A stretch of 64,000 bases of DNA. Source: Deferrisomatales bacterium. Lineage in GTDB: Bacteria; Desulfobacterota; Deferrisomatia; Deferrisomatales; JACRMM01. The position numbers and the translations under genes are program-made. Where the stretch lies: the NCBI GenBank assembly GCA_033551855.1, contig JAWSUI010000010.1, positions 1-64,000 on the forward strand, in the 5' to 3' direction. The notes beneath the pieces were generated by a model that saw only the letters and a list, made by a program, of their open reading frames with translations, was not told the DNA's origin and searched no databases. Numbering within the stretch: position 1 is the stretch's first letter; every line of letters begins with the position of its first letter. Shown in pieces: positions 1 through 64,000 of the stretch.

Positions 1-32
1 ACCTTGCCAGGACAGTGTCGCCCTTTAACATT

Positions 33-279
33 TCATCCGAATTTAACGGGAGGAGCTCGGCGGATGACGGAATGCACCCGTAGCCGGTAGTCTTCCACCC
101 GGGAGTAGGCCGAGTCCATCTCCAGGAGCAGCTCCCGGATCTCCCGCTCCCCCGCGCGCCCGGGGGCGGGGGAGTGGTAGGGGGAGGGGGGACGGGTTCG
201 GGGCCCGCTCCCCCGCGCGCCCGGGGGCGGGGAGAGCCGCACAGAGGCAGAGGGCGACGGCGAGGAGCAGAGCACCCAT
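33..279 (-). pseudogene. Frameshifted and truncated secreted protein, possibly LolA-like
   Basis: ATG at 279 starts a signal peptide (MGALLLAVALCLCAA). The coding-like continuation EIRELLLEMDSAYSRVEDYRLRVHSVIRR is in another frame. A 29-bp direct repeat (143-171, 204-232) is spaced 61 bp apart across G runs. The ORF ends in an AT-richer stretch at 33. Confidence 0.4.
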
Positions 280-333
280 GGTAGTCCTCTTGCCCGCAGT
301 CCCGGGCCCGGAAGCACCCCAGCGGAGGAGGCC

Positions 334-1083
334 GTGACGGCCCGGGAAGCCGGCCCGGATGCGCGCACGGCCGAGGACCGAAGCGGGGAGTGGTTCGTTC
401 CCCGCTTCGGTCCTCCCGGGTTCCGCTACGCGGTCGGGCTCCTCTTCCTCCCCTACACGGGGATGGTGATCTCCTTCGCGGTCCTCGGCTCCCTGCTCGC
501 CCCCCGGGTGGCCTGGGGCCGGGTCTTCGCGATCGCCGTCATCTACTTCCTCGGGCTCGGCATCGCCGCCCACGCCCTGGACGCCCTCGGCGCGGGGGGG
601 GCCAGGCCCTGGGGCGCGGCGTTCACCCGGCGGCAGCTCAAGGCGCTCGCGGCCGGGGCCCTCGTGCTCGCTTACGCCATCGGCGTCTACTACATCGTGC
701 GCCACGTGCCGTGGCTGTGGACGGTTGCCCTGCTGGAGGGATTCTTCGTGTTCGCCTACAACCTGGAGTGGTTCGGCGGGCGGTTCCACACCGACGGGTG
801 GTTCGCGTTCTCCTGGGGCTTCCTGCCGGTGCTCGCCGGCCACCTCATGCAGACCAACGGGATCGGGGCCGCAGCCCTGCTGCTCGGAGGGGCCGCGGCC
901 CTCTTCAGCCTGGTGGAGATCACGGTTTCCCGGCCCTACAAGGAGCTCAAACGCCGGGCCGGCCCCCTCCCGGAGGAGGAGGCGAAGGCGGCGAAGAGAT
1001 ACGAGACGGTGCTCCAGAGCATCAGCACGGGCGTCATCCTCCTCGCGGCCGCCCTGGCGGCGTGGCGGCTGGCATCGGGATGA
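334..1083 (+). CDS. Multi-pass membrane protein, divergent UbiA prenyltransferase-like
   Basis: About 7-8 hydrophobic segments; AHALDA and YNLEWFGGRFHTD motifs; its stop overlaps the start of the polyprenyl synthase (ATGA). Confidence 0.6.
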   Translation: MTAREAGPDARTAEDRSGEWFVPRFGPPGFRYAVGLLFLPYTGMVISFAVLGSLLAPRVAWGRVFAIAVIYFLGLGIAAHALDALGAGGARPWGAAFTRRQLKALAAGALVLAYAIGVYYIVRHVPWLWTVALLEGFFVFAYNLEWFGGRFHTDGWFAFSWGFLPVLAGHLMQTNGIGAAALLLGGAAALFSLVEITVSRPYKELKRRAGPLPEEEAKAAKRYETVLQSISTGVILLAAALAAWRLASG

Positions 1084-2123
1084 AGCGCGGGCGCGGCCGG
1101 GACCCTTCGGGGCCCGCGGGGGTCGAGGGCTACCTGGCGGTCCTTCGGCCACTCCTGGAGTCGGCGGTGGCGCGGCGCATCTCCGAGATCCTGGCCCCTC
1201 TCCCGTGGTTCGACCGCCCGGCCGTCGAGCTCGCCCTCGAGGGGGGCAAGAAGCTGCGGGGTTCGCTGCTGTGTCTCGTGTGCGAGTCCCTCGGCGGCGC
1301 CCGGGGCGACGCCCTGCCCCGGGCCGTGGCCGTGGAGCTGATCCAGGCCGCGAGTCTCATCCACGACGACATCCTGGACGCCGACCGGCTGCGCCGCGGC
1401 CGGCCCTCCGTGTGGGCCCTCGCGGGGGTGCGTCGGGCCGTGCTCCTGGGGGACGTTCTCTTCGCCACGGCCATCGAGGCCATGAGCCGGCTCGGCCCCG
1501 ACGAGGCGGCAGCCGTCTCCCGCGCCATCGCACGGATCGCGCAGGGTGCCTGCTCGGAACCGCTCGAACCGGTCTCCTTGGCAGACGCCCTGGAGGGGGG
1601 ATCCTTCGGGGGGGACGCCTATGAACGGATCCTCCACCTCAAGACGGGTGTCCTGTTCGGGGTCGCCTGCCGACTCGGGGCCGGCGCGGCCGGGGCCGAC
1701 CACCGCCTCCGCTCCCAGGCGGAACGCTACGGCACCTACATCGGGGAAGCCTACCAGATCGCCGACGACCTCGAGGATCTGGCCCGCCTCTTGGACAACG
1801 ACATCATCGACCCCGGCCGGGCAAGCCCGCTGGCCCCTGCCCTGGCGGCTTCCGTCCCCGAGGGCCGAGCGCGGGTCGTGGAGCTCCTGCGAGGCGTACC
1901 GCTGGGGCAGACCGAGATCCGCCGCCTCCGCACCGCCGCGGCAGCAGGGCTCGAAGAGGCCCTGGCGAAGCGGCTCGACCGGGCCGAGCGTGCCCTGGCG
2001 CACGGCGTTCCCGCGGAGGCACGCACACGGCTCCGGCAGGCGCCCCGGCACCTCATCCGCCTCTTCCGGGAGGGGGAGTCGAGCCCCGTCGCGCGCTCAC
2101 CAGGGCCGCCGCGCCCACGGTGA
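1080..2123 (+). CDS. Polyprenyl synthetase (trans-isoprenyl diphosphate synthase, IspA/IspB family)
   Basis: GGKKLRG, first Asp-rich motif IHDDILD..RRG, KTG, second Asp-rich motif YQIADDLED. Confidence 0.9.
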   Translation: MKRGRGRDPSGPAGVEGYLAVLRPLLESAVARRISEILAPLPWFDRPAVELALEGGKKLRGSLLCLVCESLGGARGDALPRAVAVELIQAASLIHDDILDADRLRRGRPSVWALAGVRRAVLLGDVLFATAIEAMSRLGPDEAAAVSRAIARIAQGACSEPLEPVSLADALEGGSFGGDAYERILHLKTGVLFGVACRLGAGAAGADHRLRSQAERYGTYIGEAYQIADDLEDLARLLDNDIIDPGRASPLAPALAASVPEGRARVVELLRGVPLGQTEIRRLRTAAAAGLEEALAKRLDRAERALAHGVPAEARTRLRQAPRHLIRLFREGESSPVARSPGPPRPR

Positions 2124-2775
2124 GGGAACGGACCGCGATGTGCTCGAATCCCTGGCGGCCCAGCGCACCCACGGCCGCGGTCACCCAGTCGGTCCGGCGC
2201 ACGAGCCCCGGCAGACCGTCCAGCGCCTCCCGCCATTCCGGATAGGCGCGGCCCCACGCCGCCCCCAGGAGGGACAGGTACAGCTCCCAGAGCTTGCCGA
2301 GTGGGCGTCGGGTCGGGTAGGTGAAGTCGTGGAGGAGGATCACGCCGCCGGGGCGAAGCATGCCCCGGGCGTTCGCCGCCAGGGCATCCAGGTCCGCGTA
2401 CTTGGCCAGGTAGGAGGATGCGATGCAGTCCACCGGGGGCCGCACCGCGACGTCCTCCGCCCGGCCCTGGACGAAGTGGACGTTGTCGGCTCGCCGCCGC
2501 TCCTTCTCCCGTTGGGCGATGAGGGCGTACTCTCGACGGAGCTCGACACCCAGCACGAGACCGCGAGGGAACCTCCGGGCGAGGAGGAAGGTCAAGATCC
2601 CGGTACCCGACGCCTGATCCAGAATCCGCCCCGATTCCGGGGGGACCGCCGCCACGATCCGGCGCTTCCACCAGAGGTCCAGGCCCAGGGTGCCCAGGGT
2701 GGCGGTGCGACGGTAGGACGCGCCCGTACCGGAGAAGAAGCGCTCTACCAGCTCTCGTTGCGACTCTCGGCTCAT
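2053..2775 (-). CDS. Class I SAM-dependent methyltransferase, UbiE/MenG-like
   Basis: ILDQASGTG motif I, GLDLWWKRR, LRPGG..LLHDF; overlaps the prenyl synthase 3' end convergently by 71 bp. Confidence 0.85.
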   Translation of the reverse strand: MSRESQRELVERFFSGTGASYRRTATLGTLGLDLWWKRRIVAAVPPESGRILDQASGTGILTFLLARRFPRGLVLGVELRREYALIAQREKERRRADNVHFVQGRAEDVAVRPPVDCIASSYLAKYADLDALAANARGMLRPGGVILLHDFTYPTRRPLGKLWELYLSLLGAAWGRAYPEWREALDGLPGLVRRTDWVTAAVGALGRQGFEHIAVRSLTVGAAALVSARRGSTPPPGRGG

Positions 2776-2897
2776 CGCTTCCGCGCCGTGGCCTGTCGGC
2801 CGGGGTGTGGGTGGGCAGGCCTCCGCTTCCCAGTCTATCGCCGCCGGCCGCCTGCGGCGAGCTCCCCGTGGCGGCACGGGGGCGGAAGGAGCACCCC

Positions 2898-5807
2898 TTG
2901 ACGACCTGCCGATCGGCTGTCCTGGCCGCCCTGTGCGCGTTCCTCGCCTGCGCAGTGGCCCGCGGCGCGGTGTACGATCCCGCCCTCACGTGGCGGACCA
3001 TCCACACTCCCCACTTCCGGGTCCACTATCACGACGGCCTGGCGGAGGAGGCCGCCTCCCTCGCCCAGGTGGCGGAGGAGGTGCACGGTCCCCTGGCGGA
3101 GCTGCTGGGGTGGACCCCCCGGGAGCCGACCCACGTGACCCTGGTGGACCTCACCGACCGGGCCAACGCCTACACGACCGTGCTCCCCTACAACCAGATC
3201 GTGATCTACCCGGTCCGGCCCGCCCTGTTCCAGAGCATCGGGGACTACAGGGACTGGCTCCGCACGGTGTTCGTCCACGAGTACGCCCACGTGTTGGGCC
3301 TGGACCCGGTGAGGGGCTACTCCGCCGTGACCCGGCGGGTGTTCGGCAGGGTCGGGGTTCCCCTGACCCCGCTGGGCGCCTTCTTCTGGTTCTTCGCGGC
3401 CCCGCCCAACCTCTTCCTCCCCCCGTGGGTGCACGAGGGCCAGGCCACCAACCTGGAGACCGACTTCACGGGCAGGGGGCGGAAGGGGTCCACCTGGTAC
3501 CGGATGATCTACCGCTCGGACGTGGCTGCCGGGACGATCCCGCCCCTGGACCGCCTGGGAGGGGACTTCCCGGAGTGGCCGAGCTTCTCCACTCGCTACG
3601 TCTACGGCGCACGGCTCCTCCAGTGGGTCCAGGAGCGCCACGGCCGGGAGGCCCTGGGAGCCCTCCTTGGGCACCACGCCGGCCGATTCCCCTACGCCAT
3701 CGACGCGCCGCCCGCCCGTCTCACCGGCCGCACCTACCGGGGCCTCTATCGGGAGATGGTCTCCGACCTCGAGGCGGAGCTCGGGCCGGAGATCGAGGAC
3801 CTCCGCAGACAGGGGCTCACCCCGCACCGGGTCCTCACCGCCTCCGGGTTCTCCGCCGCCGGGCCGCTCTGGGAGGGGAACGACGCCCTGCTCTTCACCC
3901 GCACCGACAGCTACGGCCCTCCCACCCTGCGCCGCCTCCGGCTCTCCGGGGACGGGGGAACCGCCGGGGAGGAGGTGCTCTCGAAGCGCCCGGGCTCCGC
4001 GTCCCGACCCACGCGCCTGCCGGGCGGCCGCATCGCCTTCCCTCGGGTCGAGATCTTCCGCCCGGCCGCCGGGGGGCGCCTGTACACCGACCTCTACTCC
4101 TGTGACCCCCGGGGGCGGGGCCTGGAGCGGCTGACCCGCGGCGCCCGGCTGCGCGACGCCGACTGGAGCGACAGCGCCGACGCTTTTTCCGCGGTGGAGG
4201 TTCGAGGGCCCCAACAGCGTCTGGTCCTTCTCGCCCGGTCGCCGGGCGGGCGGCTCGAGGACGCCCGCCCGCTCCTCGCCGAGCGCGGCGTGCGCTACGA
4301 TCACCCCCGGTGGTCCCCGGACGGCCGCCGCATCGCCTTTTCGCGGAAGACGGAGGAGGGGTGGGCCCGCCTGGCGGTGCTGGAGGTGGCTACCGGGGAG
4401 GTGCTCCTCCTGACCCCCGAGGGGTCCCAGGCGGGCTTCCCCGCCTGGAGCCCCGACGGGCGGGAGCTCGCGTTCTCCTGGGACCGCACGGGCGTGTTCG
4501 ACCTCTACGCCGTGGAGCCGGCATCGGGACGCTGCCGCCGCCTCACCCGGGTCCTGGGAGGGGCCTTCGAGCCGGACTGGTCGCCCGACGGGTCGCGGAT
4601 TGCGTTCACGAGCTACTCGCACCTCGGGTTCGACCTGGCGGTGCTCGAGCTGGCGGACGCCCTGGGGGACGAGACGCCCCTGGGCACCCCGGAGACCGCG
4701 TCCCCGCCGGAAGCGGCGGCAGCCGCTCACGCCGAGGACCGGCCCTACGCCGCCTGGCCCCGGGTGCTGCCCACCTTCTGGCTGCCCGATCTCCTGGCCG
4801 ACCACGCCGGCATCGCCGGCGGCGTCTGGACGACGGGGCACGACCCCCTGCTGCGCCACAAGTACTACGGCGCCGGCTTCTGGGCCGGATCCAGCCGTCG
4901 GTTCTACGGACAGGGCATCTACGTCAACGACGCGGGATACCCCACCCTCACCCTGCGGGCGGCCAAGCTGCCGGTGCTCCACACGGAGCTCTTCGAGACC
5001 CCGGGGCGCGATATCGACTATTGGGAGGAAGCCCGCAGCGTCGAGGCGGAGGTACGCCTGCGGCTCCCTCGCGCGCTGCGGACCTGGAGCTTCGCCGCCT
5101 CCTGGGCGTGGGAGGAGGTGAGCCGGCTGTCCCGCGTGGGCAAAGACCTCGACGGCAGGCAGGACCTGGCGGACCTCCCCTTCCAGGGCAGGAGCAACCC
5201 CCTCGCCGTGTCGCTACTCCACGACTCGGCCTTCCCCCACAGCACCCGGTTCACCCTGGGGCCCGAGGCCGGCCGCCGCCTGGAGGGGACCTACCGCCTT
5301 CGCGACCACCGGGTCGGTTCCGAGGTCGATCGCCAGGAGCTCCTGGGGGAATGGTGGGAATACCTTCCCCTCCCCTTCCCCGAGAGGGCCACCCTGGCCC
5401 TGCGGGCCAAGGCGGGCACGGGGTGGGGGGAGGTCCCCCTCCAGTCCGTGTTCCAGCTCGGAGGGCTCGCCGGGGAATTCCCCGTACGGGGATACCCCTA
5501 CCGCATCGACCGGGGGGAGCGGGCGGCCGTCGGCACGGCCGAGCTGCGCCTGCCCCTGCGTGCTGTGTACCGCGGGATCCGCGACTGGCCGACCTTCCTC
5601 GGTCACATCCACGGCGCCGCCTTCCTGGACGGGGGCCGCACCTGGCGGGGCGGGGACGGGGAGCGCCGCCGGGGGGCCGGGGCGGAGCTGCGAGCCGACA
5701 CCCTGCTCGGGTACTACTTCCCCACGACGCTCGTGGTCGGCTATGCCCACGGCTTCGATCGGGACGGGGAGGACCAGGTGTACGTGACGTTCCGGGGAGA
5801 GTACTGA
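2898..5807 (+). CDS. Outer-membrane protein: peptidase-MA-like domain + PD40/TolB propeller + Omp85/BamA-like barrel
   Basis: TTG start after GGAAGGAG; signal peptide; VHEYAH (HExxH) and WVHEGQA; three WSPDG repeats; C-terminal VRGY, GTAELRLP, ending VTFRGEY. Confidence 0.8.
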   Translation: MTTCRSAVLAALCAFLACAVARGAVYDPALTWRTIHTPHFRVHYHDGLAEEAASLAQVAEEVHGPLAELLGWTPREPTHVTLVDLTDRANAYTTVLPYNQIVIYPVRPALFQSIGDYRDWLRTVFVHEYAHVLGLDPVRGYSAVTRRVFGRVGVPLTPLGAFFWFFAAPPNLFLPPWVHEGQATNLETDFTGRGRKGSTWYRMIYRSDVAAGTIPPLDRLGGDFPEWPSFSTRYVYGARLLQWVQERHGREALGALLGHHAGRFPYAIDAPPARLTGRTYRGLYREMVSDLEAELGPEIEDLRRQGLTPHRVLTASGFSAAGPLWEGNDALLFTRTDSYGPPTLRRLRLSGDGGTAGEEVLSKRPGSASRPTRLPGGRIAFPRVEIFRPAAGGRLYTDLYSCDPRGRGLERLTRGARLRDADWSDSADAFSAVEVRGPQQRLVLLARSPGGRLEDARPLLAERGVRYDHPRWSPDGRRIAFSRKTEEGWARLAVLEVATGEVLLLTPEGSQAGFPAWSPDGRELAFSWDRTGVFDLYAVEPASGRCRRLTRVLGGAFEPDWSPDGSRIAFTSYSHLGFDLAVLELADALGDETPLGTPETASPPEAAAAAHAEDRPYAAWPRVLPTFWLPDLLADHAGIAGGVWTTGHDPLLRHKYYGAGFWAGSSRRFYGQGIYVNDAGYPTLTLRAAKLPVLHTELFETPGRDIDYWEEARSVEAEVRLRLPRALRTWSFAASWAWEEVSRLSRVGKDLDGRQDLADLPFQGRSNPLAVSLLHDSAFPHSTRFTLGPEAGRRLEGTYRLRDHRVGSEVDRQELLGEWWEYLPLPFPERATLALRAKAGTGWGEVPLQSVFQLGGLAGEFPVRGYPYRIDRGERAAVGTAELRLPLRAVYRGIRDWPTFLGHIHGAAFLDGGRTWRGGDGERRRGAGAELRADTLLGYYFPTTLVVGYAHGFDRDGEDQVYVTFRGEY

Positions 5808-6033
5808 CGAGGACGCCGCAGCGGGGGATCCTGCCCGGCCGTCCGGCGTTCCCGGCGACCGCAGGGCGAGCCCTGGCCGGCGCCCCTTCCGGTGGACGGC
5901 ACCCCGGTGCGCGGGCCGGCCCGGTTCCGGCCCTCCCCCTTTGGGGCGACCGGGGGCCAGGGGGCACTCGAAACACCCGGCCTTCGGCGGACCGGGTTCC
6001 CCTCCCTCGCGGCGTGGGGCACCGCGCGCTTTC

Positions 6034-6339
6034 TCAGGACTCCCGGGCGGAATCCCCCAGGATCGCCTCGGGCTCGGCGATCCACTGCTTCAGCACGAGG
6101 CCCAGGTCCCCGAACTTGCTCCGCTGGCGCGAGACGAGCCGCTTGTACCGGCGCTGGCCGTGCACGGCGGGGTCGGGCTCCCCCCAGCGCTCGACCCGGC
6201 CGCAGTGGGAGCAGCGGCGCTCCTCCGGGCCCACCGGGCGAAGGAGCTTGCGCGCGGAGGCGCCCTTCTGGCAGGAGGGGCAGTTCACGGGTGTGTTTTC
6301 CGGGTCGAAGGGGTCGTAGGCCACGGAACGCCTCTCCAT
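6034..6339 (-). CDS. Small hypothetical protein with two CxxC pairs (Zn-ribbon-like)
   Basis: CPSC and CSHC; GC3-rich codon use. Confidence 0.6.
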   Translation of the reverse strand: MERRSVAYDPFDPENTPVNCPSCQKGASARKLLRPVGPEERRCSHCGRVERWGEPDPAVHGQRRYKRLVSRQRSKFGDLGLVLKQWIAEPEAILGDSARES

Positions 6340-6459
6340 CCGCGAGAGCAGGGAGCCGCCGCGCCACTCGGGACGCGACGCGGGCCGGGGAAGACCCCGC
6401 TCCTGGCAACCCCCGCATCATAGCGGGAATTGGGGTCGGCGGGCCAGCGGGTTCGTGGA

Positions 6460-6665
6460 CCCCGGATGGCCCGCGACCTCGCTCGGCGACCGGAGTCCGG
6501 GAGCCCCTGCGTCTCACCGCGAAATCCGCGGCGGTTCGAAGCGGTGCCCACCAGGGGACCGGGTGCGCCCGGCTTCGCCGATCCCGATCGGTTTGTTCGC
6601 CTCGGTCGATGCGGGTCGCGGTTCCGGGCCTCCCCGCTCCCGCCCAACCCGTGGGCCGCGGTGGC
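6460..6665 (+). repeat. Family A palindromic intergenic repeat, copy A1 (diverged)
   Basis: GGAGTCCGGGAGCCCCTGCGTCTCACCGCGAAATCCGCGGCGGTTCGAAG aligns to copy A2; outer stem GGCCCGCG (6468) / CGTGGGCC (6650). Boundaries approximate. Confidence 0.7.
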
Positions 6666-6703
6666 CTCGGCTCCAGGAGCTCGGCAGCCCCCGGAGGAGG
6701 GGC

Positions 6704-7495
6704 TCACCCTCGCCGGGGTGGATCCGCACCCGGCGCCCGCGACCGGCTCACGACCCGCGGGGCGGGGACGCGACAGGGCAGGGGGAGGGCGCCGGTCAGG
6801 GCCGGCACCCTCACCCCCAGGCGATCCAGGAAGGGAACCGGGGCGAACCGCAGTCCCACCCCCTCGGGATGGGCACCCACGGCCGATGCCACGCGCACCA
6901 CCCGGGCGCGACGGGAAAACGTGCGGTCGTCGCACCACACCCGGACCTGCACCACTTCCCCGGGCTCCACGCCGGCAGGAGCTCCCCGGAGGAACAGGCC
7001 GGTGCGCGAGAGGTTGAACACCGTCCCCCGTAGCCGGATGCCGTCCGCCCGGACCAGCTCCGCGGGTGCACACATCGGGTGGCGGGGCGCCGCGCGCCAC
7101 CAGTGAAGCGTTTGGGCGTGGAAGAACCGGTACACCGAGGGCCGGAGCAGCCACAGGCCCAGGAAGGCCGTGCAGGCGCTCGCCGCCCCGACGGTCCAGC
7201 GGGGCATCGGCGCCGGAAATCGCAGCACGACCCAGTTGTTCCAGAGGGCGACGATGACGAACGCCAGGGCCGCGCCCCATCCCCAGCGGGCCACACGCGT
7301 CACGCCCAGGGCGGCCGTTGCCGAGAGCGCCATGACCAGCTGGTTTTGGGGGGCGAGCTTGGCCCAGATCGCCGTCACCTCGAGGGGGGAGTGTCCGAAG
7401 AGGACCACGGCCTGCAACGGCATCCCCACGACCGGGAGCCAGAGCACCCACCCGAGCACCCGCACCCAGAGGGGCTTCCGGGTCATACCCCTCAC
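6704..7495 (-). CDS. Membrane protein with C-terminal PilZ domain
   Basis: About four TM helices, then RAAPR (RxxxR) and NLSRTG ([D/N]xSxxG); start is GTG at 7495 or ATG at 7486. Confidence 0.75.
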   Translation of the reverse strand: MRGMTRKPLWVRVLGWVLWLPVVGMPLQAVVLFGHSPLEVTAIWAKLAPQNQLVMALSATAALGVTRVARWGWGAALAFVIVALWNNWVVLRFPAPMPRWTVGAASACTAFLGLWLLRPSVYRFFHAQTLHWWRAAPRHPMCAPAELVRADGIRLRGTVFNLSRTGLFLRGAPAGVEPGEVVQVRVWCDDRTFSRRARVVRVASAVGAHPEGVGLRFAPVPFLDRLGVRVPALTGALPLPCRVPAPRVVSRSRAPGADPPRRG

Positions 7496-8625
7496 GTCTC
7501 CTCCGCTGCCGAGGCCTCGCCCGCGGCCCGAAACGCCCCGTAGAAGCTCAGGATCTTGCGCACGTACCGCTTGGCCTCGGTCGCTTCGCCCTGGTCCAGC
7601 CAGTCCCGGCGGTGGTGGCGGAGCCAGTGGAGCGTCCGATTGAGGCCGCTGTTGTAGGCCGCCAGACAGGCCTCGATGAGCACCCGATCTTCGTCCTCAC
7701 CGCCCAGGGACAGGGCGGGCCGATTCCGCTCGTGGAGCAATCGCCCCCGGAGGTGGGAGAGATAGTGGGCGCCCCCCCAAACGCTCTTCACCGGGTCCAG
7801 GCGCCACTCGTTCTCCCCGTTCACGACCCTCGGGATCAGACGGCGCAGGCTGTCTCGGGAGAGCGTCTCGATGCCCGGGTACCGGGGCCAGCCCGGGAAG
7901 GCCGGCGCGATGTCCCTCTCGGCCAGGTGGGTGATCTGCGTCAGCCCCAGGGCCCTCGCCTTGGAGAGGGCATGGGGGTCGAAGCTGCTCTCCTGGGCGA
8001 TGAGGGCCACCAGAAGAACCGGGTTGAGCCCGTAGTGCCGGCCTGCCTCCCACACGACGTCCAGGAGGTCTTCCGCCACCGAGAACGGAGCCGTGGTGGC
8101 CAGCCCCTCCTCCGCCCCCAGGTCCCGCACCTCCGGGAAGGGGTATACGGCGGAGAGCGGTGTGCCGTGGGCCGGCGTGTACTGGACCAGGATGTCGTGG
8201 TCCTCCAGGGGGCGCAGCCGAAGGTGCGGCATCTCCAGGAGGAGCTCCTCGGCGTCGCTCTCACCCCTGGAGCGGTATCCCACCCGGAACTGGAAGGTCG
8301 CCGATTCCGTGACCTCGAGCCCGTTGTAGAACACCCGCAACCGCTCGGCGTCCGGGCGGCCGGGGGCCGAGGGGTCCACGACGGCCACCTTCCAGGTGTA
8401 GGGCCCGTGCACCTGCTGGTAGGAGGGGTCGAACAGGATTCGCGGGCGCTCCTCCGAGGCATCGCCCGGCTGCGGCCCGGCCGAGGGCGGTTCCGCCGGC
8501 CGTGCCTCGGTCGAACGGTCCACGGCCCCGAGGGGCGTGGTGGGGCCCAGGCAGGCGGTCAGGCCCGTCAGGCACCACAGTGCCAGGGCGGCGGCCCTGC
8601 TCCTGGTGGCGGCGTCTTCTTCCAT
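7492..8625 (-). CDS. Lytic transglycosylase (SLT domain), probable lipoprotein
   Basis: IAQESSF catalytic motif, GLTQI, AAYNSG; LTAC lipobox-like. Confidence 0.85.
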   Translation of the reverse strand: MEEDAATRSRAAALALWCLTGLTACLGPTTPLGAVDRSTEARPAEPPSAGPQPGDASEERPRILFDPSYQQVHGPYTWKVAVVDPSAPGRPDAERLRVFYNGLEVTESATFQFRVGYRSRGESDAEELLLEMPHLRLRPLEDHDILVQYTPAHGTPLSAVYPFPEVRDLGAEEGLATTAPFSVAEDLLDVVWEAGRHYGLNPVLLVALIAQESSFDPHALSKARALGLTQITHLAERDIAPAFPGWPRYPGIETLSRDSLRRLIPRVVNGENEWRLDPVKSVWGGAHYLSHLRGRLLHERNRPALSLGGEDEDRVLIEACLAAYNSGLNRTLHWLRHHRRDWLDQGEATEAKRYVRKILSFYGAFRAAGEASAAEET

Positions 8626-8766
8626 GAACGCCTTCGCCCCTTCCCCCGCGTTGCGGTGCGCGTCCCCCCGTCCTCCGCGGACACCACGGCCCTTCCCATT
8701 CCCAGGATCGGCCCGGACGCCGGCGACCTTTAATGCGGTTCCCCCCGGAATCCCTCCCTCGTCTCG

Positions 8767-9930
8767 TCAAAACAGGCCGCCGAGGTCCCCCGCGTAGCCG
8801 GTGAGCTCCACGTAGCCCTCGCAGGTCACCGGGCGGCCGCCGGAGGTCCCCTCCCCCCATACCGCCCCTTCCCAGTACACGACCCCCGTGGACCCGGAAG
8901 TGTCCAGCTCCTGGTCCGGTATCAGAGCCCCAAACACCAACTCGACGCCCGGGGCGATCAGCCGCCACCGGCTCGGGTACCGGGCCCCGCTGCGTGGGCT
9001 CGTCCAACGCTCGCGCACCTCCACCGTGATCTCTGCCAGGGGCAGGGACCTCGAGCTGCCGTCGCGCTCCACCAGGGTTCCCGAGCTGGCCGGCTCGATG
9101 GTCCCGTCCCGGCGACGCAGGAGGTAGACCATGAGATCGCGCCCGTCGGAGAGGTGCAGGCTGAACCAGTCCCAGCCGGCCTGCTCCTCCGAGAGCTGAT
9201 TCGAGCCGAACTCCTGGTCGAACCAGCTCGTGCCCCTCACGAAGAGGGGCTCGGCCCCCGCCCCCAGGACGAGGTGACCCTCCGTCGCCAAGTCGGTAAA
9301 GGACGCGTAGTAGGACGCCTGGCCCGGGGCCGGGCCCTTCCGGCTCAGACCGCCCTTCCCGTGCAGCACCACGGGTTTTCGCGGCACGAGCGCCAGGTCG
9401 AGCCCCATTTCCGCCGTGCGGGCCCGGAGCCGGATCGTCTCGCCCTTCATGACCGCAGTCCAGTCGAGGTTCCAGACGTCCATGCGCCCCTCGAGGGCCC
9501 CGGCCAACCCCGGCCCCGCCCGGTTGAGTCGCTCGGCGTGGCGAAAACGCGGCGGCTCTTCCTCGGTGACGGCGAAGTGCGCCAGGTACGCGTCCCGCAA
9601 GGACCAGGGGTTTTCCGGGTGTGTCGGCTCCCAGCGAACCCCCTGCCGGAAGAAGGTGAGCTGGTAGCCGTAGCGCCGGCCGCCGGCGTCCCGGAGGTTC
9701 CCCGTGAAGTACCACCACTCGGTCCGATAGGCGGGGTGCGCCCCGTGGTCTCGGGGGAAGGACCACTCCCGGGGTCCGACCGCCTGGGCCCACCCAGGAT
9801 CCTCGGCAGAGGTCGGGTGGGCCGCCCACCCCGCACACAGAACCAGGAGGAGAAGACCGACCGAAAGGCCCCCCCGTCGCCTTGTCCGCCGACGGCGGGG
9901 ATGGGGTGCCGAGCGAGGCGACACGCTCAC
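8767..9930 (-). CDS. AttH-like / CrtC-like lipocalin-fold secreted protein
   Basis: FPRDHGAHP..TEWWYFTGNL, GWDWFSL, YWEG, GYVELTGY; GTG start overlaps the permease stop. Confidence 0.85.
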   Translation of the reverse strand: MSVSPRSAPHPRRRRTRRRGGLSVGLLLLVLCAGWAAHPTSAEDPGWAQAVGPREWSFPRDHGAHPAYRTEWWYFTGNLRDAGGRRYGYQLTFFRQGVRWEPTHPENPWSLRDAYLAHFAVTEEEPPRFRHAERLNRAGPGLAGALEGRMDVWNLDWTAVMKGETIRLRARTAEMGLDLALVPRKPVVLHGKGGLSRKGPAPGQASYYASFTDLATEGHLVLGAGAEPLFVRGTSWFDQEFGSNQLSEEQAGWDWFSLHLSDGRDLMVYLLRRRDGTIEPASSGTLVERDGSSRSLPLAEITVEVRERWTSPRSGARYPSRWRLIAPGVELVFGALIPDQELDTSGSTGVVYWEGAVWGEGTSGGRPVTCEGYVELTGYAGDLGGLF

Positions 9931-12389
9931 TCCTCCCGGATCTGGACCTGGGGGAAGGTGCGGAGCACCTTCCACACCGGGTACGCCGCCGCCCCGGCGC
10001 TGGCCAGAAGGGCCGTCGCCAGGGCCGTCGCGAACGGGGTCCCGTCGAAGTGGAAGAAGATCGTCCAGTGAAAGCTCCGGAGGTTGATCACCCGAATGAG
10101 GACGAAGGCGAGCACGGTCCCCAGGCCGACGCTCAGGACGAAGCTCGCGGCCCCCATCCCCAGCCCCTCCAGGAGGGTCATCCCGGCCACCTGGGGGGTG
10201 GAGAAGCCCAGGGCCCGGTAGATGCCGAGCTCCCGTTGCCGCTCCAGGTGAAGGGTCAGCAGGGCCCCGGCGATGCCGAAGAAGGCGACCACCACGGCCA
10301 GGACCCGCATGGAGCGGGTCACGCCGAAGGTGGCGTCGAACACGGCGAGGATGTTGGCGTGGAGCTCCTCCCGGCTGAGCACCGGCAGGCCGAACGCCGC
10401 GGCGCGCCTCCGAACCTCGGCGAGCACTGCACCGGGGTCCGGCGTCCCCGGGTCCAGGAAGACCCCGAGGCTGTCGATGGTCTCGTCCCGAAAGACCCGG
10501 CGGTAGGTTTCGCGGCCCATCATCACGAGACCGTGCTCCGTGGTGTAGTCGTAGAACACCCCGGCCACGGGAAGGTTCACCGGCCCGTCCACGCCGTCCA
10601 GGGTCACCCGGTCCCCCCGCCCCACTCCAAAGCGCCTCCGGAAGCTCTCGGAGACGATGACGGCGTCCTCCTTCACCTCCTCCCAGCTCCGGGGCCCCCC
10701 CTCGACCCACCCGAAGCGGGCATAGGCCTGGAGCACCACCGGGTCGACGGTCGCCAGGTAGATCGGCAGGCCCCGAAACTGGAGGGGGACGTTCCGGTAA
10801 GGGTCGATCCCTCCCACCCCGGGCACCTGCCGGATCTCCTCGTAGGCTTCCGGCGGGACCTCGACCTCGGAGGCACTGGCCACGTACACCTGGCCGGTGA
10901 GCTGGCTGCCCATCCACCAGGTGAGGGTCTCGCGGAAGCTCCCGATCATGAGCCCCAGGCCGACCGACATGGACAGAGCCACGGCGAAGGCGGCCACGGC
11001 CACGGCGGTGCGGCCGAGGTTGCGCCGAATGTTCCGGGCGGCCAGCCTCCCGGGGAGCCCCCCGATCGCGATGGTCACCCGCTCCAGCCCCGGACCCAGG
11101 ACCACGAGGGCCTCGCCCGTGACGAGGCTCGCGGCAACGAGCAGGCCGAAGGCCCCGGCGAACCCCGCGTAGACGTGGGCGGACGCCGCAGGGAAGAGCG
11201 CCAGGCTGAGCGCCGCCACGGCGAGGCCGGCCCAGGCCGCAGACCGGGCCGCGGCCGGGTCCGCGGCGCTGGCCGGCCGCCCCCGGAGCGCCGCCACCGG
11301 GTCGGTACGCAGGAGCTCCCGCAGGGGATAGGAGGCGCCCAGCACGCACGCTCCGCACCCCAAGAGAGCACCGGCGGCGGCGATGGTCCAAGACCACGAC
11401 GGGGGCGTCGGCCGGAGGAAGAAGTAGATGCTGGAGATGGCGTCCCCCACCGGCGCCGTGAGGGCGCGGCTGAGGAGGTAGCCCAGGCCCGCCCCCAGGA
11501 GTCCCCCGAGCCCTCCGAGCAGCAGGAGCTCGGCACCGAAAGCCCGGGCGACCTCGGCCCGGTGCGCCCCCAGGCTGCGCAGGATGCCCGCGTCCCGACG
11601 ACGGCTGACCACTGCGAACATGGCCGTGTTGTAGACGAGGAAGACGCCGACGAAGAGACCGATGAGGGAGAGGGCCTCCAGGTTGAGCCGAAAGGCCCGG
11701 AGCATCTGCTCGAACCCCGCCCGGCGCTGGCCGGTCGACTGCACCCGGAAGCCGGGCTCCCAGCGGGCCCGAAACCCGTCGGCGTCGGAGAGGATCAGGT
11801 CGACCCGGTCCAGGAGGCCTCTCAGTCCGAAGAGCTCCTGGGCGTGTCCGATGTCCAGGAACGCCAAGGGCTCCCCGGCCGGATTCGGGAAGGTGCCGGC
11901 CACCCGAAGGGGTCCCCGGTCGGTGTCGAGCAGCGCCCCCTGACCGACGCCGAGGCGCGAGGCCAGGCCCGCGTCGAGCAGCACCGCCCGCGGATCCTCG
12001 AGGAGGTCGAGTGTCCGGCCCTGGGGCGGGCCGAGATCCGGCCGGAACCGGCGGTCCAGGAAGGGGTCCGCGCCGAGCACCCGGACCCGCTCGCCGCCGG
12101 CCAGGATCACCCGCCGGTCGAGAACCGGCGAAAAGGCTTCCACCCCCGGGTCTGCCGCCAGGCGCCGGAGCTCCCCCTCGTCCAGGGGTCCGGCCGGCCG
12201 GGAGAGGGAGTGGGTCGCGCGGCCCTGGAGGAAATCCACGGCCCGGCCGAAGCTGTCCAGGGCCGCCCGGCCGGTGAGCGCCATCCCCACCGCCGACGCC
12301 ACCCCCACCGCGATCCCCAGGAACTGGAGGACGGACAGGGCACGGCGCCGCAGGAGGTAGCGGAGGAACGCCCGGGTGACCGTGGTCAC
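9927..12389 (-). CDS. FtsX/MacB-like ABC transporter permease (AttF/G-type, duplicated)
   Basis: Two FtsX-like halves (RRRDAGILRSLGA, RQRELGIYRALGF); GTG start overlaps the ATPase stop. Confidence 0.9.
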   Translation of the reverse strand: MTTVTRAFLRYLLRRRALSVLQFLGIAVGVASAVGMALTGRAALDSFGRAVDFLQGRATHSLSRPAGPLDEGELRRLAADPGVEAFSPVLDRRVILAGGERVRVLGADPFLDRRFRPDLGPPQGRTLDLLEDPRAVLLDAGLASRLGVGQGALLDTDRGPLRVAGTFPNPAGEPLAFLDIGHAQELFGLRGLLDRVDLILSDADGFRARWEPGFRVQSTGQRRAGFEQMLRAFRLNLEALSLIGLFVGVFLVYNTAMFAVVSRRRDAGILRSLGAHRAEVARAFGAELLLLGGLGGLLGAGLGYLLSRALTAPVGDAISSIYFFLRPTPPSWSWTIAAAGALLGCGACVLGASYPLRELLRTDPVAALRGRPASAADPAAARSAAWAGLAVAALSLALFPAASAHVYAGFAGAFGLLVAASLVTGEALVVLGPGLERVTIAIGGLPGRLAARNIRRNLGRTAVAVAAFAVALSMSVGLGLMIGSFRETLTWWMGSQLTGQVYVASASEVEVPPEAYEEIRQVPGVGGIDPYRNVPLQFRGLPIYLATVDPVVLQAYARFGWVEGGPRSWEEVKEDAVIVSESFRRRFGVGRGDRVTLDGVDGPVNLPVAGVFYDYTTEHGLVMMGRETYRRVFRDETIDSLGVFLDPGTPDPGAVLAEVRRRAAAFGLPVLSREELHANILAVFDATFGVTRSMRVLAVVVAFFGIAGALLTLHLERQRELGIYRALGFSTPQVAGMTLLEGLGMGAASFVLSVGLGTVLAFVLIRVINLRSFHWTIFFHFDGTPFATALATALLASAGAAAYPVWKVLRTFPQVQIREE

Positions 12390-13087
12390 CCCCCCGCCTC
12401 CCCACCCGCGGGGGGCGGGAGCTCCTCCACCACCCGGCCGTCCGTCATCCGCAGCACCCGGTCTGCCACCCGGGAGGTCCTCGGGCTGTGGGTCGCCATC
12501 AGGAGGGTGGCACCGCTGTCCCTGCAGTGCCCCGCGAGGAGATCGAGGACCTCGTCCCCGGTGCGGGTGTCGAGGTTGCCGGTGGGCTCGTCCGCCAGGA
12601 TGAGCGGGGGCCGCTTGACCACCGCCCGGGCGATGGCGACCCGCTGCTGCTCTCCCCCGGAGAGCTCCTGGGGGAAGCGGGCCTCCTTCCCGGCCAGACC
12701 GACAGCCGCCAGTGCCCCCCGGGCCGCCCCGGGACTCGGGTTGCCCGCTAGCTCCAGGGCCAACAGCACGTTTTCCAGGGCGGTGAGCGTGGGCAGCAGG
12801 TTGAAGAACTGGAACACGAACCCGATGCGGGACCGCCGCAGCCGAGTCCGCTCCCCCTCCCCGAGGGCGGAGAGGTCGCGGCCCTCCACCTCGACCCGGC
12901 CGCTGGTGGGCCGGTCCAACCCCGCGAGGAGGTGGAGCAGGGTGGACTTTCCGGAGCCGCTCCGGCCGTACAGGGCCACCACCTCCCCCGCTTCCACGGC
13001 GAAGGAGGTCCCCCGCAGCGCGGCGCACTCGGGCCCTCCGCGCCCTTCGTAGCTCTTCCAGAGGTCCGTCACGCGCAGCACCGACAT
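12386..13087 (-). CDS. ABC transporter ATP-binding protein, LolD/AttE-like
   Basis: GRSGSGKS, LSGGEQQ, LADEPTGNLD. Confidence 0.95.
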   Translation of the reverse strand: MSVLRVTDLWKSYEGRGGPECAALRGTSFAVEAGEVVALYGRSGSGKSTLLHLLAGLDRPTSGRVEVEGRDLSALGEGERTRLRRSRIGFVFQFFNLLPTLTALENVLLALELAGNPSPGAARGALAAVGLAGKEARFPQELSGGEQQRVAIARAVVKRPPLILADEPTGNLDTRTGDEVLDLLAGHCRDSGATLLMATHSPRTSRVADRVLRMTDGRVVEELPPPAGGEAGG

Positions 13088-13140
13088 CGTCTGCGATCCC
13101 TCAGCGGCGAGGCCGGGTGCGGGTCAATGCCTCCCGGGGG

Positions 13141-13349
13141 CCTGGATTCACCGGCTGGTTGGCAAGCGGGGTCCGGGAGCCCCTGCGTTTCGCCCCCCAA
13201 TCCGCGGCAATTCGAAGAGAGGTGCCCCAGCAGTCCCCGGTGCCTCGGGCTTCACCCGCTTGCGCCGGCCTCGTCGGGCGGTGGATGCGGTGCGGGGCCA
13301 CACTCCTGGGCTCCCGGACTCCGCCCCACAATCTGGCAGTGGATTCGGG
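13141..13349 (+). repeat. Family A palindromic intergenic repeat, copy A2 (best preserved)
   Basis: Outer stem 13141-13153 / 13337-13349; inner stem GCGGGGTCCGGGAGCCC (13166-13182) / GGGCTCCCGGACTCCGC (13308-13324). Confidence 0.85.
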
Positions 13350-13360
13350 GGGGCTCCGCC

Positions 13361-14062
13361 TCAGCGGGCTGCGGTCAGGACGATCTCCACCCTGCGGTTG
13401 CGCTGGCGCCCCTCGGAGGTGTCGTTGGGGGCGACGGGCCGGTAGAGGGAGATCCCCACGGCCTCCATGCGCTCCGGGGCCACGGCGTGGGCGTGCTGGA
13501 AGTAGCGGACCACGCTCGAGGCCCGGGCCGCCGAGAGCTCCCAGTTGGAGAAGAAGCGGTCCTTGAGGGCCGCCCCGATCGGCACGTCGTCGGTGTGCCC
13601 CTCGACCCGGATGCGCTCCTCGGACCCCTTGAGGGAATCGGCGAGCTTCGTCAGTACCCTCTGCCCCTCCGGCAGGATCTGTGCGCTCCCGGAGCGGAAG
13701 AGGATCTTGTCCAGGACCCGCACCGAGAGCTTGCCCCGCAGGTTCTCGATCTCCACCGTCTTGTCCCGGAGCTCCGCCTGGAGGCGGGCGCGCAGGTCGT
13801 CCTCGCGCCGCTTCAGGGCCTCGGCCGCCTGCTGGCTCGCCACAAGGTCCTGGCGGGCCCGTTGGAGGTCCGCCTCGCAGGAAACCGCCCGGGCCCGGGC
13901 TCCATCCCACTCGGTCCGCAGCGTCGCCGCTGCCTCCTGGCAGGAGGCCAGCTCGGCCCGGCAAGCATCCAAGGCGGCGTCCTTTTCCGCCACGATCTGC
14001 TTCGAGACGCCGCAGCCCCCCAACAGGAGGAGGCCGATTGCGAGAATCCCTGCGCGCTTCAT
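13361..14062 (-). CDS. OmpA/MotB-family lipoprotein with coiled coil
   Basis: LLLLGGC lipobox; VEGHTDD, NWELSAARA, NRRVEI. Confidence 0.9.
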   Translation of the reverse strand: MKRAGILAIGLLLLGGCGVSKQIVAEKDAALDACRAELASCQEAAATLRTEWDGARARAVSCEADLQRARQDLVASQQAAEALKRREDDLRARLQAELRDKTVEIENLRGKLSVRVLDKILFRSGSAQILPEGQRVLTKLADSLKGSEERIRVEGHTDDVPIGAALKDRFFSNWELSAARASSVVRYFQHAHAVAPERMEAVGISLYRPVAPNDTSEGRQRNRRVEIVLTAAR

Positions 14063-14115
14063 GACGATTCTCCTTTCCGTCCCCGGGGGAGGCGGGGACC
14101 ACCTGGTGGAGAGCC

Positions 14116-14143
14116 AGTATAGGGGGGGGATTGGGGTTGGCAA
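14116..14143 (-). promoter_or_regulatory. Putative sigma70 promoter for the OmpA/MotB gene
   Basis: TTGCCA-16 bp-TATACT on the minus strand. Confidence 0.5.
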
Positions 14144-14270
14144 GGCCCGGGGGGCTCCCGGCCCCGGGGCCCCGGACACCGGTGGGCCCACGGGGCGCGG
14201 GGGTCTGGCGGTCACCTCCCGGGGCGGGTAGAGTTGCCGGGACAACCCACCGCCCACCCCGGAGGAACAC

Positions 14271-15368
14271 ATGGGTGCACCGTTTTCCGCGGAAGCGCGC
14301 CAGGTCGACACCGTGTCCGCCGTGCTGACCCTGAGGGGCCGCCTCGATGCGGGGGCCGAGCCCCCCCTATCGGACGCCCACAACCAGACCCGCAACCGGA
14401 GCACGGCGGTGGTCGCCGTGGACTGCACGGGCCTCGACTTCGTCGACGGCTCGGGGCTCGGGCTCCTGGTGAAGCTCTGGTCCTGGACCCGTACCGAGGG
14501 CCAGGCGGTGCGGCTGTTCGGGCTGGGGGAGCGGTGGGAAGCCCTCCTGCGGGAACTGGGACTCCATGACGCTTTGCCCCTGTTTCCCGGGGAGCGGGAG
14601 GCCCTTGCCGGTGGGCCCCGCGGCCCAACCGCCCCGTCGCCGGGGAGCGGGGACGTCTTCCGGGCCGTCGGCTGGGCGGTGGCTCTGGGCCGCGCCCGGC
14701 CGGGGCACCCCGCCCAGGGGTTTTCCCAGGCCAACGTGGAGGGCCGCCGGGTGCAGGGGCCTCTCCAGGGGTTCGGCCAACTGTGGCACAAGACCTACCG
14801 CACCCGACTCTCCGGAGTGACCGTCTCCCCCGGGGAGGTGGGCCGGGTCTTCCGGGAGCACCTGGGGGAGCTCTGGCCCGAGGGGAACCAGCTGTACCTT
14901 CCACCCCCGGGAGTGGTCCCGGGGGCCGTCGGGGCGATCCACCTGCGCATGCCCGGCGGGGTGCCCCTGGACACGGGGGTGCGGGTGCTCCACGCCGACG
15001 CCGCGTCCTTCACGCTGGCCACGCTGGAGGGGCACCTCCAGGCCGGCTGGATCACGTTCGGGGCCTACGACACCGGAGACTGCACCGCGGCACAGGTCCA
15101 GTCCCTGGGCCGCACCGGGGACCCCCTCTACGAGCTCGGCTTCCGGCTCTTCGGCCACGCTCAGCAGGAACACTTTTGGGGAGCCACCCTGGCGGCCTTG
15201 GGGTCCCGTCTCGGGGTGGCCGTGCGGGTGGAAGCCGTCAAGGACCTCCTGGACCCGGGCCTGAACTGGGCCGCTGCCCCGAACCTCTGGCGCAACGCGG
15301 GGTTGCGCACCGGCCTGCAGGCGGCCGCTGCCGGGGTGGGGCGCCTCCTCTCGGCGGGCAGGCGCTGA
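14271..15368 (+). CDS. STAS (anti-anti-sigma) domain fused to an uncharacterised C-terminal domain (DUF1990-like)
   Basis: VDCTGLDFVDGSGLGLL STAS signature; C-terminal QGPLQGFGQLWHKTY and TLEGHLQAGWITF. Confidence 0.7.
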   Translation: MGAPFSAEARQVDTVSAVLTLRGRLDAGAEPPLSDAHNQTRNRSTAVVAVDCTGLDFVDGSGLGLLVKLWSWTRTEGQAVRLFGLGERWEALLRELGLHDALPLFPGEREALAGGPRGPTAPSPGSGDVFRAVGWAVALGRARPGHPAQGFSQANVEGRRVQGPLQGFGQLWHKTYRTRLSGVTVSPGEVGRVFREHLGELWPEGNQLYLPPPGVVPGAVGAIHLRMPGGVPLDTGVRVLHADAASFTLATLEGHLQAGWITFGAYDTGDCTAAQVQSLGRTGDPLYELGFRLFGHAQQEHFWGATLAALGSRLGVAVRVEAVKDLLDPGLNWAAAPNLWRNAGLRTGLQAAAAGVGRLLSAGRR

Positions 15369-15369
15369 C

Positions 15370-16842
15370 GTGCTCTTCGCAGACCGCGGTCCCGGCCCGG
15401 GCACGGACGCCCTGGTGGTGGGCTCGGGCCCCAACGGCTTGGCCGCTGCGGCGGCGCTGGCCCGAGAGGGTCTCTCGGTGGAGGTCTGGGAGGGGCACGC
15501 GCTCCTGGGAGGAGGCTGCCGCTCCCAGGAGCTCACCCTGCCCGGCTTCCTCCACGACGTCTGCTCTGCGGTCCATCCCATGGGGTTGAGCTCCCCGTTC
15601 CTCCGCCGCCTTCCCCTCGCGACGCACGGCGTGGAGTGGGTGCTGCCGCCCGTCCCCCTCGCCCACCCCTTAGACGACGGGACTGCCGCGGTCTTGGAGC
15701 ACGGTGCGGACGCCACCGCGGAGAAACTCGGCCCCGATGCCGCCGCCTGGCGGAGGCTCATGGAGCCCCTGGCCGGCGCTTGGTTGGAGCTCGCGGAGGA
15801 CCTCCTCGCCCCCCCCATCCACCGGGTCCGCCACCCGGCGGCCTTGGCACGCTTCGGCCTGCTCGCCCTGCGCTCGGCCAGAGGACTGGCGGAGAGCCGG
15901 TTCCGCGGCCCCCGGGCCCGCGCGCTCTTCGCGGGCATGGCGGCCCACGGCGTCGTTCCCCTGGAGCGGGCCGGCACCGCGGCCTTCGGGCTCGCGCTGG
16001 GGGCGGCGGGACAGGCCGTGGGCTGGCCCCTGGTGCGGGGCGGCTCCCAGGCCCTGGCCGCGGGCTTGGCGGACTACGTGCGGGGGCTCGGAGGGATCGT
16101 CCGGACGGGCATGCCGGTGCGGTCCTGGGAGGATCTGCCCCGGGTCCGCTCGGTCCTGTGGGACGTCACCCCCCGCCAGCTCCTGGCCCTCGGGGGGACG
16201 CGGCTTCCCGGCTCCTACCGGCGGGCCCTCCGGGGGTTCCGCTACGGCCCCGGAGTGTTCAAGGTGGACTGGGCGTTGTCCGAGCCGATCCCCTGGACCT
16301 CTTCCGAGTGCCGCCGGGCCGGGACCATCCACCTGGGGGGGACCCTCGAGGAGATCGCCGCCTGCGAGAAGGCGGTCTGGCGCGGGAGGACGCCCGGCAA
16401 ACCCTACACGATCCTGGTCCAGCCGACTCTCTTCGATCCGTCCCGGGCCCCCCCGGGACGCCACACCGCCTGGGCCTACTGCCACGTGCCCAGCGGCTCG
16501 CCAGAGGACCTCACGGGTCGGATCGAGGCCCAGGTGGAGCGCTTCGCCCCCGGCTTCCGGGAGTGCGTGCTGGCCCGGAGCTCCCTCGGTCCCCGGGAGC
16601 TCGAGGCCCACAACCCCAACTACGTGGGAGGAGACATCGGCGGGGGCGTCCAGGACCTCCGCCAGACCTTCGCCCGGCCCGTGGCCGGGTCGGCGCCCTA
16701 CCGGACCCCGGTGAAGGGGTGGTACCTATGCTCCTCCTCCACCCCCCCGGGGGGCGGGGTGCACGGGATGTGCGGCTTCCACGCCGCCGCGGCACTGCTC
16801 GGGGACCTCGGCAAGCCCAAGGGGCGGTGGGGGGCCCGGTGA
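15370..16842 (+). CDS. FAD-dependent oxidoreductase, phytoene dehydrogenase-related (COG1233)
   Basis: VGSGPNGLAAA, HDVCSAVHP, TPPGGGVHGMCG. Confidence 0.9.
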   Translation: MLFADRGPGPGTDALVVGSGPNGLAAAAALAREGLSVEVWEGHALLGGGCRSQELTLPGFLHDVCSAVHPMGLSSPFLRRLPLATHGVEWVLPPVPLAHPLDDGTAAVLEHGADATAEKLGPDAAAWRRLMEPLAGAWLELAEDLLAPPIHRVRHPAALARFGLLALRSARGLAESRFRGPRARALFAGMAAHGVVPLERAGTAAFGLALGAAGQAVGWPLVRGGSQALAAGLADYVRGLGGIVRTGMPVRSWEDLPRVRSVLWDVTPRQLLALGGTRLPGSYRRALRGFRYGPGVFKVDWALSEPIPWTSSECRRAGTIHLGGTLEEIAACEKAVWRGRTPGKPYTILVQPTLFDPSRAPPGRHTAWAYCHVPSGSPEDLTGRIEAQVERFAPGFRECVLARSSLGPRELEAHNPNYVGGDIGGGVQDLRQTFARPVAGSAPYRTPVKGWYLCSSSTPPGGGVHGMCGFHAAAALLGDLGKPKGRWGAR

Positions 16843-18011
16843 GCACCAGGACCGTCCTCGTCCTGGGCGGGGGGTACGCCGGCCTGGCCGCCCTGCGCAC
16901 CCTCTCCCGACTCCTGGACCGCGCGCGCTACCGGGTGCGGCTCCTGGACGCCTCGCCCCACCACACCATCAAGACCCGGTTCCACGAGCGGGCCGTCGTG
17001 GGGACCCGGGAGCTCCTGCTCCGCCTGCCCCTGAAGACCCTCGTGACGGCCTCGGGCGCCGAGTTCGTGCAGGAGGAGGTCCGGGGCCTCGACTTCCGGA
17101 AGCGGGTCGTACACGGAGGCTCCGGGGAGCACCCCTACGACCTCCTCCTCGTGGCCCTCGGCGGCCGGACCACCTCCTTGGGCGTAGAGGGCGCCGACCG
17201 CCACACGGAGTCGCTCCAGACCTTCGAGGCAGCCAACCACTGCGCTCGTCGGGTGGCAGAGCTCGGGATCGGCAAGCCGGGGGTGCACCGGCGGGTCGTG
17301 GTCTGCGGCGCCGGGATCGAGGGACTCGAAGTGGCGGCGATGCTGCGCCAGATCGCCTCCCGGGAGGCCTGCGAGATCGCCGTGGTGGAGAAGGGCCGGG
17401 AGGTGATGGCACGCTCCCAGTGCCGCCCGGGCGAGCGCCGCTACGTGACCCGCTACATGGAGGAGCGGGGCATCGAGCTCCTCCTGGGGGTGGGCGTGTC
17501 CCGGGTGGATGCCGGCGGGGTGCTCCTGGAGGACGGCCGGCGGCTCGAGGCGGACCTGGTGGTCTGGTGCAGCGGGGTCCGGCGGGTGGAGGTCGCGGGC
17601 CTGGAGCCCGACACCCCCTTCACCGTCAACCGCAACCTACAGAGCCCCTCCCACCCCGAGGTGTTCGCCTCCGGGGACTTCGCCACCGTGGACACCCGCG
17701 ACGAGCTCGCGAACCTCGGGAGCGCCCAGCGCGCCGTGTACCAGGGGGCCCTGGCGGCGGAGAACCTCTGGCGGCACGAGACCCTGCGCCCCCTGCGGCC
17801 GGCCCGGTACCGGCCCATCGGGGAGATGGTCGGTTTCGGGGACTTCGACGGGGTGGGCGTGGTCTACGGCATCGGGGTCCGCGGCAAGGCCGCGGCACTG
17901 GCCAAGAAGGCCAACGAGGTCAAGTATCTGGCCGAGCTCTGCCGCGACCTTCCGGGGTCCCTGGCCCGGAGCGTCCTCTCGGGCGGCCGGGGCGACGAGC
18001 GCCAGGCGTGA
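16839..18011 (+). CDS. NDH-2-like FAD/NAD(P)H oxidoreductase
   Basis: VLGGGYAG, VCGAGIEGLE, FASGD; GTGA overlap with the upstream gene. Confidence 0.8.
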   Translation: MSTRTVLVLGGGYAGLAALRTLSRLLDRARYRVRLLDASPHHTIKTRFHERAVVGTRELLLRLPLKTLVTASGAEFVQEEVRGLDFRKRVVHGGSGEHPYDLLLVALGGRTTSLGVEGADRHTESLQTFEAANHCARRVAELGIGKPGVHRRVVVCGAGIEGLEVAAMLRQIASREACEIAVVEKGREVMARSQCRPGERRYVTRYMEERGIELLLGVGVSRVDAGGVLLEDGRRLEADLVVWCSGVRRVEVAGLEPDTPFTVNRNLQSPSHPEVFASGDFATVDTRDELANLGSAQRAVYQGALAAENLWRHETLRPLRPARYRPIGEMVGFGDFDGVGVVYGIGVRGKAAALAKKANEVKYLAELCRDLPGSLARSVLSGGRGDERQA

Positions 18012-19483
18012 GGCCGCGCGCCACGGGGGTGCCGGCCCTCCGGGTCCGACCCGCGAACGAGGAAGGCGTTCGACCGGACGGCGCGTACGTCCTCTACTGG
18101 ATGACGGCGTACCGGCGCACTTCCTGGAGCTTCGCGCTCCAGCGGGCCGCGGGGTGGGCCCGGGAGCTGGGCCGGCCCCTCCTGGTCCTGGAGGCCCTCC
18201 GGTGCGACTACCCCCACGCCAGCGACCGCCTCCATCGCTTCGTCCTGGACGGGATGGAGGAGAACCGGGAGGGGTTTGGGCGGGCCGGGGTCTCCTACCA
18301 CCCTTACGTCGAGCCCGTACCCGGAGCCGGGAAGGGCCTCCTGGAAACCATGGCCCGCCGGGCCTGTGCCGTGGTCACCGACGACTCCCCGGCCTTCTTC
18401 CTGCCCCGCGTGGTGGACGCTGCCGCCTCGCGGCTCCCGGTGCTCCTGGAGGCCGTGGACTCCAACGGGCTCCTGCCCCTGCGAGCCGCCGACCGGGCCT
18501 TCGCGCGGGCCTTCGACTTCCGTCGCTTCCTGCAGCGCACGCTGCTGGAGCACCTGACCCTGCCGGAGACCGAGCCCCTGGCGGGGCTCCCCGGCCGGGC
18601 GGAGGTCCCGCGCGCCGTGGCCGAGCGGTGGCCCGGGGCCCCCGCCGCCCTCCTCCGCCGCGGCACCGACCTCCGGGACCTCCCCATCGACCACGCCGTA
18701 CCGCCGGGGCTCTCCCCCGGGGGCGAACGCCCGGCCCGGGAGCTCCTTCGCGCCTTCCTCCGGGACCGGCTCGACCGCTACGGCGAGGACCGAAACCACC
18801 CGGACCGGGACGCCACGAGCGGCCTCTCCCCCTACCTCCACTTCGGCCACGTCTCCGCCCACGAGGTCTTCGCCGCCGTCATGGCCCGGGAGGGGTGGTC
18901 CGAGGACCTGTTGGCGCCCAAGGCCACGGGCAAGCGCACCGGCTGGTGGGGCGTGGGGGCGTCGGCCGAGGCCTTCCTCGACCAGCTCGTCACGTGGCGG
19001 GAGCTGGGTTTCAACGGGTGTGCCCTGGGGCCGGCATGGGACCGCTACGAGAGCCTCCCCCCCTGGGCCCGGGCGACCCTGGAGCGCCACGCCGCCGACC
19101 CCCGCCCCTACCGTTACTCCCGGGAGGAGCTCGAGGCGGCCGCCACCCACGACCCCCTCTGGAACGCCGCCCAGACCCAGCTTCTCCGGGAGGGGCGGCT
19201 CCACAACTACCTGCGGATGCTCTGGGGCAAGAAGATCCTGGAGTGGAGCCCGGGGCCTCGGGAGGCCCTGGCAACCCTGCGGGAGCTCAACGACCGCTAC
19301 GCCGTCGACGGCCGGGACCCCAATTCCCTGACCGGAATCACGTGGTGCCTGGGGCGCTACGACCGGGCCTGGGGCCCCGAGCGCCCCGTCTTCGGCACCG
19401 TGCGCTACATGAGCTCGGAGAACACGGGCCGCAAGGTGGAGGTGCAGGACTACCGGGAGAGGTACGCGCCGCCCCAGCGCTGA
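18008..19483 (+). CDS. phr: Deoxyribodipyrimidine photolyase, class II
   Basis: YVLYWM, SGLSPYLHFG, THDPLWNAAQ, HNYLRMLWGKKILEW, DGRDPN. Confidence 0.92.
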   Translation: MRPRATGVPALRVRPANEEGVRPDGAYVLYWMTAYRRTSWSFALQRAAGWARELGRPLLVLEALRCDYPHASDRLHRFVLDGMEENREGFGRAGVSYHPYVEPVPGAGKGLLETMARRACAVVTDDSPAFFLPRVVDAAASRLPVLLEAVDSNGLLPLRAADRAFARAFDFRRFLQRTLLEHLTLPETEPLAGLPGRAEVPRAVAERWPGAPAALLRRGTDLRDLPIDHAVPPGLSPGGERPARELLRAFLRDRLDRYGEDRNHPDRDATSGLSPYLHFGHVSAHEVFAAVMAREGWSEDLLAPKATGKRTGWWGVGASAEAFLDQLVTWRELGFNGCALGPAWDRYESLPPWARATLERHAADPRPYRYSREELEAAATHDPLWNAAQTQLLREGRLHNYLRMLWGKKILEWSPGPREALATLRELNDRYAVDGRDPNSLTGITWCLGRYDRAWGPERPVFGTVRYMSSENTGRKVEVQDYRERYAPPQR

Positions 19484-19588
19484 GCCGGAAGCCCCCCCGC
19501 ATCGCACGACGGCGGCTCGCTCCCGGGCAGCGGCGCGGCGGGGGCTACCCTCCCCGCCGGACGGGCGTGCGCTCTGCGGCCCGGGCCC

Positions 19589-22336
19589 TCACCCGGCGTG
19601 ACGCGAGCCTCGCTCCCCGGTCGTCCGGGCCGGGGGAGCCAGCCGGCGAAACAGGGCCTTTTCCCCCTCCACCGCGAGGAAGAGCGCGAACCCGATCCCC
19701 AGCGGCACGACCCAGTGGCGCAGGGCGAGGGGCTCGGAGCCGAACCACAGGTTCAGGAAGGGGGCATAGACGAACGCCAGCTGGAGCACCGCCAGGGTGC
19801 TGACTGCGACCCAGACCGCCCGGTTGGCCAGGAGCGAGTCCCATCCAAGGCTCGACTCCCGCAGGAATCGGCTGTTGAGCAGGTAGAAGGCCTCCCCGCA
19901 GACCAGGGTGTTCACCGCCAGGGTGCGGGCCAACTCCACGGGCATGCCGAGCCTCTTCTCCACGACGAAGACGCCGATCGTCGCGCCTCCCATGAGGGCG
20001 GAGACGAAGGCGATGCGCCACAGGAAGTACCCCCCGAGGATCGGCGCCCCCGGCTCCCGAGGGGGGCGCGCCATCACACCCGGCTCGGACGGCTCGAAGG
20101 CCAGTGCCAGGGCCAGGGTAACGGCGGTGACCATGTTGACCCACAGGATCTGCACCGGCGTCAGGGGAAGGGCCATCCCCAGGGCCACCGCCACGAAGAT
20201 CACGAGTGCTTCCGCCCCGTTGGTGGGCAGGATGAAGAGGATGGCCTTTCGGAGGTTGTCGTAGATCGTGCGCCCCTCCTCCACGGCCCGTTCGATGGTA
20301 GCGAAGTTGTCGTCGGCCAGGACGATGTCGGCCGCCGCCTTGGTCGCCTCGGTGCCCTTGATGCCCATCGCGACGCCCACGTCGGCCCGTTTGAGCGCCG
20401 GGGCGTCGTTGACGCCGTCGCCCGTCATGGCGACGACCTCGCCGTTGGCCTGAAGCGCCTTCACGAGCCGCAGTTTGTGCTCGGGGCTCGTGCGGGCGAA
20501 GATGTCGTTGCCGTCCACCAGGCGGCGCAGTTCCTCGTCCGAGGCCGCCTCGAGCTCTGCGCCGGTCACGGCACGATTCCCGTCACCGATCCCCATTTCC
20601 CGCCCGATGGCGCAGGCCGTTCCCGCGTGGTCCCCGGTGATCATCTTCACCCGGATGCCGGCCTGCCGGCAGAGGCCGATGGCGCGGATGGCCTCGGGCC
20701 TCGGCGGGTCGACGATCCCCACGAGACCCAGGAAGCGCAGGCCCCCCTCGAGATCCCCCATGCCGAGGTCGGCTTTTCCCGGAGGAGGCTCGGCGGAGGC
20801 GGCGGCCAGGACCCGCAGCCCCTCGGCGCCGAGCTCCTCGACCTGCTCTTCCCAGAACGACCGGTCCAGGGGCTCCGGCTCCCCGTCGGCTCCCCGCTGC
20901 TCGCCGCAGCGGTCGAACAGGCGGTCGGGGGCTCCCTTCACGAGGATCCTCCGGCCGTTTCCAGGCAACCGGTTCAGGGTGGCCATGAGCTTCGTCTCGG
21001 AGTCGAAGGGCACGAGCCCCAGGCGCCGGTAGCCTTCCCTATCGAAGCCGCCCTTACGCGCGAGGGTCAGGAGGGCGCCCTCCGTGGGCTCTCCGGTCAC
21101 GGTCCACTGGCCCTCCTGCCGGGCGATCTCCGACTCGTTGCACACCGCCAGGGCTTCCACGAGAGCCTCCAGATCCCCCCGGGCCCCCAGCCGGACCTCC
21201 TCTCCCCCGAGGGAGATCCCACCCTCCGGGGCATACCCCGTCCCGGACACCTCGTACCGACCCCCAGGGGTCACGGCGCGCCGGACCGTCATCTCGTTCT
21301 TCGTGAGGGTTCCGGTCTTGTCCGAGCAGATGACCGTCACCGAACCCAGGGTCTCCACGGCGTCGAGCCGGCGGGTGATGGCCTTGTGCTGCGCCATGCT
21401 CTGGACGCCGATAGCCAGGGTGATGGTGAGGATCGCCGGGAGCCCCTCGGGGATTGCCGCCACCGCGAACCCGATGGCGGCGAAGAAGAGCTCGTCCATC
21501 GTGAAGTCGTGCAGCCACCACCCCGCGAGGAACATGAGGCCCGCCAGTCCGACGATCCCGACGGAGAGCAGTTTCCCGAAGCGGACCATCTGCCGCGTGA
21601 GGGGCGTCGCCAGCGTCTCCACCTCGGAGATCATCCGGTCGATGCGGCCGAGCTCCGTGACCGCCCCGGTGGCGGTGACCACGCCGACCCCCCGGCCGGC
21701 GGCCACCATGGAGCCGGAGTAGGCCATCCCGTGGCGATCTCCCACCCCGGCGTCGGGGGCTGCCGGAGCGGTGTCCTTCTCCGCGGGCACCGACTCCCCG
21801 GTGAGCGCGGACTCCTCGATGCGCAGGTTCACCGCCTCTACCAGCCGGAGGTCCGCCGGCACGCGGTCGCCGGGGCGCAGGCGGACGAGGTCCCCCGGCA
21901 CCAGGTCTTCCGCCTCCAGGTCGACCCACTCCCCGTCCCTCCTCGCGTGGGCGTGGAGGGAGAGCATCTTGCGGATGCCCTCCAGGGCCTGCTCCGCCTT
22001 GCCCTCCTGGATGAAGCCGATGACCGCGTTCACCACCACGACGCCGAGGATCACGCCGGTGTCGATCCAGTGCCCCAGGAGCGCCGTGATCGTGCCCGCC
22101 GCGATCAGGATGTAGATCAGGACATCGTGGAAGTGCCTGAGAAACCTCCTCAGGAGACCCTCTTTTTCGGGAGACGGCAGGCGGTTGGGCCCGAAGGACT
22201 CCAACCGCCGCCCGGCCTCCTCCGTCGAGAGGCCGTCGGGTCCGCTCCCCAGCCGCTCCCGGACCTGTTCGGCCGGAAGGCTGTGGGGGGCATCCACGGA
22301 ATCCACACGCGTGGCGGGTTCTGCCGCGGGCTTCAT
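19589..22336 (-). CDS. Cation-transporting P-type ATPase (type II, Ca2+/CtpF-like)
   Basis: TGES, IPEGLP, DKTGTLT, KGAPD, MITGD, TGDGVNDAPAL. Confidence 0.95.
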   Translation of the reverse strand: MKPAAEPATRVDSVDAPHSLPAEQVRERLGSGPDGLSTEEAGRRLESFGPNRLPSPEKEGLLRRFLRHFHDVLIYILIAAGTITALLGHWIDTGVILGVVVVNAVIGFIQEGKAEQALEGIRKMLSLHAHARRDGEWVDLEAEDLVPGDLVRLRPGDRVPADLRLVEAVNLRIEESALTGESVPAEKDTAPAAPDAGVGDRHGMAYSGSMVAAGRGVGVVTATGAVTELGRIDRMISEVETLATPLTRQMVRFGKLLSVGIVGLAGLMFLAGWWLHDFTMDELFFAAIGFAVAAIPEGLPAILTITLAIGVQSMAQHKAITRRLDAVETLGSVTVICSDKTGTLTKNEMTVRRAVTPGGRYEVSGTGYAPEGGISLGGEEVRLGARGDLEALVEALAVCNESEIARQEGQWTVTGEPTEGALLTLARKGGFDREGYRRLGLVPFDSETKLMATLNRLPGNGRRILVKGAPDRLFDRCGEQRGADGEPEPLDRSFWEEQVEELGAEGLRVLAAASAEPPPGKADLGMGDLEGGLRFLGLVGIVDPPRPEAIRAIGLCRQAGIRVKMITGDHAGTACAIGREMGIGDGNRAVTGAELEAASDEELRRLVDGNDIFARTSPEHKLRLVKALQANGEVVAMTGDGVNDAPALKRADVGVAMGIKGTEATKAAADIVLADDNFATIERAVEEGRTIYDNLRKAILFILPTNGAEALVIFVAVALGMALPLTPVQILWVNMVTAVTLALALAFEPSEPGVMARPPREPGAPILGGYFLWRIAFVSALMGGATIGVFVVEKRLGMPVELARTLAVNTLVCGEAFYLLNSRFLRESSLGWDSLLANRAVWVAVSTLAVLQLAFVYAPFLNLWFGSEPLALRHWVVPLGIGFALFLAVEGEKALFRRLAPPARTTGERGSRHAG

Positions 22337-22508
22337 GATCGTCCGTGCTCCTGGGAAGCCGAGGGACTCGCAGTAGGCTCCCGACCCCGAGGCGGGCCGA
22401 GCCCGTGCCCTCGAGGGGACGGGCCCGGGAAGGGCCGCGGGTTGTCGATCGGGACCCCCCCGCAAGCACTGTAACGGCTTGGCGCGGGAACACAAGGTCC
22501 CCCGGGCT

Positions 22509-22718
22509 CCTGGATCCGCCGACTGGCACGTGCTCGGGGTCGGGGAACCCCGCCGCTCCGCCCCGCAATTCGGGCTGCCGGGACGAGGGGTTGGCGAGGA
22601 AGCGGGTGCGCCCGGCTTCCCCCTTTTTTCGGGCCTGGGTCTATCGGTCGAGGCGGTACGGGGCTGCGCTCCACGGCTCCCCGACCCCGCCCGGACGTCT
22701 GGCGGCTGGGACTCCGGG
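22509..22718 (+). repeat. Family A palindromic intergenic repeat, copy A3
   Basis: CGGGGTCGGGGAACC (22535) / GGCTCCCCGACCCCG (22675); shares GAGGCGGTACGGGGCTGC with A4. Confidence 0.75.
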
Positions 22719-22790
22719 CCCCTTGGACAGCGGCCTCCCGGCCGCGCACAATGCCTTCGTGCCGGACCCGAGTGCACCGGGGAGAGCCCT

Positions 22791-24851
22791 GTGACCGATC
22801 TGTTGCGCGACCGCCGCGACGACCTCACCCGGCAGGCCCTCCTGCGCGCCCGCAGCGAGGCCGAGGCCTACCTGGAGGAGGAGGAGCGCCGTCGCCCGTC
22901 CCACGCCGCCCGGGTCGCCGCGTGGAGGGCGGAGCTCGCCCGCTTTCCGGCCCGGCTCGCGGAGGAAGAGGCCCGGGTGGCGTTCGTGGGCGCCGTGAAG
23001 TCCGGAAAGTCCACCCTCGTGAACAGCCTGCTGGGCGAGGATCTGTTGCCCCGGGGGGCGGGCATCCTCACCGCCCAGGTGACCGAGGTCCGGACCGGCC
23101 CCAGGTTTCGGGTCACGGCCGAGTGGAAGTCCGCGGAGGAGGTGAACCGGGGATTCTCGACGCACCTGGCGGCCCTGGGGATGCCCGGCCCGTGGGACGT
23201 GCGGTCGCAACGGCATCGGGAAACCGCCCTGCAGTCCGTCGGAGGAGCCCGATCCCCCCACACCCAGCCCCTGCGGGCGCTCCTCAGGGGCTGGGGGGAA
23301 GTCGGCTCCCGGCTGGAGAGTGCGCGGCGGATCGAGGAGAGCGGGGAGGTAGCCGCCCTCCACCGCTGGGCCGGCCGGGACGAGACGGCCCTGTACCTGG
23401 CTGGTTTGCGGGTCGAGGTTCCTTCCCCGGACCTCCCGGAAGGGCTCGTCCTGTTGGACTGTCAGGGGGCCGACGCATGGAACGCCGCCCACGGCCAGGA
23501 CCTGGAGGACGCCGTGCTCTCGGCCCACGCCCTGGTCTACGTCGTCTCCACCCGTGTCGGCCTCCGAGAGGCGGACTTTCGCTTCCTGGAGGCGCTGCGC
23601 GGGTACGGGATCCTGGAGCTCACCCGCTGCGCCGTGAACACGGACCTGGCAGAAGCCCGGGACCCCGTCCGACTGCGGGGAGTGGTGGAGACCGTGGCCC
23701 GGCAGCTGCGGGAGGCGGGTGTCCTTGGGGGCGTGTGGTCCTTTTCCGCCCTCCAGGGGCTGTTGGAGCGGCGAGACCTCCTCGACCCCGTCTCGGTCTC
23801 CCCTGGGGAACGCGGGCTCCTGGAGGCCTGGGCCCAGGGCAGCCCCTCCCTTGCGGCGGAGAGCCGGGAAGCCTTCGAGGCGTTTCGGGAACGCCTCTGG
23901 ACCGATGCCCGGTCGCAGCAACAGCGCCTCGTGCTGCAGCGCGCCCGGGCCGACCTGCGGCGCACGCTCGTGAGAGCGGCCCTGGACCTGCAATCCCCCG
24001 GTCTGGGCCGCGCCGCTTGGGGCGCCGAGAGCGTCGACGCCTTGGCGGCCTGGGCCCAGGAGCGCCTGGGGGAGGCGTCCCGGGGGCAGCGTCAGGCCCT
24101 CCGCCAGGCGGTGCGGGAGGAGTTCTCCCGCCGCCGGGCACCCCACCGGGCCGTCTGGGAGGAGAGGATCCGCGGCCTCGACCCGGATCCGGCGGGGGCC
24201 TGGGTCGAGGCCCGGGGTGACCCCGTGGCCGCGGGGGCGATCCTCCGGGCGCGTCTCGAGCACGGGGCCGCGGAGATCCTGGCCGAGACCGAGCCCCTAC
24301 GGATCAACGCGGCTCGAAACCTGGCCCTCCAGGCGCGGGGCGAGCTGGCCCGGAAGGGCGAGGCCGTTGCCGCCGAGGTGGCCGAAGTCCTGGCACGGGC
24401 CGGAGCCCCCGTCGGCACTCCCCCGGACCGCCGCGCCCTGGCACGGGAGATCACGGCCACCCGCAGGGTCCCCCTGTTCCGCCGCAGGGCTCCGGGGAGA
24501 GTGCCCGTCCCCGCGAGGGGGAGGCTCCGTGATGTCGTGGAAGCGGCGGGACGGGCGGTGGCCGGCCGCCTCCCGACGGGGAGCCGGCCCCTTGCGACCG
24601 CTGAGGCCGCCGCCCAGCGGGGGCTCCTCCTGCGCGGGTTGAGGCGCGCGTGGGACGCGTACCTGGACGAGCTCCTGGAGGACTGCCTGTTGGTGCATGT
24701 GGACGAGGCCGCCTCCCAGGTGTACAACCGCATCGCCTCCTGGGTGCTGTCCTGCACCGCCCCGGGCGGCACGCCGATCGCCTCGGCCCTCTCCCGCCTC
24801 GACGCGGATCCCGGAGCCGAGCCCCCGACAACCGGAGGAGGTTCCCCATGA
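22791..24851 (+). CDS. Dynamin-family GTPase
   Basis: G1 GAVKSGKSTLVNSLLG, G3-like LLDCQG, long helical C-terminus; GTG start chosen. Confidence 0.75.
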   Translation: MTDLLRDRRDDLTRQALLRARSEAEAYLEEEERRRPSHAARVAAWRAELARFPARLAEEEARVAFVGAVKSGKSTLVNSLLGEDLLPRGAGILTAQVTEVRTGPRFRVTAEWKSAEEVNRGFSTHLAALGMPGPWDVRSQRHRETALQSVGGARSPHTQPLRALLRGWGEVGSRLESARRIEESGEVAALHRWAGRDETALYLAGLRVEVPSPDLPEGLVLLDCQGADAWNAAHGQDLEDAVLSAHALVYVVSTRVGLREADFRFLEALRGYGILELTRCAVNTDLAEARDPVRLRGVVETVARQLREAGVLGGVWSFSALQGLLERRDLLDPVSVSPGERGLLEAWAQGSPSLAAESREAFEAFRERLWTDARSQQQRLVLQRARADLRRTLVRAALDLQSPGLGRAAWGAESVDALAAWAQERLGEASRGQRQALRQAVREEFSRRRAPHRAVWEERIRGLDPDPAGAWVEARGDPVAAGAILRARLEHGAAEILAETEPLRINAARNLALQARGELARKGEAVAAEVAEVLARAGAPVGTPPDRRALAREITATRRVPLFRRRAPGRVPVPARGRLRDVVEAAGRAVAGRLPTGSRPLATAEAAAQRGLLLRGLRRAWDAYLDELLEDCLLVHVDEAASQVYNRIASWVLSCTAPGGTPIASALSRLDADPGAEPPTTGGGSP

Positions 24852-25411
24852 TCCAGGCATCCGACCTCAAGCGCGGCAACGTCATCCTGGCCGACGGCGC
24901 CCCCTGCCGGCTCCTGGAGGTGCAACAGCACGCCCCCACTGCCCGGGGCGCGAACCTCATGGTCAAGGTGCGATATCGGAACCTTCTCTCCGACCAGGTC
25001 TTGGACCGGACCTACCGGGGTGGGGACAAGGTCGAGGAGGCCGACTTCGAGCGCCGCAAGGGCCAGTTCCTGTATGCGTCCGCAGACGGCGGCGTCTTCA
25101 TGGACCTGGAGACCTATGAGCAGTTCGAGGTGGGCGCCGAGGCCTTCTCGGGGGTCCAGGGCTACCTCCTGGACGGCACCGAGGTGATGCTCGGGGTGTA
25201 CCAGGACCGGGTGGTGAGCGTAGACCCGCCGCAGGTGGTGGAGCTCACCGTCGTGGACACGCCCCCGGTGGTCAAGGGGGCCACCGCCCAGGCCCATGCG
25301 AAGGAGGCCCTCTGCGAGACGGGGCTGAGGGTCATGGTTCCCCCGTACCTCACCTCGGGCGAGAGGATCCGGGTCGACACCCGGGACGGGCACTTCGTGT
25401 CCCGGGCGTAG
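24848..25411 (+). CDS. efpL: Elongation factor P-like protein (EfpL/YeiP type)
   Basis: Loop PTARG (as in E. coli YeiP) rather than PGKG; FMDLETYEQ, PPVVKGATA, TGLRVMVP. Confidence 0.8.
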   Translation: MIQASDLKRGNVILADGAPCRLLEVQQHAPTARGANLMVKVRYRNLLSDQVLDRTYRGGDKVEEADFERRKGQFLYASADGGVFMDLETYEQFEVGAEAFSGVQGYLLDGTEVMLGVYQDRVVSVDPPQVVELTVVDTPPVVKGATAQAHAKEALCETGLRVMVPPYLTSGERIRVDTRDGHFVSRA

Positions 25412-25421
25412 GAGCGTCCGA

Positions 25422-26924
25422 GTGGGCGAAAGAGGGGTGCGGCAGGGGGAAGGGCGACGACGGGAGGCCGACGCGGGGGAGAGGTTGCCCGCGGGCCTCG
25501 TGACGCCGGAGGAGCTGCGCCTGTTGCTCTCCCCGGCCCCCGGGGCGGAGGGCTTCCCCGTGCTGCTCCTGGGCCCGGGTCCGGACCGGCTCGAGTCCGT
25601 CGCGAGCCTCCTTCGGGGTCGGGGCCTCGTCGTGACCCCGGCCGTCAACTGCTACGCGGCCCTGGACGCCCTCCGCCGCCGGCCCGGCGGCGGTGTCGTC
25701 GCATTCGCCGGCAGCCTGCCCCCCGACGTGGGCTGGTACCTGGACCGCCTGCGTGCGATCGACCCCGGGGTTCGGGTGTGCCTGATCCGCGACGGCTCCC
25801 GCGAACCGCTGCCGGCCGGGGTACCTGCCGTGGGGCCCGACCTCCCCGGCGAGGAGGTCGACCGCCTCGTGAACGCCCTGGGTCCGGGCGCCCCGGGGGA
25901 GGCGGGCACGACGGAAACGGGAGCTGTCCCCGAAAGAACCCAGGGCCCGGACCCCTTCCTGGCGCTCCGGTTCCTTCTCGAAGCGCGGCTCGCGGGGCGC
26001 CCCGTCGAGGAGGGGCTCCTGCGGTGGGCCGCCGAGGACCCGGCGGTCCGGGGGTGGGTCGATCAGGAGGACCGGGGAGGCGAGCTGCGGCTGAGGGCGC
26101 GGGCCGCCGCCGGGGAAGACCGTGCCGGCATGCTCGCCGCTGTTCTGGACCGGTTGGGGGCCCTGGGGGGCCGGGTCCGCGAAGCCACCGCAGAGGGCCC
26201 CTTCGCGCTCTTCCCCCGAGGGGTAGGAGACGAGGGGGCCGTCGCCCTCTGGTTCCGGGAGGCCGCCGGCGCCGAATACCTGGCCCGAGGCCTCCACCTC
26301 CTGGGGCCCTTGCTCGCAGCAGTGCCGGACGGGCGTCCGGGCGGCGATCGGGACAGGCTCCTCTCTCTCCTGGGGTCCAAGATGGCGGCTGCCGAGCGCC
26401 GCGGGACCCGTTTGGGGCTCGTTGTCTTCGAGGGCGGACCGGAGGGGAGCCCGGTGCGCCTCTCCCGGATGGTCCGGGGGCTGCTGCGGGGAGGCGATTG
26501 GGTCGAGCCCCTCGGAACCCGGGTGTACGTGATCCTGGAGGAGCCGGAGCGAGGCGTCTTCCCCATCCTCGCGGCCCGCCTGCAGGAGCTCCCGGGGAGC
26601 GGCCGGCTCCGGGTGGCCGCCCTGGGATGGACACCCCTGGACGGCAGCGCTTCCCGCCTCCTGGAGAGAGCGGAAGAGACCCTGCGGAGCGGCGGCCGGG
26701 GAGAGTGGGTGCCGAGCTGCGAGGGCAGTCCCTCTCCGGGCCCGGATGCTCCGACGGGCCAGAATCCGCCGCCACATCGTGGGGCGGGGTCCGGGAGCCC
26801 CGCAGAGCAGCCCCGTACCGCCTCGGCCGAACCGAAGAGTCCGGCGCAAACGGGTGGATCACGGCGCACCGGGGACGGGTGGGACACCCCTTCGAATGGC
26901 CGCGGATTACGGGGCGAAACGTAG
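25422..26924 (+). CDS. Hypothetical signalling protein: degenerate REC-like N-terminus and degenerate GGDEF-like C-terminus
   Basis: Receiver-like beta/alpha N-terminus; LLRGGDWVEPLGTRVYVIL resembles a decayed GGDEF; the last ~55 codons read through repeat A4. Confidence 0.5.
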   Translation: MGERGVRQGEGRRREADAGERLPAGLVTPEELRLLLSPAPGAEGFPVLLLGPGPDRLESVASLLRGRGLVVTPAVNCYAALDALRRRPGGGVVAFAGSLPPDVGWYLDRLRAIDPGVRVCLIRDGSREPLPAGVPAVGPDLPGEEVDRLVNALGPGAPGEAGTTETGAVPERTQGPDPFLALRFLLEARLAGRPVEEGLLRWAAEDPAVRGWVDQEDRGGELRLRARAAAGEDRAGMLAAVLDRLGALGGRVREATAEGPFALFPRGVGDEGAVALWFREAAGAEYLARGLHLLGPLLAAVPDGRPGGDRDRLLSLLGSKMAAAERRGTRLGLVVFEGGPEGSPVRLSRMVRGLLRGGDWVEPLGTRVYVILEEPERGVFPILAARLQELPGSGRLRVAALGWTPLDGSASRLLERAEETLRSGGRGEWVPSCEGSPSPGPDAPTGQNPPPHRGAGSGSPAEQPRTASAEPKSPAQTGGSRRTGDGWDTPSNGRGLRGET

Positions 26925-26970
26925 GGGCTTCCAGACCCTGCTTGCCGAGCAGGGTCGCGGGAGTCGTGGA
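26757..26970 (-). repeat. Family A palindromic repeat, copy A4 (inverted)
   Basis: Reverse complement aligns to A2 over ~190 bp; inner stem 26784-26801 / 26924-26941. Confidence 0.85.
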
Positions 26971-26983
26971 CGGGCGGGGAGGG

Positions 26984-27011
26984 TTGACGCGGCGCGTGGC
27001 CACGGTACTCT
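26984..27011 (+). promoter_or_regulatory. Putative sigma70 promoter for the P460-family gene
   Basis: TTGACG-16 bp-TACTCT. Confidence 0.45.
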
Positions 27012-27060
27012 GCTGCCGCAACGAGCCACCTTTCGGAAGACACACCCAAGGAGGAATGTC

Positions 27061-27573
27061 ATGAGAAGAGCCGCCCTCGCCCTGAGCTGTGCCATCACCC
27101 TCGCCCTCGCCCTGTCCCCCGGGGGCGCCGTCGGGCAGAAAGAGAAGGAGAAGGAAAAACGCGGGGAAGCCAAGGGGCAGACCGCCGAGCTCCCGAAGGG
27201 CTTCCGCGATTGGGTACACACCAAGTCCATGGTCATTCCCGACAAGACCCACGGCCTCTATGGCTTCCACAACATCTACGCGAACCCGCCCGCCCTGAAG
27301 ACCCTGAAGGCCGGGGGCACCTACCCGGAGGCGTCGATCTTCGTGGCCTCCTTCTACGAGGTGGTGGATCGGGACGGGGCCGTCACTGCGGGGGACAAGC
27401 TCATGGACGTGGTGATGGTCAAGGACAAGAAAGCCACCGAGACCGGGGGATGGGCCTACTCCGCCTTCGGCCCCGACGGCAAGCCCCTGGCGGTGGACCC
27501 GGTGGCCGACTGCTACAACTGCCACACCTCCGTCCGGGACACGGACTACGTCTTCCACAGCTTCGTGGAGTAG
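27061..27573 (+). CDS. Cytochrome P460-family protein (probably c'-beta type)
   Basis: AGGAGG RBS; signal peptide; FRDW, FHNIYAN, VMVKD, GGW, C-terminal CYNCH, DYVF. Confidence 0.85.
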   Translation: MRRAALALSCAITLALALSPGGAVGQKEKEKEKRGEAKGQTAELPKGFRDWVHTKSMVIPDKTHGLYGFHNIYANPPALKTLKAGGTYPEASIFVASFYEVVDRDGAVTAGDKLMDVVMVKDKKATETGGWAYSAFGPDGKPLAVDPVADCYNCHTSVRDTDYVFHSFVE

Positions 27574-27581
27574 CCGCGGCG

Positions 27582-27599
27582 GGCCCGCGAGCGCGGGCC
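27582..27599. terminator. GC hairpin between convergent genes
   Basis: GGCCCGCG-ag-CGCGGGCC; no U tract. Confidence 0.35.
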
Positions 27600-27604
27600 G
27601 TTCG

Positions 27605-28003
27605 CTAGGCGTGCTCCTCGAGGGGCCACAGCCCCCGGCTCTCCAGCACGCGGCGAAGCGCCTTGAGACCCTGGTTCATGGCCGGCACCCCGCCGTAGAC
27701 GGCGGTCTGGAAGATGGCCTCGGCGAGCTCCCGCGGGGTGCACCCCACGTTGAGCCCCGCGTGGAGGTGGAGCTCGAGCTCCTCGGTCCGCTCCAACACG
27801 GTCAGCGCCGCCACGGTGACCATTTGGCGCACCGGGTGGGGAATTACCTCCCGGCTGTACATCTGGCCGGTGATGAAGAGGGAGAGGTCCTTGGCGAGGC
27901 CCTTGTCGAAGGACCTCCACAGCTCGTAGGGGCGCTCCCCGGTCACTCCCTCGAAGTACAGCTTGGCGGTCTCTGCGGTCTTCTTCACGACGTCGTCGGC
28001 CAT
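27605..28003 (-). CDS. Carboxymuconolactone decarboxylase (AhpD-like) family protein
   Basis: RQMVTVAAL, ELELHLHAGLNVG, YGGVP. Confidence 0.9.
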   Translation of the reverse strand: MADDVVKKTAETAKLYFEGVTGERPYELWRSFDKGLAKDLSLFITGQMYSREVIPHPVRQMVTVAALTVLERTEELELHLHAGLNVGCTPRELAEAIFQTAVYGGVPAMNQGLKALRRVLESRGLWPLEEHA

Positions 28004-28013
28004 GGGGACACCT

Positions 28014-28048
28014 CGTCACGATTCACGATTCACCATTCACCCTTCACG
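28014..28048. repeat. Heptamer tandem repeat (NNTCACS x5)
   Basis: cgtcacg attcacg attcacc attcacc cttcacg. Confidence 0.7.
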
Positions 28049-29444
28049 GGCCGGGCGGCAGGACCTTGCCGGGGTTGAGAATCCCCCGGGGATCGAGCGC
28101 GTGCTTCAGGAGGTGCATGAGCTCGAGCCCGGGGCCGTGCTCCCGGTGCAGGAACTTGCGCTTGCCGAGGCCGACCCCGTGCTCCCCGGTCGCGGTTCCC
28201 CCCAGGGCCAGCGCCGCCTCCACGACCTCGGCGTTCGCCTCCTGGATCGCCGCCCACGCGCCCGTGTCCTCCAGTGCCCCCAGGATGAGGCAGTGGAGGT
28301 TCCCGTCCCCGGCGTGGCCGAAGATGTACCCGGTGAGGCCGCGGCGGTCCACGGCCCCCCGGGCCCGGGCGGCGAGCTCCGGGTAGCGGCTCCGGGGAAC
28401 TGCTGCGTCCACGATCAGGATGCCGTGCCCGGGATGGGCCTCCCGGATGGTGCGGTACGCCCGGTGGCGGGCATCCCAGAGGCGGGCTCGCTCGTCCGGG
28501 CCCACCCCTGCGTCGAAGGTGAGGGCCCCCTCGGACCGGCAGAGCTCCTCCACTATCCCCACGTCGGCCGCGAGCCCGGCCCGGCTGGAGCCGTGGAACT
28601 CCAGGAACAGGAGGGGGTGCGGGGGCAGGCCGAGCCGGGCCGCGGCCTCCACGGTGCGCACCGTCACGTCGTCGAGGAACTCGCAGGCCGCCGGGCCGAG
28701 GCCCGACGCCATCACAGCGGTCACCGCCCGGGTCGCAGAGCCCGCGTCGGGAAAGGCTGCCAGGGCGGTCATCACCTCCGGGGGCAGGGGCGCGAGCTCC
28801 AAGGTGATGCGGGTGAAGACCCCCAGGGTGCCCTCGCTCCCCACGAAGAGCCCCGCCGTGTCGTAACCCGAGGAGGACTTGTGGGCCAGGGTGCCCACCT
28901 CGACGCGCCGTCCGTCGGCCAGGGCCACCTCCAGGCGTTTGACGTAGCGGTTGGTGGAGCCGTAGCGCACCGTGCGGATGCCCGAGGCGTTGGTGGCCAC
29001 CATCCCCCCCAGGCTCGCGGAGGCCCCGGGGTCGGGGGGGAAGAAGAGACCCGTGCGCAGGCGGTTGAGCTCGGTGTTGAGATCCGTGTAGAGGACCCCG
29101 GGCTCCGCCACCACCAGGAAGTCCTCGGGCCGGATGTCGAGCACCCGGTTCATCTGGGCGAAGTCGAGCACGAGCCCCCCCGCGACGGGAATGGCGGCTC
29201 CCTCGACCCCGGTGCCCGCCCCCCACGGGGTCACCGGGACGCCGCGCTCGAAGGCCCACTCCAGGGCACGACTCACCTCCCCGGCTTCCACCGGCCAAAC
29301 CACCGCCTCGGGCCGGCGGGCCTCGTGGAAGGACTCGTCCCGGCTGTGGAGATCCAGGACCGACGCACCCCGGGAGACGCGCTCGGGGGGGAAGACGGTC
29401 TCCAGCACCCGGAAATCGGCATCGGAGAGAGGGGGGCGGGTCAT
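28044..29444 (-). CDS. FAD-linked oxidase, D-lactate dehydrogenase/GlcD family
   Basis: GAGTGVEG, FPPDPG, GSEGTLG, GHAGDGNLH, GEHGVG, LNPGK. Confidence 0.92.
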   Translation of the reverse strand: MTRPPLSDADFRVLETVFPPERVSRGASVLDLHSRDESFHEARRPEAVVWPVEAGEVSRALEWAFERGVPVTPWGAGTGVEGAAIPVAGGLVLDFAQMNRVLDIRPEDFLVVAEPGVLYTDLNTELNRLRTGLFFPPDPGASASLGGMVATNASGIRTVRYGSTNRYVKRLEVALADGRRVEVGTLAHKSSSGYDTAGLFVGSEGTLGVFTRITLELAPLPPEVMTALAAFPDAGSATRAVTAVMASGLGPAACEFLDDVTVRTVEAAARLGLPPHPLLFLEFHGSSRAGLAADVGIVEELCRSEGALTFDAGVGPDERARLWDARHRAYRTIREAHPGHGILIVDAAVPRSRYPELAARARGAVDRRGLTGYIFGHAGDGNLHCLILGALEDTGAWAAIQEANAEVVEAALALGGTATGEHGVGLGKRKFLHREHGPGLELMHLLKHALDPRGILNPGKVLPPGP

Positions 29445-30253
29445 CCGGCGGTCCTCCGCTTGGGGGAGAGGGCCAGGCACCCGAAGAAGAGCGCCGTGGC
29501 CGTGAGCACGATGGTCGCCCCCGAGGGCACGTCGAAGGCGTAGGAGAGGACCAGCCCGAGCAGGCACGAGAGGTTCCCGAAGAGGACCGAGAGGCCGAAC
29601 AGGGCGCGGTAGTCGTAGGTGAGCTGGTAGGCGGCCGAGGCCGGCGTCACGATGAGGGCAAAGACCAGCATCACCCCCACGGCGTTCAGGGAGAGCACGA
29701 TGGTCAGACTGATGAGCAGCAGCATGACGAAGGAGAGCTTGGCAGCGGGCAGGCCCAGGGCCTCGGCCATCTCGGCGTCGAAGGACAGTAGCTGGAACTC
29801 CTTGAAGAACACGGCCACCGTCGCCGCCACCACCGCCGTCAGAACCGCGATGATGACCAGGTCCGCCCGGGTCACGGAGAGGATGTTCCCGAAGAGGTAC
29901 CCATACAGCCGCGCGTCGTAGCGCTTCATGAGCCCCACGAACAGGATCCCCAGGGCCATGGTGAGGGCGTAGAAGATGCCGATGGAGGAGTCCATCTTGA
30001 TCTTCCCTGCGTGGCTCGTCGCGTGGATCGCCCCCGAGGTCCCGAGGCAGAAACCCACGGCGGTGAGCAGCGGGTTCCACCCCAGGAGGAACCCCAGGGC
30101 GACGCCCCCGAAGGCCGCGTGGGAGATGCCGGCCCCGATGAACGCGAGCCCCCGGAGGATGACGTACACCCCCACCAGGGAGCACGAGGTCCCGACGAAC
30201 AGGCTCGCCAGAAGCGCCCGCCGGACGAAGGCGAATTCGAACATCTCAATCAC
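29441..30253 (-). CDS. znuB: Zn/Mn ABC transporter permease
   Basis: GISHAAFGG, YLFGNIL, PSGATIV. Confidence 0.88.
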   Translation of the reverse strand: MIEMFEFAFVRRALLASLFVGTSCSLVGVYVILRGLAFIGAGISHAAFGGVALGFLLGWNPLLTAVGFCLGTSGAIHATSHAGKIKMDSSIGIFYALTMALGILFVGLMKRYDARLYGYLFGNILSVTRADLVIIAVLTAVVAATVAVFFKEFQLLSFDAEMAEALGLPAAKLSFVMLLLISLTIVLSLNAVGVMLVFALIVTPASAAYQLTYDYRALFGLSVLFGNLSCLLGLVLSYAFDVPSGATIVLTATALFFGCLALSPKRRTAG

Positions 30254-31049
30254 GGTGGACGTCCCCCGGGATCACGAAGGGCCGGCCGTGGGCCTCGTGC
30301 ACGTGGACCTCCACCCCGTACATCTCGTCCAGCACCTCCTTGACCAGGGCCTCTCCCGGTGGGCCGTAGGCAAAGACTTTCCGGTTCACGGCCAGGACCA
30401 GGTCGAGGAACGGGTAGACGAGGTTCACGTCGTGGGTCACCAGGAGGGTGGTCAGCCGGCGCTCCCGGTGGGTGCGGTGGATGAGCTCCATGACCGCGGC
30501 CTGGCTGCGCACGTCCAGGCCCGTGGAGGGCTCGTCCAGGAGCAGGATCCGCGGGTCCCGGACCATCGCCCGGGCGATGAAGACCCGCTGGAGCTGCCCC
30601 CCCGAGAGGTGGCCCACCGGGCGGCGGGCCAGGTCGGCCGCGCCCACCGAGTCCAGGGCGGCCAGGGCCTTCTCCCGCTCCGCCCTTCCGGGGCGGCGCA
30701 GCAGACCCAGGCGCGGGTAGAGCCCCATGAGGACGGCATCGAGGACCTTGGCCGGGAAGAAGGGGTCCACCCGGGCCCCCTGGGGCACGTACCCGATGTC
30801 CAGGCGGACCTTGCGCAGCTGGTGGCAGCACAGCTCCCCCACGTGGATCCGGCCCCGGCTGGGGGTGACGATGCCGAGTACGCCCTTGAGGAGCGAGGTC
30901 TTGCCCGAGCCGTTGGGCCCGATGACGCCGAGGAAGGCGCCCTCGGGCACGTCCAGGGAGACCTCCTCCAGGGCGACCGTGCCGTCGTAGGCCAGGGTGA
31001 CCCCCTCGAAGCGGATCGCCGGCGGCGCCCCGAAGGGCAGGGGGATCAA
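30246..31049 (-). CDS. znuC: Zn/Mn ABC transporter ATP-binding protein
   Basis: GPNGSGKT, GYVPQ, LSGGQLQR, LLDEP; TTG start overlaps the znuA stop. Confidence 0.88.
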   Translation of the reverse strand: MIPLPFGAPPAIRFEGVTLAYDGTVALEEVSLDVPEGAFLGVIGPNGSGKTSLLKGVLGIVTPSRGRIHVGELCCHQLRKVRLDIGYVPQGARVDPFFPAKVLDAVLMGLYPRLGLLRRPGRAEREKALAALDSVGAADLARRPVGHLSGGQLQRVFIARAMVRDPRILLLDEPSTGLDVRSQAAVMELIHRTHRERRLTTLLVTHDVNLVYPFLDLVLAVNRKVFAYGPPGEALVKEVLDEMYGVEVHVHEAHGRPFVIPGDVHRD

Positions 31050-31948
31050 GGGGAGGGCTCCCGCAGGGCGCGGAGCAGGGCCTGGGCGTTGTGCTCGAGG
31101 AGCTCGAGATAGCTCTCCGGCCCCTCGGGACCGAGCAGCGTCGACAGGGTGACCACCCGGATCCCGGCCTCCTGGGCCAGTAGGTCGGGCATCTTCGAGG
31201 AGAGCTGGGGTTCGCTCACGAGGACCCGGAGCTTGTCCCGCCGGATGCGCTGCACCAGGGCGGCGAGCGCCCGGGCCGAGGGCTCCTGACCCGGAATGGG
31301 CGCGACCACCCCGGCCTGCTCGAGCCCGAGGCTCCGGGCGAAGTACGGCCAGGAGGAGTGATACGCGAGGAAGCGCCGGTCCGGCAGAGTCTGCGCCTCT
31401 CGCCTGAGCCGGGCTGCGAGGGCCTCCAGGCGGGCGAGGTAGGCCTCGAGGTTGCCCCGGTAGGTCTCGGCCCCCCCCGGGTCCGCCGCCGTCAAGGCCT
31501 CGGCGATCGTGCGGCACATGAGGGCCGCGTTCTCGGGGGAGAGCCACACGTGGGGGTTGCCCAGCGCGTGGGCGTGCCCGTGGCCGTGCCGGTGCCCGTG
31601 CTGATCCGCCTCGTCCTCGAGCACCGGGACCCCCTGGGAGGCTTCGACGATGCGCAGCTCGGGGCTTCCGGCGCTTTCCACGAGCCCGTCGAGCCACTCC
31701 TCGAGCCCCAGGCCGACCTTCACGAGGACCCGGGCCCGCGCCAGATCCCGGGCGTCGCTCACCCGGGGCTCGTAGGTGTGCGGGTCCTCGAACCCCCGGA
31801 GGAGGCTCGTTGCCTCCACCCGTTCCCCCCCGATCTGGCGCACCCAGTCGGCCAGGTCGGGCAAGGTGGTCACCACGCGGAGGCGCTCGGCGGCGGGAGC
31901 GGGGGCCGCGCAGAGACAGCAGAGCAGGGCGAAGAGGGACCGGAGCAT
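31046..31948 (-). CDS. znuA: Zn/Mn ABC transporter substrate-binding protein
   Basis: Signal peptide; DPHTYEP, His-rich loop HGHRHGHGHAH, NPHVWLSP, YHSSWPYF. Confidence 0.9.
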   Translation of the reverse strand: MLRSLFALLCCLCAAPAPAAERLRVVTTLPDLADWVRQIGGERVEATSLLRGFEDPHTYEPRVSDARDLARARVLVKVGLGLEEWLDGLVESAGSPELRIVEASQGVPVLEDEADQHGHRHGHGHAHALGNPHVWLSPENAALMCRTIAEALTAADPGGAETYRGNLEAYLARLEALAARLRREAQTLPDRRFLAYHSSWPYFARSLGLEQAGVVAPIPGQEPSARALAALVQRIRRDKLRVLVSEPQLSSKMPDLLAQEAGIRVVTLSTLLGPEGPESYLELLEHNAQALLRALREPSP

Positions 31949-31988
31949 CGAAGCCTCGAATTTTTCCAGGTTTTTCAGCAAGTTCCGG

Positions 31989-32017
31989 ATTCTAGGGGAG
32001 GTCGGAGGGATCGTCAA
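31989..32017 (-). promoter_or_regulatory. Sigma70 promoter for the znuACB operon
   Basis: TTGACG-17 bp-TAGAAT, followed by an AT-rich leader. Confidence 0.75.
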
Positions 32018-32445
32018 GGCGGAGAGCCCTCCGTGGCGACCTGCGAAGGGTCGGATCCTGCCGGAGCACCGCCTCCAGAGTGGTGTCGAGAGTGGCCTTC
32101 CGGCACTCGACTCCGGCCAACGTCCCCTCGCCGGGGAATCGCACGTAGCGGCACGCGCCCCGGAACAGGGGGAGGCAGACGCATTCCCGGCACGTCCTTT
32201 CAGCCCTCCAGCGCGGTCCGCCGAAGGTCGCAGCCACATCTGCGGTGACACCGGGTTACACGTCCCGAAGCTCGGCGAGGCGCTCGGAGACTTCATGGGC
32301 CTTCCGCACCGGAACGACCGTCAGGGTCACACCGAGCTTCCGGGACGGCCAGAGCCGGGAAATAGAGGACGGGCACCGCGGGCGGGGGGAGGAAGTCCGA
32401 GAGCTCGACGGCGGCGAACAGGGCTCTTCGCGCCACGGCCGTCAC
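31992..32445 (-). pseudogene. Relic of a radical SAM/SPASM protein C-terminus (geopeptide-maturase-like)
   Basis: CRECVCLPLFRGACRY..GVECRKATLDTTLEAVLRQD matches the SPASM CxxCxxLPLCxGGC pattern with one Cys lost; upstream frames are broken; no CxxxCxxC. Confidence 0.5.
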
Positions 32446-32488
32446 GGCGCCAGGCCGCCGGCCTGCCGCCCGGCGCCCCCGAAACCCC

Positions 32489-33826
32489 TCAGCGCAACTC
32501 GGCCTTCAGGTCCCGGGCCGCCCTCTCGTAGGCCTCCAGGAGGGCCTCGACGTCGGCGTCGCCATGGGCCCGGGAGAGGGCACCCCCGCCGTGGACGGCG
32601 AACACACCGCGGTTCAGGAGGGAGATCCGGAGCTCCCGGTCCTTGACCGCAGCGTACGTCTTGGCCGCCACGTCCGCCGGGCTCTCGAGCACCGGGTCGT
32701 CCCCCCGGAGGACGTGGGTCATGAGGAGGCTGCCGGCCCCCGTGCACGCCGCGGGCAGGCCAGCGGCGCGGAAGCGCTCCTCGACGCCGCGGCGCAGCGC
32801 TTCTCCCCGCCGCTCCAGATCGGCGTAGAGCGTGTCGCCCCCTCGGGCCAGGGTCTCGAGGGTTGCCAGGCTCGCCGCCATCGAGAGGGGGTTGCACGAG
32901 AACGTGCCGCCTCCCACCAGCACCGGCCGGTCCGGGCCTCGGGCCGTGTGGGGGTTGGCGGCCTCGAGGATCTCCCGGCGGCCGCCGTAGACGCCCAGGG
33001 GCAGCCCCCCCCCGGCGATCTTCCCCAGGGCGGTCAGGTCGGGCCGCACCCCCAATCGGTCCGCCAGGGTGCCGTACCGGAACCGGAAGCCCGTGATGAT
33101 CTCGTCGAAGATCAGCACGGCGTCCTGGTCGTCGCAGATCTCACGGAGCGTCGCCAGGTACTCGGGGCGGGCCGGCAGGAACCCGCCGGCTCCCAGCATG
33201 GGCTCGACGATGATCCCGGCAATCGCCCCCCGGTGGCGATCCACCTCGGCCAGGGTCCCTTCCACGTCGTTGAACGGGATGAGCCCGACCCCCTGCTCCC
33301 GGGGGTCGGGCAACCCCGGCCCCTCCGCCCCACGGAAGGGGGTGCTCACGGCGTAGGAGAGGTCGGTGCTCGCGCCGTGCCAGCCCCCCTCGGCCTTGAG
33401 GACCCAGGGCCGGCCGGTGAAGCCGCGGGCTAGGCGCACCGCGTACATGGTCGCCTCGGTTCCCGTGGTGCAGAAGCGCATCTCCTCCAGGGAGGGGACG
33501 GCATCCCGGAGCACCTCGGCGAGCTCCACCTGGAGCCGGGAGGGCATCCCCCAGTGCCACCCGCCCTCGAGGGTGCGGGCCAGCGCCTCCTTCACCTCCG
33601 GGGCGGCGTGACCCAGGATCAGGGCATAGTGGCCCATCCAGAGGTCGAGGAAGCTCGACCCGTCGACGTCGGTGAACCGGGGACCCGCGGCGTGGTTCGG
33701 GTACACCGGGTGGGGGCGGAAGGCGCGCACGTTGTGGCAGATGCCCCCCGGGAAGAGCGACGACGCCCTCCGGTGGAGTTCCTCGGAGGTCGGGGTGAGG
33801 CGCCGGTAGGTCTCGAAGATGTTCAT
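32489..33826 (-). CDS. Class III aminotransferase, glutamate-1-semialdehyde aminomutase (HemL)-like
   Basis: TGTEATMYAVRLARGFTGR, LIFDEIITGFR, LGKIAGGGLP, GGTFSCNP. Confidence 0.88.
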   Translation of the reverse strand: MNIFETYRRLTPTSEELHRRASSLFPGGICHNVRAFRPHPVYPNHAAGPRFTDVDGSSFLDLWMGHYALILGHAAPEVKEALARTLEGGWHWGMPSRLQVELAEVLRDAVPSLEEMRFCTTGTEATMYAVRLARGFTGRPWVLKAEGGWHGASTDLSYAVSTPFRGAEGPGLPDPREQGVGLIPFNDVEGTLAEVDRHRGAIAGIIVEPMLGAGGFLPARPEYLATLREICDDQDAVLIFDEIITGFRFRYGTLADRLGVRPDLTALGKIAGGGLPLGVYGGRREILEAANPHTARGPDRPVLVGGGTFSCNPLSMAASLATLETLARGGDTLYADLERRGEALRRGVEERFRAAGLPAACTGAGSLLMTHVLRGDDPVLESPADVAAKTYAAVKDRELRISLLNRGVFAVHGGGALSRAHGDADVEALLEAYERAARDLKAELR

Positions 33827-33930
33827 GGGCAACGGTCCCTCGTCCGTGGTGAGATATCCGTCGCAGAGACACCAGGGACCTGTGAAGCACAAGGAACGCT
33901 GCAGCGAGCAGCCGCCCGGGTCGGTCGGCT

Positions 33931-33979
33931 CCCCACGTTTCCCTCGTCACGCGTCACGGATCCCGGCTCACCCCTCGCC
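33931..33979. repeat. Degenerate heptamer tandem repeat (NNTCACG-type)
   Basis: ccccacg tttccct cgtcacg cgtcacg gatcccg gctcacc cctcgcc. Confidence 0.45.
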
Positions 33980-33988
33980 GGCCGGGCC

Positions 33989-34870
33989 TCACCCCCATCG
34001 CCAGAGGGAGATCACGATCAGCACGCCCAAGGCGACCAGGAGATTCACGTAGGCCATGACGTAGAAGACCCGGACGAGGGGCTCGCCGCCGCGCTCGGCC
34101 TCCTCCCCGGCCGCGGAGCGCGACGGGAACCCGTCGAGCCTCTCGGGACCGTGGGGCGCCCCGGCCAAGGCCTCCTCCAGGTCCTGTCCCGCCTGGTGGC
34201 GCCGGAAGTGGTTTCCGTCCTTCCAGCGCCGGCTCGCCGTGAGGTCGTAGATCCGGTCTCCCACCTTGACCCAGGCCGGCCGGCCCTCCCGGCCGTCGTT
34301 GGCCTGCCACCCGGCTCGGAGCCGCTTGAGGTGGGGGCTGATGAAGAGGGTTGCGACGGCCGCCGAGGCCACCAGAAAGAGGAAGAGCCCGATCTTCACC
34401 AGGAGGAGCTGCCCGGCCTCCGTGGCGAGGAGGTTCGCCGGGCTCTGGAAGCGCATCTTGGTGAGGGGCACCCCGGTGGCTGCCAGGACCGCCATGGAGA
34501 TCCAGGCAATGCGCATCTCGGCCCGGGGCAGCCCCCCGAGGGCGTACTTGGGCCGGAGCACCACGTGCACGTAGAAGATCGTGCCGAACCACATGACGGC
34601 GGTGGTGAGGTGGAGGAACCCGAGGGCCAGGCGCACCGCCTTCATCGCCGGAGACCGGCTCCGGATCTGAATCTGCTCGGGGATGGGCCACGCACCGCCC
34701 GCCGCGACGAACGCCTCCCCGACGGGTGTCAGCGGTCCTCCACCGAAATCGTCCCGATGGCAGACCCCACAATCCTGACCGGTGCGGTCGGCGTACTCCT
34801 CGGTCGCGGAGGAGACCCCCGCGAAGCACAAGAGCGCGAGCACGGCGATGGCGAGGCGGGCGCAGGTCAT
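33989..34870 (-). CDS. Membrane protein: periplasmic CxxCH + CopD-like TM bundle + cytochrome b5-like domain
   Basis: Signal peptide, CGVCH, about four TMs, DGREGRPAW..YDLT..WKDGNH..HQAG..APHG. Confidence 0.8.
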   Translation of the reverse strand: MTCARLAIAVLALLCFAGVSSATEEYADRTGQDCGVCHRDDFGGGPLTPVGEAFVAAGGAWPIPEQIQIRSRSPAMKAVRLALGFLHLTTAVMWFGTIFYVHVVLRPKYALGGLPRAEMRIAWISMAVLAATGVPLTKMRFQSPANLLATEAGQLLLVKIGLFLFLVASAAVATLFISPHLKRLRAGWQANDGREGRPAWVKVGDRIYDLTASRRWKDGNHFRRHQAGQDLEEALAGAPHGPERLDGFPSRSAAGEEAERGGEPLVRVFYVMAYVNLLVALGVLIVISLWRWG

Positions 34871-35118
34871 CGGGCCTCCAGAAGTGGTCCCTGACTTGTA
34901 GCACTCGACCACGCCTGCCGCAACTGCCCAGCAACCCTCGGAATCCACCGTCTGGCGACGAGCGGGCGGCAGGGGGCCCTGGATCCGCGCCCTCCCGAAC
35001 CCCATGAGACTCCGGACCGGTGGTCCCGGGTTCCTCCCAGCGGTTTACCCGACCGGGGGCGCGTGGTACCGTTCCGCGGACGGTGCCGCACCCAACCTCT
35101 CGACCCAAGAGGATACCC

Positions 35119-35895
35119 ATGGCCTACACCGATCTCACCCTCGAGCGCGACGGAGAGGTGGCCGTCCTGACCCTCAACCGCCCCACCAAGCGCAACTCCC
35201 TGTCCCTGGGTCTGATGGAGGAAGTTCTGGAGGCTCTCGCAGAGGTGCAGGCCGACGCCGCGGTGGGCGCCTTGGTGGTCCGAGGGGCCGGCCCCGCCTT
35301 CTGCGCCGGCCACGACCTCTCGGAGATGACCGGCAGGGACGTGGTCGCCTACCGGCGGGTCTTCGACACCTGCACCCGGATGATGGCCGCGATCCAGGCC
35401 CTTCCCCGGCCGGTGATCGCCCAGGTGCACGGGATTGCCACCGCCGCCGGGTGCCAGCTCGTGGCAACCTGCGACCTGGCGGTGGCCGAGGAGGGAGCCC
35501 GTTTCGCCACGCCTGGGGTGAAGATCGGGCTCTTCTGCTCCACGCCGATGGTCCCGCTCACCCGGGCGGTGGGGCGCAAGAAGGCCCTCGAGATGCTTCT
35601 CACCGGGGACTACCTGGACGCCCACGAGGCCCGGGCTTTCGGCCTGGTGAACAAGGTCGTCTCCCCCGCCGCCCTGGCCGACGAGACCCTGGCCCTGGCC
35701 CGCAAGGTTGCGGCGGCCAGCCCCCTGGTCCTCGGTCTGGGCAAGCAGGCCTTCTACGCCCAGGCGGACCTGCCCCAGCCGCAGGCCTACGCTTATGCGC
35801 AGGAGGTGATGAGCCTCAACGCGATGGCCGCAGACGCCCAGGAGGGGATCTGCGCCTTCCTGGAGAAGAGAAAGCCCGCCTGGACCGGCCGGTAG
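35119..35895 (+). CDS. Enoyl-CoA hydratase/isomerase family protein
   Basis: LNRPTKRN, FCAGHDL, AAGCQLVATCDL, FLEKRKP. Confidence 0.92.
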   Translation: MAYTDLTLERDGEVAVLTLNRPTKRNSLSLGLMEEVLEALAEVQADAAVGALVVRGAGPAFCAGHDLSEMTGRDVVAYRRVFDTCTRMMAAIQALPRPVIAQVHGIATAAGCQLVATCDLAVAEEGARFATPGVKIGLFCSTPMVPLTRAVGRKKALEMLLTGDYLDAHEARAFGLVNKVVSPAALADETLALARKVAAASPLVLGLGKQAFYAQADLPQPQAYAYAQEVMSLNAMAADAQEGICAFLEKRKPAWTGR

Positions 35896-35899
35896 CGCG

Positions 35900-36343
35900 G
35901 TGCCGGCCCCCTCGCCCGTCCAGCGCTGGAAGCCCGCCGCCCGGGCCAGGACCCAGGTGCTCCTGGCGGCCGTGCTCTGGACGGGGGTTGGGGGCGGGCT
36001 CGCCGCCGCCGGAATCCGCTGGTCCCTGCTGGCCCCGGCCCTGTGGCCCGCCGCCATCCTGGCCGTGGCCCTGCCCCTGGGCCTTCTCAAGGGGCGGCTC
36101 GCCCTGGATCGGACAGCCGCGAGGATCGCCAGCCGGATCGCCCGCCGAGGGGATGGCACCTGCCTCGGGGGGTTTCTCTCCTGGAAGACCTGGCTCTTCG
36201 TCCTGGCCATGGTCGGGCTCGGCGGGACCCTTCGCGGCAGCGACCTGCCCCGGGCCGTCCTCGGCCTGCTCTACACGGCTGTGGGGATCTCGATGCTCTG
36301 GGGGAGCCGGGTCTTCTGGGCGGAGTGGCGTTCCGCACGGTGA
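35900..36343 (+). CDS. Small hypothetical membrane protein
   Basis: Four hydrophobic segments, CLGGFLSWKTW; starts 4 bp after the upstream gene. Confidence 0.7.
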   Translation: MPAPSPVQRWKPAARARTQVLLAAVLWTGVGGGLAAAGIRWSLLAPALWPAAILAVALPLGLLKGRLALDRTAARIASRIARRGDGTCLGGFLSWKTWLFVLAMVGLGGTLRGSDLPRAVLGLLYTAVGISMLWGSRVFWAEWRSAR

Positions 36344-36401
36344 GGGCTGCGGTGCCGCCCTCGGATTCCCCGCCGATGCGGCATCCCGCGAGCCGCCTCC
36401 C

Positions 36402-37043
36402 TCAGGGAACCAGCGCCGAGAGGAAGCAGCGCACCGCGACGAAGCCCGTAACCCTGTCGTCTGAAAATGGCGGAAACGGGTCGCCCGCCTCCACCAGGGT
36501 CTCGAAGGGAAGGTCGGAGCGAGGTCCCAGGGGAAGCCAGGCGGACGGCCCCAGGCTCCGGTCACGGTAGAGACCCTCGCCCCGGGGGTAGGGGTTGCCC
36601 AGCGGCCCCGCCGCCACTTCGCAGGTGCCGCTCGCGGACAAGACCAGCGCGAACCGCTCTCCTGCGGCGAAGAAGGGCGTGCCCGGCACAGCAAAGGTCC
36701 GGAAGCCGACCACCGAGGGGGACGGCGGCAGGTTCTCGGCGGGGAGCGAGAGGCTGGCCACCACCGTCTGCCCGGGAGCGGCGCCGTCCACCTCCCGAAC
36801 CTGGAGGGTGAACGCACCGGACGCGCAGCCGACCGGCAACCTCACCGCGGCCAGCCTCCCGGTCATCCCCGCCGTCAGCGTCTGGGCGAGCTCCTGGCCC
36901 GCGCTCCCGCCCACGACAAAGGGGGGCACCCCCCCGTCCAGCAGGGGCTGGGACTGGTCCACGAAGGCGGCCCCCGCCCCGCCCGCCGCCAAGAGAAGGC
37001 CCAGCGCGGCCGCCAACCACACCCCCGCCCTGTTCCGCCCCAC
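36402..37043 (-). CDS. Secreted hypothetical protein with a CFI-box-like C-terminal tail
   Basis: Signal peptide ending AGA; beta-rich core; ends RCFLSALVP. Confidence 0.6.
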   Translation of the reverse strand: MGRNRAGVWLAAALGLLLAAGGAGAAFVDQSQPLLDGGVPPFVVGGSAGQELAQTLTAGMTGRLAAVRLPVGCASGAFTLQVREVDGAAPGQTVVASLSLPAENLPPSPSVVGFRTFAVPGTPFFAAGERFALVLSASGTCEVAAGPLGNPYPRGEGLYRDRSLGPSAWLPLGPRSDLPFETLVEAGDPFPPFSDDRVTGFVAVRCFLSALVP

Positions 37044-37127
37044 GACCGGCCTCCTTCTGCGATCCCCGCGCCCCCCACGCCCGGAAGAGCTTTCCCCACC
37101 GCCCCCCTGGCGCCCTTCGCCTTCCGG

Positions 37128-37922
37128 CTAGAGACGGGGGATGCTCCCCCACTCGACCAGGGCCTCCTGGATGAACCCGACCACAGCGTCCTGAACGGCG
37201 GCGCCCTTCCTCTCGGGAACGAGCGCCGGGCCGAAGCGGAAGCGCACGGGGAGCGAGGGGTCCACGCGGCCGAAGTCCTTGAGGATGCGTCCGCTCCCCC
37301 AGGCATCGGTTCGCAGGGCCAGCGGCACGACGGCCACGCCCGCCCGGGCCGCGAGCTTGACCCCGAGGGTGTTGAACTGGGAGGGATCGAAACCCGGGGA
37401 GCGGACCCCCTGGGGGAAGACGATCACCGAGACGCCCCGGGCCAGTCTCTGCGCACCCCCGTCGAAGACGGCCTTCAGGTCCTCCCGTGGGTTCTTCCGG
37501 GCCACCGGGATGGGGTCGCGGGAACGCAGCACCGGCCCGAAGACCGGGTACTGCAGCAGGGTGTCCTTGACCACGAAGGTGATCGGGCGCACCGGCTGGA
37601 TGATCGCCGGCAGCACGAAGGTCTCGAGGGTGCTCATGTGGTTGGCCACGAAGACCGCCGGCCCACCCAGGCCCCGCAGGTGCTCCATCCCCTCGACGAC
37701 CAGCCGCATGCCGGCCCGCTCCATGGCCCCGATGATCCCCAGGCTCGCCGCCACCCATTGCGCGTCCCCGTAGGCGCCTCGCCTGGCCAGGCGGCCCGAG
37801 CGCCACACGATCCGCAGCACGGCGGGGTAGAAGGCGAGCGCCGGCCAGGGCGAGAGACGGGCCAGGACCGAAGGTCGGCGGCCGGGGGGGGTCTGGTAGG
37901 TGTCCAGGTCGGCGAGGGCCAT
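37128..37922 (-). CDS. plsC: 1-acyl-sn-glycerol-3-phosphate acyltransferase (PlsC family)
   Basis: NHMSTLE, FVVK, VFPQGVRS. Confidence 0.85.
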   Translation of the reverse strand: MALADLDTYQTPPGRRPSVLARLSPWPALAFYPAVLRIVWRSGRLARRGAYGDAQWVAASLGIIGAMERAGMRLVVEGMEHLRGLGGPAVFVANHMSTLETFVLPAIIQPVRPITFVVKDTLLQYPVFGPVLRSRDPIPVARKNPREDLKAVFDGGAQRLARGVSVIVFPQGVRSPGFDPSQFNTLGVKLAARAGVAVVPLALRTDAWGSGRILKDFGRVDPSLPVRFRFGPALVPERKGAAVQDAVVGFIQEALVEWGSIPRL

Positions 37923-38035
37923 GAGGGGCCTCCCTGTGGGTCCGCGGGGAGGCCCGCAGTATACACCAAAGCCGGGCCCCCCCGGGGGATCCCGCCCCCG
38001 GTCCTGCCGCCGACGGCTCCCGCGACGGCTCGCGG

Positions 38036-39136
38036 CTAGAAACCCCCGGCCCCGCGGCGGCGGGCAGGTGGGTCCCGGCGCAGGAGCGCGAAGAACCAGG
38101 CGGCCACCAGGAGCGTCGTGGCCGCCCGGCCCGGGACCGAGCTCACCACCGGGGCTCCCCAGCGGTCGTAGCGGGACAGCCAGGGCGTGGGCCCTTCACC
38201 CGGCTCGACGCCGGCCCGTCGGTTGCGGCGGCAGTCCAGGGCGAAGGCGAGTTGCCAGGCGTTGGCCGCCACGAAGCCCCCCGTGCCCCACCAGTACCCC
38301 AGGAACCGCCGCCACCCGCCGGCGAGGCTTGCCCGGTGGGCGAGCCTCGCAAAGGGAGCGAGACGAAGCCGCCCCGCGCCGGACTGCTCCCGGTAGGCCT
38401 GCCCGGCCTTCTCGAAGAACGCCCCCAACCCGATGACGTCGAAGTTGCGCAGCAAAGCGTTCAGGGTCTGCCGCTCGCGAAGTCCCTCGGTCTCGAAGCG
38501 GCGGGCCGACGTGACCAACCGGCCCGGCAGGGTGACCCAGGCGCCGGTCGCGAAGACCCGGCGGGCGAGGCGGGCGTCTTCCAGATAGGGAAGCGACTCG
38601 TCGAACCCCCCCAGCTCCTCGAAGTACCTTGGCGACAGCCACAGGCCCTGGTCGCCGTTCACGCACTCCGGCCGGGCCAGGGATGCCTTGGCCTCGTAGA
38701 AGTAGTAGGCGGCGTCGGCACGGGGCGAACCGGGGAGAGAACGGGCGAAGCGAAGGCCGAAGTGCCCCGCCACCCGGTGCGTGCCCCGGCGGGCCCGCTC
38801 CGCCTCGATCCGGGCCCGGGCCGCGGCCAGCAGGCGTCGATCGCGGAGCTCCGTGTCCGCGTGGAGGAAGAGGAGGTCCGGGCCTCGGGCCCGGCTCGCC
38901 CCGGCGTTGAGCTGGTGTGCCCGCCCCGGGGCCGCCGACAGAGTCCTCACGGCGAGGCCGCGAGCGGCGAAGGACTCCCCGGCGAGGGCGGTCCGGTCCT
39001 GGCTCCCGCCGTCGGCCACGACCACTTCGAGGCGGACCCCCTCCTGCGCCAGGAGCCCCTCGAGGAGCACCGGCAGGGCCTGCTCCTCGTCGCGGGCGGG
39101 GATGACGACCGAGAGCTCCGGCAAGGGAGACGACAC
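38036..39136 (-). CDS. Glycosyltransferase family 2 (TIGR04283-like)
   Basis: SVVIPARDE, DGGSQD, GRAHQLNAG, FLHADT, GDQG, GGF..YLED, TSARRF. Confidence 0.85.
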   Translation of the reverse strand: MSSPLPELSVVIPARDEEQALPVLLEGLLAQEGVRLEVVVADGGSQDRTALAGESFAARGLAVRTLSAAPGRAHQLNAGASRARGPDLLFLHADTELRDRRLLAAARARIEAERARRGTHRVAGHFGLRFARSLPGSPRADAAYYFYEAKASLARPECVNGDQGLWLSPRYFEELGGFDESLPYLEDARLARRVFATGAWVTLPGRLVTSARRFETEGLRERQTLNALLRNFDVIGLGAFFEKAGQAYREQSGAGRLRLAPFARLAHRASLAGGWRRFLGYWWGTGGFVAANAWQLAFALDCRRNRRAGVEPGEGPTPWLSRYDRWGAPVVSSVPGRAATTLLVAAWFFALLRRDPPARRRGAGGF

Positions 39137-39170
39137 GCTGCGAGCCCGCGCCTGGGTCCCTGGGAACCGC

Positions 39171-40070
39171 TCAGCCCCGGGCCCTGGGCTCGGCCCGGAC
39201 CATCAGGAAGAAGATCACCCCCAGCACCAGGAGGGAGGCCAGGAGCAGGGCGAAGATCACCGGCTCCGGGTGGTCGAGGGCCGCGATGAAGAGCTTGCGG
39301 ATGAAGGCCACGAGGGCGAGCTCGAGGAAGAGCCTCACGTGGAACTTCCCCCCCCGAAGATGGTCCACTTCGGCTTGGAGCAGCTCGATCATCATCCAGA
39401 GCAGGAGGAGCGACCCCAGCGACTGGATCACACCCCGGGCGAGATCTGTCCCGAAGGCGTGGACGATGTCGGATACGAAGAGGCTCAGGACCCCGACCGC
39501 CATGGCCAGGAGCCCGACCATGAGGAGGAGGTTGAGGCCGTGCAGCAGCCGCTCTGCCCAACGCACCAGAACGGACTCGAACCGACGGGACAGAAAGACG
39601 TTCTTGAGCTCTTCCTCGCGGTAGGAGCTCGTCAGGACGTCGAGGTGGAGGTCGAGCGCCTTGTCCAGAGTCGCCACCAGGGCGTCGCGCTCGCGAGGGT
39701 CCGGCACCTGAGCCGCCACGTGCCGGCTGCAAAATGATCGGATGAAGTGCATGGCGGCGTTCACGAAGTGTCCGGGCAGGCCGATCTTCACGTGCACCTT
39801 GCCGATGCGCTCGAGCCGGCGCAGGAGACGGTTGTCATACTCCGCCGCCAGCAGATCACGGAACCAGCCCTTGATGGTGGTCTTGCGCCGTTCCACGGCC
39901 TCGGGGGTCTCGAAGTAGCGGGCGGTCTGGGGGTCTTCCGCCAGGTAGTCGTAAAACTCGTCGGCCAGGGAATCCGCTGCCGGGAGCAGGAGCTCTGCCA
40001 GGCGCGGCAGGTTCTTCTCATCCACTGGGCCGAACCGATAGTCCCGCAGGACCTCCTTCATCGAGTGCAC
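39171..40070 (-). CDS. Protoglobin domain fused to a PsiE-like membrane domain
   Basis: FYDYL, IGKVHVKIGL globin motif; four C-terminal TMs with ALVAFIRK; GTG start after GGAGG. Confidence 0.8.
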   Translation of the reverse strand: MHSMKEVLRDYRFGPVDEKNLPRLAELLLPAADSLADEFYDYLAEDPQTARYFETPEAVERRKTTIKGWFRDLLAAEYDNRLLRRLERIGKVHVKIGLPGHFVNAAMHFIRSFCSRHVAAQVPDPRERDALVATLDKALDLHLDVLTSSYREEELKNVFLSRRFESVLVRWAERLLHGLNLLLMVGLLAMAVGVLSLFVSDIVHAFGTDLARGVIQSLGSLLLLWMMIELLQAEVDHLRGGKFHVRLFLELALVAFIRKLFIAALDHPEPVIFALLLASLLVLGVIFFLMVRAEPRARG

Positions 40071-40191
40071 CGGTGTCCCTCCCTCGCGTTCCCTCGCACA
40101 GGCTGCGGGCCACGGAACGTCCTCCCTGCAGCGCAACGGGTCGACAGGTTTGCGGCGCTTCGGGATCCATCACCCCTTGGCATGGGGGCGG

Positions 40192-41778
40192 TCAGGCGAG
40201 ACCCTCTGCCCGCAAGAGCGCAAGTGCCGCCTCCAGGGTCTGCTGCGGTGTCCCCGCGACGGGCAGAGAGCGCACCGCCGGCAGACTTCGGGGGCCGACC
40301 TCGTCCCACGCCGCGGCCGCCCGGAGAAAGACACCCCAGTCCGCATCCGAGGGGCCGGGGGCGCGGGCAGCCAGCCTCCGTCGGACCGTTTCCGGGTCGA
40401 TCTCGCACAGGAGCAGGAGGCAGGGAACGCCCACCTCCGCACCGGCGGCGAGGAGGGCCTTTCGCCGCGACTCCTGCCGGAAGCTCCCGTCGACGAGGAC
40501 CCTCCCGCCCCGGGACAGGCACTCCTTCGCCCGCCGGAAGCACTCGGCGTAGGTCCTCTCGTCCCAGTCGGCCGAGTAGAGCCCCTCCCCGTAAGGCGCC
40601 GCCGCGGGAGCGCCGGGGGGAAGCCCCGCCAATTCCTTGCGGATTCGATCGGTGGACAAGACCGTGAACCCGGCCCGCTCCGACAACCCCCCCGCCAGGG
40701 TGGACTTCCCCGTGCCCGGCAAGCCCCCCACGGCGAGAAGGCACGGCCGGCGTCCCGGGGCCTCGAGCACTCCCAGGCCGAAGAGCCAGTACGCGCGCGC
40801 GCTTCTCCGCGCCGCCTCCCGCTGGGGCACCGGGACCTCTTCCTCACAGGCCCGCAGACCTTCCACCTTGGCGCGGACCGCCGCCCGGTAGGCCTCGTAC
40901 AAGGGGAACAGCCGCAGACCCTCCGCGTCCTCGGCCTCCTGCGCGTAGGCGCGCCGGAATGGGGCCGCCAGGTCCGGTCGCCCCCGGAACCCCAGGTCCA
41001 TGGAGAGAAACGCCGCGTCTGCCACCGGGTCTGCGTGCCGGAACCGCTCGCTGAACTCGACGCAGTCCACGATGACCAGGTCTTGGGGGGGCGGGCGGTC
41101 CGGAAAGACGTACACGTGGTCCAGCCGCAGGTCTCCGTGGGTGTCTCGGGGCACCCCCCGCGCGGCCCGGTCCTCCACCAGGGACCGGTGCTCCGTCAAC
41201 ACCTGCTCGGTCAGGAGGCGAAAGCGCTCGAACACCGCGGGCACCGGGACCCCTTCGGTCCCGGCCTGCGCCTGTTCGAAGTTCTCCCGGGCGTTTCGGG
41301 CCACGACCTGCCAGCGGGCCGCTGCGCTCACGTGGGGCCCGCCCTCCGCCCGCCGGTGAAACGACGCCAACCGAGCGGCAACGGCGGCGAGAAGCCCAAC
41401 GGCGACCTCTCCCCCCTCGAGCCGCCGGGCGAGGGTGGCTTCCTCCGGCAGCCGCTCCATCCACACCGCCCACTCCACCGCCTCCCCCTCCCCCCCGACG
41501 ACCAAGCGCCCCTGCTGGAGCGCGATCGGAACGGCCCCCAGATACACGGAGGGGGCGAGCCGGCGGTTGAGGCGCACCTCTTCGAGGCAGAAGTGGTGCC
41601 GACGCTCGAGGGTGGAGAAGTTCAGGAAACCCAGGTCCAGCGGTTTCTTGATCTTGTAGGCGTAGTCGCCGGCCAGGAAGACCGCGGAGATGTGCGTCTG
41701 ACATACCCGGACGGTCTCGCAGGGGTGAGGATATGCCTCCGGTCGGGTGAGGAGCGTCAGCAGTTGGGCCGTTTCCAC
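40192..41778 (-). CDS. Bifunctional aminoglycoside-phosphotransferase-like / AAA P-loop kinase (COG2187/COG0645)
   Basis: QTHIS, YKIKKP, HGDLRLDH, IVDCVEF, GLPGTGKS, SDAD. Confidence 0.9.
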   Translation of the reverse strand: METAQLLTLLTRPEAYPHPCETVRVCQTHISAVFLAGDYAYKIKKPLDLGFLNFSTLERRHHFCLEEVRLNRRLAPSVYLGAVPIALQQGRLVVGGEGEAVEWAVWMERLPEEATLARRLEGGEVAVGLLAAVAARLASFHRRAEGGPHVSAAARWQVVARNARENFEQAQAGTEGVPVPAVFERFRLLTEQVLTEHRSLVEDRAARGVPRDTHGDLRLDHVYVFPDRPPPQDLVIVDCVEFSERFRHADPVADAAFLSMDLGFRGRPDLAAPFRRAYAQEAEDAEGLRLFPLYEAYRAAVRAKVEGLRACEEEVPVPQREAARRSARAYWLFGLGVLEAPGRRPCLLAVGGLPGTGKSTLAGGLSERAGFTVLSTDRIRKELAGLPPGAPAAAPYGEGLYSADWDERTYAECFRRAKECLSRGGRVLVDGSFRQESRRKALLAAGAEVGVPCLLLLCEIDPETVRRRLAARAPGPSDADWGVFLRAAAAWDEVGPRSLPAVRSLPVAGTPQQTLEAALALLRAEGLA

Positions 41779-41806
41779 GGCTTCCTCCGGGGCGGGGCCG
41801 GGCGAG

Positions 41807-41944
41807 CTAGCCGGCGAGGCACCCCCTTCCCGCCAGGACGGCGACGAGCACGAGCACCATCGCCAGGAAGATCGCGGCCCAGAGGTGGCCGAGCTTCTCT
41901 TCCGTCGTAGGGGGATCCGGGTCACGGGGGAGCCGCGACCCCAC
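41807..41944 (-). CDS. 45-aa single-TM protein (absent from the ORF track)
   Basis: MGSRLPRDPDPPTTEEKLGHLWAAIFLAMVLVLVAVLAGRGCLAG; fills the gap between co-oriented genes; GC3-rich. Confidence 0.55.
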   Translation of the reverse strand: MGSRLPRDPDPPTTEEKLGHLWAAIFLAMVLVLVAVLAGRGCLAG

Positions 41945-41945
41945 C

Positions 41946-42203
41946 TCAGGCCTTCCCCCGCCGGGCGTCTCGGCACGCCTGGCTGCAGAAATACTCTCCT
42001 CCGGGGCTCCGGAGCGCGGTCTCCTTGGGAATGTACACGCCGCACACCGGGTCCTGCACGAGCTCCCCTCCCTGGAGCCGCCCCCCTGCGGGGGCTCCCC
42101 CCTCGCCGCCGCCCCCGCGGGGGGCCCCGGGGAGCAGGCCGCGGACGAACCGGTACAGGAGCCACAGGAGGGCCCCGTAGAGGAGCAGGCGGAAGATTCC
42201 CAT
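41946..42203 (-). CDS. Membrane-anchored YHS/TRASH-domain protein
   Basis: N-terminal TM, QDPVCGVYIP, YFCSQAC. Confidence 0.8.
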   Translation of the reverse strand: MGIFRLLLYGALLWLLYRFVRGLLPGAPRGGGGEGGAPAGGRLQGGELVQDPVCGVYIPKETALRSPGGEYFCSQACRDARRGKA

Positions 42204-42727
42204 CAGGGGCTCCCCTCCGGCGGGCAGCCCGCCCACGGTGACGGCCCCGCGAGCCGCACGTCCGGGGTCGGGCCCAGTGCTTCTCGGAGCTCTTTCACGG
42301 TCCGGCCCAGCGCCGGGTGGACGGCATCCGGTGCGATCTCCGTGAGCGGCACCAGCACGAACCCCCTCTCGTGCATCCGGGGATGGGGAACCTCCACGCC
42401 CGCGGCTGCCACCACCCGATCCCCGTAGAGGAGCAGGTCGAGATCCACGGTCCGCGGTCCCCACCGCAGAGCCCGGGTGCGGCCGAGCTCCCCCTCGATC
42501 CGCAGCAGCGCGGCAAGCAACTCCTCCGGCGCGAGCTCGGTCTCCACCTCGAGGGCCCCGTTGACGAAGTCCGGTTGGTCGGTCAGGCCCACGGGCGCCG
42601 TCCGGTACAGGGAAGACACCCGCGCGATCCGCGTGGCCGGGAGGAGCGCCACTGCTGCCAGGGCCCGATGCAGGGTGACCTCCACGTGGCCGAGGTTGCC
42701 GCCGAAGCCAATGTGCGCGCGGGGCAT
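42203..42727 (-). CDS. folK: 2-amino-4-hydroxy-6-hydroxymethyldihydropteridine diphosphokinase
   Basis: GGNLG, SSLYRT, WGPRTVDLDLL, PHPRM.ERGFVLVPL. Confidence 0.95.
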   Translation of the reverse strand: MPRAHIGFGGNLGHVEVTLHRALAAVALLPATRIARVSSLYRTAPVGLTDQPDFVNGALEVETELAPEELLAALLRIEGELGRTRALRWGPRTVDLDLLLYGDRVVAAAGVEVPHPRMHERGFVLVPLTEIAPDAVHPALGRTVKELREALGPTPDVRLAGPSPWAGCPPEGSP

Positions 42728-42776
42728 CAGGCCGGCCCCCCGCGGCCGGCGACGGGGGCGAGGCAGGGCAGCGGGG

Positions 42777-43577
42777 TCACAGGCCCAGGAGGTCCGTCAT
42801 GGTGTAGAAGCCCGGCGGCTGGGACGGCAGCCACAGGGCAGCCCGCAGCGCACCCCGGGCGAAGGTCTCGCGGCTGGAGGCCCGGTGGGTGATCTCGACC
42901 CGCTCACCGAGTCCGCCGAAGAGAACGGTGTGATCCCCCACCACGTCCCCGGCCCGCACGGCGTGCAGGCCGATCTCCCGGGGCCGGCGTTCCCCCACGA
43001 GCCCCTCCCGCCCGTGGACCGCCTCGGCGGCGAGGTCACGCCCCAGGGCGGCCGCAACCGCCTCGGCCAGCGCCAGCGCGGTCCCGGAGGGGGCGTCCTT
43101 CTTGAAGCGGTGGTGGGTCTCCACGACTTCCACGTCGTAGCCGTCCCCGAGGAGGCGGGCCACGTCGGCAACCATCCGGAGGAGCACGTTGACCCCGACG
43201 CTCATGTTGGGTGCCAGGAACACACGGGCCTCCACGCTGCGCCGGCGCACCGACTCCCGCTCGTCGGGGCGGAAACCCGTGGAGCCGATGACGATGGCCT
43301 TGCCGGCGCGGCACACCACGTCCAGGTGCTCCAGCGAGGCGGCGGCGCTGGTGAAGTCCACCACGACGTCGCCGGCGGGAAGGGCGTCGGCGAGGGCATC
43401 GGTGACCCGCACCCCCACGGCCCCGATCCCGGCCGCCTCCCCCGCGTCCCGACCCACGCACGGGTGTCCCGGCCGCTCCACGGCGGCCCCCAGGGCGATC
43501 CCCTCGGTCTCCTGGATCAGGCGCACCAGCTGCCCGCCCATCCGGCCGGCAGCGCCCGTGATCACCGCACGGATCAA
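42777..43577 (-). CDS. dapB: 4-hydroxy-tetrahydrodipicolinate reductase
   Basis: GAAGRMG, GSTG, ETHHRFKKDAPSGTA; TTG start overlaps the dapA stop. Confidence 0.96.
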   Translation of the reverse strand: MIRAVITGAAGRMGGQLVRLIQETEGIALGAAVERPGHPCVGRDAGEAAGIGAVGVRVTDALADALPAGDVVVDFTSAAASLEHLDVVCRAGKAIVIGSTGFRPDERESVRRRSVEARVFLAPNMSVGVNVLLRMVADVARLLGDGYDVEVVETHHRFKKDAPSGTALALAEAVAAALGRDLAAEAVHGREGLVGERRPREIGLHAVRAGDVVGDHTVLFGGLGERVEITHRASSRETFARGALRAALWLPSQPPGFYTMTDLLGL

Positions 43578-44458
43578 GCGGCGCCCTCCAGGAGGCCGCA
43601 GTCCCGCAGCACGGCGGCAAGCTTCTTCCCGGTCCCCTCCTGAAGGGGGCACAGGGGAAGTCTCAACTCGGGCCGAATCCGCCCCATGAGGGCGAGGGCG
43701 CTCTTCACGGGAATCGGATTCGTCTCCAGGAACAGGGCCCGGGCGAGGGGCATGGTGCGGAAGTGAAGGTCCCGGGCCCGCGCGAGATCGCCGGCCTCGA
43801 AGGCCTGGACCATGGCCGAGACCTCGGCGGGGATCACGTTGGAGAGCACGGAGATCACCCCGCGCCCGCCCAGACTCAGGAGCGGCAGGACCGTGAAATC
43901 GTCCCCGGAGAGCACGGCGAGGCGGTCGCCGCACAGCTCGAGGACATCGCTCACCTGCTGGAGGTCTCCCGTGGCCTCCTTGATCCCCACCACTTCCGGC
44001 AGGTCGGCCAGGCGCGCCACCGTCTCGGGCAACAGGTTCACGCCGGTCCGCCCCGGCACGTTGTACGGAATGAGGGGGAAACTGGCCTCCTCGGCCACAG
44101 CCCGGTAGTGCCGGTAGAGCCCCTCCTGGGTCGGCTTGTTGTAGTAGGGGGTGATGAGCAGCGCCCCGTCGGCCCCCGCCTCTTTCGCGTGGCAGGTGAG
44201 GCGCACGGCCTCGGCCGTGGAATTGGAGCCGGTGCCGGCGATCACCGGGACCCGGCCGCGGGCCTCCTCGACGGCGATGTCGATGACCCGGTTGTGCTCC
44301 TCGTGGCTCAATGTGGCCGACTCGCCCGTCGTCCCGCAGGGCACGATCCCCGACACCCCCTCGCGGATCTGCCAGTCGATGAGCTCCCGGTAGGCCTCCT
44401 CGTCCACGCGGCCGTCGCGAAACGGGGTGACCAGCGCGGTGATGGTGCCGCCGAACAT
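43574..44458 (-). CDS. dapA: 4-hydroxy-tetrahydrodipicolinate synthase
   Basis: GTTGES, PYYNKP, YNVPGRTG, GIKEA, NPIPVK. Confidence 0.97.
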   Translation of the reverse strand: MFGGTITALVTPFRDGRVDEEAYRELIDWQIREGVSGIVPCGTTGESATLSHEEHNRVIDIAVEEARGRVPVIAGTGSNSTAEAVRLTCHAKEAGADGALLITPYYNKPTQEGLYRHYRAVAEEASFPLIPYNVPGRTGVNLLPETVARLADLPEVVGIKEATGDLQQVSDVLELCGDRLAVLSGDDFTVLPLLSLGGRGVISVLSNVIPAEVSAMVQAFEAGDLARARDLHFRTMPLARALFLETNPIPVKSALALMGRIRPELRLPLCPLQEGTGKKLAAVLRDCGLLEGAA

Positions 44459-44497
44459 CGTGTCCTCCTCTCGGGGAAAGCGCCGGAAACCTCGCGG

Positions 44498-44526
44498 ATC
44501 CTACCAACCCGGCCTGGGCAAGTCAA
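44498..44526 (-). promoter_or_regulatory. Sigma70 promoter for dapA
   Basis: TTGACT-17 bp-TAGGAT. Confidence 0.7.
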
Positions 44527-44572
44527 AAGCTGGCAAACCCCGCATCCGTGGGCTATAAGGGCCGGGAACGGA

Positions 44573-44603
44573 CGAGGGGAGGCCGCTGGGCGGCCTCCCC
44601 TCG
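44573..44603 (-). terminator. Perfect 14-bp GC hairpin after the FmdB-family gene
   Basis: CGAGGGGAGGCCGC-tgg-GCGGCCTCCCCTCG; weak U tract. Confidence 0.55.
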
Positions 44604-44625
44604 GGCACGGCTGCTGCCGGGGGCC

Positions 44626-44910
44626 TCAGGCGCTCGAGCTCGGGCACGAAGCGCACGCGGGTTTGGAGCCGCCGGCTGCGCAGGAAGGGGCGGAATCGGG
44701 CTTTGCCGCCTTCTCCGGCCCGCGCCCCGTCTTGGAGCCGTAGTCGGTGGCGTACCAACCGGAGCCCTTCAGCACGAAGGAACTCTGGGAGATCAGCTTC
44801 TCGACGGGCCCCTCGCACTTGGGGCAAGCGCGCAAGGGTGCGTCGGTGATCCTCTGGGTGACCTCGAACTCGTCGTGGCAGCTGTCGCAGCGGTACTCGT
44901 AGATGGGCAT
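44626..44910 (-). CDS. FmdB-family zinc-ribbon protein
   Basis: MPIYEYRCDSC, CPKC, LKGSGWYATDY. Confidence 0.92.
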   Translation of the reverse strand: MPIYEYRCDSCHDEFEVTQRITDAPLRACPKCEGPVEKLISQSSFVLKGSGWYATDYGSKTGRGPEKAAKPDSAPSCAAGGSKPACASCPSSSA

Positions 44911-44959
44911 GGGTTTCACCTCCGTCGCATGCATCTCCCTCCCTGGGAAGGGGCGATGT

Positions 44960-44988
44960 TTTATAACACCGGAGGCGCCGTGAGGCAA
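44960..44988 (-). promoter_or_regulatory. Sigma70 promoter for the FmdB-family gene
   Basis: TTGCCT-17 bp-TATAAA with extended TG. Confidence 0.55.
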
Positions 44989-45024
44989 CCGAAAGGTACG
45001 GTCCGGGCTCCACCATCATATTCT

Positions 45025-45190
45025 CCGCCGGGGCCGGGGAGCCTGGGAGCGCAGCCCCGCACCGCCTCGACCGACCCACCGAGTCCGGGGGCGACGAGTG
45101 AATCCCGGCGCACCGGGGCCTGCGGGGACACCCCGTCGAATCGCGGCAGGCCGCGGTGCGAAGCGGAGGGGCGCCCCGGCGCGGCCCACG
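45025..45190 (-). repeat. Family A palindromic repeat, copy A5 (inverted, diverged)
   Basis: GCAGCCCCGCACCGCCTCGACCGA..GGCGCACCGGGG..GACACCCC.TCGAAT matches A4. Confidence 0.7.
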
Positions 45191-46368
45191 TGCCGGGCGG
45201 TGGGTCCCGGACGGGGGACACGGGCGGGCACCGGCGGGGGAGCATCTCGGGGGAGGGCATCACCCTCGGCGGGAGCCTGATCAACGTCGCGCTGGTGTTG
45301 GTGAAGGGCGCCGCTGGCACCGTGGGGCAAAGTGCCGCCCTCGTCGCCGACGCCCTCCACTCCCTCTCGGACCTGGCCAGCGACCTCGTCGTGCTCCTCG
45401 GGTACCGGGTCGGCCGAAGGCCGCAGGACCCCACCCACCCGTACGGTCACGGGAAGGTGGAGACGCTCTCCACGGCGGTGGTGGGAGCCATCCTCGTGGC
45501 CGTCGGGCTGGGCATGGGCTCCGGGGCGCTGCGGTCCCTGCTCTCCCCCGACCCGCTCCCCCTGCCGGGACGGGTCGCCCTGTGGGCGGCGGCAGCCTCG
45601 CTCCTGGCCAAGGAGATCCTCTACCAGTGGACCGCACGGGTCGCCCGGAGCGAGGACAGTCGGCTCCTCCTGGCCAACGCCTGGCACCACCGCTCCGATG
45701 CCCTCTCCTCCGCGGCTGCGCTCGCCGGGGTGGCGGGGGCCCGTTGGGGCGCCCCCTGGATGGATCCCGCCGGCGCGCTGGTGGTGTGTCTCTTCGTGAT
45801 CAAGGTGGGGTGGGATCTGGGCTGGCAGGCGACCCGGGAGCTGGTGGACACGGCGCCGGACCGGGAGCTGCTCGAGCGCCTGGCCGCGGCGGTTTCCCGG
45901 GTCGAGGGGGTAAGGAGCCACCACGACCTGCGGGCGCGCCGCCTCGGCAAGGACATCCTCGTGGACGTGGACATCGAGGTGGACCCGGAGCTCAGCGTGG
46001 TCCAGGGCCACGACCTGGCCCGGGCCGTGCGCCAGGAGATGCTGCAGGGCGTCAAGGGGGTCCGGGACGCCATGGTCCACGTGGAGCCCGTGGGCGCCCG
46101 GGAAGGGGGCATACACTCCCCCGCCGGCCGCTGGGGCATCCTGGGGGCGGCCGAGGCGATCGCCCGACGCACCCCCGGGGTGCTCGGCTTCCACAAGACC
46201 CGCGTCGTACCCCTGGAGAGCGGCTACCTCCTCAACATCCACATCGAGGTGGCCCCTGCCCTTGCCCTCCAGGAGGCGCACGCCGTGGCGCACCGGCTCG
46301 AAGAAGCCGTACGGGCCCTGCCCGGCATCGTCGACGCCGTGGTCCACGTGGACATCCACGGGGAGTAA
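45190..46368 (+). CDS. Cation diffusion facilitator (FieF-like) with duplicated C-terminal dimerisation domain
   Basis: ADALHSLSD, HPYGHGK.E, NAWHHRSD; two ZT-dimer repeats (VHVEP, VHVD); start uncertain. Confidence 0.88.
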   Translation: MPGGGSRTGDTGGHRRGSISGEGITLGGSLINVALVLVKGAAGTVGQSAALVADALHSLSDLASDLVVLLGYRVGRRPQDPTHPYGHGKVETLSTAVVGAILVAVGLGMGSGALRSLLSPDPLPLPGRVALWAAAASLLAKEILYQWTARVARSEDSRLLLANAWHHRSDALSSAAALAGVAGARWGAPWMDPAGALVVCLFVIKVGWDLGWQATRELVDTAPDRELLERLAAAVSRVEGVRSHHDLRARRLGKDILVDVDIEVDPELSVVQGHDLARAVRQEMLQGVKGVRDAMVHVEPVGAREGGIHSPAGRWGILGAAEAIARRTPGVLGFHKTRVVPLESGYLLNIHIEVAPALALQEAHAVAHRLEEAVRALPGIVDAVVHVDIHGE

Positions 46369-46371
46369 TCG

Positions 46372-46580
46372 GGTTCTTCCGGTAAACGACCGGGTGGGCC
46401 CGCCCACTCCGGCAGACGAGGCCGGACTGCACGGTAGGTGTTCTCCCCCGCCGCGTCCGGAATCCTCGCGACATCGCGACTCCCGAAGCGGCTGCTCCCA
46501 TCGAGCGGCCGTCCGCCTACGTGGTCGGGCCCACCCGATCGTCCCTGGATACGAGGTCCCGGTCATTTCCCGGATGATTC
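46372..46580 (+). mobile_element. 209-bp MITE, ISL3-type ends, copy B1
   Basis: Imperfect terminal inverted repeats GGTTCTTCCGGTAAACGACCGGG / CCCGGTCATTTCCCGGATGATTC; perfect 8-bp TSD AGTAATCG (46364-46371, 46581-46588). Confidence 0.88.
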
Positions 46581-46604
46581 AGTAATCGGGTCGGGGGCGC
46601 CCCT

Positions 46605-48803
46605 TCAGCCCCCCCGCAGCAGGAACCGGCGGTACTCCCAGAGTCGGGCGAGGACCCGAGCCGCGCGCTCCGGTGTCGGGAAGGCCAGGATTCGATCGGC
46701 GCGTCCCTCGACGTCGAGGAGTGTGCGGCCCCGCGGCTCGGGGAGCAGGGTCACCCCTACCACGGGCTTGCCGTACCGCTCGGCCAGGCGGGCGATCGCC
46801 CTGCGGCTCTCGTCCTCGTGGCGCGCCGCCTGTGCCTCCGCGGCGTCCAGCACCGCCGCCGGCTGCTCCGGGTCCACGGCCCGAGCCGACGCGACGCCGG
46901 CCCGGAGGAATGACTCCCGGCCCAGAATTCCCAGATGGATGACGGCGTCCGCCCCCCCCCACGCGAGGAGCTCCTCCAGAACCGCCGCGGGGAGCGCGGG
47001 CCCCGGCTCCCCCACCAAGTCCACGGGGTTGGTCCGGCTCCAGTAGGAGGGAAGGAGCCGATCCAGGCGTTCCCGCACCCCGGGCGCCAGGGCCGGGAGC
47101 TCGAGCCCCAGCTCCGCGCAGGCGTCGGCGGCCACGACACCCCACCCTCCGCCCCAGGTCATCACGGCGACCCGTGGTCCCCTGGGCAGCGGCAACGCCG
47201 TGAACGCGGCGGACGCGTCGAGGAGGTCGGTTGGGTGATCCGCCAGCACGACGCCGGCCTGGCGGCACGCGGCGGCAAACACCCGGGCATCCCCGGCCAA
47301 AGCGCCGGTGTGGCTCGCCGCCGCCCGCTGCCCCGCGCCGGTGCGGCCCCCCTTCAAGGCGACCAGGGGCTTGCGCCGGCCCAGGCGCCGGGCCGCCTCG
47401 AAAAAGCGCCGTCCCTCCTTGACCCCCTCCAGGTACAGGATCACGGTCCGGGTCAGGTCGTCGGTCTCCAGGGCCTCCAGGAAGTCCTCCACACCGACCA
47501 TGGCTTCGTTCCCCGTTCCGCAGAAGGCACGAATCCCGATCCCCTGGGCTTCCGCGAAGGAGAGAAGCTGGACCCCCATGTTGCCCGACTGGGAGAGGAG
47601 AGCCGCAGAGCCGGGCTGCGGCCGCACGTGGGCGCCGGTCGCGTAGAACCGGAGGTGGGGGTTGAGGATGCCCATGGTGTTGGGCCCGACCAGGGTGACC
47701 CCCGCGTCACGCGCCGCGCACACGAGGCGCTCCTCGAGAACCCTGCCCTCGGCCCCCGTCTCCCCGAAGCCGGAAGATACGACGACGGCGCTGCGCACGC
47801 CCCGTTCCCCCAGCTGGGTGACGACGGAGGCGACCGTCTCCGCCGGCACGGTGACCACCGCCAGGTCGACCCCGTCGGGCAGGGCCGCCACCCTCGGCAG
47901 CGCCTCGCGCCCGGCGACAGAGCCCCCCCTGGGGTTCACCGGGTAGATCGGCCCGGGAAAACCCCCGGCCAGGCAGTTGGTCAAGACGGCGTGCCCCCAC
48001 TTCCCCATCTTGCCGGTGGCACCGACGAACGCCACCGAGCGCGGGTGGAAGAGGCGGGCCAGGGCGCCTGCGGAGACGCGCCTCCGGGGCTCCCTCCCCC
48101 TGTCGTCACCGAGCACCACCAGGGCGTCAACCGCGACCACCGACCCGTCGGGCCGAACCAGCAGGGGGTTCACGTCGACCTCCGCGACCGCCGGATGCTC
48201 CTCGGCCAAGCGGGAGAGCCCGAGGACGGCAGCGATGAGCGCGTCCCGCTGCACGGCAGGTTCTCCCCGGAAGCGCCCGAGGACGGCGCGGGCCCGCAGC
48301 CGCTCCAAGAGGGCGGCGGCCTCGGCCTCGGTCAGGGGCGCCAGGGCCAGCGCCACGTCGTCGAGAGCCTCTGCGAGCACGCCCCCCAGTCCGAAGGCGA
48401 CGACCGGCCCGAACCCGGGGTCCCGGAAGAGCCCCAGAAGCAGCTCTCGCCGGCCCGGCACGAGGGGCTGGACCACGAAGCCCTTCACCTCCCCGCCGCC
48501 GAGCCGGGCAACCTCCCGCGCCGCGTCCGCGACCTCGGAGGGCCCCCGGAGGCCGATCCGCACGAGGCCGTGCTCGCTCTTGTGGGCCAGGGCGGCGCCC
48601 AAGGCCTTCAGGACCACCGGGAATCCCAGCTCTCGGCCGGCCTCTACCGCTTCCTCGGGAGTGGAGGCCACCCGCTCCTCAACGGTCGGGACCCCGTAGC
48701 GGGAGACCAGGGCCTTCGACTCCGCCTCGTCCAAGGTCCGTCGGCCCTCCCGTCCGGCACTCTCCAGGGGCTCGGCGCGGCTCCCTCCGCCCTTCCCGTT
48801 CAT
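46605..48803 (-). CDS. ADP-forming acyl-CoA synthetase (acetate-CoA ligase family), ATP-grasp domain N-terminal
   Basis: HKSE, DPGFGP, EVDVNPL, then CoA-binding domain, GPNTMG, SQSG, ASHTGALAG. Confidence 0.92.
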   Translation of the reverse strand: MNGKGGGSRAEPLESAGREGRRTLDEAESKALVSRYGVPTVEERVASTPEEAVEAGRELGFPVVLKALGAALAHKSEHGLVRIGLRGPSEVADAAREVARLGGGEVKGFVVQPLVPGRRELLLGLFRDPGFGPVVAFGLGGVLAEALDDVALALAPLTEAEAAALLERLRARAVLGRFRGEPAVQRDALIAAVLGLSRLAEEHPAVAEVDVNPLLVRPDGSVVAVDALVVLGDDRGREPRRRVSAGALARLFHPRSVAFVGATGKMGKWGHAVLTNCLAGGFPGPIYPVNPRGGSVAGREALPRVAALPDGVDLAVVTVPAETVASVVTQLGERGVRSAVVVSSGFGETGAEGRVLEERLVCAARDAGVTLVGPNTMGILNPHLRFYATGAHVRPQPGSAALLSQSGNMGVQLLSFAEAQGIGIRAFCGTGNEAMVGVEDFLEALETDDLTRTVILYLEGVKEGRRFFEAARRLGRRKPLVALKGGRTGAGQRAAASHTGALAGDARVFAAACRQAGVVLADHPTDLLDASAAFTALPLPRGPRVAVMTWGGGWGVVAADACAELGLELPALAPGVRERLDRLLPSYWSRTNPVDLVGEPGPALPAAVLEELLAWGGADAVIHLGILGRESFLRAGVASARAVDPEQPAAVLDAAEAQAARHEDESRRAIARLAERYGKPVVGVTLLPEPRGRTLLDVEGRADRILAFPTPERAARVLARLWEYRRFLLRGG

Positions 48804-48899
48804 CCCTCCGCCCTCCGTCTCCTGCCTTGCCCTTCGCCGCCGTCACGATAGGCTGTGTCCAATGGGGGAAACGGCAACCCCGGCGAGGAGGCAAGGCAC

Positions 48900-49094
48900 A
48901 TGAACGTCCGCATCGACTATGGGCTGTGTATGGGGGACGGAAACTGCCACAAGGTGTGCCCCGAAGTCTTCGACTACGACGACGACAAGCTGCGGGGGGT
49001 GGTCAAGGTCCAGGCCGTGCCGAAGAATCTGGAGGCCAAAGTGCGCCAGGCGGCCGAGGAGTGCAACCCCCAGGCGATCGAGATCGAGGAGTAG
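48900..49094 (+). CDS. Single-cluster ferredoxin
   Basis: CMGDGNC...CPEVF...C..QAI; GAGGAGG RBS. Confidence 0.85.
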   Translation: MNVRIDYGLCMGDGNCHKVCPEVFDYDDDKLRGVVKVQAVPKNLEAKVRQAAEECNPQAIEIEE

Positions 49095-49113
49095 GTCCCC
49101 GGCCCGCGGGGCC

Positions 49114-49797
49114 TCACACCGCGTAGGGGGTCGGGTCCGGGACGCCGGCCTCCCGGAACCCCTTGCGCCGCAGGAGGCAGCTGTCGCACCGGCCGCACGC
49201 CCGGCCGTCCCTGCCCGGGTCGTAGCAGGACCGTGTGAGCCCGTAGTCCACTCCCAGAGCCGCACCTCGGCGGATGATCTCGGCTTTGGTCCAGTGGAGC
49301 AGCGGCGCGCGGACCCGGAAGCGGTCTCCCTCCACGCCGGCCCGCGTGCCGAGGTTCGCCACCCGCTCGAAGGCCTCCAGGAACTCCGGCCGGCAGTCGG
49401 GGTAGCCCGAATAGTCGAGCGCGTTGACGCCGATGAAGAGGTCCCGGGCTCCCAGGACCTCGGCCCAGGCCAGGGCAAAGGAGAGGAAGACGGTGTTTCG
49501 CGCCGGCACGTAGGTGACGGGGATCTCCTTCCCGATCGCCTCCTCCGAGTCCGACTTGGGGACGGCGATGTCCGCGGTGAGGGCGGAACCGCCGAAGGCC
49601 CGCAGGTCGATGCCGGCCACGTGGTGCGCGGCCGCGCCCAAAGCCGCCGCCACCCTGCGGGCGGCGTCGAGCTCCACGGCGTGGCGCTGGCCATAGGCGA
49701 AGGAGAGGGCGTAGGTTTCGAAGCCCTCGGCCCGGGCGATGGCCAGGCAGGTGGCCGAGTCGAGCCCCCCGCTCAGGAGCACGACGGCGCGGGGCAT
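49114..49797 (-). CDS. queC: 7-cyano-7-deazaguanine synthase
   Basis: [36 protein letters not shown]. Confidence 0.97.
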
Positions 49798-49916
49798 GGG
49801 ACCTCCTCCCGTCGAGGCGGTGTGGAAACCACGGGGGGCGCATGCCGGCAGGCGGAGACCGCCGCGCTGCGAGCGCCCGGGATGGGCCGTCCCTCCATGA
49901 GAACTGCGCCCGGTGC

Positions 49917-49951
49917 CCGGTCAGGAGGGGGGTACCCCGCCCTCCTGCCGG
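49917..49951 (-). terminator. GC hairpin downstream of paaK
   Basis: CCGGTCAGGAGGG...CCCTCCTGCCGG. Confidence 0.35.
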
Positions 49952-49973
49952 GCACGCCCTCGCACCGGCCTGA

Positions 49974-51269
49974 CTACGTGCGCTCGTCGATGACCCGCTT
50001 GGCCTTGCCCTCGCTCCGGGCGATGCTGCCCAGGGGCACGACCTGCACCGGGGCGTTGATCCCGATGACACCGTGGATCCTCGCCGAGACCCGTTTGCCC
50101 AGGTCCAGCAGGCCCTCCTTTCCCTGCCCGTACACCTCCGCCTTGGCCTCGACCTCCACCTTGATGGCGTCCAGATAGCCCTTCTTGGTCACTCGGATCT
50201 GGTACTGGGGCTCCAGCTCCGCAAACTCCATGATGACGGACTCCACTTGGCTGGGGAACACGTTCACCCCGGAGATGATCAGCATGTCGTCGGACCGGCC
50301 CAGGATCTTGTCCATCGTCACCAGGGTCCGGCCGCACGCGCAGGTCTGGCGCTGCAGGCTCGTGATGTCCCGAGTCCGGTAGCGAAGCAGCGGCATGGCG
50401 CGGCGCTGGAGGGCCGTGAAGACGAGCTCTCCCTTTTCCCCCAGGGGCATGGGCTCCAGGGTGGAGGGGTCGACGATCTCCGGGTACGTGTGGTCCTCGT
50501 TGAGGTGCAGCTGTCGTGCCTCGCAGGAGAACCCGACCCCCGGCCCCATCATCTCGGTCAGGCCGTAGGCCTCGTGGGCGGCGATCCCCATGCGCGCCTC
50601 GATCTCCTCGCGCATCTTCACGGTCCACGGCTCGGCGCCGAAGGAGCCCACGCGCAGGGACATCGTGTGCAGGTCGATCCCCATCTGTTCAGCCTTTTCG
50701 GCGATCGTCAGGGCGTAGGTCGGGGTGGACAGGAGGACGGTGCTCCCGAAGTCCTTCATCAGCATGATCTGGCGCTCGGTCATGCCCGATCCCGTGGGGA
50801 GCATGCACGCCCCCAGCTTCTCCACCCCGAGGTAGAAGCCCAGCCCGCCCGTGAAGAGACCCATGCCGTAGGCATTCTGGCAGATGTCCTCCGAGCGGAC
50901 CCCCTGCGCATAGAGCAAGCGGGCCATGCACTCGGCCCACTGGTTCAGGTCGTCGGCGGTGTACGGGCCGGTGATGGGCTTGCCCGTCGTGCCGGAGGAC
51001 GCGTGGATGCGCACGAGCTCTTTCATGGGCGCGGCGCACAGCCCGAAGGGGTAGTTGTCCCGAAGATCGGTCTTCACCGTGAAGGGAAGCCGCGGCAGGT
51101 CGGCCAGGGAGCGGATCTCGCTCGGGTTCACCCCCATCTCGTCGAGCTTGCGTTCGTAAAAGGGGACCCGTTCGTACACCCACTGGACCGTCTCCTGGAG
51201 CTTCCGACCCTGAAACGCTTCCATCTCCTCCGGGGGCATCGTCTCGAACTTCTCGTCCCAGTACTTCAT
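49974..51269 (-). CDS. paaK: Phenylacetate-CoA ligase
   Basis: HASSGTTGKP, GLFTGG, FGAEPW, YGLTE..GPG, RYRTRD, GVNVFPSQ. Confidence 0.93.
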   Translation of the reverse strand: MKYWDEKFETMPPEEMEAFQGRKLQETVQWVYERVPFYERKLDEMGVNPSEIRSLADLPRLPFTVKTDLRDNYPFGLCAAPMKELVRIHASSGTTGKPITGPYTADDLNQWAECMARLLYAQGVRSEDICQNAYGMGLFTGGLGFYLGVEKLGACMLPTGSGMTERQIMLMKDFGSTVLLSTPTYALTIAEKAEQMGIDLHTMSLRVGSFGAEPWTVKMREEIEARMGIAAHEAYGLTEMMGPGVGFSCEARQLHLNEDHTYPEIVDPSTLEPMPLGEKGELVFTALQRRAMPLLRYRTRDITSLQRQTCACGRTLVTMDKILGRSDDMLIISGVNVFPSQVESVIMEFAELEPQYQIRVTKKGYLDAIKVEVEAKAEVYGQGKEGLLDLGKRVSARIHGVIGINAPVQVVPLGSIARSEGKAKRVIDERT

Positions 51270-51464
51270 CGCATCTCCTCCAGACAGACAAGGTTCACGG
51301 GCGCGCGAAATACAAGCAAACGCTGTACCAACTGCCTCCCCCTCGACAGGACCCTTCCTGACTGGCGGCGGGGGAGGGGCCGGTGGGCGGTGGCCGGCGC
51401 GAGCGGTAGATATTGGCCGAAGTGGGGGAAGATTTCAACGACGAGTCTGCCAACACGACGAGTC

Positions 51465-51665
51465 TGGCCCCGGACCCCCCGCCTCCTCGGCAAGCGGGGG
51501 CCGGGGGCCCCGCCGGTCGCCCCGGCCACTGCGGCGATGCGAAGTGGGGGGGCCGAGAAGGCCCCGGTGCGCCGCTTCACCCGTTTGCGTCGGGCTCGGC
51601 GAGTCGGTCGTTGCAGGACGGGGCTGCCCTCCGGGGCTTCCGGCCCCCGCCTCACGAGGCGGGCC
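51465..51665 (+). repeat. Family A palindromic repeat, copy A6, abutting MITE B2
   Basis: GCGGGGGCCGGGGGCCCC (51494) / GGGGCTTCCGGCCCCCGC (51633); shares CCCCGGTGCGCC and TTCACCCGTTTGCG with other copies. Confidence 0.8.
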
Positions 51666-51673
51666 ATATTTTG

Positions 51674-51882
51674 GGTTCATCCGGGAAATGACCGGGTACT
51701 CGTGTCCAGGGACGACCGGGTGGGCCCGACCACGTAGGCGGACGGCCGCTCGACGTGAGCAGCCGCTTCGGGAGTCGCGATGTCGCGAGGATTCCGGACG
51801 CGGCGGGGGAGAACACCTACCGTGCAGCCCGGCCTCGTCTGCCGGAGTGGGCGGGCCCACCCGGTCGTTTACCGGAGGAACC
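51674..51882 (-). mobile_element. 209-bp MITE, ISL3-type ends, copy B2
   Basis: Near-identical reverse complement of B1 and B3; perfect TSD ATATTTTG (51666-51673, 51883-51890). Confidence 0.88.
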
Positions 51883-51889
51883 ATATTTT

Positions 51890-52097
51890 GGCTCTTCCGG
51901 GGAATGACGGGGTGCCGTGCCCGAGGACGGCCGGGTGGGTCCGACGCCGCAGGCGGACGGCCCCTCGATGACCCTATCCCCGTCGGGGCCTTTGGTCCCT
52001 TCGGGTGTTCCGGGGGACCCGAGGGCTCGCACCGTCGGGGCGCCCGGCATCGGCCGCCGGAGTGGGCGGACCCACCCGGTTGTTTCCGGGACGAGGC
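51890..52097 (-). mobile_element. Older diverged relative of MITE family B (B4, ~208 bp)
   Basis: Starts GGCTCTTCCGGGGAATGACGGGG and ends CCCACCCGGTTGTTTCCGGGACGAGGC; shares GCCGGAGTGGGCGG and AGGCGGACGGCC with B2; no clear TSD. Confidence 0.65.
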
Positions 52098-52175
52098 ACC
52101 ATTCTTGGCGGCTCCGGGAGTTGCGGCCAATCGGTGCGGCCGGAGACGGACCCCCCTGCCGGGGGGGCGGCGGGA

Positions 52176-52245
52176 AACCCGATTTTTCGGGTTGACAGGA
52201 GCGGGACATCGTGGAGCATGATGTCCGAGCTGTCCCAATTTGTCC
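52176..52245 (+). promoter_or_regulatory. Promoter with dyad and phased TGTCC repeats (putative autoregulatory operator)
   Basis: TTGACA (52192)-19 bp-CATGAT (52217); dyad GGACATCGTG-gag-CATGATGTCC; TGTCC at 52222, 52231, 52241. Confidence 0.6.
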
Positions 52246-52264
52246 ACAGCAGAAGAGGAACCCC

Positions 52265-52957
52265 ATGGAGCTCTCGGTCCGCGATGCCGCGCGTCTTCTG
52301 GGAGTGTCCGAGAAGACCGTCTACCGGTGGGCCCGCAAGGGAGAGATCCCCCTCACGCGGGTCAACGATCAGTACCGCTTCCACAGGGTGGAGCTCCTGG
52401 AGTGGGCAACCGCGCGCAAGATCCCGGTGTCCCCAGAGATCTACCAGGAGTCCGCGGACGGGCCCTGCCCGGACCTCTCCGATGCCCTGGAGGCGGGGGG
52501 GGTCTTCTACCGAATCGAGGGGACCGACGTTGCCCAGGTGCTCCGGACCGTTGTGGACCACCTGCGATTGCCCGAGGAGGTGGACCGGGAGTACCTCTAC
52601 CAGGTCCTCCTGGCCCGGGAGGAGCTCGGCTCGACGGCCGTGGGCGACGGCATCGCGATCCCCCACCCCCGCAACCCGATCGTGCTCCACGTGCCGCGCC
52701 CCACGGTGACCCTGTGCTTCCTGGAACACCCCGTGGACTTCCAGGCCCTGGACGGCCGGCCGGTACATATCCTCTTCACCCTCGTGAGCCCAACGGTGCG
52801 GGCGCACCTGCACCTGCTCTCACGCCTGGCGTTCTGCCTGCGCGACGGGACCCTGCGGGAGCTCCTGGCGGAGCCTGCAAGCCGTGACGTCCTCCACCAG
52901 GCTTTTCGCGAAGTCGAGAGGGACATCCCGAGGCCCCCGGGAGACACGAGCGGGTGA
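52265..52957 (+). CDS. Excisionase-type HTH fused to PTS EIIA (PtsN-like) regulator
   Basis: SVRDAARLLGVSEKTVYRWARKGEIP; RE..GSTAVGDGIAIPHPR, ALDGRPV. Confidence 0.9.
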   Translation: MELSVRDAARLLGVSEKTVYRWARKGEIPLTRVNDQYRFHRVELLEWATARKIPVSPEIYQESADGPCPDLSDALEAGGVFYRIEGTDVAQVLRTVVDHLRLPEEVDREYLYQVLLAREELGSTAVGDGIAIPHPRNPIVLHVPRPTVTLCFLEHPVDFQALDGRPVHILFTLVSPTVRAHLHLLSRLAFCLRDGTLRELLAEPASRDVLHQAFREVERDIPRPPGDTSG

Positions 52958-53299
52958 CCCCCCTCCTGTCCGGGAGAAACCCGGTGAGCGCCGTTTACGG
53001 CGACGTGCCGCTGCTCGACCCGGACGCGTTCGCCCAGGCGCTCTCCGACCGGCTGGCCGGCGGGGCTCTTCGGGTTCTTCCTGCTCGCGTCCTTCGCGGG
53101 CATGGGGGCCACCGTCCTAGCGGTGGCCCAGGGGCCGCCCTCCCCCGCCGCGAGGACCACCGCCTACCGCGACGGGCTCCTCACCGGGGTACCTTTGGTT
53201 CTCTTCTTCGGGCTCCTCCTGCTGCTCGGCGTCTACCTGCCCGCGCCCCTCGGAGAACTGCTGCGGCAGGCTGCGGCGATGGTGGAGGGGAGTGGTTAG
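52954..53299 (+). pseudogene. Deletion relic of a hydrogenase-4/Ehr-type operon
   Basis: Coupled start (GTGA) with a short soluble N-terminus, then an out-of-frame switch near 53050 to GLFGFFLLASFAGMGATVLAVAQG..LLLLLGVYLPAPL..LLRQAA, which resembles a HyfF C-terminus. Confidence 0.55.
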
Positions 53300-55607
53300 C
53301 GCCTTCGGAGGGCAGGTTCGGCGGGAGCAGGGCCTCCGGGCTACCCGTCGACACGAGCTCCCCCACGAAGAGGCTCGCGTTCTTGACGAAGAAGAAGGTG
53401 GGCAGGCCGTCGGCCAGCTCCGAAAGCCGCACGGCGTAGTCCTCTTCCTGCCCCTCCTCGGGGGTCGCGAGGCCCAGCAGGACCGCATCCGCTTCTCGGC
53501 TCTCGGCCTGGATCACCTCTCGGATGCTCGTGTCCGGGGGCTTCACGAGCACCTCGACTTGGGCGCTGATGCGCAGCGCGGGGAGCAAGTGGTCGAGGAT
53601 GTGCTCGGTCTTCTCCTTCATCAGGGGATTCGAGGCGATGCTCAGCACCCGGATGTGCGCCCCCCGCCACTCCCGGTTGCGCGTGAGGAGATAGGCCAGC
53701 AGGAGCATCAGGTCGCCGTTGCGCTCGAGCCCCCCCCACCAGACGTGGACCGACCGGGGACGGGCGTTGCGGCCACGGTCCATGGAGGGGGAGACCCGGC
53801 CGATGATCAGGGACTTGCGCAGCCGCTCCAGACGACGCGTGACCCGCAGGAGCTGAGCTAGGCGCTCGGGGTCCCCGGGCCACCCCAGGAGGACGGTGTT
53901 GGGCTCCAGCGCCGCCATACCGTTGGCCTGCGCAACCCCTACGATCCCCTGCTCGACGTTGGGCACGACGTCCACCTCGCCGAAGGCGGTGATCCCCTCC
54001 CGGCGAAACAGGGCCTCGATCTGCTCCTTCCTCACGAGGGGGTCCTCCTCCAGTGCCAGGAGGTCGCCCTCCACCAGCTCACAGACGGTCACGACGCCCC
54101 GGTCCTGGCTGAACCAGTCGCCGAAACGGACCAGGGCCAGGCGCCGCTCCACGTTCTCGACGAAGACGAGAACGTGAGGGCGCCAGTTGCGGGCGCTCAG
54201 GGGCCGGCGGGAGAGCTTGACCAAGGCCCAGCGGATGAGGGCCTCGTACACGCCCCGGCGCACGTCGCCCCAGTCGGCCTTGCGCTCCTTGCGTTGGAGC
54301 GCGACGTACAGGGCGAGCACGACCAATACCGCCGCGGCGCTGGCCCACGGCCGGATGAGCACCATGGCCCCGAAGCATCCCAGGGCCCCCGCGAGGCACA
54401 CCGGCCACGGCACCGAGAGGGTAGGCCTCCAGGAGGGGTCGCCCGAGAGGCCCTCCAGAGCCGCCACCAGGTTGAGCATCCCGTAGACGGTGAGGAAGAA
54501 GAGGGTGACCACCGAGGCGACGGTATTGAGGTCTCCCAGGAAAACCGCCCCCAGGGCGATGGCCAGGGTGACGGCCAGCCCCAGCACGGGCTCGCCCCCC
54601 TCCTCCGCGACCGCGGCAAACCGCCGGGGAGCGAGGTGGTCCCGGGCGAGCGCCTGCAGGGTTCGGGGCGCGCCCAGGATCGAACCGACAGCCGAGGAGA
54701 AGATGGCCCCCCAGAGGCCCGGAAGGACGAACAACGCCCCGAGGGGCGCGATCCGGGTCCAGACGAGGGGGTCGGACCGAAGAGTCTCGGCATCGGCCCC
54801 CAATGTCAGGAGGACCGGGATCGTCAGGTACAGGGCGAACCCCGTGAGGGTGGCCGCCAAGGCGCCCCGGGGAATGCTCCGCTGGGGGTCCTTCAGATCG
54901 CCGGAGAGGCCGAGGCCGGCCATGATTCCCGTGACCGCCGGGAAGAACACGGCGAAGACGACCCAGAACCCCACCTCGCCCGAGCTCCCGGCGACCCTCG
55001 GACCGGGGGGGCCGCCGCCGAAGAGCGCCCCCAACACGAGGGCCAGCAACGACAAGGCGATGAGCCCCATGATCGGAAGCTGGCTTCGCAGGGCCGCGCC
55101 GGCGCCCCGGTAGGCCAAGGCGGCCACCCCGAGCACGATGACCATGGCCGCCGCCGGCACCGGCACCCCGGGCCAGACGAAGCGCAGCGACTCTGCGAGG
55201 CCGTAGGAATACAGCGTAACCGAGAGGGCCTGGGCGAGGAACAGCGGCAGGCCGATCGCCCCCCCGATCTCGGGCCCGAGACTCCGGGAGATGATGTAGT
55301 ACGCTCCCCCCGCACCCAGGCGGGTGTTGGTGGCCACCGCCGAGAGGGACAGGGTGGTGATGAGGGTGATGCCGTTGGCCAAACACACGATGAGCAGGGC
55401 CTTGCCCAGCCCGGCGTGCCCCACCACCCACCCGAACCGCAGGTACATGATGACGCCCAGGATGGTGAGGACCGTGGGTGTGAAGACCCCGAGGAAGGTC
55501 CCGAGCTGGGGGCCCTGGCGTCGGGACACGCCGGCGGCCCCTTCCCCCATGAGTCGGCGGGTCCAGGAGAGCACGCGGAGCAGGAGGGGCGGGATCTGGG
55601 GAACCAT
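53181..55607 (-). CDS. Cation-chloride cotransporter (SLC12/CCC, APC superfamily)
   Basis: GVFTPTVLTILGVIMYLR, GGAYYIISRSLG, FFPAVTG, RNWRPH, VWWGG..NGDLM; start may be 55550. Confidence 0.9.
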   Translation of the reverse strand: MVPQIPPLLLRVLSWTRRLMGEGAAGVSRRQGPQLGTFLGVFTPTVLTILGVIMYLRFGWVVGHAGLGKALLIVCLANGITLITTLSLSAVATNTRLGAGGAYYIISRSLGPEIGGAIGLPLFLAQALSVTLYSYGLAESLRFVWPGVPVPAAAMVIVLGVAALAYRGAGAALRSQLPIMGLIALSLLALVLGALFGGGPPGPRVAGSSGEVGFWVVFAVFFPAVTGIMAGLGLSGDLKDPQRSIPRGALAATLTGFALYLTIPVLLTLGADAETLRSDPLVWTRIAPLGALFVLPGLWGAIFSSAVGSILGAPRTLQALARDHLAPRRFAAVAEEGGEPVLGLAVTLAIALGAVFLGDLNTVASVVTLFFLTVYGMLNLVAALEGLSGDPSWRPTLSVPWPVCLAGALGCFGAMVLIRPWASAAAVLVVLALYVALQRKERKADWGDVRRGVYEALIRWALVKLSRRPLSARNWRPHVLVFVENVERRLALVRFGDWFSQDRGVVTVCELVEGDLLALEEDPLVRKEQIEALFRREGITAFGEVDVVPNVEQGIVGVAQANGMAALEPNTVLLGWPGDPERLAQLLRVTRRLERLRKSLIIGRVSPSMDRGRNARPRSVHVWWGGLERNGDLMLLLAYLLTRNREWRGAHIRVLSIASNPLMKEKTEHILDHLLPALRISAQVEVLVKPPDTSIREVIQAESREADAVLLGLATPEEGQEEDYAVRLSELADGLPTFFFVKNASLFVGELVSTGSPEALLPPNLPSEGANHSPPPSPQPAAAVLRGARAGRRRAAGGARRREPKVPR

Positions 55608-55819
55608 GGGCGCTCCGGGGTCGGGGGCGGCCCCGAAGGGACGCGGCGACGGCGGGGGGGGGCTTCCCGCGCCCGGGTCTGCTGCGGCCGCGCGAGCATA
55701 GCATGCCGCCCCGGGGCTGCCCAACCGGGCCGGCCGCAACAGCCCGGCCGCCGCGAGGCCTATCACTACAGCGAGCGATCGGTTCTCCGCGTGCGTTCGG
55801 CGCAAAGCCTTCCCTCCGA

Positions 55820-55910
55820 AGAGCAGCCCCGTACCGCATCGACCGACCCGCCCCGAATCCGGTGCACCGGGGCCTGCCAGGACACCCCCCTCGAATTGCC
55901 GCGGCCTTTC
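55820..55910 (-). repeat. Family A repeat, partial copy A7
   Basis: GAGCAGCCCCGTACCGCATCGACCGA..GCACCGGGGCCTGCCAGGACACCCCCCTCGAATTGCCGCGG matches the A4/A5 core with an internal deletion. Confidence 0.7.
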
Positions 55911-55942
55911 CTTCCCCTCCCGGCCTCCGGTAAGATCCCCCC

Positions 55943-56368
55943 ATGCCGCGCGCCGACTTCTACGAAATCCGGGGCCCCCGCTGGGAACTGGCACTGTGCC
56001 GGCAGGTGGAGGCCGCCTACGAGGCGGGGGAGCGCGTGTGCGTGCAGGCCGGCTCGGAGGCCGAGGCCCGGCGTCTGGACGAGCTCCTGTGGACTTTTCG
56101 CGACGAGGCGTTCGTGCCCCACGACCTCTGCCGGGGGGAGCTCCGGGCGACGACGCCCGTGGCCGTTGGTTGGCGCCCGGGCAACCCGAACGACGCGACC
56201 TGTCTCGTGCTGGCCCGGGACGCCGCCCCCCAGGAGGCCGTCGGCTTCGATCGGGTCGTGGACTTCGCCCCGGTGGACATGCCGGATCTCGTCGCCCTGA
56301 CCCGCCGCCGCTACCGGGCCTTCCGGGACGCCGGTTTCGCCGTCGCGTTCCACAAGGCCCCGGACTGA
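55943..56368 (+). CDS. holC: DNA polymerase III subunit chi
   Basis: ADFY, LDELLWTF..EAFVPH, RRRYRAFRDAG. Confidence 0.85.
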   Translation: MPRADFYEIRGPRWELALCRQVEAAYEAGERVCVQAGSEAEARRLDELLWTFRDEAFVPHDLCRGELRATTPVAVGWRPGNPNDATCLVLARDAAPQEAVGFDRVVDFAPVDMPDLVALTRRRYRAFRDAGFAVAFHKAPD

Positions 56369-56519
56369 CGCATGCCTCACCGGGAACCCGGACCCCGGGC
56401 CATGAGAGCGTTTTAATTTCCACCTAACCCCTCCCTCATCTTCCGGTGCCAAGGTATCGGGTCGACGCGCTGCGAGCGTGGCGGCTCGTCCCCCGCGGCA
56501 AGCACAGGAGGCGGAAGCG

Positions 56520-57455
56520 ATGATCCAGGCGGAGAGCCTGACCAAGTACTATGGGGAGGTGAAAGCCCTCGACGGGGTCTCCTTCCGCGTAGAGCAGGGA
56601 GAGATCGTGGGTCTCCTGGGGCCCAACGGGGCCGGGAAGACCACGGCCATGAAGATCCTCACCTGCTTCCTCCCCCCCTCCTCGGGAACGGCGCGCGTAG
56701 CGGGCCGCGACATCTTCGAAGAACCCCTGGCGGTGAAGCGAAGCGTGGGATACCTCCCCGAGGAGCCCCCGGTCTACACCGAGCTCACCGTGGAGGAGTA
56801 CCTGGCCTACGCCGGCCGCCTGAAGGGGCTCGCCCGGGGCGAGGTGAAGCCGGCCCGGAGCCGGGCCATGGACAAGTGCGGACTGGGGGACGTGGCGGGG
56901 CGCCTCATCGGAAACCTCTCGAAGGGGTACCGACAGCGGGTCGGCCTGGCCCAGGCGCTGATCCACAACCCCCCGGTGCTCATCCTCGACGAGCCCACCG
57001 TCGGCCTCGACCCCGCCCAGATCATCGAGATCCGCGGCCTGATCCAAGAGCTCGCCCGGGAGCACACCGTGGTGCTCTCGACCCACATCCTCCCGGAAGT
57101 CACGGCCACCTGTCAGCGGGTGATCATCATCAACGAAGGCGCCATCGTCGCGGTGGACACGTACGAGAACCTCTCCCAACAGGTGGGCACCAGTCGGCGC
57201 ATCCTGCTCAAGGTGAGCCGTCCCGGCCCCGAGCTGACCGACAAGCTCCTCGCCCTGCCGGGCGTGCTGGCAGTGGAGAGACAGGAAGACGGAGCGTTTC
57301 GCGTCGAGTCTCGCCAGGACCGGGACCTCCGGGAAGAGGTGGCCCGAACCGCGGTGGAGAGCGGGGCGGGCCTGCTGGAGCTCGCCGGTGTCGCCGTTAG
57401 TCTGGAGGAGGTGTTCCTGCGGCTCACCACAGAGGACAAGGAGGGCACCGCATGA
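56520..57455 (+). CDS. ABC-2 transporter ATP-binding protein (GldA-like)
   Basis: GPNGAGKT, LSKGYRQRVG, ILDEPT. Confidence 0.92.
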   Translation: MIQAESLTKYYGEVKALDGVSFRVEQGEIVGLLGPNGAGKTTAMKILTCFLPPSSGTARVAGRDIFEEPLAVKRSVGYLPEEPPVYTELTVEEYLAYAGRLKGLARGEVKPARSRAMDKCGLGDVAGRLIGNLSKGYRQRVGLAQALIHNPPVLILDEPTVGLDPAQIIEIRGLIQELAREHTVVLSTHILPEVTATCQRVIIINEGAIVAVDTYENLSQQVGTSRRILLKVSRPGPELTDKLLALPGVLAVERQEDGAFRVESRQDRDLREEVARTAVESGAGLLELAGVAVSLEEVFLRLTTEDKEGTA

Positions 57456-58225
57456 GTCGCATGGCGACCATCGCCGCAAAGGAGATGCGCACCTACCTGG
57501 TCTCGCCCGTGGCCTGGGTCGTCGCAACCGTCTTCCTGGCGGTCACGGGCCTGCTCTTCTACAACATGATGGCCTGGTACAGCCTCCAGAGCTTCCAGAT
57601 GCTCCAGTTCCAGGGGGCCACCGGCCAGGTCGGCCAGCTCAACGTGAACCGGTTGGTCTTCGAGCCCACCTTCCAGAACATGGCGGTGGTCCTGCTGCTG
57701 GTCGTCCCCATCGTGACCATGCGGCTGCTGGCGGAGGAGAAGAAGGGACGCACGGCCCAGCTCCTGTTCACGTCGCCGGTGCGGCTGGGGGAGATCGTGG
57801 CCGGAAAGTACGCGGCGGCGGTGGCCCTGCTCTCCATGGTCCTGCTCCTGACCGGCTACATGCCCCTCCTCGTGTGGGCGTACGGATCTCTCGAGTGGGG
57901 GCCGATCGCGACCAGCTACCTGGGGATGGTGCTCCTGGTGGGCGCCTTCGTCTCCTTCGGCCTGTTCGCCTCGAGCCTCACCGAGAACCAGGTCGTGGCA
58001 GCCGTCCTGACCTTCGGCATCCTCTTGATCTTCTGGCTCCTTGGGTGGGCGTCCCAGACCGGGGGCGACCTCGCCCCGCTGTTCGAGCACCTCTCGATCA
58101 TCACGCATCTCGACCCGTTCCTCCGGGGCGTCGTGGAGCTCAAGGACGTGGTCTACTACCTCTCCGTCTCGTCCTTCGGGCTCTTCCTGACCCATCGCGT
58201 GCTCGACTCGGCCCGCTGGAGGTGA
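57452..58225 (+). CDS. ABC-2 permease (GldF-like)
   Basis: TMRLLAEEKKG, SSLTENQVVA, six TMs. Confidence 0.88.
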   Translation: MSRMATIAAKEMRTYLVSPVAWVVATVFLAVTGLLFYNMMAWYSLQSFQMLQFQGATGQVGQLNVNRLVFEPTFQNMAVVLLLVVPIVTMRLLAEEKKGRTAQLLFTSPVRLGEIVAGKYAAAVALLSMVLLLTGYMPLLVWAYGSLEWGPIATSYLGMVLLVGAFVSFGLFASSLTENQVVAAVLTFGILLIFWLLGWASQTGGDLAPLFEHLSIITHLDPFLRGVVELKDVVYYLSVSSFGLFLTHRVLDSARWR

Positions 58226-58230
58226 GCGCC

Positions 58231-59775
58231 ATGCGCCAACTCGACCACCCCCGCGTCACGACCCGCACCACCAGCAAACTGGCCGGCATCGGAGGCGCCC
58301 TGCTGGTGCTCGCCGCCCTCTTCGTCGCCAGCTACTACCCGGACCAGAGGGGGATCCTGGCCGTGCTCGGGGTGGTCGGGGCGGCGGCCCTGCTCTTCTT
58401 CTTCATCGCCGAACGCCGGCTCGTCGCCGGGTTGCCGGGCAGCCGGACGGCCAGGTACGGTGCGAACGCGGCCGTGATGACCCTGGCCTTCGTCGGCATC
58501 CTCGTGATCCTCAACGTGCTCGCCATCCGCCACAACGCCCGCTGGGATCTCACCGCGGACCGCCGCTTCACCCTCTCGGACCAGACCTTGAAGGTGCTCC
58601 GGGCGCTGGAGCGGGAGGTGGTCGTGACGGCCTTCTTCTCCGACGCCTCCGAAGCCCGGGTCCGGATAAAGCGCCTCCTGGACGACTTCTCGGACCACAG
58701 CAGCCGGGTGCGGGTCTCCTTCGTGGACCCGGATCGGAATCCCGCCCTGGCCCAGCAGCACGGGATCCGGGAGTACGGCACCACCGTGTTCGCGAGCGGG
58801 GAGCAGACCTACCGGATTACGGAGACCACCGAGGAGGCGGCCACCAACGCCCTGGTGCGGGTGACCCGGGAAGGGCAGAAGACGATCTGTTTCCTCTCCG
58901 GGCACGGGGAGAGGGCCGTGTACGACAGCCAGCGCAGGGGGTACTCCTCCGCCGGGAGGGCCCTGGAGGAGCAGGGGTATGCCGTCCGCGAGATCCTGCT
59001 CCTACGGGAGACCGAGGTGCCCGCCGAGTGTGCGGTCCTGGTCATCGCAGGGCCCACCAAGCCCCTGCTGGATCCCGAGCGCGAGCTCCTGGGGACCTAC
59101 CTGGAGGAAGGGGGCAAGGCGCTGGTGCTGGTGGACCCCCAGACCGAGACCGGTCTGGAGCCCCTCCTGGAGCAGTGGGGAATCCGGCTGCGCGACGACG
59201 TGATCATCGACACCATGAGCCGGCTCTTCGGGGGCTCCTACACCACCCCCATCATCACCGACTACCCACCCCACGAGGTGACCCAAGGCTTTCAACTCGC
59301 GACCTTCCTCGCCGTCGCCCGGAGCCTGGAGGAGAGTCGGCTCCCCGAGGGGGCCTCCTTCCATCCCCTCGCCCGTACGACCCCCCAGTCCTGGGGCGAG
59401 ACGGATCTCCAGGGAGATCAGGCTGCCTTCGACCCGGCCGAGGACCACAAGGGCCCGCTCACGGTGGCCGCTCTGGTGGAGCGGACGGGCGACGACGGCC
59501 TGCCGGGAACCCAGCTCATCGTCGTGGGCGATTCCGACTTTGCGGACAACACCTACTTCGGCTACTCGGGCAACGGCGACCTCTTCCAGAACCTGGTGAG
59601 CTACCTGGCCAAGGAGGAGGATCTGATCTCCATACGCCCGAGGGACGCCAGGCCGTCGCCCCTGATGCTCAGCCGCGCCCAGGGCGCCACCCTGTTCTAC
59701 GGGAGCGTCGTCGTGGGCCCCCTGCTGCTGGTTCTGGCCGGTCTGGGTATCTGGTGGCGGCGCAGGAATCTGTAG
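58231..59775 (+). CDS. GldG-family ABC auxiliary protein
   Basis: WDLTAD..FTLSDQT, FLSGHGE, VVGDSDF, C-terminal TM and WWRRR. Confidence 0.85.
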   Translation: MRQLDHPRVTTRTTSKLAGIGGALLVLAALFVASYYPDQRGILAVLGVVGAAALLFFFIAERRLVAGLPGSRTARYGANAAVMTLAFVGILVILNVLAIRHNARWDLTADRRFTLSDQTLKVLRALEREVVVTAFFSDASEARVRIKRLLDDFSDHSSRVRVSFVDPDRNPALAQQHGIREYGTTVFASGEQTYRITETTEEAATNALVRVTREGQKTICFLSGHGERAVYDSQRRGYSSAGRALEEQGYAVREILLLRETEVPAECAVLVIAGPTKPLLDPERELLGTYLEEGGKALVLVDPQTETGLEPLLEQWGIRLRDDVIIDTMSRLFGGSYTTPIITDYPPHEVTQGFQLATFLAVARSLEESRLPEGASFHPLARTTPQSWGETDLQGDQAAFDPAEDHKGPLTVAALVERTGDDGLPGTQLIVVGDSDFADNTYFGYSGNGDLFQNLVSYLAKEEDLISIRPRDARPSPLMLSRAQGATLFYGSVVVGPLLLVLAGLGIWWRRRNL

Positions 59776-59785
59776 GGGGCACGTC

Positions 59786-61138
59786 ATGAAGTTCAAGGGC
59801 ACGTGGATCCTGCTGGCGGCCCTGGCCGCCTTGGTCGCCTACTTCTACGGCGTGGAGGAGCCCCGCCAGGAAGCGCGCCGGCAGGCCGAGGATCGGTCGG
59901 CGCTCCTGCTTCCCGGCTTCGAGGCAGACCGCGTGACCGAGGTCTCCCTGGAGGGAACCGGGGGCGTCCTGCGCCTCGCCAAGGCCGAGGACGGCGCCTG
60001 GTCCGTCCTGGAACCCTGGAACGACCGGGCCGACAGTGGCCGGGTCCGCAGCCTCCTCGCCGCCCTGGGGGAGCTGAAGGCGAGCCGCGAGGTCGCCGGC
60101 GCCGACGCCGATCTGGGTCCTTTCGGGCTGGAGGAACCGGAAGTGGCGGTGGCGACGCGGGGGGCCGAAGCCCGTGTCGCGGTGGGGGGGCTCAACCCAG
60201 CCGGTGACTTCCGGTACGTGCGCGCGGGGGAGGGTCCGGTCCACCTCGTCCCCGGTCACGGCCTCGCCGCTCTCCTGGGCGACCCCGCGGATTTCCGGAG
60301 CAAGGACGTCCTGGGTGACTTCCCCTGGTCGGCCCTTGCCGGCTTGGAGGTGCGTACCCCCGGCGGGGAGGCCCTGCGGCTGACCCGGGCCGGGGAAGAC
60401 TGGACCATCGAGGCCCCCTTGTCGGCGGCCGCCGATCCCGAGGCCGTGGGGCGCCTCACGGAGAAGCTGCGGTGGGCCCGCGTCGCCGGCTTCCTCGACG
60501 AGGATCCGGGTGTCGTGGACCAGCGGCTCGCGGATGGCACGACCGTCACCGTCCGGGGGGCCGGGGGGGAGGAGGCGACCCTGCGGCTGGCAGAGGTGGA
60601 CGGCAGCGTTTGGGCGGCCCGGGTGGGCCGGGACGCCTGGTTCACCGTGGCCGAGGACGTTCTCGACACCGTGCAGGTGCCGGCCGAGGCGTTGCGGCGC
60701 CGCAAGCCCCTCCTCCTGCGCGGCTGGAAGGCAGAGCGCCTGGAGCTCCGGCTGGCGGACCCGATTGCGGAGAAGTCGCTGACGTACGGCAAGGAGGACG
60801 GCCTCTGGGCCCGCGAGGGGGCGCAGGTGACGGGGGACGAGCTGGCTGCCCTCCAGGACTACCTGTGGGTGCTCGAGACCGCGGCGGCGGCCGAGATCCT
60901 CGACAGCACCGCTGCCGACGCGGAGCATGGCCTCGACGAACCGGTCCTCATGGCGCGGGTCGAGGAGGCAGACGGCGTCGTGCAGGGCTTTGCTCTGGGG
61001 CTGCGAGACGACGCCCTCTTCGCCCGTTCGAGCGAAGGCGGGCCCGTGTACCGGATGCCGGAGGAGTACCTCGACAAAGCCCAGGCCCTCTTCGCCACCG
61101 CCCGCCCGGGCGGGGAGCCGGCGCCCCAGACGGAGTAG
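59786..61138 (+). CDS. DUF4340-domain protein
   Basis: N-terminal anchor; repeated FGLEEP / HGLDEP units; usual position after GldG. Confidence 0.75.
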   Translation: MKFKGTWILLAALAALVAYFYGVEEPRQEARRQAEDRSALLLPGFEADRVTEVSLEGTGGVLRLAKAEDGAWSVLEPWNDRADSGRVRSLLAALGELKASREVAGADADLGPFGLEEPEVAVATRGAEARVAVGGLNPAGDFRYVRAGEGPVHLVPGHGLAALLGDPADFRSKDVLGDFPWSALAGLEVRTPGGEALRLTRAGEDWTIEAPLSAAADPEAVGRLTEKLRWARVAGFLDEDPGVVDQRLADGTTVTVRGAGGEEATLRLAEVDGSVWAARVGRDAWFTVAEDVLDTVQVPAEALRRRKPLLLRGWKAERLELRLADPIAEKSLTYGKEDGLWAREGAQVTGDELAALQDYLWVLETAAAAEILDSTAADAEHGLDEPVLMARVEEADGVVQGFALGLRDDALFARSSEGGPVYRMPEEYLDKAQALFATARPGGEPAPQTE

Positions 61139-61236
61139 CCCTCAGGCCTCCTGTGCGTCTCGGGCGGGTCGACCGCCTCCATCGGGTCCCCAGGGCGCCG
61201 CTTGCAACGGGCCCCTTTCGAAGAGAGACCATATAC

Positions 61237-61445
61237 GGTTCTTCCGGTAAACGACCGGGTGGGCCCGCCCACTCCGGCAGACGAGGCCGGGCTGCACGGT
61301 AGGTGTTCTCCCCCGCCGCGTCCGGAATCCTCGCGACATCGCGACTCCCGAAGCGGCTGCTCACGTCGAGCGGCCGTCCGCCTACGTGGTCGGGCCCACC
61401 CGATCGTCCCTGGACACGAGTACCCGGTCATTTCCCGGATGATCC
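61237..61445 (+). mobile_element. 209-bp MITE, ISL3-type ends, copy B3
   Basis: Near-identical to B1 and B2; flanks CCATATAC / CTATATAC (7 of 8 match). Confidence 0.85.
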
Positions 61446-61578
61446 CTATATACTACGGCGAGAGTTGCGTCCGTGTCGGGCGTGGGGCCTTCCTGGAGGG
61501 CGGGCAGGCGGCCTCACCCCCCGGGACCCCGCGTGGAGCGCGGTCCTTCCGCCCCTTTCCTCCGTACCGGGTGAGATC

Positions 61579-62496
61579 ATGGACCACGTGACCGCCCTCG
61601 TGGCGGAATGGAGCGGCCTGACGCCCGAGACGATCCGCGGCCTCGTCCGTTCGTGCGCCATCCTCCTGCTGATGCTCGTGGCGCGGTTCGTGGCCCTGCG
61701 CATCGTCAGGAGGCACGTCGAGGATACGCGGAACCGGTACCGCTGGCGCCGGGCCATCAACTACCTGATCGGCATCCTCGGCCTGCTCTTGCTCACGCGG
61801 ATCTGGACGAGCGGGTTGCGGGACATCGGCGTGTTTCTGGGACTGGCTTCGGCGGGGCTGGCGATATCGCTGCGCGACCCGATCGTGTGCCTCGTGGGGT
61901 GGGCGTTCATCCTGATCCGCCGACCGTATCAGGTGGGAGACCGGGTACAGATCGGGCAGCATCGGGGGGACGTCATCGACATCCGCCTTTTTCAGACGTA
62001 CCTGATGGAGTGCGGGGAGTGGGTCGACGGGGACCAGTCCACCGGACGCATCCTTCTGGTCCCGAACAACGCGGTGTTCTCGTCGCCCCTCGCCAACTAC
62101 ACCTATGGCTTCGCCTACATCTGGGATGAGCTCGTCGTGCGGCTGACCTTCGAGAGCGACTGGCAGCGGGCGAAGCAGCTCTTGGGCGAGATCGCCGACA
62201 CCCAGATGGCCCCGCACTGCAAGGACGCCCAGGAGCAGATCCGCGAGGCAGCAGCCCAGCACATGATCTTCTTCCAGAAGCTCACCCCGATCGTCTACAC
62301 GTCCGTTCGAGAGTGGGGCGTGCAGCTGACCGTGCGCTACCTGACGCCGGTTCGCCAGCGGCGGGGGTCGTCGGAGCGGCTGTGGGAGGCGATACTCGGG
62401 GCCTTCGCGAGGGAGCCCCGCATCCGCTTCGCCTACCCCACCACCCGTTTTGCCCGCGGCGAGGGCCCAGCGCTTCCTCCCCCGCCCGCGGGATGA
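61579..62496 (+). CDS. mscS: Small-conductance mechanosensitive channel family protein
   Basis: RPYQVGDRVQIG, QSTGR..VPN, FAYPT. Confidence 0.88.
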   Translation: MDHVTALVAEWSGLTPETIRGLVRSCAILLLMLVARFVALRIVRRHVEDTRNRYRWRRAINYLIGILGLLLLTRIWTSGLRDIGVFLGLASAGLAISLRDPIVCLVGWAFILIRRPYQVGDRVQIGQHRGDVIDIRLFQTYLMECGEWVDGDQSTGRILLVPNNAVFSSPLANYTYGFAYIWDELVVRLTFESDWQRAKQLLGEIADTQMAPHCKDAQEQIREAAAQHMIFFQKLTPIVYTSVREWGVQLTVRYLTPVRQRRGSSERLWEAILGAFAREPRIRFAYPTTRFARGEGPALPPPPAG

Positions 62497-62513
62497 CCGG
62501 AACGCTCTCGCCC

Positions 62514-63230
62514 TCAGGCAGCGTCCAAGGCCGCCGGAAGCTTCCGCAGGTCTTCGATGCGGGGCACTGGGGCCGGGCAGCTCCCCTCCCTGTCCAGCAG
62601 CATCCCCCGCAGCCCGGCCCGCGCCGCGCCGAAGACGTCTTCCCGCAGGAGGTCCCCCACGTAAAGGACCTCGGCCGGTTTCCGGCCCAACCGGCGGGCA
62701 CCCTCTAGAAAGATCGCTGCATCGGGCTTCTCCGCCCCGAGCTCGGCCGACGTGAGCACGAACCGAAAGCGCCGGGTCAGGCCCAGCCCTCGGAGAACCG
62801 GGTGCAGGCGGCTGTCCCAGTTGGAGAGCACCCCCAGGGGAAGTCCCCGGGCAGCGAGGGCTTCCAGGCAGGGGAGGACGTCGGGGAACGTCTGCCAGTG
62901 CCGGGACTCCTCGAACTCCCGGTAGAGCTCCTCGAAGAAGGAGTCGAACCGACCCCGAAGGCCGTCCCGGCTGCCGGCGTCCCGAAACACCTCCTCCACG
63001 AGGCCTCGCCACCAGGCCCGTTCCCGTTCCGGGGAGTGGGGCCGGGAGACGGCCTGGAGAAACCCCTCCTTCCGTTGTCGAAAGCTCTTCCGGAACCCCT
63101 CCTCCAGGGCACCGGCGTCCGCGTGCAGACCATGGCGGCGGGCCACTTCGGCGTAGACGGCGCCCACGCTCCCCCGCACCCGGATGAGGGTGTTGCCGGC
63201 GTCGAAGAGGACTCCCCGAATCGGTCCCAT
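62514..63230 (-). CDS. HAD-superfamily hydrolase (HAD-IA, REG-2-like)
   Basis: FDAGNTL, LSNWD, EKPD, YVGD...DV.GA. Confidence 0.9.
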   Translation of the reverse strand: MGPIRGVLFDAGNTLIRVRGSVGAVYAEVARRHGLHADAGALEEGFRKSFRQRKEGFLQAVSRPHSPERERAWWRGLVEEVFRDAGSRDGLRGRFDSFFEELYREFEESRHWQTFPDVLPCLEALAARGLPLGVLSNWDSRLHPVLRGLGLTRRFRFVLTSAELGAEKPDAAIFLEGARRLGRKPAEVLYVGDLLREDVFGAARAGLRGMLLDREGSCPAPVPRIEDLRKLPAALDAA

Positions 63231-63368
63231 TTTCCCGCTCCAAGTTGCGAAATCCCATTTCGCGTGGTACGTTGCGTCCGGGCCCGGATGGTTTCGGCGA
63301 CGGGCAACGGCCGCCGTCCGTCGACCCGGTCCCGTCCCCAGGGTACCGAATCAGAGGGGCAGCACGCC

Positions 63369-64000
63369 ATGCGCTACGTGGTCGTGGGCGCGAGTGCGGC
63401 CGGCCTGGCCGCGGCGGAGGGAATCTTCGAGGTGGACCCCGGTGGGGAGGTGCTCCTCCTCTCCGAGGAGCGCCAGGCCCCCTACTGCCGCCCCCTCATC
63501 TCCTACTGGCTCGCCCGCGAGGCACCCGCGTCCCTCTTTCCCCTTCCCTCCCCCGCACTGAACCGGGGCGAGCTGCGAGCCGGCGTGAGGGCCGTCCACC
63601 TGGACGCCGGGGCGCGGAGGCTGACCCTCGCGGGCGGGGAGGTCATCCCCTACGACCGGCTCTGCCTCGCCACCGGCGCAGCCCCAAAGCCCCTGGGGCT
63701 TCCCGGAGAGGAAGCCCCGAACGTCTTCTCGTTCCGCACCCGGGCCGACGCCGAGGCCATCGAGGCCGAGCTCGGCCGGGGCGCGGGGCGAGCCCTCGTG
63801 CTCGGAGGCGGGCTCGTGGGCGTCAAGGCCGCTCTGAGCCTCGCGGCCCGGGGCCTCGAGACCGGCCTGTGCGTGGCATCGGGTTTTCCCCTTTCCCAGT
63901 CCGCCGACGAGACGGCCGGGGGGCTCGTGACACAGGCCCTCGAGAGCCGCGGTGTCCGGGTGCGCTTGGGATGCCGCCCCTCTGCCTTGCGGGTGGAGGG
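63369..64000 (+). CDS. FAD-dependent pyridine nucleotide-disulfide oxidoreductase (NirB/rubredoxin-reductase-like), runs off the window
   Basis: MRYVVVGASAAG, YCRPLIS, YDRLCLATG, VLGGGLVG. Confidence 0.85.
   Translation, partial: MRYVVVGASAAGLAAAEGIFEVDPGGEVLLLSEERQAPYCRPLISYWLAREAPASLFPLPSPALNRGELRAGVRAVHLDAGARRLTLAGGEVIPYDRLCLATGAAPKPLGLPGEEAPNVFSFRTRADAEAIEAELGRGAGRALVLGGGLVGVKAALSLAARGLETGLCVASGFPLSQSADETAGGLVTQALESRGVRVRLGCRPSALRVE

Follow-up and report, generated by a model that had tools for sequence, protein, structure and literature searches.

The repeat that recurs in the intergenic regions of the window (the 64,000-nucleotide stretch of DNA analysed here) is a DDE-type MITE with terminal inverted repeats (TIRs) and a TSD of 4-5 bp. 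We consider it probable that this 208-bp element, bearing the ends of one branch of the IS1380 family, places its TSD 9 bp upstream of sigma70 -35 boxes, likely through a transposase that docks on promoter-bound polymerase. The shared TIRs and TSD length suggest that the MITE was moved in trans by an IS1380 transposase of that branch. More tentatively, we lean towards the view that the whole branch, spread over several phyla, independently evolved a tether to sigma70 polymerase, with integration at a distance of exactly 9 bp from the -35 box.

A MITE family and its copies in the window

A profile built from genome-wide copies recovered all seven copies reported in an earlier note on this DNA (43-171 bits). 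The genome-wide collection suggested there yielded a family of 226 copies in genome G000, 134 of them near full length, and the reversed genome gave 0 profile matches. The MITE is GC-rich and non-coding, has sharp boundaries with inverted ends CC...GG, and is 208 bp long in 52 of the 95 copies with both ends. The earlier note saw no TSD, but A2 is flanked by GGGG/GGGG, A4 by ACGGG/ACGGG and A5 by repeats matching at 4 of 5 positions. Exact TSDs of 4 or 5 bp occur in 48 of the 95 two-ended copies, 36 with 4 bp (1.2 on average after shuffling) and 12 with 5 bp (0.4); 47 copies are without an exact TSD, and TSDs of 8-9 bp were found in 0/95 MITE copies and 0/100 autonomous elements. The suggestion of a once-mobile element was correct, but not the likening to REP, REPIN or RPE, given the DDE-type TIRs and TSD and the ends held in common with IS1380-family elements. 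The "outer stem" described earlier does pair, but is the terminal inverted repeat. Head-to-tail arrays are present in the family. Elements of a second family, B, insert into copies of the MITE (family A); the idea that B has the TIR of A was rejected.

The promoter sites described below are consensus matches with inferred function. Given that a strict scan for promoters came up empty at A4, they are to be read statistically, as a set, and are not all secure one by one. Copy A1 (6461..6668, + strand) belongs to a diverged subfamily, with a profile match at 6482-6648 (102 bits), the left TIR CCCGGATGG at 6461 and a degraded far end, so that its end is approximate. The promoter-like site beyond its docking end (6417..6446, - strand) has a weak -35 TGGCCC at outward position 15, an 18-bp spacer and a -10 TATGAT. 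A2 (13141..13349, + strand), recognised by profile and TIRs, is full length with both TIRs, and G001 and G002 lack the element at the corresponding site. Its 4-bp TSD GGGG (13137-13140 and 13350-13353, together spanning 13137..13353) is of low complexity and leans on the family statistics, and a -35-like TTGACC at outward position 14 (13122..13127, - strand) has no good -10. A3 (22509..22716, + strand; profile match 22512-22705, 120 bits) is of the CACGTGC subfamily; its far end is degraded and its end approximate, and the promoter-like TTGTGT-16-TACAGT (22468..22495, - strand) has its -35 at outward position 14. A4 (26759..26969, - strand), identified by profile and sequence, is full length with the 5-bp TSD ACGGG at 26754-26758 and 26970-26974. 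The promoter-like TTGACG-16-TACTCT (26984..27011, + strand) has its -35 at outward position 15, that is, a 5-bp TSD plus 9 bp, and this TTGACG also precedes the same gene in G002, where the element is missing.

The profile match A5 (45003..45210, - strand) is common to G002 and missing from G001, and has the minor orientation, with the promoter at the other end. There, the promoter-like TTGCCT-17-TATAAA of an FmdB-family gene (44960..44988, - strand), with its -35 at outward position 15, is conserved at the empty site of G001. A6 (51469..51665, + strand; found by profile) has an approximate end, two family-B elements having either taken the place of its far end or interrupted it, and the whole block is missing from G002. 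Its promoter-like TTGAAA-17-CAATAT (51410..51453, - strand), conserved at the empty G002 site, lies at outward position 31, displaced outward by a local duplication of ~15 bp that left a second TTG at position 16. A7 (55816..55904, - strand; profile positions 59-164, 43 bits) is a core fragment with both ends lost and is missing from G001 and G002. Directly after it, before a DNA polymerase III chi-like gene, stands the promoter-like TTTCCT-18-TAAGAT (55907..55936, + strand), of which TAAGAT is conserved in both relatives. A degraded remnant with TIR-like ends, overlooked in the earlier note, occupies 34938..34990 (unoriented; TIR matrix match at 34938, under the profile threshold).

The empty sites that the earlier note proposed to seek in relatives were found: A2, A5, A6 and A7 are missing from G001 and/or G002 at matching sites, and 1 of 16 regions examined in relatives contained a copy. 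The relatives are too diverged for a single target copy to be read exactly at these sites, and the orthologous gaps of A3 are rearranged and uninformative. At the empty sites of A5 and A6, the promoter is present. The relatives have copies of their own, with a TTG at 13-16 in the docking flanks of 11/18 in G001, 10/11 in G002 and 2/3 in G005.

Spacing to host promoters and autonomous relatives

The docking end is situated upstream of a predicted host sigma70 -35 box, at a distance of 13-14 bp. With at most one mismatch allowed, TTGACA begins at outward position 14 or 15 in 51/151 docking-end flanks vs 3/109 other-end flanks, the random intergenic -35 rate being 0.8% over positions 13-16, and a TTG occurs at 13-16 in 96/150 docking flanks. 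Similarly, TANNNT is found at positions 36-39 in 72/150 docking flanks vs 7/109 at the other end (random 0.9%). Neither box is present in 34 of the 150 docking flanks, and of 233 strong promoter-like sites no more than 25 bear a MITE copy at 14-15. The distance from TSD to -35 is 9 bp in both MITEs and autonomous elements. Among copies with the -35 at 14 or 15, MITEs with a 4-bp TSD have it at 14 in 13 cases and at 15 in 2, and those with a 5-bp TSD in 0 and 5 (p = 0.001); for autonomous elements the counts are 35 and 1 with 4 bp, and 0 and 7 with 5 bp (p = 2e-7). Since the gap to the -35 tracks the length of the TSD, the ruler appears to act at insertion.

By the calls of our own gene caller, which underlie all counts of location and orientation, a gene start lies beyond 139/152 docking ends. 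The orientation statistics proposed in the earlier note bear out genome-wide the fixed polarity that it described: in 78 of 88 co-directional gaps the same MITE end points toward the gene start, and 10 are reversed. The polarity fails at A5, where the promoter at fixed distance is at the other end. The absence of copies between convergent genes nearly holds across the genome, though not strictly, with 6 of 185 classified MITE loci in convergent gaps vs 267 of 2076 background gaps. Oriented insertion beside promoters accounts for this polarity.

IS1380 elements have TIRs starting with CC, a TSD of 4-5 bp, one DDE transposase gene and a length of about 1.6-2 kb. The ends of the MITE also bound IS1380-family elements of ~1.86 kb (range 1.78-2.05 kb), of which the TIR is CCNNRATYCACCRYC. 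In G002, from the same genus, a 3' fragment of an IS1380 transposase ends in the TIR of the MITE, 13 bp before TTGACG-17-TAAATT, and a full-length homologue of the fragment scores 205.9 bits on NF033539 (NCBIfam IS1380; cut-off 180). Transposases of the autonomous partner reach 205.9 and 234.9 bits on NF033539 and also match PF13701. The transposase is a single 504-aa enzyme whose predicted model is closest to the Tn5 transposase; against ISCth4 (IS256 family) the match has an E of only 0.02. The protein tree of the transposases was made with FastTree only, L108 and L112 having dropped out at ORF extraction. In the G000 draft of 132 contigs there were 0 matches to the IS1380 transposase and no PF13701, and three DDE_Tnp_1 loci considered as partner were rejected, their ends being different or a matching TIR missing. 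Compared with the sampled IS ends of the autonomous loci, the MITE interior matched nothing past the TIR (best E 0.75).

The autonomous elements, of which 154 loci were collected, have a 4-bp TSD in 51/100 and a 5-bp TSD in 7/100. In the metagenomic loci a -35 is placed at 14/15 in 27/50 3' flanks vs 3/42 5' flanks, and a TTG is found at 13-16 on either side in 72/86 elements. Tandem neighbours occur at 7/86, in arrays spaced by one TSD. In genome loci dominated by Dehalococcoidia, with nearly symmetric TIRs, both orientations are used (14/71 and 21/68). In IS1380 elements outside the branch (n=12), 2 had a TTG at 13-16 and 0 had both boxes.

Mechanism and rival explanations

We propose that the IS1380 transposase, acting in trans, would dock on promoter-bound RNA polymerase and then cut at a set distance. 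More than DNA would serve as the landmark, namely the polymerase holoenzyme, with sigma region 4 the probable contact. Insertions immediately upstream of the -35 would leave both genes and promoters unharmed, and copies could consequently pile up, forming head-to-tail arrays where a site is hit repeatedly. Alternatively, the same MITE and ruler could be served by a transposase that reads the -35 sequence or the shape of promoter DNA without polymerase, which we regard as unlikely. The strongest signal is indeed the TTG at 13-16 (96/150 MITE flanks, 72/86 autonomous elements), and some sites have a -35 but no good -10 (44/96 flanks, A2 among them). Moreover, autonomous elements without the TTG show a well-placed -10 in 4/14 cases, vs 0-3 in shifted windows, in a test that is weak in young elements. 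However, 20 of 54 MITE copies without a TTG at 13-16 retain a correctly spaced -10 (shifted windows at most 5/54), although their -35 may have been lost from old copies by decay after insertion. Additionally, a motif of three to six bases is ubiquitous, yet 3/208 MITE loci are inside called genes and 139/152 docking ends precede gene starts. Insertion could also be loose, with selection retaining only the copies that lie just upstream of promoters, whether they are harmless passengers, insulators or activators. Copies in genes must be removed, A5 is retained in two species, and the rod is conserved above the loops (6.1 vs 9.0 differences per column), all of which would fit. Nonetheless, selection leaves unexplained the one-base shift of the -35 that tracks TSD length, the peak two bases wide and the arrays spaced by one TSD. 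Equally against it, promoter association does not differ between young and old copies (39, 34 and 43 of 50 have either box, by score tercile), and spacing is identical in near-identical autonomous copies of another phylum. We find this explanation decidedly improbable.

The rod itself was described correctly in the earlier note, as the A2 fold has z = -4.2 and 0/200 shuffles were equally stable. The compensatory pairs cited there also exist (in a 6-copy alignment, U-A vs G-C/C-G at columns 36/184 and C-G vs G-C at 38/182), but mainly at few columns that define subfamilies: the covariation is real and mostly separates subfamilies. With the structure from ribosum alifold, 88% of cells pair vs 35-49% in slid controls, a comparison favoured by deriving the structure from the same sequences; default alifold found no + strand structure in 90 copies, among which the pairs of highest mutual information are mostly non-pairing subfamily markers. 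A repeated cis-regulatory or leader RNA, with structure selected in each copy, was the other option of the earlier note and now has very little probability in our estimation. It would account for the stable fold and compensatory pairs, the modest overall excess of two-sided pair changes over permutations (93 vs 75, 3/500), the surplus of G-U over A-C when all pairs are counted (184 vs 131, p = 0.003) and the better folding of the + strand in 60/90 copies. Yet it is left unsupported because the element stands upstream of the predicted -35 and so is not part of the transcript made from that promoter, nor of its 5' UTR. Moreover, 45 disjoint copy pairs hold 20 two-sided Watson-Crick-preserving changes vs 666 one-sided ones, independent events being bounded by the pair comparison. 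The two main stems have 54 G-U vs 65 A-C (p = 0.36) and decay without RNA-strand bias, and the compensatory columns switch together between subfamilies. The Rfam search suggested earlier gave no match at gathering score in the window, with one chance match on A2 (E 0.76), and A4 has no terminator-like site. Hardly credible is a REP/REPIN-type or IS110-type element moved by an HUH or DEDD enzyme, even though a palindromic rod, high copy number and tandem arrays would suit it. TIRs with a variable TSD of 4-5 bp are DDE hallmarks; REPs are without such TIRs and TSD and are found preferentially 3' of genes and in convergent gaps, the latter being avoided by the MITE. Its ends, besides, are those of IS1380-family elements. 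In amplifying lineages the internal rod stays intact, and in resident copies it subsequently decays; for its retention we can only guess at a requirement of transposition at the DNA level, or at correction of one arm by the other.

Known targeting systems

Promoter targeting at fixed distance was described in 2014 for Mutator-like elements, where contact with polymerase was proposed, not shown (Guerillot et al. 2014, PMC3942029). These elements, the TnGBS ICEs, the ISLre2 family (p-MULT 3) and the ISKra4 group (p-MULT 4), have Mutator-like transposases, an 8-9 bp TSD and a distance of 15-17 bp (PMC3942029). The present elements resemble them in the fixed promoter distance (13-14 bp here) and, in the Dehalococcoidia-dominated loci, in the use of both orientations. 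In both systems the TSD centre would lie about one helical turn upstream of the -35. They are nevertheless unrelated, ours having an IS1380-family enzyme with a predicted Tn5-like fold and a 4-5 bp TSD, and the main text of PMC3942029 mentions neither IS1380 nor MITE. Known IS1380 members such as ISEcp1 and ISPme1 are described, in the parts of PMC9330008 consulted, as carrying an outward-facing promoter of their own and as capturing neighbouring genes. Our elements share with the family the CC-ended TIRs, the 4-5 bp TSD and the single DDE transposase gene, and differ from members as described there in docking at host promoters. The literature searched, which lay outside ISfinder, TnPedia, subscription reviews and the supplements of PMC3942029, held no report of promoter targeting by IS1380; so far, we have found promoter docking in print only for the unrelated TnGBS/ISLre2/ISKra4 group.

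Prokaryotic MITEs such as Correia, QMITE and MITEAba12 are likewise short, non-coding and intergenic, with TIRs, a TSD and a stable hairpin, and are moved in trans, according to the sections of a review that we consulted (PMC10969869). Unlike these as described there, the MITE reported here is GC-rich and keeps a fixed spacing to the host -35. The review discusses promoters inside MITEs, and IS1380 did not appear in the main text consulted. The yeast Ty3 element, an analogy cited in PMC3942029, targets RNA polymerase III start sites. As for Ty3, the landmark here would be the transcription-initiation machinery; unlike Ty3, a eukaryotic retrotransposon with a shown protein tether, ours is a bacterial DNA transposon with a tether only proposed.

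The MITE and the rod are ordinary by themselves. That another, unrelated transposase family shows base-pair precision, with a single 504-aa enzyme and a cargo of 208 bp, allows the question of polymerase as landmark to be tested directly. Such a system could yield a gene-sparing integration tool and could let promoter positions be read from genomes of uncultured bacteria. If the branch did evolve such a tether, Ty3-like targeting would have originated a second time in bacteria, here with a Tn5-fold enzyme. The 200-copy MITE would then be the footprint that it left in the genome, offering a natural map of promoters and a compact vector for safe landing. The plasmid records nearest to the transposase are only 23-28% identical to it.

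Copies and boundaries of family A

Family A is a real feature, a miniature element (MITE), very likely of a promoter-docking IS1380 branch. Its seven window copies (A1-A7) can be aligned with one another, and an iterated profile search of the draft genome (4.24 Mb, 70% GC) recovered all of them among 226 copies, 134 of them near full length, with zero matches in the reversed genome. These copies make up 208 loci (193 single, 12 double and 3 triple). Comparison with Rfam gave no match. The edges are abrupt, conservation beginning at CC and ending at GG, and the termini are inverted repeats, CCnGGATCCACC and GGTGGATTCnGG; the outer stem described previously does have pairing ends, which are simply these terminal inverted repeats (TIRs). 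Target duplications (TSDs) had been judged absent, yet exact ones flank 48 of the 95 copies with both ends present (4 bp in 36, 5 bp in 12, neither in 47), against 1.2 and 0.4 when flanks were shuffled between copies; in the window, the TSD is 4 bp long at A2 and 5 bp at A4. At matching sites in the same-genus genomes examined A2, A6 and A7 are missing, while A5 is present in G002 (same genus) and missing in the related genome G001. One of 16 fetched regions contained a family A copy, and the A3 regions carried no information. Inverted ends, TSDs and empty sites together make family A a MITE, bearing out the proposal of a structured, once-mobile element. A degraded remnant, TIR-like at both ends, lies in a divergent gap at window 34938-34990.

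Orientation and distance to host promoters

According to our own gene calls, family A loci lie in divergent (91), co-directional (88) and convergent (6) gaps, within genes (3) and at contig ends (20). Convergent loci are therefore few, although not absent as in the window, and the fixed polarity to gene starts holds genome-wide, with one constant end, the docking end, facing the gene start in 78/88 co-directional gaps. The cause of this polarity is outside the element. TTGACA (≤1 mismatch) starts at outward position 14 in 33/151 and at 15 in 18/151 docking-end flanks (non-tandem; 17 tandem and one short flank were set aside), compared with 3/109 far-end flanks at either position. Similarly, a -10-like TANNNT occurs at outward positions 36-39 in 72/150 docking flanks vs 7/109 far-end flanks, the background being 0.9% of random intergenic positions; 34/150 docking flanks have neither box. 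The 13-14 bases separating the element from the -35 are variable in sequence. The promoter is also present where the element is missing (A5 site of G001, A6 site of G002) and hence belongs to the host. Because family A precedes the -35, a role as cis-regulatory leader RNA, the other proposal of the earlier note, is very unlikely. Among the 35 best matches fetched from three related genomes, TTG lies at 13-16 in 11/18 (G001), 10/11 (G002) and 2/3 (G005) docking flanks and in 1/19, 2/10 and 0/3 far-end flanks, respectively. Two pairs of copies in different species look like they share the same promoters (L236 in G001 with C17:20337 of our genome, and L254 in G002 with C17:27650), either as old shared insertions or as repeated hits. 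A tandem duplication of ~15 bp separates A6 from its promoter (window 51433-51468); G002 is without it.

Could selection alone have produced this spacing? Counting copies whose -35 starts at 14 or 15, those with 4-bp TSDs have it at 14 in 13 cases and at 15 in 2, and those with 5-bp TSDs in 0 and 5, so that the gap from TSD to -35 is 9 bp in both classes. The promoter link is equal in young and old copies. We consider it highly probable that the spacing acts as a ruler and was fixed during insertion, selection alone being insufficient. Tandem copies are 4-5 bp apart in 7/8 cases found, as expected if one site was struck again at the same distance. Among copies lacking TTG, 20/54 keep a correctly placed -10 (shifted windows, at most 5). 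This points to the promoter complex as a whole as the landmark, probably the polymerase holoenzyme instead of DNA alone. Insertion at a set distance from the promoter would then fix the spacing, with a transposase cut centred near -46; by textbook promoter geometry, we take this to be next to sigma region 4.

According to Guerillot et al. (2014; PMC3942029), the Mutator-like TnGBS, ISLre2 and ISKra4 elements insert in an oriented manner 15-17 bp upstream of the sigmaA -35, with TSDs of 8-9 bp, and contact with the polymerase is proposed. Family A resembles them in mode of action but is no member of these groups. IS1380 members are portrayed as promoter donors in PMC9330008, and IS1380 is absent from the main text of PMC10969869; in the open literature listings searched, no report of promoter targeting by IS1380 appeared.

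Probable IS1380 partner elements

No IS1380 transposase was found in the draft genome. G002 holds the 3' part of such a gene, terminating in the family A docking TIR, 13 bp ahead of TTGACG-17-TAAATT; in this arrangement (L025 1973-2160), what follows the promoter resembles a TPP riboswitch. Full-length homologues are 504-aa PF13701 proteins above the NCBIfam IS1380 cut-off, one of which, P0002, is 91% identical to the fragment; a structure model (pLDDT 78) places the transposase nearest those of Tn5 and piggyBac. Autonomous elements of ~1.86 kb share the TIR of family A at 154 loci (80 of 244 confirmed metagenome stretches, plus 74 genome loci taken from the 80 top matches among at least 630, the latter non-independent as mostly from Dehalococcoidia). 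Their TSDs are 4 bp in 51/100 and 5 bp in 7/100, and they obey the same rule: -35 at 14 vs 15 in 35 vs 1 (4-bp) and 0 vs 7 (5-bp). The -35 is at 14/15 in 27/50 3' flanks vs 3/42 5' flanks of metagenome loci, while in genome loci, with nearly symmetric TIRs, both ends are used (14/71, 21/68). The docking end of family A equals the IS 3' end. In young autonomous elements without TTG, a correctly placed -10 occurs in 4/14 vs 0-3 in shifted windows, a weak contrast.

The structure, TSDs, spacing and orientation of family A are observed, as are the ends it has in common with IS1380 elements, and its mobilisation in trans by a transposase of this promoter-docking branch is very likely. Its interior has no match among sampled IS elements, so the direct parent is missing. 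In a quick tree the docking clade and four neighbours form one branch (98% local support); in this small sample of single copies, TTGA occurs at 14-16 in three of the neighbours and a -10 in the remaining one, compared with TTG at 14 in 2/12 and both boxes in 0/12 elements outside the branch. A clade-specific Arg-rich helix (~100-115) is a candidate site of the targeting contact. A conserved Q-x-x-L-P-F in a clade-specific insertion (P0002 residues ~355-360) is, to our eye, reminiscent of a beta-clamp-binding motif. Head-to-tail autonomous copies 4-9 bp apart occur in Dehalococcoidia genomes (L117, L129, L147, L150, L160, L161, L164).

The rod and neighbouring elements

A2 folds as a rod (z = -4.2), and 88% of cells are paired when the six full copies of the window are taken together. 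The covariation reported earlier is there, and both sides are altered in 7/36 pairs of these copies, but across 90 genome copies, where conservation is highest in the inner stems, it is concentrated in a few columns (30/179, 32/177, 34/175, 48/161, 21/186) that change jointly between subfamilies. Among 45 disjoint copy pairs, two-sided changes are in modest excess (93 vs 75 in permutations), and only 20 preserve Watson-Crick pairing, vs 666 one-sided changes. Conserved stems, subfamily-wise switches and many one-sided changes indicate a rod that is kept in multiplying lineages and decays in resident copies. The supposed lack of strand preference in G-U pairs applies to the two main stems (G-U 54, A-C 65) and not to all pairs (184 vs 131). 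In 60/90 copies the better fold is that of the + strand. The rod may have an RNA function in read-through transcripts.

A separate ~208-bp MITE, family B, lies at window 46373-46577, ~51675-51881, ~51890-52094 and 61238-61443, with ends GGWTCATCCGG / CCGGAAGAACC, AT-rich TSDs of 7-8 bp (by eye) and 89 long matches genome-wide; several copies are lodged within family A, close to the far end. Three other insertion sequences of this genome have inverted ends of their own: L002 722-2680 (contig C81; 554-aa transposase), L001 1423-2680 (C24; 400-aa transposase) and L003 (C15), at a contig end.
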